Origin: Minisyncoccia bacterium
GTDB taxonomy: Bacteria; Patescibacteriota; Minisyncoccia; Phycocordibacterales; UBA1006
Assembly (NCBI GenBank): GCA_047629175.1
Contig: JBLHWN010000001.1
Location: 1-32,219 of the forward strand
Reading direction: 5' to 3'
DNA: 32,219 nucleotides
Part shown: positions 1 through 32,219 of the stretch, one piece after another
Position numbering within the stretch: position 1 is the stretch's first letter
Layout: every line of letters starts with the position of its first letter
Position numbers and translations under genes: made by a program
The notes under the pieces: generated by a model
Seen by the model: only the letters and a program-made list of their open reading frames with translations
Told to the model about the DNA's origin: nothing
The model's database searches: none

Positions 1-115
1 CTAGTCGAATACTAAGGGATGGTAAGGTACCACCGTTTTTCTCTTTAAGAACTCGTAACCTTTCCTTCAAAGCGTTTTTTTTCGCGTACACCTTCTTGAC
101 AACTTGTTTTATCAT
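1..115 (-). CDS. hypothetical protein, N-terminal fragment (gene runs off the left edge)
   Basis: ATG at 115-113, then open frame MIKQVVKKVYAKKNALKERLRVLKEKNGGTLPSLSIRL to position 1. A TGaTATAAT box (133-141, minus strand) lies 17 nt upstream. No family recognised. Confidence 0.3.
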   Translation of the reverse strand, partial: MIKQVVKKVYAKKNALKERLRVLKEKNGGTLPSLSIRL

Positions 116-258
116 AATGTAACGTTTCTTAAATTATATCATTAATATACCAAGCATGCAATAGCTGTATGCCAGTCAATCGTTTTTTATTTTCGAAATT
201 CACTACGCCCTAAAATACAAGAAACGTAGTGACTATATATTTGGAAGCACTCATGGGG

Positions 259-264
259 TATACT
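259..264 (+). promoter_or_regulatory. -10 box TATACT, 6 nt upstream of the smpB ATG (leaderless geometry)
   Basis: TATACT 259-264, spacer cctact, ATG 271. No SD in between. Confidence 0.45.
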
Positions 265-270
265 CCTACT

Positions 271-717
271 ATGAACTTGCTCGTAAACAAACAAGTAAAA
301 AGAAGTTATGAGATAATGGACACCTTTGAAGCAGGAGTAAAACTACAAGGTTGGGAGGTTAAATCCTTACGTCTTAAACATGGCTCAATCAAAGAAGCCT
401 ATATCACGGTTGACAATGAGGTATTTCTGATTGGTGCGCACTTCCCTCTGTTCCAAGCTGGCCACGCGCATCAGGAATCATTAGACCCTTATCAGAAACG
501 AAAGCTTCTTCTTTCAAGAAAACAAATAGAAGACCTCAAAGCTTCTCAAAAACGACAAGGGCTAACCGTAGTCCCAATGAGAATTTACGAAAAAGGGAAT
601 CTTATCAAAATTGAAATTGCGGTGGCTCGCGGTAAGAAATTGCATGACAAACGAAAGACCTTAAAAGATCGAACAAGTAAACGCGAGGTTGAACGAGCTA
701 TTAAAAATAATAATTAA
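271..717 (+). CDS. smpB: SsrA-binding protein SmpB
   Basis: FEAGVKLQGWEVKSLR and KRKLLL motifs, basic C-terminal tail, tmRNA gene immediately downstream. Start moved from 229 (GTG) to ATG 271 on the promoter geometry. Confidence 0.9.
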   Translation: MNLLVNKQVKRSYEIMDTFEAGVKLQGWEVKSLRLKHGSIKEAYITVDNEVFLIGAHFPLFQAGHAHQESLDPYQKRKLLLSRKQIEDLKASQKRQGLTVVPMRIYEKGNLIKIEIAVARGKKLHDKRKTLKDRTSKREVERAIKNNN

Positions 718-724
718 CACATAT

Positions 725-955
725 ATGAAAGAATTTAAATTAGGAAAATATAAACATCACAAAGGTAAGGAATACGAGGTTATTGGAATTGCAAAACACA
801 GCAAAACACTCAAAGATTTAGTCGTCTATAGAGCACTCCATAATTCTCCAGAATTTGGTGACAAAGCTCTTTGGGTACGTCCAATGAGCGCATTTACAGA
901 AAGTGTTTCGCTAGCCGGCAAAAAGGTTTCTCGTTTTACATATATTGAAAAGTAA
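725..955 (+). CDS. DUF1653-like small protein
   Basis: YKHHKGKEYEVIGIAKHSKTLKDLVVYRAL...LWVRPMSAF matches the DUF1653 pattern recalled from memory. ATG 725 chosen rather than the 689 overlap. Confidence 0.7.
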   Translation: MKEFKLGKYKHHKGKEYEVIGIAKHSKTLKDLVVYRALHNSPEFGDKALWVRPMSAFTESVSLAGKKVSRFTYIEK

Positions 956-1189
956 CTATTGTTACTTTTTTTATTTTAGCTTAGACTAGTAAGTAGATGC
1001 CTTTGCCTACCTCGTGATTCCTCCTCGGATTGGCCATTGCAAGCAAACAGTCCTCAAGGATTACGGAATGCTCTTGTGAGTATTTTTTTTTGGCATATCA
1101 TAGTAACTAACTCCCTTTGGTCTGATTCGCTTACGCTCATATAGACCATCCTTCGGAGCGGGCTGAAACTTCCCGCAGGGGAAGTTTCA

Positions 1190-1565
1190 GGGGATGACAG
1201 GCTTCGCTAGGAAGTTCGTTGTCTTCAAATTGCATATCGAGTTGGTAGTGAACTTGTAAAACGCTGCACTCCTTAACTGGAAAATCAATTGCTTCACCAT
1301 ACACGGTGAACACTCTAGCGCTCGCGTAACACACCTCGCGGCTAGTGCACCCTGCCCTACTGTTCAATACAGGTAACGGTGTATCATAAAATTTGATCTA
1401 GGAATATAGAGCTTTCTCCTCTATAAACTGAAACAAAGAAGAATCGAGGATTGATCGCTTTTGTCCTGCTTTTAGGTCATGACTCTAAACAAATTAAGTA
1501 AGACTATATATGTAGACGTTTGAAGGCTTCCTTCTTACACGGCGGTTCGAGTCCGCCCATCTCCA
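1190..1565 (+). ncRNA. ssrA: tmRNA (one-piece, standard order); CCA not encoded
   Basis: 5' GGGGATG (1190-1196) pairs with CATCTCC (1558-1564), including the G3-U70 wobble. GGCTTCGCT D-loop analogue. T-arm GGCGG-TTCGAGT-CCGCC (1541-1557), discriminator A 1565. Internal tag frame ends LALA-TAA. Sits next to smpB. Confidence 0.85.
1291..1329 (+). other. tmRNA tag-peptide reading frame (ASPYTVNTLALA-stop; possible earlier resume at GGA 1279 giving GKSIASPYTVNTLALA)
   Basis: In-frame GCT...CTA GCG CTC GCG TAA about 100 nt from the tmRNA 5' end. The hydrophobic LALA C-terminus is typical of degradation tags. The resume codon itself is not certain. Confidence 0.55.
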
Positions 1566-1569
1566 CAAA
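1548..1569 (+). repeat. 22-nt direct repeat, copy 1 (3' end of tmRNA)
   Basis: cgagtccgcccatctccacaaa, identical to 1735-1756. Confidence 0.95.
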
Positions 1570-1575
1570 ATTAAG

Positions 1576-1600
1576 AAAAGCCCTTTCGGGTTTTTCTTTT
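1576..1600 (+). terminator. intrinsic terminator after ssrA
   Basis: aaaagccc-tttc-gggttttt hairpin followed by a T-rich run. Confidence 0.6.
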
Positions 1601-1753
1601 GTGGAGATGAAGAACAGTCCTGTGAACTGTTCGGCGGACGAGAAAAGCGGACTCATGTACAATTGAGGAAGAATGACGAGCAGGACAGAGGAGCTGGGAC
1701 CAGCGTGAAAATGCATTAGCATTTTACATGTGGACGAGTCCGCCCATCTCCAC
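1601..1753 (+). ncRNA. candidate structured tRNA-like / tmRNA-derived RNA
   Basis: Closing 9-bp helix GTGGAGATG (1601-1609) / CATCTCCAC (1745-1753). Hairpin 1612-1632. GGCGGAC (1633-1639) / GTCCGCC (1738-1744) stacks directly on the closing helix. Nested CATGTA/TACATG (1654-1659/1725-1730) and AATGC/GCATT (1710-1714/1719-1723). Terminators on both sides. Confidence 0.35.
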
Positions 1754-1756
1754 AAA
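1735..1756 (+). repeat. 22-nt direct repeat, copy 2
   Basis: Identical to 1548-1569. Confidence 0.95.
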
Positions 1757-1757
1757 T

Positions 1758-1792
1758 AAATCCCCCTTCCTTACGGTTGGGGGATTTTTTTA
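1758..1792. terminator. bidirectional intrinsic terminator
   Basis: aaatccccc...gggggattttttt hairpin with A and T tracts. Lies between the tRNA-like element (+) and the stop of the M14-like gene (-). Confidence 0.7.
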
Positions 1793-1801
1793 TTCAGCTG
1801 T

Positions 1802-2908
1802 CTATACAGTATTTTTATGAGACATATAAATTACCTCAGTAAAAGTAGTGCTTACAGACTCTATTTCATTTTCAAGTTGTTCCGTCCGCATTTCTGCATC
1901 GATAATAGCTTGAATTTTTTCTACTTCTTCTTTCAATTTTCGTGCACGGTTTTTCTTTTTTGGCTCAAAGACTGTTGTGAAAAAATAGTAATAGTTATAA
2001 TGCCAAAAATCGGCCTTTTCTAAAACTGATAATTCAATAGTATTAGCATCTAGATTGGGATGACTCTCTTTAAATATTTGAGATAACCCTTCAAACAAAC
2101 CACCAAGTGTCGTGTAGTCTATCGATGCAAAATGCATACTATTTTTATTAATCGCATTAAAATGTGCAAACACTTTTTCCAAATGAGAAGGTATTCCAGT
2201 TCTCATATCAAATTCACTCCTCCATACTGTTGTCGCACGACTATTATTACCTGTATGGAAATCATACAGAGCAACTTTTTTATTATCAATAAGAATGTCA
2301 GAGACAATGTTTAATATTTCAAGAGTTTCAATTTGCAATTGACTATCACCCCGGTGGTACCAAGTCTTACCCATTAGAATAGTTATTTGTTTAATTGTAG
2401 GTGTCATTTTATAACCTCTAACAAATAAATAAGAAGGGACATCCGTGAGCGGAGATTTATACACATGGAAGTCACGCGCAAGATCTACACTCTTTTGATT
2501 GGTACGTTTATAATTCTCGAAACCCCAATAATTTACTATAGGAATCGCTATAATTCGGATACCCAAACGACATAATAAATCTTCGTTTACCAATTTAATA
2601 AAAATAAGTAAGGTTTGTATTGAAAAATATTCCAACCCATGAACCCCTGCCTGCAAAAAAATTACCTTCTTTGGGAATTTAGCACCTAAAACTGCCTTGT
2701 AAGGTACTTTATACAACCATGGCAACTCACGACCAATATTTCTGTCGATAAGTTTTCCAGATTGTAATAATTCTTGAATCATTTTCTGTATCTTTTGCTG
2801 AAGTCCTGGACGCAATCTAACCTTGCGTTGATCTCTAAAAGAGAGAACTATTTTATGAGCATTCAACATACCCATAAAAACTAGTAATACAATAAGTAGT
2901 GTTTCCAT
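1802..2908 (-). CDS. M14-family zinc carboxypeptidase-like protein (MpaA/DUF2817-like), N-terminal membrane anchor
   Basis: HxxE at AGVHGLEY (H90/E93), VDLARDF resembling the M14 DLNRNF motif, and a third His in YDFHTG (H218). The H-to-H spacing of about 128 aa matches carboxypeptidase A. Hydrophobic N-terminus, coiled-coil-like charged C-terminus. Confidence 0.6.
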   Translation of the reverse strand: METLLIVLLVFMGMLNAHKIVLSFRDQRKVRLRPGLQQKIQKMIQELLQSGKLIDRNIGRELPWLYKVPYKAVLGAKFPKKVIFLQAGVHGLEYFSIQTLLIFIKLVNEDLLCRLGIRIIAIPIVNYWGFENYKRTNQKSVDLARDFHVYKSPLTDVPSYLFVRGYKMTPTIKQITILMGKTWYHRGDSQLQIETLEILNIVSDILIDNKKVALYDFHTGNNSRATTVWRSEFDMRTGIPSHLEKVFAHFNAINKNSMHFASIDYTTLGGLFEGLSQIFKESHPNLDANTIELSVLEKADFWHYNYYYFFTTVFEPKKKNRARKLKEEVEKIQAIIDAEMRTEQLENEIESVSTTFTEVIYMSHKNTV

Positions 2909-2958
2909 AGATATGTTTTTTAATTAAAATTAATTTCTATACAAACTCTACAAAAAAG

Positions 2959-2967
2959 TGATATAAT
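2959..2967 (+). promoter_or_regulatory. extended -10 TGaTATAAT (leadered; about 41 nt to ATG 3009)
   Basis: gtgatataat at 2958-2967. Confidence 0.45.
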
Positions 2968-3008
2968 TGCAAACGTATTATCAATTAATCATAAAAAAAA
3001 TATTTAAT

Positions 3009-3497
3009 ATGAAAAAATTACTAAAATATCTTCCACAAATTTTATTTGCTGCGGCACTTATCTTTATGGGGGCAATCGGAAAATTAACAGGAGCTGCTCC
3101 AGCAGTAGATATGTTCACGCAAATTGATTTATTTGGACAAGGTGAAGCATTTGGGCGAATTCTTGTAGGACTTGGACAACTTGCTGCTGGTATTGGAGTA
3201 TTCTTCAAACCAACACGTAAAATTGCTGCAGTAGTGGGAATCGTGATCATGGCAGGAGCTATCTTCTATTCAGTGACTCTCTTTGGAGCATCACCAATTA
3301 TCGCAATTGTGGTATTAGCACTTGGAGTATGGATCCTTCTAAAAGGTGGATGTAAAGGATGTTGTACAAAAGGAGCATGTGATTCATCAAAGAAATGCGA
3401 CAGTGGTAAATGCTGTGAAGGAGAAACATGTGACGCTTCAAAGAAATGTGAAGGAGGAACATGCCCTGCTGAGAAAGCAGAGATGAGCGAAGAATAA
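3009..3497 (+). CDS. DoxX-like four-helix membrane protein with Cys-rich C-terminal tail
   Basis: About four hydrophobic helices (LFAAALIFMGAIGKL..., GRILVGLGQLAAGIGVFF, AAVVGIVIMAGAIFY, IIAIVVLALGVWILL), then 10 Cys in about 40 aa. Start placed at MKKLL (3009). Confidence 0.55.
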   Translation: MKKLLKYLPQILFAAALIFMGAIGKLTGAAPAVDMFTQIDLFGQGEAFGRILVGLGQLAAGIGVFFKPTRKIAAVVGIVIMAGAIFYSVTLFGASPIIAIVVLALGVWILLKGGCKGCCTKGACDSSKKCDSGKCCEGETCDASKKCEGGTCPAEKAEMSEE

Positions 3498-3560
3498 TAT
3501 TTTATTCTTAAAAAATTAAATGAATAAGGTCACATTAGTGATTATTATGAATTTGATAAA

Positions 3561-3590
3561 ATAAAACACCGAAAGGTGTTTTATTTTTTT
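3561..3590. terminator. bidirectional terminator (DoxX / secA convergent pair)
   Basis: aaaacacc-gaaa-ggtgtttt with flanking A/T tracts. Overlaps the secA stop. Confidence 0.75.
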
Positions 3591-6037
3591 CTTGTTTCCC
3601 AACCTGCTGCGATAAAGTCATCAAGTTTTTTCTTTTTAACTCGACGTACTTCTCCATTTTTCATTATCTCAACATTGTCGTCTTTTTTAGCTAAGACAGG
3701 AGTATCTGATTCACCTTGAGTTGCAGTAGCACTTTGCTTTCTAAGCTCAACATGAGCAAACAGTTCAGCAACCTTACTCGTAAATGCATCTCCCATCTCC
3801 TGATACAAACGTAATCCTTCTTTCTTGTACTCTACTAATGGATCACGTTGACCATAAGCACGAAGATTTACTGACTGACGTGTGTAGTCCATAACCTGCA
3901 AGTGTTGCATCCATAACATATCCGTAACATATAAAGTAATCCGCGTGAACAATTCTTGGTATTGTTTTAGATCAAGTTCTTCTTGTTTCTTTTTGATCAT
4001 TGCTGACCAATCCTCGTTCACCGTCAGAATATTTGTTTCAATTTCTTTGATGATTTTCATATCACCTGCAAGAATTTTTCCACGTCGATCATACACTGTA
4101 TCACGTTGGTATGACAAAACATTATCATAATCAAGAACTGATTTACGTCCATCAAAGTGAAATCCTTCTACCTTTTCTTGAGCTCCTTCGAGCTGCTTTG
4201 AAATCATTTTGTTTTGAATAGCTTCGTCATCTTTTAGACCAAGCTTAGAAACGATCGATTTTAGTCGATCACCTCCAAATATTTTCATAATTGGATCTTC
4301 AAGTGATACATAGAACTGCGTCTCTCCAGCGTCTCCCTGACGTCCAGCACGTCCACGTAGCTGGTCATCAATACGGCGAGCATCATGTCTTTCCGTACCT
4401 AACACGAACAAACCACCCAGGTCTTTGATCTCTTGTTCTTGTTCTGGTGTTGCTGGGTTCCCTCCTAACTTAATATCAACACCACGTCCTGCCATGTTCG
4501 TCGCAATAACTACTGATCCGGCCTTTCCGGCCTGAGCAATAATTTCTCCTTCGTTTTCATGATTCTTTGCATTCAACATTTGGTGACGAACTCCTGCCTG
4601 CATAAGATATGCTGATAACATTTCATTATTTTCTACAGACACCGTACCGATCAAAACAGGTTGTCCTTTGGCTTGTTTTTCTTTTACCTTTACTGCAATC
4701 GCTTTAAATTTTGCTTCTTCTGTTTGGTAAATTAAATCAATTTGATCTAAACGCTGGATTTCTCGATGCGTTGGAATAACCACTACATCCATGCCATATA
4801 CTTTTTGGAATTCTTCCTCGGATGACATACCTGTCCCTGTCATACCTGAGAGCTTTTTATAAAACTTGAAATAGTTCTGGTAGGTAATTGACGCCATTGT
4901 CTTTGATTCTTGCTGAATGGTTACACGTTCTTTTGCCTCAAGAGCCTGGTGCAATCCATCAGAATAACGACGTCCGTCTTGCAAGCGACCAGTAAACTGA
5001 TCAACAATAATTACTTCGTTCTTTTGTACAACATAATCACGATCTCGCAGGAATACAGACTGAGCACGCAAAGATGTCTCTAAATGGTGAACGAGTTTAA
5101 TATTTTCTTGGGTATAAATATTTTTAATCTTTAATGATTTTTCAGCCTTGTTGATCCCTTGATCAGTAATTGTCACAGCCCGTAGTTTTTCATCAACCTC
5201 GTAGTCTTCCCCTTTTACAAGAGATTTTGCAATGGTGTTCATTGCGGCATAAATATCACCTGCATTATCTGCAGCTGTCGAAAGGATCAATGGTACGCGC
5301 GCCTCATCAATTAAAATTGAATCTACCTCATCAATAACGACATAGTTGTGCCCACGTTGAACGACTTGTTCTGGTCGTTGCGCGGTATTATCCCGCAAGT
5401 AATCAAAACCAAATTGGTTATTAGTACCGTACGTAATATCAGCCTCATATGCTGATTTTCGTTTTGTTGGTTTCAGGAATTCATAAAAGATTCTAAATGA
5501 ACCAAGCTCATCACGCTCTTCATCAACCTCCTGATGACCCGGATCGTACATAAATGATTGCTCTTTGTCGTTAATAATTCCAATTGAAAGACCATGGAAA
5601 GCGAAAACTTGACCCATCCATTGTGCATCACGTCGTGCCAAGTAATCGTTTACCGTCACAACATGGACCCCTTTTTCTGTTAAGGCATTTAGGTATGTAG
5701 GTAAGGTTGAAACTAATGTCTTTCCTTCCCCAGTTCTCATTTCAGTAATAAGACCTTCGTGAAGCATTATCCCTCCCATTAATTGAACATCATAATGCCG
5801 TTGACTAAGCGTTCGGACTGCTGTTTCTCGAACAACGGCAAAAGCCTCAGGAAGAATCTCATCAAGAGTTTCTCCTTGTGTTAGGCGATCTTTAAATTCC
5901 TGTGTTTTATCTTTTAGATGTTCATCAGATAGCGCTTCTATTTCTGACTCTAGAGCATTGATTTTTTCAACTGTTTTTTGAACGTTTTTTAGCTTCTTTT
6001 GGTTCTCGTCTCCAAACATTTTCTTCAATAATTTCAT
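3581..6037 (-). CDS. secA: preprotein translocase ATPase SecA
   Basis: 818 aa. MRTGEGKTL Walker A, VIDEVDSILIDEARVPLI, TNMAGRGVDI motifs and SecA-type N-terminus. Confidence 0.95.
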   Translation of the reverse strand: MKLLKKMFGDENQKKLKNVQKTVEKINALESEIEALSDEHLKDKTQEFKDRLTQGETLDEILPEAFAVVRETAVRTLSQRHYDVQLMGGIMLHEGLITEMRTGEGKTLVSTLPTYLNALTEKGVHVVTVNDYLARRDAQWMGQVFAFHGLSIGIINDKEQSFMYDPGHQEVDEERDELGSFRIFYEFLKPTKRKSAYEADITYGTNNQFGFDYLRDNTAQRPEQVVQRGHNYVVIDEVDSILIDEARVPLILSTAADNAGDIYAAMNTIAKSLVKGEDYEVDEKLRAVTITDQGINKAEKSLKIKNIYTQENIKLVHHLETSLRAQSVFLRDRDYVVQKNEVIIVDQFTGRLQDGRRYSDGLHQALEAKERVTIQQESKTMASITYQNYFKFYKKLSGMTGTGMSSEEEFQKVYGMDVVVIPTHREIQRLDQIDLIYQTEEAKFKAIAVKVKEKQAKGQPVLIGTVSVENNEMLSAYLMQAGVRHQMLNAKNHENEGEIIAQAGKAGSVVIATNMAGRGVDIKLGGNPATPEQEQEIKDLGGLFVLGTERHDARRIDDQLRGRAGRQGDAGETQFYVSLEDPIMKIFGGDRLKSIVSKLGLKDDEAIQNKMISKQLEGAQEKVEGFHFDGRKSVLDYDNVLSYQRDTVYDRRGKILAGDMKIIKEIETNILTVNEDWSAMIKKKQEELDLKQYQELFTRITLYVTDMLWMQHLQVMDYTRQSVNLRAYGQRDPLVEYKKEGLRLYQEMGDAFTSKVAELFAHVELRKQSATATQGESDTPVLAKKDDNVEIMKNGEVRRVKKKKLDDFIAAGWETRKK

Positions 6038-6044
6038 ACAATCG

Positions 6045-6053
6045 ATTTTACCA
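6045..6053 (-). promoter_or_regulatory. extended -10 TGgTAAAAT, 7 nt upstream of the secA ATG
   Basis: Minus strand reads tatggtaaaat-cgattgt-ATG(6037). Confidence 0.5.
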
Positions 6054-6063
6054 TAGACCTATC

Positions 6064-6092
6064 AAAAAAACAGACATACGTCTGTTTTTTTT
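6064..6092. terminator. bidirectional terminator between the rpsP region and secA
   Basis: a7-cagac-atac-gtctg-t8 hairpin. Confidence 0.75.
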
Positions 6093-6200
6093 GATCACCT
6101 CCACTGAGAGTCGCTAGGTGCGAGCTCCAAGATCATCCTAAGTGAGTGCCGCTAACGACTCTCACTAGAGGCGATAACGCACAAAGAAGGTGCACACAAA
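6093..6200. ncRNA. candidate structured RNA / 3' UTR element (GC-rich island)
   Basis: Roughly 53% G+C by hand count in an AT-rich spacer. A 9-bp helix TGAGAGTCG/CGACTCTCA encloses about 40 nt. A terminator follows on the minus strand. No family recognised. Confidence 0.25.
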
Positions 6201-6343
6201 GTATAAACCAAAAGAAGAAGAAAATGAACTACAGAGCTTTCCGCAGAAGCGACAATAGTGAATTTTGTCAGAAAAAGAATTCTTACTTATTATGACCTTT
6301 TTTCTGTAAAACGAACTCAAAATTTTTCTAAAAAAAAAGAAGA

Positions 6344-6826
6344 CTATGCTTCAATTTTTTCTTCAACGGGAGTTTCCTCGGCTGCTGGTGCTTCTTCTGT
6401 TTCAGTAACTTCTTCGATTACTGAAGCCTCTTCTACTGGTGCTTCTTCAGTTGTGTCTTCAACTACTGGTGCTTCTTTGGCTACATCAGCTTTTGGTTTA
6501 GATACTGGTGCCTTGACTTCTGGTTCTTCATCTGGTGCATTTCGTTTTTTTGTTGGTGACTTCTTAGGGAGAACGTTTTTCTTTCGTCCTTCTATAAGAC
6601 CTTTTGTTACCAACATATTGAATACGGTGTCAGAAGGTTGTACCCCTTTTGAAAGCCAATCTTTTGCTGCAGCTTCATCCAAAGTAACTGTTCCCATTTT
6701 TGGGTTGTATGATCCTAAAATATCAACATACCGGTGTGATTTAGGGCCTTTTGTTTTTTCAATAACGACAATTTTGAAGTGTGCTTCATTTCGTCGTCCT
6801 ACTCGTTGTAATCTCATCATTAACAT
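6344..6826 (-). CDS. rpsP: 30S ribosomal protein S16 with long acidic C-terminal extension
   Basis: MLMMRLQRVGRRNEAHFKIVV...GSYNP is an S16 core of about 80 aa, followed by about 75 aa of K/P then E/A/P/V-rich low complexity. Confidence 0.9.
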   Translation of the reverse strand: MLMMRLQRVGRRNEAHFKIVVIEKTKGPKSHRYVDILGSYNPKMGTVTLDEAAAKDWLSKGVQPSDTVFNMLVTKGLIEGRKKNVLPKKSPTKKRNAPDEEPEVKAPVSKPKADVAKEAPVVEDTTEEAPVEEASVIEEVTETEEAPAAEETPVEEKIEA

Positions 6827-6835
6827 ATGCGCCTG

Positions 6836-6863
6836 ATACTATCAAAATAATAGCTTTTGGCAA
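6836..6863 (-). promoter_or_regulatory. rpsP promoter: TTGCCA - 16 nt - TGaTAGTAT, 9 nt upstream of the ATG
   Basis: Minus strand reads TTGCCA(6863-6858) ... tgaTAGTAT(6841-6836) caggcgcat ATG(6826). Confidence 0.55.
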
Positions 6864-6892
6864 GAAAATATAATATGCCTTTATCTATTGCG

Positions 6893-6901
6893 TGTTATAC
6901 T
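6893..6901 (+). promoter_or_regulatory. extended -10 TGtTATACT, 6 nt upstream of ATG 6908
   Basis: cgTGtTATACT-caggtc-ATG. Confidence 0.55.
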
Positions 6902-6907
6902 CAGGTC

Positions 6908-8860
6908 ATGAACAACACAGATAGTTTTGAAGGAGTATATTCTCTTGGGAAGAACGGAATTGCATACATTAGAAATAAGGAAACAGGAGACGCCATAGAA
7001 GTTCCGTCACATCTCCACATGACGGCATTACACAGAGATATCGTCCGCGTACGTATTACTGATAGTAAAAAAAATGAAGGAGAAATTATTGAAATCGTAA
7101 AACGATCCCAGCAAGGATTCGTTGGGACCCTAAAAGCGCACGGTGATCATTTTGTTCTTGTGCCAGATAATTTTAAGATTCCTGATATTACTATCCCAAG
7201 GAATAGCGTGGGTAATGGGAAAATTGGAAACAAGACTTTTGTAGAAATTGAACAGTATGAACCTCGATTGGTTGGGGTTGTTAACAAAGACCTTGGTAAG
7301 CCAGATTCTAACGATGCTCACATGCATGGAATTGCCCTTGAGCAAGGATTTGACTATGCCTTCCCTGCTGATGTTGAAGCTGAAGCAGATGCATTAGAGG
7401 CAAAAGGTATCACTGATGAAGAACGCACAACCAGGCGTGACATGAGAGATACCTTAACCTTTACTATTGATCCAGCTGACGCAAAAGATTTTGATGATGC
7501 TCTTTCCTTTAAGAAAATGGACAATGGAAACTATGAGATTGGTATTCATATTGCTGATGTATCTCATTATGTACAACCTGGAACCGCACTTGATCGCGAA
7601 GCTCAGAAACGCACAACATCCGTATACCTGGTAGATCGAACAATTCCAATGTTACCAGAAGGTTTGTCTAACGGATTATGTTCATTAAGGCAAGATGAAG
7701 AAAAACTAGCGTATTCTGCTATATTTGAAATTGAACCAACCACAGGAGACGTTAAAGATGAATGGTTTGGACGTACCATCATTAACTCAAATAAGCGTTT
7801 TACCTACGAAGAAGCACAAGACATCCTGGACAAAAAAGAAGGTCTGTACGTTGATGAACTTTTAGAATTCAACCGTATCTCAAAGATCTATACAAAGAAT
7901 CGTTACGAACAAGGAGCGTTGAATTTTGAAACTCACGAAGTAAAATTTATTCTTGATGAAAAAGGAGTTCCTGTCAGCGTAAAGGTAAAAGAACGAATTG
8001 ATACCAATAAACTTATCGAAGAGTTTATGCTCTTGGCTAATAATCGTGTATCAGGTTTTATGGAAAAATCTCTTTTCTTTATCTATCGAGTCCATGGGAA
8101 ACCTGAACTTGATCGAATGGAAAAACTACAAGAATTCTTGAAACTACTCAGTTATAATACTCAACTTGTCGACGGAATGATTCCTGTAAAAGAATTACAA
8201 CGTATTATTCGAGAAGCTGAAGGCACACCTGAATACGATACGCTTCAAACCGTTATTGTGCGTTCAATGCAAAAGGCTGTCTATACAACCAATAACATTG
8301 GTCACTTTGGATTAGCATTTAAACACTATAGTCACTTTACTTCACCGATTAGACGCTATCCTGACGTATTGGCACATCGACTCATTCAACAAAAACTTGA
8401 TGGTGCTGAGCATGATCAAGACCAAGAATGGTATGAAACAATGTGTGGTCACAGCTCACAACAAGAACAACGCGCTGTAACTGCTGAGCGTAATTCTATT
8501 AAACTAAAACAAGTTGAATATATGAGCACCAAAGACGTCAACCATATTTTTGAGGGTGTTGTTACGGGTGCTGGAAAATTTGGTGTCTTCGTCGCAGAAG
8601 AAGAATCACGATCAGAAGGAATGATTCGCCTCTTTGACCTTGGGAATGATATGTGGGAATTCCAAGAAAAATCTGGAATTATCATAGGTAAAAGAACCAT
8701 GAAAACGTTCAAGATTGGAGACAAGATCCAACTAAAAATTAAACGTGTAGACATTGCAAAGCGATTAATTGATTACGTATTAGTAGTTGACGGCAAGTCT
8801 CAAGCGGCTCCTCCACGTAAACCAAGAGATCATCGGAGAAAACCTCAAATAAAGAAGTAG
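6908..8860 (+). CDS. rnr: ribonuclease R (RNB-family 3'-5' exoribonuclease, C-terminal S1 domain)
   Basis: DPADAKDFDDALS, SVYLVDRTIPMLP, HFGLAFKHYSHFTSPIRRYPD motifs, S1-like FEGVVTGAGKFGVFV and a basic tail. Start set to 6908 on promoter geometry; the ORF is open from 6857. Confidence 0.9.
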   Translation: MNNTDSFEGVYSLGKNGIAYIRNKETGDAIEVPSHLHMTALHRDIVRVRITDSKKNEGEIIEIVKRSQQGFVGTLKAHGDHFVLVPDNFKIPDITIPRNSVGNGKIGNKTFVEIEQYEPRLVGVVNKDLGKPDSNDAHMHGIALEQGFDYAFPADVEAEADALEAKGITDEERTTRRDMRDTLTFTIDPADAKDFDDALSFKKMDNGNYEIGIHIADVSHYVQPGTALDREAQKRTTSVYLVDRTIPMLPEGLSNGLCSLRQDEEKLAYSAIFEIEPTTGDVKDEWFGRTIINSNKRFTYEEAQDILDKKEGLYVDELLEFNRISKIYTKNRYEQGALNFETHEVKFILDEKGVPVSVKVKERIDTNKLIEEFMLLANNRVSGFMEKSLFFIYRVHGKPELDRMEKLQEFLKLLSYNTQLVDGMIPVKELQRIIREAEGTPEYDTLQTVIVRSMQKAVYTTNNIGHFGLAFKHYSHFTSPIRRYPDVLAHRLIQQKLDGAEHDQDQEWYETMCGHSSQQEQRAVTAERNSIKLKQVEYMSTKDVNHIFEGVVTGAGKFGVFVAEEESRSEGMIRLFDLGNDMWEFQEKSGIIIGKRTMKTFKIGDKIQLKIKRVDIAKRLIDYVLVVDGKSQAAPPRKPRDHRRKPQIKK

Positions 8861-8861
8861 T

Positions 8862-8889
8862 TTGACATCTAATCTTGGACTGTTATAAC
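8862..8889 (+). promoter_or_regulatory. TTGACA - 16 nt - TGtTATAAC promoter, 9 nt upstream of ATG 8899
   Basis: Perfect -35 at 8862-8867 and -10 at 8884-8889. Confidence 0.6.
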
Positions 8890-8898
8890 ATATATTAT

Positions 8899-9873
8899 AT
8901 GACACATAAGAAAGAAAACCGTATAGCACATGTGGCCCTTGCCCTTTCATTAATTGTTGGGTCTTTTTCTTTGTTCTCAATTACCTTCGGCCTGCAAAAT
9001 AGTAAACAAGCATTCTATACCAGTAACCAAGACAAGTTAATCCAGCGAGTACCTCGTTCACGACTGGCAAGCAATAAGTTGTTCTTTTTCAATGAAGAAG
9101 AAAATGAGGTTGTCGAATCAAAATATATCCTCCAGCAACTAGAACGATTAGGTAGTATCAATGCTGATAGCTTCTTAGTAGGAGATCTTGATACTGGTGA
9201 GGTAATCTTTCAACGAAAACCAAATACCGTCTTTCCTATTGCATCTATTACAAAATATATGACAGCCTATACAGCAGCTGAGAATTTTGACGCTAATGAG
9301 CTTACCGAAATCACTCAAGCAAAATTAGCCGTCGAAGGGAATCGAGGACGTTTCAAAATAGGTGATATGTTAACGATTCGTGAACTTCTCTACCCGCTAC
9401 TCTTGGTTTCATCAAATGATGCTGGAGAGATTATTGCAGCACAACGTAATCGCGAATTATTTTTAATTCAGTTGAAACAAAGCGCTGTGAAATTAGGTAT
9501 GTATGACACTAACTTTAACGACCCAACAGGATTATCTAAAGGAAATAGTTCAACCGCCACTGACTTATTCACTATGATGCGTGGTGTACGAAACGAATAC
9601 CCACAAATTATTGACATCTCACGTCTCTCATTTAAAGAGAACGGTTCGTACCTTTGGCAAAACATTAATAAAGCTTCTGTTTTTCCTGAATTCCGCGGAG
9701 GAAAGACGGGATATACTAATGCAGCCCGACAAACAAGTATTGGTTACTATCAGATTAAAATAGCTAATGACCAAACAAAAAATATTGCTGTGGTAATCCT
9801 CCAATCTAATACCAGACAGCAGGATACACGTAACGTACTAGATTATCTTAAACATTACGTAGCTTATTTATAA
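8899..9873 (+). CDS. serine-type D-Ala-D-Ala carboxypeptidase (peptidase S11, PBP5/6-like), N-terminal membrane anchor
   Basis: SxxK (ASITK), SxN (VSSND) and KTG (GGKTGYT) motifs in the correct order. Confidence 0.8.
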   Translation: MTHKKENRIAHVALALSLIVGSFSLFSITFGLQNSKQAFYTSNQDKLIQRVPRSRLASNKLFFFNEEENEVVESKYILQQLERLGSINADSFLVGDLDTGEVIFQRKPNTVFPIASITKYMTAYTAAENFDANELTEITQAKLAVEGNRGRFKIGDMLTIRELLYPLLLVSSNDAGEIIAAQRNRELFLIQLKQSAVKLGMYDTNFNDPTGLSKGNSSTATDLFTMMRGVRNEYPQIIDISRLSFKENGSYLWQNINKASVFPEFRGGKTGYTNAARQTSIGYYQIKIANDQTKNIAVVILQSNTRQQDTRNVLDYLKHYVAYL

Positions 9874-9900
9874 AAAACTAACTCATGGAGTTAGTTTTTT
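9872..9900. terminator. bidirectional terminator (DD-carboxypeptidase / smc)
   Basis: aaaaaactaactc-atg-gagttagtttttt. Overlaps both stop codons. Confidence 0.8.
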
Positions 9901-12139
9901 ATTTTGCATATTTTGCAGCATCCTCAAGTCGTAGTGACAAGGTTGTTGATGCATCACCTCTTCCTAAGGTTACTCCGAACAAGGTTTGAGCGCGGCTCAT
10001 AGTTTCCCGGTTATGAGTAACAAGAATAAGCTGAGAATATTTTGATAATGATTCAATCATATCTCCATATTTTTTAGAGTTAGCCTCGTCCAGCGCAGCA
10101 TCAGTCTCATCCAAGACCAAAAATGGGGGTGGATTAACCTGTGACAGTGCAAACAGGAGCGCAATAGACGTCAATGACCGTTCGCCCCCCGAGAGCATAT
10201 CCAAATCAGAAACCTTTTTTCTTGGTAATTGGACATTAATATCAATACCATACTCTATCTTTTCTCCTTCTTCATCATCTAAAAGTTCAAGTTGTTCACC
10301 TTCTTCTGTAATTTTCTTTTTCCGTTTTTTGATAGCAGATGGAGTTAATTTTGCTTGTCCACCTCCAAACATCAATTTAAAGAATCGATCAAATTGATCG
10401 TTAATTTTCTGGATACCAATATCAAATTGCATATCAAGTGATCCTTTCAGTTCATCGATAATTATATTTAATGATTCTATCGATGAAGTAATGTCCGTGA
10501 TTTCTTTTTCTAGGAACTGATCACGATCAAGTGTCTCTTGGAATTCTTGAATTACTTCTATACCTGAACCACCGCCTATATCTTCGAGTCGGATCTTAAT
10601 ACGTTCCATCTCTCGACGTGCCTGCTCTTGGGTTTGAGCACTAATGTCCATCTCATGCTCAAGAGCAATGGCTTGATATTCTATAGCATTCAGACCCAAG
10701 AGAACTCGTGCCTCCTCATGTTCTTCTTTGAGACCTTGTACACGAATACCTAGTGTTTCATCCCTATGTGTAATCAGTGTTCGTTTTGTATCGAGTTCTT
10801 TTTTCTTTGCAAGATATTCATAATACTGACGCTGAGATTCGCGTTCATTATTCCGTTTTAATTCAAGCGCGGCTTCTAATTCAACAATAGTAGATTGAAT
10901 TGATTGCTCTTCTTCTCCTTTTAGATAGACACTCTTTTCAACGTCGTTCTTTTCAAGCATCAGCTCAGTTATTTCTGAACTATTGTCATTTTGAACAGCA
11001 GTTGATGGTTGTTTAATAAAATCCTGAATATCTGATTTTATTTCACCAAGAGAAGATATGGTGTTGTTTGAATCAAATAGATCAATTCTTCCAAGTAAGC
11101 TTGTTAAGAAATTATGAACTACTCTAAACGAAAATCCTGGATGTTGCTTGGTTTCTGATGGAGCCTGCTGCTTCTCAAGCAATGAAATCATACCTTCTAT
11201 ACTCCCAAGTTTCTGACGTAGACTAACCGCCTCGCGCAGAATGTCCTTTAGTCGTTGTTGGTGAGAAATAATCTGTGATTCTTCCTCATACCTGGTCACA
11301 TCTTCTGGGTTAGTGTGTGAATCAAGGAATACGATGACTTCAGTATATTGTTCCTGAAGGATTGTACGATCAGCATCAAGGGCTCTTTCAAGTGTTTTAA
11401 TGAAATAATCTTCTTGAGCAAAATAGGTTTTATATTGCTCATGAAGATCAGTTCTCAAATGCTTTGCCTTTTCAATCTTATCAACTTGTTTCTTAAGGAA
11501 ACGTAGATGAGGTGCAATCTCTCGCCGCAATAACTCTGATTCACGTATATTATCCTCAGCACGTTTAAGTTTACGTTGTGACTCTTTAATACGGTATTGA
11601 TACACCTTCAAACCAAGTGCTTCTTCAATAAGTTCACGACGGTCTTTCACATTTGAATTCAAGTATCGATCAGCTTCACCTTGAGAAATAATGTGGTGGC
11701 CTGATGCTCCAATATTAACAGAAGCAATCAACTCATGAACATCTTTCATTCGAACTTCGCTTCCGTTAACGAGGTATTTATTTACTCCGTCTGAAAATAC
11801 CTCTCGACTAATAGTCACCTCATCAAAATCTATATTAACGCGCTCGTTGTTGTCTTGATGCAGATGAAACACGCGGTCTTTATTATCAAAAACAATACTT
11901 ACTGAGGCTCGGTTAAGCTTAGAGATATCTTTTGATCCTTTAAAAATAAGATCCGAACCTGTCTTTCCGCGCATAGATTTTACCGACTGTTCACCAAGCA
12001 CAAAACGTATTGATTCAACTACATTAGACTTTCCTGAACCATTTGGACCAACGATAGATATAATTGGTACGTCAAAAACAAATTCGCTTTTGTGAGCGAA
12101 TGATTTAAATCCATTCAGTTCTAATCGTTTTAAGTGCAT
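9899..12139 (-). CDS. smc: SMC-type chromosome segregation ATPase, unusually short (746 aa)
   Basis: N-terminal head MHLKRLELNGFKSF...GPNGSGKSN. C-terminal head LSGGERSLTSIALLFAL...PFLVLDETDAALD...THNRETM. Only about 455 aa lie between the heads. Confidence 0.85.
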   Translation of the reverse strand: MHLKRLELNGFKSFAHKSEFVFDVPIISIVGPNGSGKSNVVESIRFVLGEQSVKSMRGKTGSDLIFKGSKDISKLNRASVSIVFDNKDRVFHLHQDNNERVNIDFDEVTISREVFSDGVNKYLVNGSEVRMKDVHELIASVNIGASGHHIISQGEADRYLNSNVKDRRELIEEALGLKVYQYRIKESQRKLKRAEDNIRESELLRREIAPHLRFLKKQVDKIEKAKHLRTDLHEQYKTYFAQEDYFIKTLERALDADRTILQEQYTEVIVFLDSHTNPEDVTRYEEESQIISHQQRLKDILREAVSLRQKLGSIEGMISLLEKQQAPSETKQHPGFSFRVVHNFLTSLLGRIDLFDSNNTISSLGEIKSDIQDFIKQPSTAVQNDNSSEITELMLEKNDVEKSVYLKGEEEQSIQSTIVELEAALELKRNNERESQRQYYEYLAKKKELDTKRTLITHRDETLGIRVQGLKEEHEEARVLLGLNAIEYQAIALEHEMDISAQTQEQARREMERIKIRLEDIGGGSGIEVIQEFQETLDRDQFLEKEITDITSSIESLNIIIDELKGSLDMQFDIGIQKINDQFDRFFKLMFGGGQAKLTPSAIKKRKKKITEEGEQLELLDDEEGEKIEYGIDINVQLPRKKVSDLDMLSGGERSLTSIALLFALSQVNPPPFLVLDETDAALDEANSKKYGDMIESLSKYSQLILVTHNRETMSRAQTLFGVTLGRGDASTTLSLRLEDAAKYAK

Positions 12140-12157
12140 GCTGAGTTAATTAATCGT

Positions 12158-12166
12158 ATTGTATCA
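12158..12166 (-). promoter_or_regulatory. extended -10 TGaTACAAT (leadered, 18 nt to the smc ATG)
   Basis: Minus strand reads atatgatacaat-N18-ATG(12139). Confidence 0.45.
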
Positions 12167-12199
12167 TATTTCACCCTAGCGGGTACCTTCATATATAAT

Positions 12200-12224
12200 A
12201 AAACCCTTGTGTTCTAAGGGTTTT
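12200..12224 (-). terminator. terminator after rnc (stop codon inside the stem)
   Basis: aaaaccctt-N7-aagggtttt, 9-bp stem. Confidence 0.55.
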
Positions 12225-12918
12225 AGTCTTGGTCCCAACCTTCAGCAACGAGTGCATGCTGTGCTGCGTCTTGCTGTGATTTCTGCTTACTGTTTCCTGA
12301 TCCTTCAGCAATTTTCTTCTCTCCAAAATAAATCGCCATCACAAAATGTTTATCATGGTCTGGACCTTCTGATGAAATCAATCGATACTCAGGTGTAGTT
12401 GAGTAAATCTCTTGAGCTTTTTCTTGAACGTATGATTTAGCATCGCGCCACGTTCCCTCCTCAACAATAGCCTTAATATTTGGAAACAATGCTGTCTCAA
12501 TTACTCCTTTTGCAGTATCGTATCCTTGATCCAAATAGACAGCACCAATAAATGATTCAAAAGTATTTGCTAATATATAGTCACGTGCTTTCCCTTGATC
12601 CTGAGACTCTCCTTTTGATAACATCAACAGATCATTCATACCCATTTTTCGAGCTGCAGCCGAGATACTCTCAGTACGGACTAATGCAGAACGATACGCA
12701 GTAAGACGCCCTTCAGCATCAGAATATTCATTAAATAGAAAATCAGTTACTACCAATTCTAGTACCGCATCACCAAGAAACTCAAGTCGTTCATTGTGCT
12801 TCAAATCAGTCCCTTTGTGTTCATTAATATAGGAACGATGAATGAACGCCTGCTGTAACAGTCGTTTATTTTCAAATTCAATTCCAAGACCCTGTTCAAA
12901 TGTAAAATATTTTTCCAT
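12223..12918 (-). CDS. rnc: ribonuclease III
   Basis: NERLEFLGDAVLELVV signature and C-terminal dsRBD (KSQQDAAQHAL). ATG 12918 lies 4 nt after the upstream stop, so the two genes are coupled. Confidence 0.9.
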   Translation of the reverse strand: MEKYFTFEQGLGIEFENKRLLQQAFIHRSYINEHKGTDLKHNERLEFLGDAVLELVVTDFLFNEYSDAEGRLTAYRSALVRTESISAAARKMGMNDLLMLSKGESQDQGKARDYILANTFESFIGAVYLDQGYDTAKGVIETALFPNIKAIVEEGTWRDAKSYVQEKAQEIYSTTPEYRLISSEGPDHDKHFVMAIYFGEKKIAEGSGNSKQKSQQDAAQHALVAEGWDQD

Positions 12919-12922
12919 ACCA

Positions 12923-14032
12923 TTATTCAGAAAGTAATTTAATAAGCTCTGCTTTCTTGAGTGCTGTGTACGCACTAAGACCTCGTTCTTTTGCGAGCGC
13001 CTTGAGTTCAGCGACTTTCATCGAAGCTACATCTACGTGTTCCGTTACAACATTTTCAGTTTCCTTAAGAGATGCTGCAATCCTCTCTACTTTTTCTTGA
13101 ATTTCTTGTGCGGGCATTCCAGGAACTTTTCCCGTTAATTCAGTAATCATTCCCATTGCCTTAATTAACATTTTTGAGACATCCTCGTAGATGTTTAAAT
13201 CGGTAATGTCATCTAATTCAAACCAGCGCACATCATCAAGACCACCAGAGCCAACCTCTAGGGTTGGTTGTGTGTATACTGATTTCGCCAAGAAATATTC
13301 AACATGTTTTCGAACCGGTCCTCGCTCAGGATGGTACGCAATGTATTCATTATCACCAAGGTCAGCCATTATTTCAACAGTCCAGTCTGTTTCTTCTTTT
13401 ATTGCCCTGATCGTTCCTTCTGTAGGCGTCTCACCTTCTTTAATTCCACCTTTTGAAAGAGTCCAATATCCAAATACATCATGAACCATTCCAATTCGTA
13501 CAACATCATGTTGATCAACACTGTAGAGAACCGCTGCCCCTTTTTGATCAATAGGCATTTCTTCGTAAGGAGTTTCCGGCATTTTTGGTTTCGTTGTTTG
13601 GTCTTTTCCTGGTTCACCAATTTCTCGGTAGACCGCACCTAAAATACCGTTTACAAATTTGTTAGATTTTGGACCGCCAAAACGCTTCGCTAATTCGACT
13701 GCTTCGTTGATTGCAACTTTCGGAGGTACCACAGCGTGATCACCAAAAAGAAGTTCGTACAAACCGAGCCGCAAGACATTGCGGTCAGTGGTCGATATTT
13801 TCTTCAGAGGCCAATCCGGTGCAGCTTTTTCGATAATTTCATCAATTACGGTGTGCTTCTTAACAATCTCTTGAGCAAAAGAAAGTATCTCACCATCGTC
13901 ATCATCAGAGTCATTAAAAGAACTCAGGGTATATCCTAAGTAGTGTGAAATAGCGGTATTATCATAACCCCGCACATCCCATTCATACAACGTTTGTAAA
14001 AGAATTGTTCTGAACAACTGCCTGTTTGCCAT
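12923..14032 (-). CDS. nusB: NusB - Nudix hydrolase - Rho_N/SAP-like three-domain fusion protein
   Basis: aa 1-140 are NusB-like (DRNVLRLGLYELLF, AINEAVELAKRFGG..FVNGILG). aa about 165-300 carry a Nudix box GGIKEGETPTEGTIRAIKEETDW. The C-terminus MKVAELKALAKERGLSAYTALKKAELIKLL is Rho N-terminal-like. Confidence 0.8.
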   Translation of the reverse strand: MANRQLFRTILLQTLYEWDVRGYDNTAISHYLGYTLSSFNDSDDDDGEILSFAQEIVKKHTVIDEIIEKAAPDWPLKKISTTDRNVLRLGLYELLFGDHAVVPPKVAINEAVELAKRFGGPKSNKFVNGILGAVYREIGEPGKDQTTKPKMPETPYEEMPIDQKGAAVLYSVDQHDVVRIGMVHDVFGYWTLSKGGIKEGETPTEGTIRAIKEETDWTVEIMADLGDNEYIAYHPERGPVRKHVEYFLAKSVYTQPTLEVGSGGLDDVRWFELDDITDLNIYEDVSKMLIKAMGMITELTGKVPGMPAQEIQEKVERIAASLKETENVVTEHVDVASMKVAELKALAKERGLSAYTALKKAELIKLLSE

Positions 14033-14040
14033 AGATATTT

Positions 14041-14046
14041 ATTATA
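14041..14046 (-). promoter_or_regulatory. -10 TATAAT, 8 nt upstream of ATG 14032
   Basis: Minus strand reads acgtTATAAT-aaatatct-ATG, just after the rpmF terminator. Confidence 0.5.
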
Positions 14047-14050
14047 ACGT

Positions 14051-14080
14051 AAAAAACAAGCTAAACCTAGCTTGTTTTTT
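14051..14080 (-). terminator. terminator after rpmF (overlaps its stop)
   Basis: a6-caagct-aaacct-agcttg-t6 hairpin. Confidence 0.65.
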
Positions 14081-14282
14081 GTGTTCTTTTAGCTTTTTTA
14101 GCTGCCAATTTTGTAATATCAATCACTTGACGACCTCGATACATTCCCGTTGTCATATCAACACGGTGTCGTAAACGACTTGTATTTGTATCTGGATCAG
14201 TAACGATAGTGTTTGCTTTCAGTGCGTGATGCGACCGTCTGTTACCTGTGTGTGATCTTGTACTTCTCATTCTAATAACCAT
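14067..14282 (-). CDS. rpmF: 50S ribosomal protein L32
   Basis: RSHTGNRRSHHALKA ... LRHRVDMTTGMYRGRQVI fits the L32 pattern. No Cys zinc knuckle. Confidence 0.75.
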   Translation of the reverse strand: MVIRMRSTRSHTGNRRSHHALKANTIVTDPDTNTSRLRHRVDMTTGMYRGRQVIDITKLAAKKAKRTQKTS

Positions 14283-14291
14283 AATGAATCT

Positions 14292-14319
14292 AGTATACGG
14301 ATGAACGTTATTTTGGCAA
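14292..14319 (-). promoter_or_regulatory. rpmF promoter TTGCCA - 16 nt - TATACT, 9 nt upstream of the ATG
   Basis: Minus strand reads TTGCCA(14319-14314) ... TATACT(14297-14292) agattcatt ATG(14282). Confidence 0.55.
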
Positions 14320-14492
14320 GCTTATTACAACAAGCGAGAAACAACATACGGAAAAAAGGTAAGTTCTTTTTTTTGTATGTTTTTCACATACCCTTGAAAC
14401 AAAGGATTATAAGGACCTAAGCTTTGTATTGTAGGTAAAAATATCCAGATTTATTTCTTATTTATGCTTAGAAAAAATTATGAAGAAATCTT

Positions 14493-15119
14493 TTATTTTA
14501 GCCGAATCCATGTTTTTCTATGAATGTCAGTGAGCCCATGTTCACCTATCGCTTCGTAATGTTTTTTTGTTCCATAACCCTTATGCTTTTCAAAAAAATA
14601 TTTTGGATACTGCTCGCTGTATTTTACCATTAAGGAATCACGCGCAACCTTTGCCACTACTGAAGCAGCACTGATTAGCCAATTATTTAAATCTCCTTTT
14701 ACTATTGTTTCTTGATCAAATTCAGTTGGTGCAAAAAGTGATCCATCTAGATATACGTAAGTGTTCCCTTCCATCGTGGATGTTACTGATTCAAGGGATT
14801 GTTTAGTGGCAGCTTTCAGTGCTGGCACAATACCACGCGAATCAATATCTTTTGCTGAAACTGAACTTACACTCACGGCAATTTTATTTTTATTTTTTAG
14901 CTCTTTAATAATCCCAACGAACGCTTCACGTTTCTTTTCAGAGATTTTCTTGGAATCAGTAATTTCTTTAAGTGCTTCTTGCACGGTTGAGTAATGTTCC
15001 CTCCGTACGGCAAAAGAACAAACACTCACAGGACCAGCAATCGGACCTCGTCCTACTTCATCTATCCCAACAAGGACATCATGTGTATTGAGTTTTTTTT
15101 GTATTAATTCTTCATTCAT
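14493..15119 (-). CDS. rnhB: ribonuclease HII
   Basis: VGIDEVGRGPIAGPV catalytic motif. ATG 15119 lies 2 nt after the upstream stop. Confidence 0.85.
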   Translation of the reverse strand: MNEELIQKKLNTHDVLVGIDEVGRGPIAGPVSVCSFAVRREHYSTVQEALKEITDSKKISEKKREAFVGIIKELKNKNKIAVSVSSVSAKDIDSRGIVPALKAATKQSLESVTSTMEGNTYVYLDGSLFAPTEFDQETIVKGDLNNWLISAASVVAKVARDSLMVKYSEQYPKYFFEKHKGYGTKKHYEAIGEHGLTDIHRKTWIRLK

Positions 15120-15121
15120 GT

Positions 15122-15652
15122 TTAAGATTTCCCGTTGCATGTTGCTGGTGACCAAAGACCTCGTTCGTCCTTTTGTGCCTGACTTTGGGCATAGAGATAC
15201 TCATCTTGGTAGATATAAGGTTTACGGTAGGTGTACTCGTATGCGTATCCGCCGGTAATCATTCTTTCCCCTATATTCTCTCCATTAGAGAAAACATGAG
15301 CTAACAGTCGACCATGTATATCACGATTTTTTTGAGTTGGATCTGTTTCAATATGCACTGATGATACATTCTCCAACATATAGCGCATCTGATTTGTTGC
15401 TTCTTGTCCGAAACATTCAACTTTTGAATTTGGCTTCACTGATTCTGGGGTATCAATACCAATAATACGAACCTTTTCTTCCATATCTTTAATTTCTACA
15501 ACCAAGGTATCTCCGTCTACAATACGTATTAACGTCACCTCACCTTGAATATCTGGTATGGCTGATGCTTCTTGGTTCTGTTGATATTTCTGAAGAAAAA
15601 TTACAATGATTCCAATCACAATTACTATTCGCACTTTTTTGAGTTGCTTCAT
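15122..15652 (-). CDS. membrane-anchored thermonuclease (staphylococcal nuclease, SNase family)
   Basis: VDGDTL, IGIDTPE, HGRLLAHV and ERGLW motifs. N-terminal anchor MKQLKKVRIVIVIGIIVIF. Start set to 15652. Confidence 0.8.
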   Translation of the reverse strand: MKQLKKVRIVIVIGIIVIFLQKYQQNQEASAIPDIQGEVTLIRIVDGDTLVVEIKDMEEKVRIIGIDTPESVKPNSKVECFGQEATNQMRYMLENVSSVHIETDPTQKNRDIHGRLLAHVFSNGENIGERMITGGYAYEYTYRKPYIYQDEYLYAQSQAQKDERGLWSPATCNGKS

Positions 15653-15659
15653 ACCTATG

Positions 15660-15668
15660 AGTATAGCA
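15660..15668 (-). promoter_or_regulatory. extended -10 TGcTATACT, 7 nt upstream of ATG 15652
   Basis: Minus strand reads gagtgcTATACT-cataggt-ATG. Confidence 0.55.
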
Positions 15669-15697
15669 CTCGTCAATAATTCATCATGTAAAACATT

Positions 15698-15706
15698 TGG
15701 TATACT
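15698..15706 (+). promoter_or_regulatory. extended -10 TGgTATACT, 6 nt upstream of the dnaE ATG
   Basis: tttggTATACT-caagac-ATG(15713). Confidence 0.55.
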
Positions 15707-15712
15707 CAAGAC

Positions 15713-18700
15713 ATGTCACAATCTAAGTTTGTACACCTACATAATCACTCACACTATTCTCTCCTCCAAGGGCTTACTAAAATTCCTGATATGGTTGCTC
15801 GTGCCAAAGAGCATAATATGTCGGCACTTGCCATTACTGATTATGGATCAATGTACGGGTGTATCGAGTTCTATAAGCAGTGTAAAAAAAATGATATCAA
15901 GCCAATTATTGGTTTGGATGCGTATATGGCGTTTCGAACTATGGAACAAAAAGATCATGGAATTGATAATAAACGTTATCCTTTCACCCTCCTTGCTTCT
16001 AGCTTGACTGGTTACAAAAACCTCATGAAGATCGTGACGCAGTCATATATCAAAGGGTTCTATTACCGTCCACGTATGGATAAGAAATTATTACGAGAAT
16101 ACTCTGAAGGTCTTATCTGTATGTCTGGTGGAGTTTTTGGTGAAGTCGGACAAGCCGTACTTACCAAGAATCTCACAAAGGCAGAAGAAATAATCAATGA
16201 ATACCAAGACGTATTTGGAAAAGAAAACTACTATCTTGAGATTATGTTCAATAATCACATTGACGGTCTTGAGACAATTAACAAAGATCTGAAAATGCTT
16301 TCGGAAAAAACGGGAGCACCTCTAGTTGCTACAAACAATAACCACTATCTCGATCCTGATGATCGAGAGGCTTTTGATACGCTTCTTGGAGTTTCAACAA
16401 GCGGTAATCGTGTTAATCCAGGATTTATGCGTGGAGATTTTCACTTTACTTCATCAAAGGAAATGGAAGAAAAATTTATTGATTACCCAGAGGCGCTCGA
16501 GAACTCTCTTAAAATTGCAGAACGGTGTAATGTTGAGATCGATATTGATTCTTGGTATTTCCCCGAGTTTCCTATTCCAGAAGGAACGAACTATGATGAC
16601 TATTTGAAAAAAATGACTTACGAAGGAATTCCAAAACGTGGAATGACAGAGAGTACTGAAGTTACTGAACGTATCGAATATGAATTAGATATTATTAAAT
16701 CAAAAGGATATTCATCGTACTTTTTGATTATGGCGGACCTTGTTCGAGCTGCAAAAGAAATGGGAATTTATACCAACACGCGAGGTTCTGCGGCTGGGTC
16801 ACTTGTCTCTTATTTAAACTTTGTTACAAAGGTTGACCCACTCGTCCTCAATCTTCCGTTTGAACGATTCATGAATCCAGGACGAAAAGGTATTCCTGAT
16901 GTTGACCTAGATATCGCTGATATTCGGCGGGATGATCTGATCAATTATGCGAGACAAAAATATGGAAAAAAAGCTGTGGCGCAAATTGGAACATTTGGAA
17001 CAATGGCTGCACGAGGTTCTGTGCGTGACGTTGCACGAGCACTCGACTATCCATATGAGATAGGTGATAAAATTTCAAAGATGATTCCTATAGGTTCACA
17101 AGGTTTCGCGATGACTATCGCTCGTGCGCTTGATGAAGAACCAGATCTCAAAAAATTATATAAATCTGATGCTGATGTAAAACGTATTATTGATCTCGCG
17201 CAAAAAATCGAAGGTTGCGCGCGGCATATTTCTGTACATGCTGCTGGAGTAGTTATTGCACCGTCTCGTGTTGACGATTTTTGTCCTGTTCAAATGGATC
17301 CAAAAGGTGGGAAAATTATTACCCAATATGATATGTATACAGGAGATCGAGATGGGGTTGTAAACATGCCAAAATTTGATCTCTTGGGAATTAGAAACTT
17401 ATCTATTCTGGCAGATGCAGTTGACCTCGTAAAAAGACTCCAAGACATAGATATAAACCTAGACGTTATTGATTTGGATGATTCAGGTGTCTATAAACTT
17501 CTCGCACAAGGAGCAACAATGGGTATTTTCCAGATGGCATCATCAGGTATGACAAAGTGGATTGTGGACTTGAAGCCTACTAATATTCATGAGATCAATG
17601 CGATGATTGCCTTGTATCGCCCAGGGCCCATGGAATTTATTCCTGAATATATTAAACGGAAACGTCGACCTCAGTTAGTAAAATATCTAGATCCACGAAT
17701 GGAATCGATCTTAAAACCAACGTATGGAATTTTGATTTACCAAGATGACGTGATGATGATTGCGGTAGAGCTCGCAGGGTTTACCTGGGGTGATGCAGAT
17801 AAATTACGTAAAGCCATTGGAAAGAAAATTCCAGAAATGATGGCAGAACAAAAGGAGAAATTGATTACTGGTTGTGTGGAACGTGGTATGGAGCAAGGTG
17901 TTGCAGACGAACTATGGGATCAAATTGAGACCTTTGCAGCGTATGGGTTTAACAAAGCTCATGCGGCAAGTTACGGACGTATCACCTACGAAACCGCTTA
18001 TATGAAGTCTAACTACCCTATTGAATTCATGACAGCCATGCTGACTGCTGAATCCGGTGATACTGATAAGATTGCCTTAGTTATTCATGAATGCAAAAAT
18101 ATGGAGATCGAAGTCCTTCCACCAGACATCAATGAATGTTTTGGAAAATTCACGGCAATTCCAGCAACAGGAGAGGTTACATCGGATGACTACAAACCTG
18201 CAGCCATCCGTTTTGGGTTCTACACTATTAAAAACTTTGGTGAAGCTATAGCTGATGCAATTATAGAGGAACGTAAACGCGCAGGCAGATTTACTTCTCT
18301 TGAAGATCTCTTAAACAGAGTTCGTCATAAAAACTTTAATAAAAAATCTCTTGAAGCCTTAATTATGGCTGGAGCATTAGATTCATTCGAAGAGCGTGGT
18401 CAATTATTATATAACTTAGAGGCACTTTTGGAATACAATAAAGGTCAAAAAAGTATGCATACTGACCAAGGTTCTCTCTTTGCTGACGATGCATCTCATA
18501 TCACGCTTAAACCATGCGACCCTATCTCTGATGAAGATAGACTCACTATGGAGAAAGAAATCCTTGGGGTCTATGTTTCAGGTCACCCCCTTGAACCATT
18601 CAAAGAACGGTTTGAAAAATCACAACATAATATCGGAATGATTCATTCAGGAGATATTCGAGGTGAACAAAAAATAGTCCTTGGTGGAATTATTGAATCA

Positions 18701-18916
18701 ATAAAAGAAATTACAACAAAGAAAGGTCAGAAGATGGCCTTCATACGAATTGCTGACCTGACCGGTAGTATAGAAGCAGTTGTCTTCCCAAAGACCTATG
18801 CATCAAACCTTGAAATCATTATTGAAGATGAGGTTATCGCCATGCAAGCAAAAGTTTCTGATCGTGATGGGGAGAAAACTATTATTATTGAAGGACTCAA
18901 GAAATTAGAAAAATAG
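15713..18916 (+). CDS. dnaE: DNA polymerase III alpha subunit
   Basis: 1067 aa. PHP domain FVHLHNHSHYSLLQG, polymerase core (GIPDVDLD, FNKAHAASY) and a C-terminal OB fold. Confidence 0.95.
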   Translation: MSQSKFVHLHNHSHYSLLQGLTKIPDMVARAKEHNMSALAITDYGSMYGCIEFYKQCKKNDIKPIIGLDAYMAFRTMEQKDHGIDNKRYPFTLLASSLTGYKNLMKIVTQSYIKGFYYRPRMDKKLLREYSEGLICMSGGVFGEVGQAVLTKNLTKAEEIINEYQDVFGKENYYLEIMFNNHIDGLETINKDLKMLSEKTGAPLVATNNNHYLDPDDREAFDTLLGVSTSGNRVNPGFMRGDFHFTSSKEMEEKFIDYPEALENSLKIAERCNVEIDIDSWYFPEFPIPEGTNYDDYLKKMTYEGIPKRGMTESTEVTERIEYELDIIKSKGYSSYFLIMADLVRAAKEMGIYTNTRGSAAGSLVSYLNFVTKVDPLVLNLPFERFMNPGRKGIPDVDLDIADIRRDDLINYARQKYGKKAVAQIGTFGTMAARGSVRDVARALDYPYEIGDKISKMIPIGSQGFAMTIARALDEEPDLKKLYKSDADVKRIIDLAQKIEGCARHISVHAAGVVIAPSRVDDFCPVQMDPKGGKIITQYDMYTGDRDGVVNMPKFDLLGIRNLSILADAVDLVKRLQDIDINLDVIDLDDSGVYKLLAQGATMGIFQMASSGMTKWIVDLKPTNIHEINAMIALYRPGPMEFIPEYIKRKRRPQLVKYLDPRMESILKPTYGILIYQDDVMMIAVELAGFTWGDADKLRKAIGKKIPEMMAEQKEKLITGCVERGMEQGVADELWDQIETFAAYGFNKAHAASYGRITYETAYMKSNYPIEFMTAMLTAESGDTDKIALVIHECKNMEIEVLPPDINECFGKFTAIPATGEVTSDDYKPAAIRFGFYTIKNFGEAIADAIIEERKRAGRFTSLEDLLNRVRHKNFNKKSLEALIMAGALDSFEERGQLLYNLEALLEYNKGQKSMHTDQGSLFADDASHITLKPCDPISDEDRLTMEKEILGVYVSGHPLEPFKERFEKSQHNIGMIHSGDIRGEQKIVLGGIIESIKEITTKKGQKMAFIRIADLTGSIEAVVFPKTYASNLEIIIEDEVIAMQAKVSDRDGEKTIIIEGLKKLEK

Positions 18917-19033
18917 TTAATCTCTGATTCATATATTTCTCTTATGAGGAGCTTTCTAAAAATATAGAAATTTATTTCATATTTTTATAGTACTAGCTGG
19001 AAAGATAAAAAATACCTAACATCACAAAAAAAC

Positions 19034-19252
19034 ATGACAAAAAAATCATTTATTTGATTGCCTGTAGTGGCAGCTATTGCCCTTCTTGTAGGACTGTATC
19101 TAGGAGCAGAGAATCATACAAAAGTAATGGACTGTACGTCATAAATTTCTGAATCTCATCCAGCAACACAAGCAATTATTCTTGGCGAAGCTGTGTTTAT
19201 TGAAAATGAAGTTGATGCTGGCGCAGCAATTATAGGAGAAGAACTAAAATAA
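19034..19252 (+). pseudogene. interrupted small membrane/secreted protein frame (in-frame TGA 19055-19057 and TAA 19142-19144)
   Basis: A single frame reads MTKKSFI*LPVVAAIALLVGLYLGAENHTKVMDCTS*ISESHPATQAIILGEAVFIENEVDAGAAIIGEELK* and ends exactly at a terminator. Confidence 0.3.
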
Positions 19253-19269
19253 CCCCGAGGGGTTATTTT
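19246..19269. terminator. bidirectional terminator
   Basis: aaaataaccc-cgag-gggttatttt. Confidence 0.7.
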
Positions 19270-19654
19270 AGTTTATCAATTCAATGATTTTAGGTAGGTA
19301 TATAAACAGTCCAGTAGTGATTGACACCATCACCATAAATAGCACGGCACCTGAGGATAGGTCCTTAATATCACGCACTCGCTCGTCATATGCTGGATGA
19401 ACTAGGTCCATTGTTTTCTCAATCGCTGTATTTACAAGTTCAGAGAATATCACTAGCCCAATGACCGCAGATTGAATTGCCCATTCGGTATATGAAATAT
19501 CAAATAGAAAGCCAAATAAAATAGCAAAAATACCAAAGGCTAATTGAATATATAGGTTATATTCATTTCGAAGTAATACTCGAAAGCCTCTGAATGAGTT
19601 TCTAAAACTTCTTATAATGCCATGGAAAGTAAATCCTGAATCATAGTTTTTCAT
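19268..19654 (-). CDS. dgkA: diacylglycerol / undecaprenol kinase (DgkA family)
   Basis: Three TM helices and the SELVNTAIE...D motif. Start at 19654 (MKNYD) is favoured by the -10 spacing; 19666 is also possible. Confidence 0.8.
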   Translation of the reverse strand: MKNYDSGFTFHGIIRSFRNSFRGFRVLLRNEYNLYIQLAFGIFAILFGFLFDISYTEWAIQSAVIGLVIFSELVNTAIEKTMDLVHPAYDERVRDIKDLSSGAVLFMVMVSITTGLFIYLPKIIELIN

Positions 19655-19661
19655 ATTTAAT

Positions 19662-19667
19662 ATCATA
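19662..19667 (-). promoter_or_regulatory. -10 TATGAT, 7 nt upstream of ATG 19654
   Basis: Minus strand reads TATGAT-attaaat-ATG. Confidence 0.35.
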
Positions 19668-19696
19668 CACTATTTTGCCAAATCCATATGAAAGGC

Positions 19697-19702
19697 TACA
19701 AT
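19697..19702 (+). promoter_or_regulatory. -10 TACAAT, 7 nt upstream of the thrS ATG
   Basis: ggcTACAAT-agtacct-ATG(19710). Confidence 0.5.
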
Positions 19703-19709
19703 AGTACCT

Positions 19710-21452
19710 ATGACTGATATTGAGAAAAAACGACATTCCCTTGCTCACCTGCTCGCTGCAGCAACATTAAAACTCTACCCTGATACCAAGGTAACCTTGG
19801 GGCCGGCTGTTGATAATGGATTCTATTACGATATGGATTTTGCAGAACCAATAAATGATGCGGATCTTAAAAAAATCCAAAAAACTATGAAAAAAATGGC
19901 AAATTCATGGACCACTTTTGAAGGTAAGAAAGTTTCGGCGGATGAAGCGCGTGACGTCTTTAAAGGAAACGAATATAAAATTGAACTCATTAATGAGATC
20001 GAAGCAAAAGGTGAAGAGATTACACTCTACACGTCAGGTGACTTCACCGACCTTTGCCGTGGAGGGCATGTCGAAAATTTCAAAGAAGAAATTAGTATGG
20101 ATGCATTTAAACTAGAGCGTCTTGCTGGTGCATATTGGCGAGGAGATGAAAATAACAAAATGCTTACGCGTATTTATGGATTAGCTTTTGATACCAAGGA
20201 AGAACTTGCTGCGTACATAACGCAACAAGAAGAAGCGAAAAAACGTGACCACCGAAAAATTGGTAAGGAGCTTGGTCTCTTCACCTTCTCAGAAAAGGTT
20301 GGACCAGGTCTTCCTCTCTTTACACCAAAAGGAACAAAGATGAGAAATCTCGTAATAGAGAAAATTACAAGCATCCAATCAGAATATGGATACGAACAAG
20401 TTTGTGTTCCACATATTACGAAATCTGATCTTTATAAAACATCAGGTCACTGGGATAAATACAAAGACGATCTTTTTTATGTAAAAGGTAAATCAGATGC
20501 TGAATTTGTCATGAAGCCAATGAACTGCCCTCACCATACCCAAATCTTCGATGCTGAACCTCGTTCGTATCGTGACCTTCCTCTTCGTTATGCAGAAACC
20601 ACTATGGTATACCGTGATGAACAAGCAGGAGAATTAATGGGGCTTTCCCGTGTTCGCTCAATTACACAGGATGACGGACATATCTTCTGTACACCAGATC
20701 AAATCAAAGTCGAAGTAAATAATATCGTTTCAATCATCAGAGAATTCTACACAGCTATGGAAATGTTTAATGATGGTGATTATTGGGTGTCATTATCAGT
20801 TCGTGACTCAAAAGACCTTGGTAAATATATCGGAGAAAACACGCTCTGGGACACAGCTGAATCAATCCTCGAAGAGATCGCACAAGAAAATAATCTCAAC
20901 TACAAACGAGTAGAAGGTGAAGCAGCATTTTATGGACCAAAACTTGATTTCCAATTTCGGGATGCTATTGGACGAGAATGGCAATTAGGAACAGCTCAAT
21001 TAGACTTCGTTCAACCTGCTCGGTTTGAACTTGAGTACACAGATAACGAAGGAAATCGTCAGACTCCTGTTATGATTCACCGTGCTATTGCAGGATCACT
21101 AGAGCGGTTTATGTCCCTCGCTATTGAACACTTTGCTGGTCACTTCCCTCTTTGGCTTGCTCCAACGCAGATTGCTATCATTCCAATCAACCTCGAGGCA
21201 CACAGTTCGTATGCACAGTCTGTATTTGAATCACTCAAAGCATCTGGCGCACGCGTTGAACTATGGAACGATGACCATGACGGATTTGGTAAGAAAGTCC
21301 GTAAAGCCAAAAACAACAAACTGCCTTATTGGATTGTTATAGGTGATGAAGAAGTCAATTCAAAAACAATAACAATAGAAACAAAGGACGGCGGTGAAAA
21401 AGGAAAAACATTGGATTCATTTATAGATTCAATTAAAGATTTATTAAAATAA
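19710..21452 (+). CDS. thrS: threonyl-tRNA synthetase lacking the N-terminal TGS domain
   Basis: 580 aa. Begins at the editing-domain HSLAHLL motif and retains CRGGHV. Class II core and anticodon-binding domain are present. Confidence 0.95.
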   Translation: MTDIEKKRHSLAHLLAAATLKLYPDTKVTLGPAVDNGFYYDMDFAEPINDADLKKIQKTMKKMANSWTTFEGKKVSADEARDVFKGNEYKIELINEIEAKGEEITLYTSGDFTDLCRGGHVENFKEEISMDAFKLERLAGAYWRGDENNKMLTRIYGLAFDTKEELAAYITQQEEAKKRDHRKIGKELGLFTFSEKVGPGLPLFTPKGTKMRNLVIEKITSIQSEYGYEQVCVPHITKSDLYKTSGHWDKYKDDLFYVKGKSDAEFVMKPMNCPHHTQIFDAEPRSYRDLPLRYAETTMVYRDEQAGELMGLSRVRSITQDDGHIFCTPDQIKVEVNNIVSIIREFYTAMEMFNDGDYWVSLSVRDSKDLGKYIGENTLWDTAESILEEIAQENNLNYKRVEGEAAFYGPKLDFQFRDAIGREWQLGTAQLDFVQPARFELEYTDNEGNRQTPVMIHRAIAGSLERFMSLAIEHFAGHFPLWLAPTQIAIIPINLEAHSSYAQSVFESLKASGARVELWNDDHDGFGKKVRKAKNNKLPYWIVIGDEEVNSKTITIETKDGGEKGKTLDSFIDSIKDLLK

Positions 21453-21476
21453 AAAACGCATATGCGTTTTTTATTT
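21451..21476. terminator. bidirectional terminator; copy 1 of an identical 26-nt repeat
   Basis: aaaaaacgcatatgcgttttttattt. Overlaps the thrS stop and the stop of the 424-aa gene. Confidence 0.8.
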
Positions 21477-22749
21477 AGAATTCTACTTTTTCCTTTATTT
21501 CTTTTATTTTTTCCATTAAAATATTTTCTTCTTCTATTAAATCCTTTTCCTCTTGTGAGAATGATTTGTCTTCTTCCATAATTTGAAAAAAATCACTAAT
21601 CTTATTTCCATTCTTAATTTCATTTAGATATGATGGAATTCCTTGTAGAGCTATTTTATTATAGAAAGAAGTAAGTTCCTCTGAAAGACCTTTTTCTACA
21701 TTAACTAATTTATTCCAACTATTATTTTCATCGAATTCTTTATTTTCTGTTTCTACTTTTTGGAATTCATTTTGAGCATTTTTAAGTCCTATTTTAAAGA
21801 AGGTATTTTTTATATTCTGGACCTTCTCTCTTAGTTGACTCTCTTTTATAGAGAACTCATTAGTAACCTCATTTATTTCATCAAATCCTTGAGATAAATT
21901 AATATGGCAATAATCACCAGCAAATCTTTCAACTATAATATCTTCAAAGTCAGGAATTTTATAGGTCAATAATTGACTCTTTTCTTTTTTATATTCAGAA
22001 ACTAATTCAGTATATTTATTTTTTAATAGTTCTTTTGTACCCATTATGGTTTCAATATTTTTCCCTTGCCATTTATTAAAAGATAACAATTCCCATTTTT
22101 CATTTTTTATAAAAGAATTTGATTCTATATCTTTTAATTTCTTATTGCTTTCCAAAAGCTCCTGAATTTCATCAAGTGATAATTTTCCTTGAATTTCATC
22201 AAATGTTTTACCAAAATATTCATTATCTCGTCCATCAGTATATTGAGTAACTTCTTTCCATAAAATTTCAACCTTTCCCATCTTCTCTTCATTAGCTTCC
22301 TCTTTTCCTCCTGTTGTTTTTGAATATAAACTATCAATTTTCTTATCATTTTCTCTAGATAACACCTCCTCAACGAGATGTGAATCTTCACTATCTTGTT
22401 TTTCAATTTCTAATTTATTTTTTTTTGAAATAAGACCGCTAAATACTTCTTCATAATTATCCTTAACATGTTTCAGTGTTTCTGGATCTTTTGAAGCCTC
22501 CTCAAGAGCAAGATGAATTTGCTCCTCTATTTCCTCCTTGGAACCTTCAATCTTTGATATTGCTCCTCTTAATTTTTCAATAGACACATCGAAATTATCC
22601 TTATCTTCAGTAACTGAAAGGTATTCATGGTCTACAACTTCTTGATCTATTTTTTCTTTTTCTAGTGACAAAGAGTTTTCTTCTTCCTTGTCTGCTAAAT
22701 TATCAGCATTCATCTTTTTAATTCTATCTAGTGGATTTTCAAATGACAT
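21475..22749 (-). CDS. hypothetical acidic, E/K-rich, probably coiled-coil protein (424 aa), no recognisable domain
   Basis: Long uninterrupted ORF with its own -10 box. Markedly AT-richer than its neighbours. Confidence 0.6.
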   Translation of the reverse strand: MSFENPLDRIKKMNADNLADKEEENSLSLEKEKIDQEVVDHEYLSVTEDKDNFDVSIEKLRGAISKIEGSKEEIEEQIHLALEEASKDPETLKHVKDNYEEVFSGLISKKNKLEIEKQDSEDSHLVEEVLSRENDKKIDSLYSKTTGGKEEANEEKMGKVEILWKEVTQYTDGRDNEYFGKTFDEIQGKLSLDEIQELLESNKKLKDIESNSFIKNEKWELLSFNKWQGKNIETIMGTKELLKNKYTELVSEYKKEKSQLLTYKIPDFEDIIVERFAGDYCHINLSQGFDEINEVTNEFSIKESQLREKVQNIKNTFFKIGLKNAQNEFQKVETENKEFDENNSWNKLVNVEKGLSEELTSFYNKIALQGIPSYLNEIKNGNKISDFFQIMEEDKSFSQEEKDLIEEENILMEKIKEIKEKVEF

Positions 22750-22756
22750 AATATAT

Positions 22757-22765
22757 ATAATAGCA
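22757..22765 (-). promoter_or_regulatory. extended -10 TGcTATTAT, 7 nt upstream of ATG 22749
   Basis: Minus strand reads atgcTATTAT-atatatt-ATG. Confidence 0.4.
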
Positions 22766-22843
22766 TGTGCATATTTATATTACATTATTTAATAGTAAAT
22801 AATTTCACTTTCAAAAAGAAATATACCTAGATGATAGGATTTA

Positions 22844-22869
22844 AAAAAACGCATATGCGTTTTTTATTT
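22844..22869. terminator. terminator; copy 2 of the identical 26-nt repeat
   Basis: aaaaaacgcatatgcgttttttattt, 7 nt downstream of the EEP gene stop. Confidence 0.8.
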
Positions 22870-22875
22870 CTTAAA

Positions 22876-23631
22876 TTATATCTCTAAGAACAATGGAGCA
22901 TGGTCTGAGACTTCTTCCGGTAAAACATAAAATTCTTTAACTTCCAACTCACGACTTACAAAAGTATAATCTGCAAAACGACTTTCTTTCTTGTAATATG
23001 AAGTTCGTGTATCAGTTATGTTGTATTCTTTGATAAGATTTTTTAATGGATAATCATCAATCATCTTAATACTTTTAGTATCAGGATTTAAATTAAAATC
23101 CCCGGTTAATATTATTTTTCTATTAATCTTTGTATCCATAAATTCAATTAGCTTTTTTGATTGATCAATACGATCAGAACTATCGTCTTTTCCCTTACCT
23201 TTTTCCCATAATCCATGAAGGTTAATTAATGTATATTCTTTTCTATCATCACTAAAGTCTACCCATTGAATAGTTCTTCGAAACCATGTATCGTAATCAA
23301 CATACTGTTGCTGAGCATCAGATATAATCAGTTCACCTGATGCTGTAATATTTCTATAAATTTCTTTCTTCACAAAAATAGCATTTCCCCACCAGCGACC
23401 AAGTGTTGGTGAAAAAAATCCATGATGGTTTACCAAAATATCTTGAACTGAACGAAATAAATACGGATCTCCAGCTGGAGGGTTTGAACCTGTAATATCT
23501 AAACCAAATTTAGTTCCATCTAAATCAACCTCTTGGAGGCAGAATATATCTACATACTTATATTGATAAAAAAAATCATATATACTACTCCCAGCTCTCC
23601 CACACCAAGTATTTAGGCTAATTACTTTCAT
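22876..23631 (-). CDS. endonuclease/exonuclease/phosphatase (EEP, DNase I-like) family protein
   Basis: MKVISLNTW...FCLQEV N-terminal motif, GDFN and C-terminal SDHAPL. Confidence 0.8.
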   Translation of the reverse strand: MKVISLNTWCGRAGSSIYDFFYQYKYVDIFCLQEVDLDGTKFGLDITGSNPPAGDPYLFRSVQDILVNHHGFFSPTLGRWWGNAIFVKKEIYRNITASGELIISDAQQQYVDYDTWFRRTIQWVDFSDDRKEYTLINLHGLWEKGKGKDDSSDRIDQSKKLIEFMDTKINRKIILTGDFNLNPDTKSIKMIDDYPLKNLIKEYNITDTRTSYYKKESRFADYTFVSRELEVKEFYVLPEEVSDHAPLFLEI

Positions 23632-23637
23632 AAACGT

Positions 23638-23646
23638 ATCTTATCA
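23638..23646 (-). promoter_or_regulatory. extended -10 TGaTAAGAT, 6 nt upstream of ATG 23631
   Basis: Minus strand reads gtgtgaTAAGAT-acgttt-ATG. Confidence 0.5.
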
Positions 23647-23678
23647 CACTAGAAAGGTTTATTATTTTTTATTTTGTG

Positions 23679-23684
23679 TATACT
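23679..23684 (+). promoter_or_regulatory. -10 TATACT, 9 nt upstream of ATG 23694
   Basis: gtgTATACT-atctacatt-ATG. Confidence 0.45.
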
Positions 23685-23693
23685 ATCTACATT

Positions 23694-23831
23694 ATGGGAA
23701 AACGAAAAAACAGTGTGGGAAACATGAAGCAAACACGATCTCACAAGACAACAAAACGATTAGCAGTAAAAAAGGAAATGCTCGCTGTTGCAGCAACGCG
23801 ACCAAATAGCCGTCACTACGCTGGTAAATAG
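23694..23831 (+). CDS. 45-aa highly basic small protein (not in the ORF track)
   Basis: MGKRKNSVGNMKQTRSHKTTKRLAVKKEMLAVAATRPNSRHYAGK. Sits precisely between a -10 box and a strong terminator. Confidence 0.45.
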   Translation: MGKRKNSVGNMKQTRSHKTTKRLAVKKEMLAVAATRPNSRHYAGK

Positions 23832-23838
23832 TACGTAT

Positions 23839-23868
23839 AAAAAGAACCTAATTTCTTAGGTTCTTTTT
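23839..23868. terminator. bidirectional terminator
   Basis: aaaaagaaccta-atttct-taggttcttttt, 12-bp stem. Confidence 0.8.
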
Positions 23869-23875
23869 ATATGCC

Positions 23876-24358
23876 TTATTGGTTAGAATATTTCCTAAAT
23901 ATCTGTAATGCCGTCATAGCTCCCTCGTTCCAAATTAGTTCTTTTGAATCTAACATACCTTGAAACTCATTTTGACTCAGCCATTTACGGTCAGTGATAA
24001 TATCTGTATCAGGATTTTCTGGAGGATGTTCCATTAGTTTTGGATTCTCAGCAACAAAACAATGAATACCTCTCATTCCAAAAATCTTTTCAGTTGAATG
24101 AAAGTGGTAGAGGTTTTCAGATTGCATTCCCATCTCTTCTGCTAGCTCTTCATGGGCATGAGTGAGGTTATCTTTGTCTTGTTTATCAATACCGCCACTA
24201 ATAAATTTCCAAAAGGATCGATCATAATGATGTATAAATTCTTCAATGACTAACATTTTGTTTTCCTGAGTGTCGTACGGAAAAATTAAAACGATATCTC
24301 GCAAAGGCTTTTTTTTGCAGAACCGTTTACATAATTTCTTTTTTAGTTTTTGTATCAT
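23876..24358 (-). CDS. Nudix-family hydrolase (divergent Nudix box)
   Basis: GGIDKQDKDNLTHAHEELAEEMGM resembles GX5EX7REUXEEXGU, with His in place of Arg and the first Glu not obvious. Confidence 0.6.
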   Translation of the reverse strand: MIQKLKKKLCKRFCKKKPLRDIVLIFPYDTQENKMLVIEEFIHHYDRSFWKFISGGIDKQDKDNLTHAHEELAEEMGMQSENLYHFHSTEKIFGMRGIHCFVAENPKLMEHPPENPDTDIITDRKWLSQNEFQGMLDSKELIWNEGAMTALQIFRKYSNQ

Positions 24359-24364
24359 AGATGA

Positions 24365-24373
24365 ATACTATCA
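24365..24373 (-). promoter_or_regulatory. extended -10 TGaTAGTAT, 6 nt upstream of ATG 24358
   Basis: Minus strand reads ctatgaTAGTAT-tcatct-ATG. Confidence 0.5.
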
Positions 24374-24427
24374 TAGTTCGACTTTAACGCGGTATACTAG
24401 GTATTATTAGGTAATACACACACCCTT

Positions 24428-24616
24428 ATGAACAACCACGATTTTAATATTATTAACCAACTCGTTCAAGAACAAAAATCACTTTGGCGTATCGAAAACC
24501 ACTATATCGACGAAGCACGCGATGAAGAAGAGAAAGCATTTTGGGAGCACATGCGTGATGAAAAAAGAAACCATATTGCGGCACTCAAGAAAATGGCTGA
24601 CAAATGTTTGGCATAA
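24428..24616 (+). CDS. hypothetical 62-aa helical protein
   Basis: ORF bracketed by TATACT (24393-24398) and a terminator. Charged helical sequence, no confident family. Confidence 0.5.
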   Translation: MNNHDFNIINQLVQEQKSLWRIENHYIDEARDEEEKAFWEHMRDEKRNHIAALKKMADKCLA

Positions 24617-24644
24617 AAAAATCCCTGCTTATGCAGGGTTTTTT
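24615..24644. terminator. bidirectional terminator
   Basis: aaaaaaatccctgc-ttat-gcagggtttttt. Confidence 0.8.
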
Positions 24645-24645
24645 A

Positions 24646-24897
24646 TTAAATCATTATAGCTTTCGTCATTTCCACAACATCACTCTCCAAAGATCTGTTG
24701 CCATACGCAATATCCGCTAACTCATTAAGAAAGCTGATAGCCTTTAGGTTCCAAAAAGCTTTTTTTAATTCCATCGTCCAGTCTGTAGAAAATACATCAT
24801 CACACAACTTTTTTAACTTCTGAATTACTTGTTTTTTCTTCTCTATGAAATCATGAAATTTTGTAATTGAATTATTCAATATTCTTTGTGGGTCCAT
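24646..24897 (-). CDS. hypothetical 83-aa protein
   Basis: ORF between two terminators. No family recognised. Confidence 0.45.
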   Translation of the reverse strand: MDPQRILNNSITKFHDFIEKKKQVIQKLKKLCDDVFSTDWTMELKKAFWNLKAISFLNELADIAYGNRSLESDVVEMTKAIMI

Positions 24898-24945
24898 ACG
24901 CGATTAAGTTTGGTTAGTGTTCAATTAAACCATATTCTTAAAAAT

Positions 24946-24966
24946 AAAAAAGCCTAAGGCTTTTTT
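24946..24966 (-). terminator. terminator after gyrB
   Basis: aaaaaagcc-taa-ggctttttt. Confidence 0.7.
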
Positions 24967-24969
24967 ATT

Positions 24970-27051
24970 TTAAATATCAATCTCAACGAGTTTTGCATTG
25001 TTCTGAATAAATGCCTTACGAGGAGCAACATCTGCCCCCATCAAGGTATCAAAGATTTGATCAGCCTCCATAGCATCATCAACGGTTACTTGCTTTAATG
25101 TTCGCGTTTCAGGATCCATAGTTGTTTCCCATAATTCCTCTGCGTTCATTTCTCCCAGTCCTTTATATCGTTGAAGGTGAACTTTTCCTGACTTCTTTTT
25201 CTTAGTTTCTTTTCCTTCGTCCTCCCCATCAACAGCATCTTCTTCGTCATCTGATTCATCAGGAACATCTTGTTCAACACCAAGCTCCTTCAAAATAGCA
25301 TTTTTCTCATCTTCATAATACGCATAATGAAGTGATTTCCCTTTTTTGATTTTGTACAAAGGTGGTTGAGCAATATACAGATATCCTAAATCAATCATCT
25401 CTCGGAAATAACGGAAGAAGAACGTCATCAAAAGGATTCGAATATGAGCTCCATCGACATCCGCATCCGTCGCGATAACAATTTTCTTGTAACGTATTTT
25501 TTCGATATCAAAGGTTTCTCCAATTGAAGTACCAAACGCGATCACCATTGACTTGATTTCATTGTTTCCAAGCATACGATCTAAACGAACACGCTCTACG
25601 TTCAATGGTTTACCTCGTAGTGGCAAAATAGCCTGTGTTCTTCGATCACGTCCTTGTTTAGCAGTACCTCCCGCAGAATCTCCCTCAACAATAAAGATCT
25701 CAGCTTCATCAGCATTTTTGGTCTGACAGTCAGTTAGCTTACCGGGTAAGGTAAACCCTTCTAGAGCTCCTTTACGAAGAATCGAATCTTTGGCTGCCTT
25801 TGCTGCCTTTCGTGCCTTCAGAGCCAGTGCTGCCTTCCGTAGAATAGATTTCGCGTCATCAGGGTTCTCTTCTAGGAAATTAGAGAATGATTCAGCAAAG
25901 ATTGATTCCACAGCTCCGCGCGCCTCAGGTGAACCAAGTTTGTCTTTGGTTTGCCCTTCGAATTGAATCTCTTTCATTTTTACCGAAACAACAGAGGTAA
26001 TTCCTTCAAGAACATCATCACCTGTGAGTGCTCCATCTTTTTCAGAAAGAATTTTATTCTTTTTGTTGTATACATTCAAGAGACGTGTAAGTGCCGTCTT
26101 GAATCCAGTAATATGCATTCCTCCTCCTGGCGTTGAAATGTTGTTAGCAAACGGAACAATACGAGGTGAAATATCATTTACATATTGCAATGCAACTTCT
26201 ACGTGGATTCCATCCTCAGTTTCTTTTTCAACATGGAATATGTTCTTATGTACTGGTTTTTGGTGAGCGTTTAAATAGCGCACCATAGATACAATTCCGC
26301 CCTCAAAGTAGAAACTTTGTGATGGGACCTGCATATTCAGGTCTCCAAGATAATAGGTATCTTCTAAATCAATGTCTCCTGTATACTCTCGTGCATCAAT
26401 CAATGAAACACGAAGATTCTTTACAAGATATGCTTGTTGTTGGTAGTGCTTGATAATACGTTCCCAATTCCATTTTACCTCTTCGAAGATAGTTACGTCA
26501 GGCTGGAAGGTAATAACCGTTCCATTATGTTTTGTCTTTCCAAATTTCTTTACATCCTTTTTTGGTTTTCCAATTGAATACTCTTGGAAATATTTATCAC
26601 CATCCTTGTGTACTTCTGCTCGAGTATAAGTAGAAAGTGCGTTTACTACAGAAGCTCCAACTCCATGCAAACCTCCAGAGAATTTATAAGCTTCGTTATC
26701 GAACTTACCTCCAGCATGAAGGACCGTCATAATAACCTCCAGGGCTGACTTACCAGTTTTAGCATGTTTTCCAACTGGAATACCACGTCCATTATCAGCC
26801 ACTCGGACAATATTATCAGGTAATAATGTAATTTCGATATGATCACAAAAACCTCCCATCGCCTCATCACGGGAGTTATCAAAAACCTCGCGGATCAAGT
26901 GATGTAGACCATCAGGACCTGTTGATCCGATGTACATTCCAGGACGTTTTCGTACTGGTTCTAATCCTTCTAGGACAGAAATATCGCTCGCACTATATTC
27001 ATTTTTTGCTGCTGGTTTTTTAGTATCTTTTTTAGTCGTTTTTTTAGTCAT
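24970..27051 (-). CDS. gyrB: DNA gyrase subunit B
   Basis: LEGLEPVRKRPGMYIGS, HHLIREVFDNSRDEA, EGDSAGG, QRYKGLGEMN. Confidence 0.95.
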   Translation of the reverse strand: MTKKTTKKDTKKPAAKNEYSASDISVLEGLEPVRKRPGMYIGSTGPDGLHHLIREVFDNSRDEAMGGFCDHIEITLLPDNIVRVADNGRGIPVGKHAKTGKSALEVIMTVLHAGGKFDNEAYKFSGGLHGVGASVVNALSTYTRAEVHKDGDKYFQEYSIGKPKKDVKKFGKTKHNGTVITFQPDVTIFEEVKWNWERIIKHYQQQAYLVKNLRVSLIDAREYTGDIDLEDTYYLGDLNMQVPSQSFYFEGGIVSMVRYLNAHQKPVHKNIFHVEKETEDGIHVEVALQYVNDISPRIVPFANNISTPGGGMHITGFKTALTRLLNVYNKKNKILSEKDGALTGDDVLEGITSVVSVKMKEIQFEGQTKDKLGSPEARGAVESIFAESFSNFLEENPDDAKSILRKAALALKARKAAKAAKDSILRKGALEGFTLPGKLTDCQTKNADEAEIFIVEGDSAGGTAKQGRDRRTQAILPLRGKPLNVERVRLDRMLGNNEIKSMVIAFGTSIGETFDIEKIRYKKIVIATDADVDGAHIRILLMTFFFRYFREMIDLGYLYIAQPPLYKIKKGKSLHYAYYEDEKNAILKELGVEQDVPDESDDEEDAVDGEDEGKETKKKKSGKVHLQRYKGLGEMNAEELWETTMDPETRTLKQVTVDDAMEADQIFDTLMGADVAPRKAFIQNNAKLVEIDI

Positions 27052-27075
27052 AATTTATTTATTGTTGACGAAGAT

Positions 27076-27115
27076 GTTCCAGTAATGTGCCCTGTGTATC
27101 TGGCACATTTGGAAC
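27076..27115. promoter_or_regulatory. imperfect 13-bp inverted repeat in the gyrB/ung divergent region
   Basis: GTTCCA-gta-ATGTGCC-N10-GGCACAT-t-TGGAAC. Confidence 0.4.
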
Positions 27116-27226
27116 TAAATTCAAAATATAATCTGCGATTATTTTCTCATTTATTTTGCCATAATATTATAATTGCATTGTAGCATACTTTAGGTCTTAC
27201 GGGCTTATAAAATAGGCTTTTAAGTG

Positions 27227-27235
27227 TGGTATATT
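27227..27235 (+). promoter_or_regulatory. extended -10 TGgTATATT, 6 nt upstream of ATG 27242
   Basis: gtgtggTATATT-aaagaa-ATG. Confidence 0.5.
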
Positions 27236-27241
27236 AAAGAA

Positions 27242-27907
27242 ATGAGGCTATATATGCAAAATGAATGGAAAGAGGTTTTAAGCGGCTATTTTGCTTCTAC
27301 ACAATGGTCTCAATTATGTGGTTTTGTTCAGAAAGAATATCAAACAAAAACTATATACCCTGAACAAAAAGATATATTTAACGCTTTCAATGCAACTTCT
27401 TTTGGTAAAACAAATGTTGTAATAATAGGGCAAGACCCTTATCATAATCCTGACCAAGCACATGGGTTATGTTTTTCAGTTCCGGATAATATTACTCCCC
27501 CACCATCACTTAAAAATATCTACAAAGAAATTTTATTTGATTGTGGTATTGAAAAAGATGTCACTAATGGAGATCTAACAAACTGGGCGGAACAAGGGGT
27601 ACTCCTTTTGAATTCAGTTCTTACTGTTGAAAAAAATATACCAGGAAGTCATGCTAAAAAAGGATGGGAAGAATTTACGAGCGAAGTCATTAAAAAAATT
27701 TCAGAAGGAAGGAACCATGTAGTCTTTTTCTTATGGGGTAATTATGCAAAACAAAAAGGTGCTGCCATTGACCGCTCGCGTCATCTCGTCCTTGAATCTC
27801 CTCATCCTTCGCCGTTCTCTGCCTATACTGGTTTTTTTGGTAGCAGACATTTCTCTCAAACAAACGACTATCTTAAAAGACATGGAAAAACCAGCATTCA
27901 ATGGTAA
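27242..27907 (+). CDS. ung: uracil-DNA glycosylase, family 1
   Basis: GQDPYH and HPSPFSA motifs. Start 27242 comes from the promoter geometry. ATG 27254 is an alternative, with GAGG 6 nt upstream. Confidence 0.9.
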   Translation: MRLYMQNEWKEVLSGYFASTQWSQLCGFVQKEYQTKTIYPEQKDIFNAFNATSFGKTNVVIIGQDPYHNPDQAHGLCFSVPDNITPPPSLKNIYKEILFDCGIEKDVTNGDLTNWAEQGVLLLNSVLTVEKNIPGSHAKKGWEEFTSEVIKKISEGRNHVVFFLWGNYAKQKGAAIDRSRHLVLESPHPSPFSAYTGFFGSRHFSQTNDYLKRHGKTSIQW

Positions 27908-27910
27908 CCT
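27902..27910 (+). promoter_or_regulatory. possible extended -10 TGgTAACCT, 6 nt upstream of the pyk ATG (overlaps the ung stop)
   Basis: aaTGgTAACCT-tgttat-ATG(27917). Confidence 0.3.
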
Positions 27911-27916
27911 TGTTAT

Positions 27917-29335
27917 ATGAAACAAATACAACAGAAGAAGACAAAGATTGTGGCGACGATGGGACCCGTCACGCGAAATAAAAAAACATTAAGCGCAATG
28001 GCACATGCCGGACTCAATGTTGCTCGTATGAATTTCAGTCACGGCACACACGAAGACCATCTTCATACTTTTAATTTGGTTCGCTCTGTTGAAAAATCTA
28101 CAAAGAAACCATTGGCAATATTACAAGACCTATCTGGACCTAAAATTCGTGTCGGAAAAGTCGAAGAAGGAACGATGCTGATACATGGAGCAAAATTTAT
28201 ACTAACAACTACGAAATGCGTAGGTGACGACAAGCAAGCATTTGTAAATTATAAAAAACTTCCTATTGAGGTTTCAAAAGGATCAACGATTAAAGTTGAT
28301 GATGGGAAACTCGAATTATTTGTAGATAAAATTTCCGGGAATAATATTCACTGTACGATAATTGTTGGAGGGCCACTTTCATCAAACAAGGGTGTTAACC
28401 TTCCTGATACGATCCTTTCTATTTCATCACTCACAGCGAAAGATAAAAAGGATGTTCTCTTTGGCATTAAACATGATGTTGATTATATTGCACTCTCCTT
28501 TGTACAAACAGCTAATGATGTGAGAGATCTTCGAAGAATTCTTGATAAACACCAAAGCAAGGCAAAAATTATTGCTAAAATTGAAACAACCCCAGCTGTG
28601 GAAAATATTGATGCGATCTTATCAGTCTCAGATGGGGCCATGGTTGCCCGTGGTGATATGGCCGTTGAAGTTGGTGTAGAGAGAGTTCCATTAATTCAAA
28701 AAATGATTATTGAAAAATGTAATCAATTAGGTAAACCAGTTATTACAGCGACGCAAATGCTTGATTCAATGGAGAAATCTCCGGTTCCAACACGAGCCGA
28801 AGTATCTGATATTGCGAACGCTATTCTAGATGGTACTGATGCGATTATGCTCTCTGGTGAATCAGCAGTAGGTCAGTATCCTGTTGAGTCAGTACAAACA
28901 ATGACCAATATTGCACAGCGAACTGAGTCACACTGTGCGAACAAAAATCTAAAATACTTTGGACAATCTAAAGAAATTGTTGATACCATGTCTATCTCAG
29001 TAGTACGAATTGCAAATAATGTGCGAGCCCGACTTATCGTCACACTAACTGAATCAGGACTTACGCCACATATGATTGCTCGATTTAAACCTCACCATGG
29101 AATTATCGCAATTACGCCTAAACGGAGAACTTTTAATCAGTTACAACTCTTATACGGGTGTAAACCTGTCTTGTCAGATATGTCAGGTGGCATTACAAAA
29201 CTGACCAAAGAAATTCAACAGTTGGTCAAAAAAAATCAATGGGCGGATGCAGGTGAAAAATTGGTAGTAAGTATGGGTTCAAAATTTGGGGTCCCAGGAT
29301 CAACTGATACTATTTTTGTTATTGAAGCAAAATAA
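27917..29335 (+). CDS. pyk: pyruvate kinase
   Basis: KTKIVATMGP, MNFSHG, MVARGDMAVE and TQMLDSM motifs. Confidence 0.9.
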   Translation: MKQIQQKKTKIVATMGPVTRNKKTLSAMAHAGLNVARMNFSHGTHEDHLHTFNLVRSVEKSTKKPLAILQDLSGPKIRVGKVEEGTMLIHGAKFILTTTKCVGDDKQAFVNYKKLPIEVSKGSTIKVDDGKLELFVDKISGNNIHCTIIVGGPLSSNKGVNLPDTILSISSLTAKDKKDVLFGIKHDVDYIALSFVQTANDVRDLRRILDKHQSKAKIIAKIETTPAVENIDAILSVSDGAMVARGDMAVEVGVERVPLIQKMIIEKCNQLGKPVITATQMLDSMEKSPVPTRAEVSDIANAILDGTDAIMLSGESAVGQYPVESVQTMTNIAQRTESHCANKNLKYFGQSKEIVDTMSISVVRIANNVRARLIVTLTESGLTPHMIARFKPHHGIIAITPKRRTFNQLQLLYGCKPVLSDMSGGITKLTKEIQQLVKKNQWADAGEKLVVSMGSKFGVPGSTDTIFVIEAK

Positions 29336-29354
29336 AAACGCATTATGCGTTTTT
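29334..29354. terminator. bidirectional terminator, variant of the cgcat-atgcg family; both convergent stop codons lie inside it
   Basis: aaaaacgcat-t-atgcgttttt. pyk TAA at 29333-29335, methyltransferase stop at 29343-29345. Confidence 0.75.
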
Positions 29355-30035
29355 ATTTTTTACATAACAATTCCAATAATTCCGTTTATATGACTGTGCT
29401 CCCCACCGCTGATAACCAGTCTTTCTTTCCATGCGAACAACTTCGAGATGTTTATTATAGAGTTCCTTAAAATCTGGACCAGAGAAAATTCGTTCGGTGA
29501 CGCCTAGTTGTGGATGCTTATACGTATCATAACCTGGACCCGGAAATTCTTTTACCATTTTTTGTGCATTCTTGTCTCCTTCTCTTGCTAATGTTCGTAC
29601 ATACATATAACCCGTTGGTTTTAACACACGTTCACATTCTTTTAAATAGGTACCTCGTTCAGATTCACTTAATGCATTCGACGTTGTTACATCCAAAATA
29701 ATATCAACTGAATCATCATCAAGAGGAAATGGTTTTCCAACATTCCGTGTCTCAAATCTCACTAATTCGTGCCCGTGAATTTTCTTTGCTTTCTCAATAG
29801 CATCAGAGGAAAAATCCCATCCATAAACTTTTGCATCATAATGATCAGCCATATAAAAACTGTTTCTTCCTACCCCACACCCAAGATCCAAAACAGTGAT
29901 TCCAGAATACAGATCTATATGCTTATTATTTTTAATCCACTTAATAAATCGGAGGAAATCTTTCTGCGGTTTATGTGACTGGGTAACGAGTTGTGGTTTT
30001 TGATATTCTTGATCCCATGATTGCTGATTATTCAT
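29343..30035 (-). CDS. class I SAM-dependent methyltransferase
   Basis: Motif I VLDLGCGVGRN and post-I acidic residue. Start set to ATG 30035 (MNNQQSW) on the -10 spacing; the ORF is open from GTG 30059. Confidence 0.75.
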   Translation of the reverse strand: MNNQQSWDQEYQKPQLVTQSHKPQKDFLRFIKWIKNNKHIDLYSGITVLDLGCGVGRNSFYMADHYDAKVYGWDFSSDAIEKAKKIHGHELVRFETRNVGKPFPLDDDSVDIILDVTTSNALSESERGTYLKECERVLKPTGYMYVRTLAREGDKNAQKMVKEFPGPGYDTYKHPQLGVTERIFSGPDFKELYNKHLEVVRMERKTGYQRWGAQSYKRNYWNCYVKNKNA

Positions 30036-30041
30036 AATGTC

Positions 30042-30047
30042 ACTATA
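30042..30047 (-). promoter_or_regulatory. -10 TATAGT, 6 nt upstream of ATG 30035
   Basis: Minus strand reads ggggTATAGT-gacatt-ATG. Confidence 0.45.
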
Positions 30048-30120
30048 CCCCAGGAGCACTTCTAGACAAATAGTATCTACTTTTTAGAAACTAGATAAAA
30101 GACCTGGTGAGTAAATTATG

Positions 30121-30126
30121 TATACT
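30121..30126 (+). promoter_or_regulatory. -10 TATACT, 8 nt upstream of ATG 30135
   Basis: atgTATACT-tcatatat-ATG. Confidence 0.45.
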
Positions 30127-30134
30127 TCATATAT

Positions 30135-31868
30135 ATGAATACGCTAAAAAATTATATTAAAAACCACAAAGATATATTGGGTCTTGCACTTCTTTTTGCA
30201 GCAATAAACCAATTTTTTTCTCTTCTCAATCCACAAGTATTTCGTATTGTTATTGATACCTATGCCTCAAATTTTCAGAATTATGCGCAGAATGAATTTG
30301 TTATGGGGGTTGGGTTAATGTTGCTTCTTTATATTGGTGTAGCTCTTGTGTCTCGAGCAGGAAAAGCTTTTCAGGATTATTATGTAAACGTGCTCTCAGA
30401 GCGTGTTGGGACGGGTATGTACAATAATTCAGTTGCTCATGTTTTTTCTCTCCCCTTTGCTGTATTTGAAGATGAACAATCAGGAAGCATTCTGCAGAAA
30501 CTTCAAAAAGCGCGTGATCATGCAAAGAAACTTATTATCAATATCGTTAATATTGGATTCTTTTCACTTATCGGAATGATTTTTGTAATTAGTTATGCCT
30601 TTAGTGTTCACTGGTGGATTGGTTTAGTTTTCGTATTATCAATCCCTGTTGTTGGAGGTATTATCTATTTTACCGGTAAAAATATTAAAGAAGCACAGCA
30701 AAAAATTGTTAGTAAGTCAGCTGACCTTGCTGCCTCGACAACTGAAACATTACAAAATGTTGGTCTGGTTAAATCGCTTGGCTTAGAAGGCCAAGAAATT
30801 AGACGATTAAATAATGTACATACGGAAATTCTTGAATTGGAATTAAGAAAAGTCATTATTTTGCGGAAACTCAGCTTCATACAAGGAACATTAATAAACA
30901 CCATCAGTACCCTCATTGTGTTTGTTTCCATGGTCCTCATTTTTCAAGGATCAATTACCCTTGGTGAATTTCTTGCGCTTTGGTTTTATGGGTTCTTTGT
31001 GTTTGGTCCCCTGGGACAAGTTGCTGATCTTGTACAAAGCTATCAGGAAACAAAAGCGAGTGTTGGTGAATTAGAGTTGATTCTTAACCAAGAAGAGGAA
31101 GATACAAATTTAAACATGGAGAGCATAAGTAACATTAATAGTATTGTTTTCAATAATGTTACGTTTGCTTATCAACATAGCCATATATCAGCTCTGAGTA
31201 ACATTTCACTCTCTATTAGTTCTGGTCAAACTATTGCATTAGCTGGGCCAAGTGGCTCTGGTAAGTCCACCTTTCTCAAGCTCCTTCTTGGTCTCTATAC
31301 GCCAACAAGTGGTGAGATTTTATATAATAAACATTCCTTATCAACAATTGACGTGAAGAGTCTGCGAAATAATGTTGGCTATGTACCCCAAGAAAGCCAA
31401 GTCTTTGCTGGAACCGTTCGAGAGAATTTATTATTTGTACAACCTGATGCAACTGATGCTGAATGTTTTGCTGCACTATCCCAAGCACAGGCTGATACCA
31501 TAATAGAAAGAACGAGAAATGGTCTTGATAGTGTTATTGGTGAAAATGGTATCAAACTTTCTGGTGGTGAACGTCAACGTATTGCTATTGCGCGCGCCTT
31601 ATTACGTCAGCCCGATATTCTTATTTTTGATGAAGCTACCTCTAGTCTCGACTCACTGACCGAGCGAGAAATCACCGATACCATTCAAAATATTAAGAAA
31701 CAACATCCAGAATTAATTATGATAATCGTAGCTCATCGTTTATCAACTATTGAACATGCTGACACCATCTATGTCATACGTAAGGGTATCCTTGTTGAAT
31801 CAGGAACACATGCTGATTTGGTTAGTAAAAAAGAACTCTACTATTCATTATGGAATGAACAACAATAA
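30135..31868 (+). CDS. ABC exporter, fused permease/ATPase (MsbA/MdlB-like)
   Basis: Six-TM N-terminal domain, Walker A GPSGSGKST, signature LSGGERQR, Walker B ILIFDEATS. Confidence 0.9.
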   Translation: MNTLKNYIKNHKDILGLALLFAAINQFFSLLNPQVFRIVIDTYASNFQNYAQNEFVMGVGLMLLLYIGVALVSRAGKAFQDYYVNVLSERVGTGMYNNSVAHVFSLPFAVFEDEQSGSILQKLQKARDHAKKLIINIVNIGFFSLIGMIFVISYAFSVHWWIGLVFVLSIPVVGGIIYFTGKNIKEAQQKIVSKSADLAASTTETLQNVGLVKSLGLEGQEIRRLNNVHTEILELELRKVIILRKLSFIQGTLINTISTLIVFVSMVLIFQGSITLGEFLALWFYGFFVFGPLGQVADLVQSYQETKASVGELELILNQEEEDTNLNMESISNINSIVFNNVTFAYQHSHISALSNISLSISSGQTIALAGPSGSGKSTFLKLLLGLYTPTSGEILYNKHSLSTIDVKSLRNNVGYVPQESQVFAGTVRENLLFVQPDATDAECFAALSQAQADTIIERTRNGLDSVIGENGIKLSGGERQRIAIARALLRQPDILIFDEATSSLDSLTEREITDTIQNIKKQHPELIMIIVAHRLSTIEHADTIYVIRKGILVESGTHADLVSKKELYYSLWNEQQ

Positions 31869-31895
31869 AACACACAACATACGGTTGTGTGTTTT
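31867..31895. terminator. bidirectional terminator
   Basis: aaaacacacaac-N5-gttgtgtgtttt, 12-bp stem. Confidence 0.8.
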
Positions 31896-31896
31896 A

Positions 31897-32219
31897 TTAT
31901 GAAGAGATAACAACAACTTCATTATCAGTATAGGTAAAAAAGTCACCGTCTGGTCAACCGGTACTTGTATCAACGGCAGCAGTGTGTCCTTCACATATGG
32001 TCGATGGGATTATGTTTCCGCTTATTTCGCATGCACTATTAAAATCAAAAAAAATAATTTCCCCATGGATCTATTAATTACCCCTCACTCATGTACGGCC
32101 CATTTAATTAGATGGGTAGGTGTAGGTCGCGCCAAAAAGATATAATCGTGAGCATTACAAATCAACCTACCTCCACATTCAGGACTTATTGGTCCAAAAC
32201 TATATTCATCATGTATGGC
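31897..32219 (-). pseudogene. possible decayed gene remnant (frameshift near 32070-32087, in-frame TGA at 31954-31956); continues beyond the window
   Basis: Minus frame A reads AIHDEYSFGPISPECGGRLICNAHDYIFLARPTPTHLIKWAVHE*. Frame +2 then reads IHGEIIFFDFNSACEISGNIIPSTICEGHTAAVDTSTG*PDGDFFTYTDNEVVVISS*, ending 2 nt from the terminator. Confidence 0.3.

Follow-up and report, generated by a model that had tools for sequence, protein, structure and literature searches.

An ultrasmall, Campbellbacteria-like member of the Patescibacteria (CPR, Parcubacteria) carries a −10 box 6–9 bases before the start codon at about two thirds of its genes, without a ribosome-binding site, and most of its mRNAs would probably begin on the AUG or at most 3 bases from it, as predicted from the DNA. 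Using curated starts, TAnnnT was found 6–9 nt 5′ of the ATG in 18 of the 27 genes of the window (the whole 32,219-nt stretch of contig JBLHWN010000001.1 that was analysed), against 3.7 genes expected from an intergenic background of 0.036 TAnnnT per position (binomial p = 3e-10). This agrees with a preliminary description of the same DNA, which had called the placement systematic; all 19 boxes that it listed are present at the spacing it gave (Table 1). Spacers of 6, 7, 8 and 9 nt are represented by 8, 6, 2 and 2 of the 27 genes and spacers of 3, 5 and 10 nt by none, and when a 4-nt spacer window was slid along, the 18 genes at 6–9 compared with 2–10 at non-overlapping offsets. Taking every ATG trinucleotide of the window, a box at 6–9 precedes only 8%. 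Four of the 18 starts (271, 6908, 15652 and 19654) were picked partly using the box; with public (Prodigal-type) gene calls, which are independent of it, a box at 6–9 is found in 14 of 27 genes (p = 2.6e-6). The 26 box-adjacent starts in the organism are all ATG. The description had also seen no purine-rich Shine-Dalgarno (SD) sequence between box and ATG, and indeed GGAG, GAGG or AGGA was absent 4–10 nt upstream of the start in all 21 long ORFs tested in the window, as were SD cores, judged by eye, from all 27 window starts.

Table 1. Predicted promoter boxes next to start codons, with internal junctions and leadered genes for contrast (Nx, spacer of x nt between box and ATG).
Feature	Positions	Strand	Observation
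smpB	256..273	+	gggTATACT, N6, ATG 271
secA	6035..6053	-	TGgTAAAAT, N7, ATG 6037; hairpin plus T-run, terminator-like, immediately 5′
rpsP	6824..6863	-	TTGCCA-16-TGaTAGTAT, N9, ATG 6826
rnr	6893..6910	+	TGtTATACT, N6, ATG 6908
Peptidase S11 (DD-carboxypeptidase)	8862..8901	+	TTGACA-16-TGtTATAAC, N9, ATG 8899
smc (contrast)	12137..12166	-	TGaTACAAT 18 nt 5′ of ATG 12139; no SD
nusB-Nudix to rnc junction	12916..12925	-	internal; 4-nt gap, no box at 6–9, no SD
nusB-Nudix fusion	14030..14049	-	TATAAT, N8, ATG 14032
rpmF	14280..14319	-	TTGCCA-16-TATACT, N9, ATG 14282
SNase	15650..15668	-	TGcTATACT, N7, ATG 15652
dnaE	15698..15715	+	TGgTATACT, N6, ATG 15713
dgkA	19652..19670	-	gtgTATGAT, N7, ATG 19654
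thrS	19675..19712	+	TTGCCA-16-TACAAT, N7, ATG 19710
424-aa orphan	22747..22765	-	TGcTATTAT, N7, ATG 22749
EEP phosphatase/nuclease	23629..23646	-	TGaTAAGAT, N6, ATG 23631
putative 45-aa ORF	23676..23696	+	gtgTATACT, N9, ATG 23694
Nudix	24356..24373	-	TGaTAGTAT, N6, ATG 24358
gyrB (contrast)	27049..27185	-	TGcTACAAT 125 nt 5′ of ATG 27051; no SD
ung	27227..27244	+	TGgTATATT, N6, ATG 27242
pyk	27902..27919	+	TGgTAACCT, N6, ATG 27917
methyltransferase	30033..30069	-	TTGTCT-16-TATAGT, N6, ATG 30035
ABC exporter	30118..30137	+	TATACT, N8, ATG 30135
smpB to DUF1653 junction	715..727	+	internal; 7-nt gap, no box, no SD

The pattern extends beyond the window. About 16 kb of unseen flanking DNA from the same organism has the box at 7 of 11 unit starts (p = 1.7e-4) and at none of four internal genes. 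Across 80 related Patescibacteria loci, the counts of TAnnnT upstream of the first ATG in long ORFs are 109, 78, 53 and 73 at spacers 6, 7, 8 and 9, compared with about 30 elsewhere, and those of TGnTAnnnT are 35, 22, 14 and 29, with none at 2–5 and about 2–3 elsewhere. Among individual genes, the box lies at 6–9 in 35 of 43 dnaE orthologs (27 of those with TGn) and in 45 of 78 thrS orthologs, the same architecture is found in 40 of 45 rpmF orthologs, and even orthologs with unalignable flanks retain the spacing. The same scan of plasmid pXO1 of B. anthracis, which is AT-rich and SD-using, gave 0/37 for the box and 21/37 for SD, and that of D. radiodurans plasmid MP1 gave 6/41 and 15/41, respectively.

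Several features point to the boxes acting as promoters rather than as translation signals. An extended −10 TGn stands before 14 of the 26 boxes in the organism, G occupies box position −2 in 20 of them, and more than half have either TGn or a TTGNNN −35 at 16–17 bp; boxes that lack TGn often show this −35. TTGCCA or TTGACA is found at 16–17 bp in rpmF, thrS, rpsP, ftsH and orf169, the first four sharing TTGCCA-16. Similarly, in the relatives TGn accompanies 43% of focal boxes vs. 12.6% of control hexamers, and a −35 TTG 22% vs. 7%. Beyond being A/U-rich, the hexamer has A2 and T6 invariant, an asymmetry typical of −10 elements. Terminator hairpins lie immediately 5′ of the secA, nusB, LDcluster4 and RNase J boxes (the 18-bp-stem terminator of nusB-Nudix, 14046–14085, ends at its TATAAT), so that there is no room for another promoter at these genes, and the SNase and dnaE promoters are placed back-to-back inside a 60-bp spacer. 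A generic two-hexamer promoter scan did not exceed shuffled sequence (39 vs. 46.7; 52 vs. 57.2); therefore, the evidence consists of position and the TGn extension, not motif abundance.

The box is largely confined to genes that open a transcription unit, being present at 24 of 34 unit starts vs. one of eight tightly coupled internal cistrons (Fisher p = 0.004), and the sharp box peak was not seen at internal genes of the relatives. The description had stated that internal genes are coupled by 2–7 nt instead, which matches the gaps of DUF1653 (7 nt), rnc (4 nt) and rnhB (2 nt, assuming a start at 15119). In gyrB, smc, csp, infC and ORF176, a minority, the same type of promoter lies farther upstream and the leader is A/U-rich, again without an SD. 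Leaders of about 11 nt for smc and about 118 nt for gyrB, the latter with a hairpin inside, are predicted; gyrB orthologs retain tgcTATAAT about 28–32 nt upstream.

Two entries of Table 1, pyk and Peptidase S11, are weak instances. The pyk box TAACCT includes the ung stop codon and the ung-pyk gap is only 9 nt, so the box is possibly coincidental; it may be an internal promoter or chance. The Peptidase S11 box lies where it had been described, but TATAAC does not conform to TAnnnT, the weakest fit among the listed boxes, and it is the overlapping TAACAT (N7) that fits.

The box had further been used to select among alternative starts. Pfam model coordinates and ortholog alignments indicate that box-adjacent ATGs are real N-termini, and five of the six re-positioned starts find support in such data or in the public calls. 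ATG 19654 (dgkA) is backed by six orthologs, five of which have a box at the equivalent ATG, and ATG 15652 (SNase) by ortholog alignment and promoter geometry; for ATG 271, the Pfam SmpB model starts at residue 5 and one ortholog alignment agrees, while ATG 27242 (ung) and ATG 30035 (methyltransferase) are the public-call starts. The sixth, ATG 6908 (rnr), is plausible but unproven: a second box, TATAAT at 6869–6874, directly adjoins the public-call start, ATG 6875. At secA, position 1 of the SecA_DEAD model corresponds to residue 4.

At 6–7 nt, tailing off to 9, the box spacing observed here is just what normally separates a −10 element from the transcription start. We consider it highly probable that promoters of the sigma-70/sigma-A type, mostly extended −10 (TGnTAnnnT) or −35/−10 pairs, abut the ATGs. 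RNA polymerase would start on the A of the ATG at N6–7 boxes and 1–3 nt before it at N8–9 boxes, the latter giving leaders of 1–3 nt that are not strictly leaderless; with polymerase starting on or next to the ATG, first cistrons would thus be carried on leaderless or near-leaderless mRNAs. Such mRNAs would lack an SD, and their 5′-terminal AUG may be bound by ribosomes, by analogy with Deinococcus, Mycobacterium and E. coli. In characterised systems, leaderless mRNA is translated largely by 70S ribosomes with fMet-tRNA and IF2. Downstream cistrons, 2–9 nt past the preceding stop, would most likely be translated by termination-reinitiation. Where transcription starts and how ribosomes are recruited are our inferences; every computational test agrees with the earlier reading of −10 boxes abutting start codons, and leaderless expression is its prediction.

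It is unlikely, but conceivable, that these are genuine promoters that lie near the ATG only through minimal intergenic space, with read-through or alternative starts dominating and leaderless mRNA a minor isoform. Spacers between divergent genes are indeed only 55–100 bp, rnr has two boxes, and the pyk and orf169 boxes lie inside the preceding gene. However, crowding predicts broad distances, whereas the spacing in the window is confined to 6–9 nt, the relatives have no TGnTAnnnT at 2–5, the spacing persists in orthologs with non-alignable flanks, and terminators stand 5′ of several boxes. Less probable still, and very doubtful, is that TAnnnT serves translation as a non-SD signal, with ribosomes or bS1 landing on an A/U-rich site inside an extended 5′ UTR as in “group B” genomes of the Bacteroidetes type, and that transcription starts farther upstream. 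Because SD cores are absent everywhere, a mechanism that does without the SD is required, and all start codons, internal ones included, have T at −1, avoid G and are A-rich from −3 to −6, so a translation sequence context does exist in the lineage. Yet a translation signal would be expected at internal cistrons, which mostly lack the box here and show no sharp peak in the relatives; TGn and −35 TTG co-occur with it at promoter spacing, its A2/T6 asymmetry is −10-like rather than mere A/U richness, terminators adjoin several boxes, and in the leadered gyrB and smc, TGnTAnnnT is remote from the ATG, which has no box-like element close by. Finally, chance, in the form of AT-rich intergenic DNA (34% GC), in-frame TAA or TAG stops (which can imitate TAnnnT at spacers 6 and 9 and open several N6 and N9 boxes) and four starts chosen with the box, could appeal to the null generic scan, but it is extremely improbable and already contradicted by the controls, namely the enrichment over the intergenic rate that holds with independent gene calls, the lower counts in control spacer windows, the peak retained by stop-free TAYnnT, by TGnTAnnnT and at spacers 7–8, the out-of-sample flanks, and the absence of the box from AT-rich pXO1.

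The preferred reading, promoters abutting the start codons, has close counterparts. In Deinococcus-Thermus, a “−10 region adjacent to ORFs,” TAnnnT a few bp before the start, is the promoter of leaderless mRNAs (de Groot et al., 2014, D. deserti; Zhong et al., 2025, PMC12340547); its distance from the start is constrained, the promoter gains strength when a −35 is added, and the motif helps fix mis-annotated starts (PMC12340547), all of which resembles the present case in TAnnnT spacing, −35 additions and start correction. Leaderless genes make up 167 of 262 mapped in D. deserti, a share similar to that of the unit starts with a box here (24 of 34), where leaderless expression is predicted. 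By contrast, the organism studied here belongs to another phylum and has an AT-rich genome, the extended −10 TGn is prominent, and SD cores are found at 0/27 starts, whereas the remaining Deinococcus genes have a clear GGAG RBS motif (PMC12340547), as the SD count of MP1 also illustrates. Function in Deinococcus is experimentally proven; here it is predicted from sequence.

A box at operon-first genes and not at internal ones is also shared with the leaderless survey of Zheng et al. (2011, PMC3160421), the leaderless transcriptome of Mycobacterium tuberculosis (Cortes et al., 2013) and GeneMarkS-2 “group C,” where a Pribnow box lies about 6–8 nt from the start of operon-first genes (Lomsadze et al., 2018, PMC6028130). 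That group has been reported chiefly for Actinobacteria (90%) and Deinococcus-Thermus (97%), and we found no mention of “Parcubacteria” or candidate phyla in the main text of Lomsadze et al. (2018). Its predicted leaderless fractions are 25–50%, with SD-type RBSs at other genes (PMC6028130), unlike the roughly 70% of unit starts with a box and the lack of any SD seen here. “Group B” likewise has no SD, and its A-rich context before starts is matched here at internal and leadered genes; however, a promoter role is ruled out for its motif, which stands before every gene (PMC6028130), whereas the dominant motif here is a promoter element confined to unit starts.

Loss of the anti-SD has been noted in the same broad lineage by Tsurumaki et al. 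(2022, PMC9297842), who detected the CCTCCT motif in only 48% of Parcubacteria 16S genes, with an overlap with the subgroup that lacks uL1, and found bS21 to be frequently missing. This agrees with the SD-free starts here. Their subject was the rRNA and the proteins of the ribosome rather than the 5′ regions of mRNAs, and the translation start mode was left open. Our literature search found no report of a leaderless expression mode for CPR/Patescibacteria. We infer that these genes follow the leaderless mode already described for other bacteria, in a lineage for which we found no account of it; familiar from Deinococcus and actinobacteria, it would here operate in a large CPR lineage.

In the preliminary description, a -10-like hexamer (TAnnnT) was placed 6–9 nt before the ATG at about 19 of roughly 26 transcription-unit starts, and leaderless mRNAs were proposed as the default. 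All 19 listed instances carry the hexamer and spacer claimed for them, two with a caveat: the box of the Peptidase S11 gene is TATAAC and so departs from TAnnnT, and that of pyk, which lies 9 nt downstream of ung, includes the ung stop codon. With curated starts, TAnnnT occurs at a spacer of 6–9 nt before 18 of the 27 genes in the window, compared with 3.7 genes expected from the intergenic rate of the hexamer (0.036 per position; p = 3e-10). The counts at spacers of 6, 7, 8, and 9 nt are 8, 6, 2, and 2, with zero at 3, 5, and 10 nt, and a 4-nt spacer window slid to non-overlapping offsets gave 2–10 genes versus the 18 at 6–9. Because four of the starts had been picked with the help of the box, the test was rerun with independent public gene calls, where the box was found at 14 of 27 genes (p = 2.6e-6). 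Of the ATG trinucleotides in the window as a whole, just 8% are preceded by a box, and ATG is the start codon at all 26 box-adjacent starts. An artefact of in-frame stop codons at spacers 6 and 9 was excluded by the histograms of TAYnnT and TGnTAnnnT.

Flanking DNA taken from contigs of the same organism provided 11 further unit starts, seven of which have a box at 6–9 nt (p = 1.7e-4): DHH, orf169 (TTGACA-17-TGaTAATAT), truB, orf91, LDcluster4, RNase J, and ftsH. CNNM has its box at a spacer of 10 nt, and no box was found at infC, csp, or the pilin operon, nor at any of four internal cistrons of the flanks (rpmI, rplT, pilin, and orf116). Overall, the box is present at 24 of 34 unit starts versus one of eight tightly coupled internal cistrons (Fisher p = 0.004). 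The infC gene (IF3), called with a TTG start, is the one clear non-ATG start found. Autoregulation of infC via a non-AUG start is known, and leaderless mRNAs as a rule require AUG; the boxless TTG start fits both.

The reading of these boxes as -10 promoters at the start codons is supported by their position, the extended -10 (TGn), the co-occurrence of -35 elements, and their context. It is on these that the promoter case rests, and not on motif counts, because a generic scan for two-hexamer sigma-70 promoters gave a window count not above that of shuffles and is uninformative in AT-rich DNA. In this organism, TGn directly precedes 14 of 26 box-adjacent promoters, and G stands two positions before the hexamer in 20 of the 26. 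TTGCCA or TTGACA is found 16–17 bp from the box at rpmF, thrS, rpsP, ftsH, and orf169, several of these boxes lacking TGn. Hairpins with T-runs, typical in form of terminators, end directly at the boxes of secA, nusB, LDcluster4, and RNase J, and therefore leave no space for another promoter. The divergent pairs SNase/dnaE, dgkA/thrS, EEP/orf45, rpsP/rnr, and methyltransferase/ABC are separated by 55–100 bp, and each spacer holds two back-to-back boxes, one adjoining each ATG. The same promoter type (TGaTACAAT) is seen 18 nt upstream of the leadered smc. Judged from these arrangements, the boxes resemble sites of RNA polymerase rather than translation signals.

The gyrB gene is an exception, with a long predicted leader (see table). 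Its orthologs are mostly leadered as well; they keep tgcTATAAT about 28–32 nt upstream with a conserved TTATTGATTATTT stretch after it, and the gyrB leader may be regulatory.

The arrangement extends to relatives of the organism. ThrS homologs place it within the Patescibacteria (CPR), in the Parcubacteria/Paceibacteria, with 'Ca. Pacebacteria' (90% identity) and 'Ca. Campbellbacteria' (81%) as the nearest named relatives. The comparison covered the thrS region in 80 loci of GTDB species representatives (ThrS identity 55–90%). In 820 long ORFs, TAnnnT lies before the first ATG 109, 78, 53, and 73 times at spacers of 6, 7, 8, and 9 nt versus about 30 elsewhere. TGnTAnnnT is very sharply positioned in the relatives, with 35, 22, 14, and 29 occurrences at these four spacers, none at 2–5, and about 2–3 elsewhere. 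Unit-start ORFs have a box in 215 of 593 cases, compared with 82 per control window, and no sharp peak was seen at the internal genes of these loci. TGn accompanies 43% of focal boxes versus 12.6% of controls, and a -35 TTG accompanies 22% versus 7%. The box arrangement is kept in orthologs despite non-alignable surroundings: in 35 of 43 for dnaE, 40 of 45 for rpmF (layout TTGC..-16/17-TATAGT-N9-ATG), 45 of 78 for thrS, and five of six for dgkA. The box excess falls with distance from the lineage of the window, from 38% through 26% to 16% across three bins of identity, and is still detectable in loci labelled Gracilibacteria or Peribacteria. In several more distant relatives (L013, L020, and L024), the box is replaced by a conserved CGTTGAG(T/C)...ATAG(A/T)G stretch 25–45 nt before the thrS ATG, possibly a conserved element of the leader or else the terminal part of an RNA gene lying upstream.

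The reported lack of Shine-Dalgarno (SD) sequences also held: GGAG, GAGG, or AGGA at 4–10 nt precedes none of the 27 window starts (21 long ORFs scanned, all 27 starts inspected by eye), and in the relatives such cores are rare (unit starts, 8%; internal starts, 4%). The same procedure was applied to annotated starts on two plasmids, whose small samples calibrate the method just roughly: the AT-rich, SD-using Bacillus anthracis pXO1 gave a box at 0 of 37 starts and an SD core at 21 of 37, and MP1 of Deinococcus radiodurans, from a leaderless-rich phylum, gave 6 and 15 of 41, respectively, compared with 18 and 0 of 27 for the window. The conserved 1492 region of 16S rRNA was sought in L001–L086 (the relatives are L007–L086) and was not found, and the window contains no 16S gene.

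Downstream cistrons start close to the preceding stop codon, at 2–9 nt in the window. In the relatives, the gap is 1–8 nt in 69 of 138 cases, and a 4-nt overlap occurs in 13. Short stop-to-start gaps without SD suggest termination-reinitiation coupling. The start codons share a weak context: T at -1 is found at 0.49–0.60 of starts versus 0.24 of random ATGs in the relatives; G is strongly avoided at boxed, box-less, and internal starts, in the relatives and in the window; and an A-rich -3 to -6 is common to all start classes, internal starts included. This pattern looks like a general non-SD start-codon context, reminiscent of Bacteroidetes. T at -1 had been considered as Y(-1)R(+1) evidence of transcription start, and was discarded since internal starts and those without a box are biased in the same way.

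Bacteria in which leaderless genes dominate are already established. In group C of GeneMarkS-2, a Pribnow box lies 6–8 nt from first-gene starts; 90% of Actinobacteria fall into this group, as do 97% of Deinococcus-Thermus, the leaderless fraction is predicted at 25–50%, and of 262 genes mapped in D. deserti, 167 are leaderless (PMC6028130). In Deinococcus-Thermus, TANNNT adjoining ORFs, at about 30% of them, was demonstrated by experiment to be the -10 element (Zhong et al., 2025; PMC12340547). As in these bacteria, TAnnnT is localised close before first genes, above background and with a peak at 6–9 nt, in the window and the 80 relatives; it has promoter-like companions (TGn and/or -35); it is largely missing before internal operon genes; and box-adjacent starts are all ATG. 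Unlike classical group C, the remaining genes, leadered or internal, have no SD-type ribosome binding site, which is not an argument against leaderless expression. In Bacteroidetes-type group B, by contrast, one motif precedes all genes, whereas TAnnnT is confined here to unit starts, and all that the starts have in common is the weak T(-1)/A-rich context. Archaeal group D does not match either: the hexamer is not enriched in the window at spacers of 20–30 (the group D box lies about 26 nt upstream), and tmRNA, smpB, and sigma-70-type promoters mark the organism as a bacterium.

The box had also been used to choose among alternative gene starts. Starts 27242 and 30035 are identical to public calls, 19654 is supported by six orthologs, and 271 agrees with the SmpB Pfam coordinates and one ortholog. 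Start 15652 is supported by one ortholog alignment and is favoured because the longer SNase ORF would leave the promoter no space. For rnr, 6908 is favoured over 6875 but unproven; the ortholog in L016 shares the 'TATAAT-ATG ... ATG' layout with an N-terminus matching MNNTD, which is suggestive. The candidate starts of rnhB are 15119 and 15140. About four of the 27 public gene calls in the window seem to place the start wrongly, and the box would provide a simple start-correction rule for thousands of CPR MAGs.

The window (32.2 kb, ~37% GC), from an organism known from metagenome contigs only, contains a tmRNA gene and about 27 protein genes. Pfam matches, either already available for identical public metagenome contigs or computed in the present analysis, identify smpB, DUF1653, secA, rpsP, rnr, Peptidase S11, smc, rnc, a NusB-Nudix fusion, rpmF, rnhB, SNase, dnaE, dgkA, thrS, an EEP phosphatase, Nudix, gyrB, ung, pyk, a methyltransferase, and an ABC exporter. 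Several other features are collected in the table. The EEP length difference suggests variation between strains or a frameshift. With two small ORFs behind a strong TATACT box, the rule may also pick out small proteins, or transcripts without coding function, that gene callers overlook.

Coordinates of individual features in the window and in L087, flanking DNA of the same organism
Feature	Position	Strand	Observation
smpB, DUF1653 gene, tmRNA gene	229-1568	+	Same-strand cluster; tmRNA gene at 1190-1568
rpsP	6344-6826	-	Ribosomal protein S16 of 160 aa; S16 domain at residues 8-65 only, C-terminal extension of ~95 aa beyond it
Long ORF overlapping rpsP	6258-6836	opposite to rpsP	Probably spurious
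NusB-NUDIX fusion gene	12923-14032	-	NusB (residues 8-136), NUDIX (188-281), Rho_N/SAP-like tail (335-364); tblastn matches in 44 of 80 related loci
Acidic protein gene	21475-22749	-	424 aa; good predicted promoter (TGcTATTAT N7); no match in Pfam or, by tblastn, in the 80 related loci
EEP gene	22876-23631	-	251 aa in the window and some contigs, 186 aa in other same-population contigs (compared with L001 and L087)
Small ORF	23694-23831	+	45 aa; strong TATACT box (N9)
Small ORF, L087	12307-12438	-	43 aa; strong TATACT box (N7)
gyrB upstream region	27052-27185	-	Extended -10 TGcTACAAT (27177-27185) 125 nt upstream; predicted leader ~118 nt with hairpin atgtgcc...ggcacat
infC, L087	17609		TTG start, no adjoining box
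Junctions of internal cistrons	715-727, 12916-12925, 15117-15124, 27905-27919		Preceding stop to start

Taken together, most of the boxes are very probably functional promoters that give mRNAs with leaders of 0–3 nt. Sigma-70-type promoters would be placed such that transcription begins at the AUG, a mechanism of a known kind. The leaderless mode is likewise known in bacteria; new would be its apparent use in this lineage, together with the complete lack of SD cores, as a full-text search found no paper on leaderless mRNAs in CPR. A TM7x transcriptome preprint makes no mention of promoters, UTRs, or transcription starts (bioRxiv 10.1101/2022.03.25.485537). CPR/Patescibacteria have reduced ribosomes, and many Parcubacteria are without a detectable anti-SD: it was detectable in 48% of Parcubacteria 16S genes, and bS21 is often missing (Tsurumaki et al., 2022; PMC9297842). 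That study is silent on how translation starts in those lineages (PMC9297842).

A broader possibility, which we advance tentatively and with somewhat less than even confidence, is that the Campbellbacteria-like lineage and much of the Paceibacteria/Parcubacteria have abandoned SD pairing entirely, such that first cistrons would be translated from 5'-terminal AUGs of leaderless mRNAs, and on downstream cistrons ribosomes would reinitiate a few nucleotides beyond the stop codon before them. To our knowledge, translation start in CPR/Patescibacteria has not been described so far, and a default promoter-at-AUG architecture would fill this gap and supply rules for designing expression constructs for those few CPR bacteria that can be cultivated. 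If true, abandonment of SD pairing would explain how about half of the Parcubacteria could lose the anti-SD. The leaderless share in CPR would then be at least that of Deinococcus, and CPR, a large share of bacterial diversity, would be the third major leaderless-dominant bacterial lineage, which bears on whether leaderless initiation is ancestral.

Follow-up and report, generated by a model that had tools for sequence, protein, structure and literature searches.

A structured, repeat-flanked element of about 190 bp behind the tmRNA gene of a Minisyncoccia bacterium, possibly one copy of an insertion family

The tmRNA gene and the repeat-flanked segment behind it

We have analysed the region downstream of the tmRNA gene (ssrA) in a 32,219-nucleotide stretch of DNA from a Minisyncoccia bacterium, and this whole stretch is called the window. 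The features of the locus are as follows.

1190-1568, plus strand: tmRNA gene (ssrA), Rfam RF00023 at 108.5 bits, encoding the tag ASPYTVNTLALA
1548-1569, plus strand: proximal copy of a 22-nt repeat, forming the working tmRNA 3' end
1558-1609: near-palindrome centred on the terminator loop, with perfect arms at 1558-1570 and 1597-1609
1570-1756, plus strand: putative inserted unit, 187 bp long (or, with the crossover point placed differently, 1548-1734)
1576-1600, plus strand: terminator-like hairpin of the intrinsic type, AAAAGCCC-TTTC-GGGTTTTT followed by CTTTT, with the stem at 1576-1595
1597-1609, plus strand: 5' strand of the closing helix P1, TTTTGTGGAGATG, repeating the tmRNA end in inverted, Watson-Crick form
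1612-1632, plus strand: hairpin P2 (GAACAGT-CCTGTGA-ACTGTTC), at the acceptor/T-stem boundary of the inverted copy
1633-1639, plus strand: 5' strand of helix P3, GGCGGAC, continuing the inverted copy of the gene end
1640-1699, plus strand: central core, with helices 1646-1648/1693-1695 and 1652-1660/1683-1690
1700-1733, plus strand: hairpin P5 (CCAGCGTG-AAAATGC-ATTA-GCATTTT-A-CATGTGG), leading into the junction GGA/CGAGT
1735-1756, plus strand: distal copy of the 22-nt repeat, an exact recurrence of 1548-1569
1760-1792: second terminator (ATCCCCC...GGGGGAT and a T-run), stem 1760-1766/1779-1785, from the terminator scan
1802-2908, minus strand: convergent DUF2817 gene, separated from the element by the second terminator

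ARAGORN placed ssrA at 1190-1566 and Rfam RF00023 at 1190-1568, and CCA is not encoded in the gene. The original prediction stated that the last 22 nt of the tmRNA recur exactly at 1735-1756, and a pattern search bore this out: the window contains two exact copies of the repeat CGAGTCCGCCCATCTCCACAAA, one at 1548-1569 and one at 1735-1756, with zero occurrences expected in shuffles. No further copies were found in the window with 3 mismatches allowed, and a third, degenerate repeat beyond the DUF2817 gene was absent. The repeat starts inside the T-loop (TT/CGAGT, position C56) and ends 4 nt beyond the discriminator; the proximal copy comprises the 3' part of the T-loop, the 3' strands of the T-stem and acceptor stem, the discriminator and CAAA. 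Under an integration model, the proximal copy would have been brought in by the element, and the distal copy would be the original tmRNA 3' end, displaced downstream, as the comparison of flanks with relatives suggests.

The 165 bp between the repeats contain no credible ORF, and the whole 32-kb window contains no recombinase gene and only one copy of the element. A small ORF in the element was considered and rejected, since its frame differs among the window, the relative L098 and a copy at a tRNA-Ile gene. Two intrinsic terminators had been said to bracket the element; the downstream one was detected by the terminator scan, whereas the upstream one is evident in the sequence but was missed by the scan. 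Judged by homologous hairpins in L132, L098 and the tRNA-Ile copy, the 1576-1600 hairpin belongs to the element itself.

The fold, its conservation and its identity

Three further lineages of Patescibacteria have homologous elements behind ssrA. The ssrA-linked homologues are of the window type in L098 and L132 and of another type, with a bulged A in the arm, in L074 and L084. Because the covariance model R1, built on the window type, did not detect the L074/L084-type elements, these are treated as a second subfamily. Several SmpB-anchored contigs end before or just after ssrA, which limited the number of independent elements. A paralogue follows the tRNA-Ile(UAU) gene, 3.8 kb away in the same genome as the window, and matches the window element over 100 nt at 70% by blastn (E 1.5e-6) and at 150 bits with the covariance model. 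Its core is 66% identical to the window core, and its outer helices are rebuilt to match tRNA-Ile. Its repeat is 19 nt long with the same T-loop start (CGAGT), and P2 lies at the same structural boundary in the tmRNA and tRNA-Ile targets. A tandem array was seen at the L103 tRNA-Ile gene, where the first distal copy is followed by the remains of an older element of the L138 type (inverted copy CCAGAGCGACTCGAAA ... GACCGAGCCCCTC); a P5-like match is also present in L138.

The sequence from 1598 to 1756 has a minimum free energy of -59.4 kcal/mol, compared with -37.2 +/- 3.4 for 200 dinucleotide shuffles (z -6.6). The proposed complementarity of GTGGAGATG (1601-1609) to CATCTCCAC (1745-1753) is seen in the sequence and extends to 12 nt (1598-1609 with 1745-1756), and the inverted copy is complementary to the proximal copy over 13 nt (1558-1570 with 1597-1609). 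P1 carries an A-U pair at the position of the tmRNA's G3-U70; this replacement, already pointed out for the window, was found again in L098, L132 and the L074/L084 type, and P1 shows full covariation with the host gene when the tRNA-Ile paralogue is compared. The local hairpin at 1612-1632 is as described and conserved in relatives, its 7 pairs being 100% paired in five sequences with compensatory changes at two of them. GGCGGAC (1633-1639) has GTCCGCC as its partner at 1738-1744 and equally at 1551-1557; the former pairing, as predicted, is present and conserved in relatives, and this T-stem-like helix does abut the closing helix (1738-1744 next to 1745-1753, no spacer), likewise in all homologues. 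On the other hand, the second partner proposed for this region, GCGGACTC (1647-1654) with GAGTCCGC (1736-1743), exists as a complementarity but is not conserved in relatives, and neither is the suggested helix 1654-1659/1725-1730. In the core, helices 4-6 show double changes at 8 of 14 pairs, and a conserved unpaired motif, AGGAAG.ATGACGAGC, is present. P5 has 14 pairs, five with double changes, and a sense-strand G-U that is invariant in 5/5 sequences; the predicted helix 1710-1714/1719-1723 is the top of this 1700-1733 hairpin.

The covariation check that had been recommended was run on the alignment of relatives, which shows compensatory changes and conserves both the 1601-1609/1745-1753 and the 1633-1639/1738-1744 helices, together with the 1612-1632 and 1700-1733 hairpins. 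Double changes occur at 22 of the 54 consensus pairs, where shuffles give 7.5 +/- 2.2 and slid controls 0-5. The elements available were five of the window type (3-4 of them independent) and two of the second subfamily. The consensus structure is paired in 92.9% of alignment cells, with about 15 G-U cells versus 8 A-C cells, and the sense strand is the better folder in 4/4 element types. The element is more than a bare att scar, as had been argued: its fold is real and conserved with compensatory changes, and it is a selected or built-in property of the element family. As to the worry that the element would be absent from relatives, homologues are present in L098, L132, L074 and L084, while other relatives lack it.

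With regard to identity, a search of the Rfam 15 families at the gathering threshold or E up to 10 returned nothing beyond tmRNA and tRNA. The best sub-threshold match was Yfr10 (32 bits), covering just the terminator and a small hairpin. A hammerhead-like core (UGACGAG / GAAA) was rejected, having neither Rfam support nor consistent stems. The statement that this layout belongs to no described family agrees with our Rfam and literature searches, which gave no counterpart and no account of elements like these. An internally deleted tandem ssrA paralogue, one of the identities first suggested, or a group I intron in the T-loop is extremely improbable. The 5' strand GGAGATG does resemble the tmRNA 5' end GGGGATG, and group I introns are known in the tmRNA T-loop (PMC11915505), where the insertion point of the element also lies. 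However, ARAGORN and Rfam, run as had been advised, show one tmRNA, and Rfam has no further one in 1560-1800 even with E values up to 10. By blastn, the element shares with the tmRNA body an inverted 12-mer only, and its 5' strands are exact complements of its 3' strand rather than copies of the genes' own 5' strands. Since a paralogue sharing the core follows a tRNA-Ile gene, the element is not an ssrA paralogue, and by these comparisons only its duplicated 3' end is derived from tmRNA. As for the intron, 1560-1800 gave no Intron_gpI match with E values up to 10; a terminator is part of the element, and the 3' exon is duplicated, which is not expected of an intron.

A functional structured RNA, belonging to the host or to the element itself, is a more serious alternative, but still an unlikely one. 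It would arise by read-through of the first terminator and trimming by tRNA-processing enzymes; with its outer helices it would imitate the acceptor and T-stem, the top half of the neighbouring tRNA or tmRNA, and it may be a processing module, a decoy or a regulator. The strong covariation, the invariant G-U and the sense-strand bias all favour such an RNA, as do its constant co-orientation with the host gene and its own terminator after the element in two of three cases. In the window and in all homologues, an acceptor-like helix lies on a T-stem-like helix with a contiguous 3' strand, as in tRNA, and the RNase III and RNase R encoded in the window could process a transcript. The minihelix-type RNA of the original prediction nevertheless does not fit as a canonical minihelix. 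An intact 7-nt T-loop is absent: the CGAGT of TTCGAGT is kept, but about 95 nt (1640-1734) split the T-stem-like strands. The closing helix includes the discriminator and trailer, so that no free 3' tail of the NCCA type is left for RNase Z, the CCA-adding enzyme, aminoacyl-tRNA synthetases or EF-Tu; CATCTCCACAAA pairs completely with TTTGTGGAGATG, and the tRNA-Ile copy pairs through its trailer. The G3-U70 wobble of alanine identity is lost. For any functional RNA, moreover, the scan found no promoter-like site for the element, which is immediately preceded by a terminator. L132 has degraded outer helices, on the 5' strand, those of L098 and L074 are weakened, and L134 has a truncated element. 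It is missing from many close relatives with identical gene ends, at ssrA in L109, L120, L125, L003 and L138 and at tRNA-Ile in L002 and L087. In L138, the distal copy is reduced to 8 nt, which makes a closing helix impossible, yet the inverted copy is retained.

Signs of inserted DNA at tmRNA and tRNA-Ile gene ends

The comparison of flanks points to the insertion of a block. The sequence TTGACAAT lies directly after the tmRNA in the element-free relatives L001 and L109/L110, but in L098 and L084 it comes right behind the distal copy; the element-free relatives show the unoccupied site that is expected of an integrative element in a t(m)RNA gene. L107, which has the same SmpB protein, diverges directly past the tmRNA end, a sign of polymorphism. 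No empty site of the window's own species or same-strain allele was recovered, nor was an excised form or a full-length parent element. Under the insertion model, the empty-site sequence would be the junction of the tmRNA end with AAATAAATCCCCC, as at 1753/1757, and the circle junction would be ...ACATGTGGA joined to CGAGTCCGCC...AAAATTAAG.

The tmRNA 3' end is an attachment site in the window's clade. A large serine recombinase gene abuts it in L075/L076/L077, and in L132 a serine-recombinase island, with the same island end as those three, starts directly after the distal copy; large serine recombinases are the only recombinases seen at the site. The direct repeat of the gene's 3' segment from the T-loop (22 nt at the tmRNA, 19 nt at tRNA-Ile) has the form expected of an integrative element, but no integrase gene lies between its copies. 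The arrangement corresponds to attL and attR around DNA without recombination genes, as in CIMEs, and not to a MITE, as the 165-bp insert ends in sequences (ATTAAGAAAAG... / ...ACATGTGGA) that do not form inverted repeats, and the duplication is 19-22 bp. In viral contigs, an exact-pattern scan with the tmRNA end found unrelated phages only, the element's conserved 19-mer had no match, and the L076 serine recombinase had one relative at 22%. The element also had no BLAST match in phage and plasmid collections. One viral contig, L069, shows a classic attP adjoining an integrase.

It had been suggested that the locus is an integration scar that happens to fold. An att-type origin is the best-supported part of this suggestion, but the fold is not a matter of chance. 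A plain attL/attR scar, left by internal deletion of an integrase-bearing island and folding incidentally through leftover terminators, is improbable in our view. Such islands do occupy the same site in relatives, direct repeats are typical of genomic islands in t(m)RNA genes (PMC4383910), and P5 and the first hairpin resemble local A-tract/T-tract terminators (families D1/D2). Independent deletions, however, would not yield the unit length observed in six independent instances across subfamilies, where the repeat spacing is 187, 188, 187, 193, 197 and 191 bp. An inverted copy tailored to each host gene and covariation in the non-terminator helices P2 and P4 would also be unexpected. In addition, the element has no similarity by blastn or covariance model to the ends of the serine-recombinase islands, those of L075/L076 being compared by their tmRNA-side end only.

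Each element has an inverted copy of the gene's 3' end around the terminator. In the window, the left arm of the near-palindrome consists of the tmRNA 3' end and trailer and the right arm is the inverted copy, with the mismatch beyond the perfect arms limited to one substitution and a 2-nt gap. The arms measure 13 nt (window), 29 nt (L103) and 17 nt (L074), all perfect, and 25 nt at 92% (L138); in every case measured, the gene's own 3' end forms one of the two arms. Serine-integrase half-sites were rejected as the origin of the inverted copy, because they need to be adjacent, yet lie 26-51 nt apart. As in folded-strand recombination sites, the palindrome is imperfect and its stem reproduces the target-site duplex.

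Quasi-palindrome correction is an established mutational mechanism, and the inverted copy is contiguous with the terminator in one long palindrome, which at the L103 tRNA-Ile gene is perfect over 58 bp. Both points would suit a passive by-product, in which template-switch extension of a palindrome created the inverted copy and slipped or fold-back duplication the direct copy, leaving an immobile sequence without function. We consider this very improbable, as the same core, P2 and P5 occur at two genes and in several species with compensatory changes, the position of P2 is the same in both targets, the unit size is constant and the flanks indicate block insertion.

A proposed miniature integrative element and its place among known systems

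Our preferred explanation, in which we have about even confidence, is that the element is one copy of a family of structured, ORF-less insertions of about 190 bp at tmRNA and tRNA gene ends. The family was previously undescribed, and its members were found in one Patescibacteria lineage. The element is best read as a non-autonomous integrative element of miniature size, for whose life cycle the folded strand is important. Insertion would proceed by site-specific recombination, as for genomic islands in t(m)RNA genes, with the segment from the T-loop to the 3' end as the target. The element would supply a replacement gene 3' end, the terminator, the inverted 3'-end copy, the structured core and the terminal hairpin, and the gene's original 3' end would be shifted downstream to become the distal repeat. 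As the element has no recombinase gene, movement in trans would be required, which would make it a miniature element consisting of att sites only. The inverted copy lets one strand rebuild the target-site duplex; together with the compensatory helices and the sense-strand G-U bias, this points to propagation in which a single-stranded form, either RNA or folded DNA, would participate. The element would be dispensable to the host and decay after insertion, with the distal copy probably remaining a usable attachment site for serine-recombinase islands.

Several observations sit uneasily with this preferred explanation. A cognate recombinase was not found, and a standard attP needs neither an inverted gene-end copy nor sense-biased helices. 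A move between tmRNA and tRNA-Ile needs three separate segments to be re-tailored, which plain integration leaves unexplained. The inverted copy of L084 matches the distal copy rather than the proximal one, and accordingly the crossover point is not uniform. A more speculative possibility, which we consider doubtful, is a new class of target-programmed mobile elements with a folded strand of about 190 nt (RNA or DNA) and two guide-like segments. Split by a scaffold hairpin, these segments would complement the last 20-25 nt of the chosen gene and, with the gene-end copy, rebuild the target duplex, and a host or island recombinase would insert the element. Altered guide segments could then retarget it, as between tmRNA and tRNA-Ile in one genome. 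The logic would be that of integron attC, CTX attP and guide-bearing recombination RNAs, aimed at t(m)RNA ends.

Returning to the integrative element, its closest likeness is to islands and prophages in t(m)RNA genes, as defined by Islander/TIGER, with tyrosine or serine integrases. On this reading it is likewise inserted in the 3' part of the gene, restores the gene with its own sequence, displaces a 3' fragment that forms a direct repeat from the T-loop, accretes in tandem at one site and shares that site with integrase-bearing islands in relatives. It differs from them in its length of about 190 bp, in lacking integrase and cargo, and in having the inverted gene-end copy, with its long palindrome, and compensatorily conserved internal helices. 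Like CIMEs, other non-autonomous att-flanked elements and, in logic, MITEs, it would carry recombination sites only, be served by an enzyme in trans and be a miniature derivative of constrained size. CIMEs, however, are kilobases long and recognisably ICE-derived, whereas this element has no known parent, and MITEs have terminal inverted repeats of their own and short target duplications, whereas the ends of this element are copies of the target gene.

With integron attC and the CTX-phage attP(+) used by XerCD, the element shares an imperfect palindrome whose intrastrand pairing rebuilds the target duplex, as well as strand asymmetry and bulges or branches on one arm (P2, and the bulged A of the L074/L084 type). 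Its layout of direct site, loop, inverted site, body and direct site is that predicted for CTX-type integration. In contrast to those systems, its target is a t(m)RNA gene end. Minihelices and tRNA-like modules, such as RNase P minihelix substrates and the tRNA-like domain of the bacterial Y RNA YrlA, also have acceptor-like and T-stem-like helices on one 3' strand, which in the element is continuous and identical to that of a real t(m)RNA; the element differs from these modules in its broken T-loop and its occupied 3' end.

Ends of tRNA and tmRNA genes are classic landing sites of genomic islands, and to our knowledge the smallest occupants described are integrase carriers or plain decaying scars. 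Here, two genes and several species share a gene-less unit of about 190 bp whose fold is conserved and whose ends are fitted to each gene. With the elements come additional tmRNA and tRNA 3' ends, which serve as secondary attachment sites. Metagenome assemblies appear to break off at ssrA because of the elements, and island-mapping software can be misled by them. If the folded strand is active, folded-site recombination as in attC and CTX would extend to t(m)RNA targets. If the element is mobile, it would be a natural example of attachment-site specificity being rewritten and, in the genome-reduced Patescibacteria, a minimal parasite of the t(m)RNA integration system that is made of att sites only.

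Repeated gene end and its genomic setting

In the window, smpB and a DUF1653 gene lie upstream of the tmRNA gene (ssrA), and the remaining genes are housekeeping genes (secA, rpsP, RNase R, SMC, RNase III, NusB, RNase HII, dnaE, thrS, gyrB, pyk). Gene annotation and domain search found no recombinase gene within the 32,219 nt.

Features at the ssrA locus of the window:
229-717, smpB, upstream of the tmRNA gene
1190-1566 (ARAGORN) or 1190-1568 (Rfam RF00023, 108.5 bits), tmRNA gene (ssrA)

The 22-mer CGAGTCCGCCCATCTCCACAAA runs from within the T-loop to 4 nt beyond the discriminator. As the original prediction had claimed, this tmRNA end has an exact second copy: it occurs exactly twice, at 1548-1569 (proximal copy) and 1735-1756 (distal copy), with zero occurrences expected by chance. 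The 159 nt of 1598-1756 have a folding energy of -59.4 kcal/mol (z = -6.6). All of the complementarities named in that prediction are present in the window sequence; its helices 1647-1654/1736-1743 and 1654-1659/1725-1730 showed no conservation among relatives. ARAGORN, Rfam and blastn against the tmRNA body ruled out its suggestion of a tmRNA paralogue. A group I intron (for comparison, PMC11915505) was rejected because the element region has no Rfam match.

Elsewhere in the window, one 369-aa ORF (12923-14032, minus) joins NusB, NUDIX and Rho_N/SAP-like domains, which is an unusual fusion. Ribosomal protein S16 (6344-6826, minus) is extended at its C-terminus by about 80 aa, in which Glu, Ala, Pro and Val are abundant; imperfect 26-nt repeats (6376-6536) encode this extension, and a long, probably spurious antisense ORF (6258-6836) overlaps its gene. 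Near-identical palindromic terminators with an A-tract, GC-stem and T-tract (AAAATAAAAAACGCATATGCGTTTTTTATTT; 3558-3588, 21446-21476, 22839-22869, 24940-24970, 29329-29359) sit between convergent genes, in the same style as the hairpins within the element. A small membrane protein (2967-3497, plus) with a weak MauE/DoxX-like match and a cysteine-rich C-terminal tail (CKGCCTKGACDSSKKCDSGKCCEGETCDASKKCEGGTCP) adjoins secA in relatives too, and the genes between it and ssrA vary: DUF2817 in the window, Peptidase_S51 in the relative L120 and a MGS/AICARFT_IMPCHas purH-like gene in L109.

A family of elements with a conserved fold

We compared the ssrA-downstream regions of relatives found via SmpB, the closest of which are Patescibacteria MAGs at 69-73% identity; contigs L103-L108 belong to the window's own population. 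The relative L098 bears the same element type, 75% identical to that of the window, and L132 likewise bears it after ssrA. L074/L121/L122 and L084/L085 carry elements of the same layout that form a second subfamily. The window's own genome holds a paralogue directly after tRNA-Ile(UAU), 3.8 kb upstream of the window and on the opposite strand:
L103 3421-3582, minus strand, element after tRNA-Ile (blastn E 1.5e-6; 150 bits with R1, the covariance model of the window type)

The adjoining tRNA-Ile(UAU) gene scores 61 bits. Its 5' leader TGGTAC (L103 3692-3697, minus) complements the discriminator and encoded CCA (GTACCA), which lengthens the acceptor stem in the precursor. The direct repeat of the paralogue consists of the tRNA's final 19 nt, with the same T-loop start position as in tmRNA, and both of its closing 5' strands complement the tRNA end, not the tmRNA end. 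Between the two elements the core is 66% identical and the tailored ends 46%. The roughly 38 kb of this genome that were examined contain two t(m)RNA genes, and each is followed by an element. The window element is thus one member of a family, represented here by 3-4 independent sequences of its own type and by two of the second subfamily.

Compensatory changes, which the original prediction had proposed to look for downstream of ssrA in relatives, were found. Five window-type sequences were aligned, and 92.9% of the cells in this alignment are base-paired. Two-sided changes occur in 22 of 54 pairs, compared with 7.5 +/- 2.2 in column shuffles (none of 500 as high) and only 0-5 when the pairing partners were slid by 1-3 columns. 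Since 15 of these 22 pairs sit in internal helices (hairpins P2, 1612-1632, and P5, 1700-1733, and the central-core helices P4), copying of the host gene cannot explain them. One G-U pair of P5 is invariant, and G-U cells (about 15) are more frequent than A-C cells (8), the latter mostly from the decaying L132 copy. In each of the four element types the fold is better on the sense than on the antisense strand. We consider that the structure is probably under selection and, from the two-sided changes, the G-U excess and the sense-strand folding, that the selected form would be a single strand in the sense of the host gene, which could be RNA or DNA.

As an alternative reading, the element may yield a processed tRNA-like RNA. 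This alternative is weakened by the paired 3' tail and the broken T-loop, by outer helices that decay in several lineages, by the truncated distal copy in the relative L138, and by a terminator directly upstream, with no promoter-like site found.

Each element repeats the 3' end of its gene in inverted form, just 3' of the gene's terminator; gene end, terminator and this inverted copy form a single long palindrome.

Palindromes at element-bearing genes:
Window 1558-1609, near-palindromic overall, perfect arms of 13 nt
L103 3569-3626, minus, tRNA-Ile, perfect over 58 bp (last 12 nt of the tRNA, trailer and inverted copy)
L138, arms of 25 nt at 92% and inner arms of 20 nt
L074, perfect arms of 17 nt

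The inverted copies match the 3' strand exactly by Watson-Crick pairing and do not reproduce the 5' strands of the genes themselves: G3-U70 of tmRNA becomes A-U, and in tRNA-Ile G1-U72 becomes A-U and U6-G67 becomes C-G. They are closer to the proximal, working end than to the distal copy in four of five informative cases, L084 being the exception. Among 113 t(m)RNA genes with sufficient downstream sequence in the loci examined, inverted 9-mers of the gene end are almost confined to element-bearing genes. In the window subfamily, P2 interrupts the inverted copy precisely where acceptor stem and T stem meet, in the tmRNA and tRNA versions alike.

Signs of insertion and use of the site

In the element-free relatives L001 and L109/L110, TTGACAAT and an AT-rich hairpin follow the tmRNA immediately; in L098 and L084, TTGACAAT is found immediately 3' of the distal copy. 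The spacing from proximal to distal copy is 187-197 bp in six instances, despite differing internal sequence between the subfamilies. At tRNA-Ile, the first distal copy is followed by an older, degenerate element (L103 about 3180-3420, minus), made up of a terminator, CCAGAGCGACTCGAAA as the inverted copy, a hairpin like P5, and GACCGAGCCCCTC. It is homologous to the lone element after the same tRNA in L138 (7664-7957), and the site holds a tandem array with the newer unit proximal to the gene.

The element is patchily distributed, with none at ssrA in L003, L078, L080, L082, L109, L120, L125 and L138, and none at tRNA-Ile in L002 and L087, although the tRNA is identical. In L107, whose SmpB protein is identical to that of the window, the sequence departs right after the tmRNA end (window 1567 onward) and continues with GAGTTCCAAAAACC... 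(2015-2099) until the contig stops after 85 nt, which may represent either another insertion or the ancestral flank. Among the other contigs of the window's species, three differ just 3' of the distal copy, and one carries two substitutions within the element. Decay is seen in the L129-L137 population, where L132 retains the whole element with a degraded 5' strand and L134 a truncated one. Taken together, patchy presence, polymorphism and decay indicate that the host can do without the element. Contigs L002/L129, L107, L108 and L131 break off at the element or inside it, shortly after ssrA, which points to strain heterogeneity or to assembly breaks caused by repeats at the locus.

Other insertions use the same site. 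A large serine recombinase gene, with Resolvase, Recombinase and Zn_ribbon_recom domains, abuts the tmRNA 3' end in L075/L076/L077:
L076 9074-10714, minus strand, serine recombinase gene, reading frame running into the tmRNA 3' end

The tmRNA end and the island meet at a palindromic junction, CATCTCCACA|TGTGGGGAG. In L132 (1648 onward) this island end is found 3' of the element's distal copy instead of at the tmRNA itself, so the distal copy works as a secondary attachment site; the tmRNA end in this clade is a live one. In the more distant genome L097 (5660-6062), a 385-bp cassette encoding a small GIY-YIG nuclease (85 aa) lies between the tmRNA and an 18-nt distal copy, with a perfect hairpin of 20-bp stem ahead of it; no inverted copy of the gene end was found in this cassette.

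Nature of the element

The original prediction had allowed for a scar that happens to fold; the covariation contradicts this, as do the tailored ends and the constant size. It had also known of no described family: we found no match to the element in Rfam families or in phage, plasmid or viral-contig collections, and literature searches returned no description of such elements. A MITE in the strict sense was rejected, as the element is without intrinsic terminal repeats.

As described in PMC4383910, an element integrating into a t(m)RNA gene restores the gene and displaces its original 3' fragment. On the one hand, our element fits this pattern: it has direct repeats and occurs in a tandem array, the comparison of flanks agrees with it, and islands use its site. 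On the other hand, the inverted copy falls outside the pattern, as do the conserved helices of the sense strand; through these features, one strand could rebuild its own target-site duplex. Integron attC and CTX phage attP follow the same principle of a folded single strand, and the element is arranged as CTX-type integration would leave it, with a direct site, a loop, an inverted site, the body and a second direct site in turn. By this analogy, a recombination site of the attC/CTX attP type may be proposed, although we regard it as unlikely. Considering these integration-like features together with the lack of an integrase and a constant size near that of a typical attachment site, the element is best explained as a miniature, non-autonomous integrative element, whose insertion itself we infer from sequence comparison.
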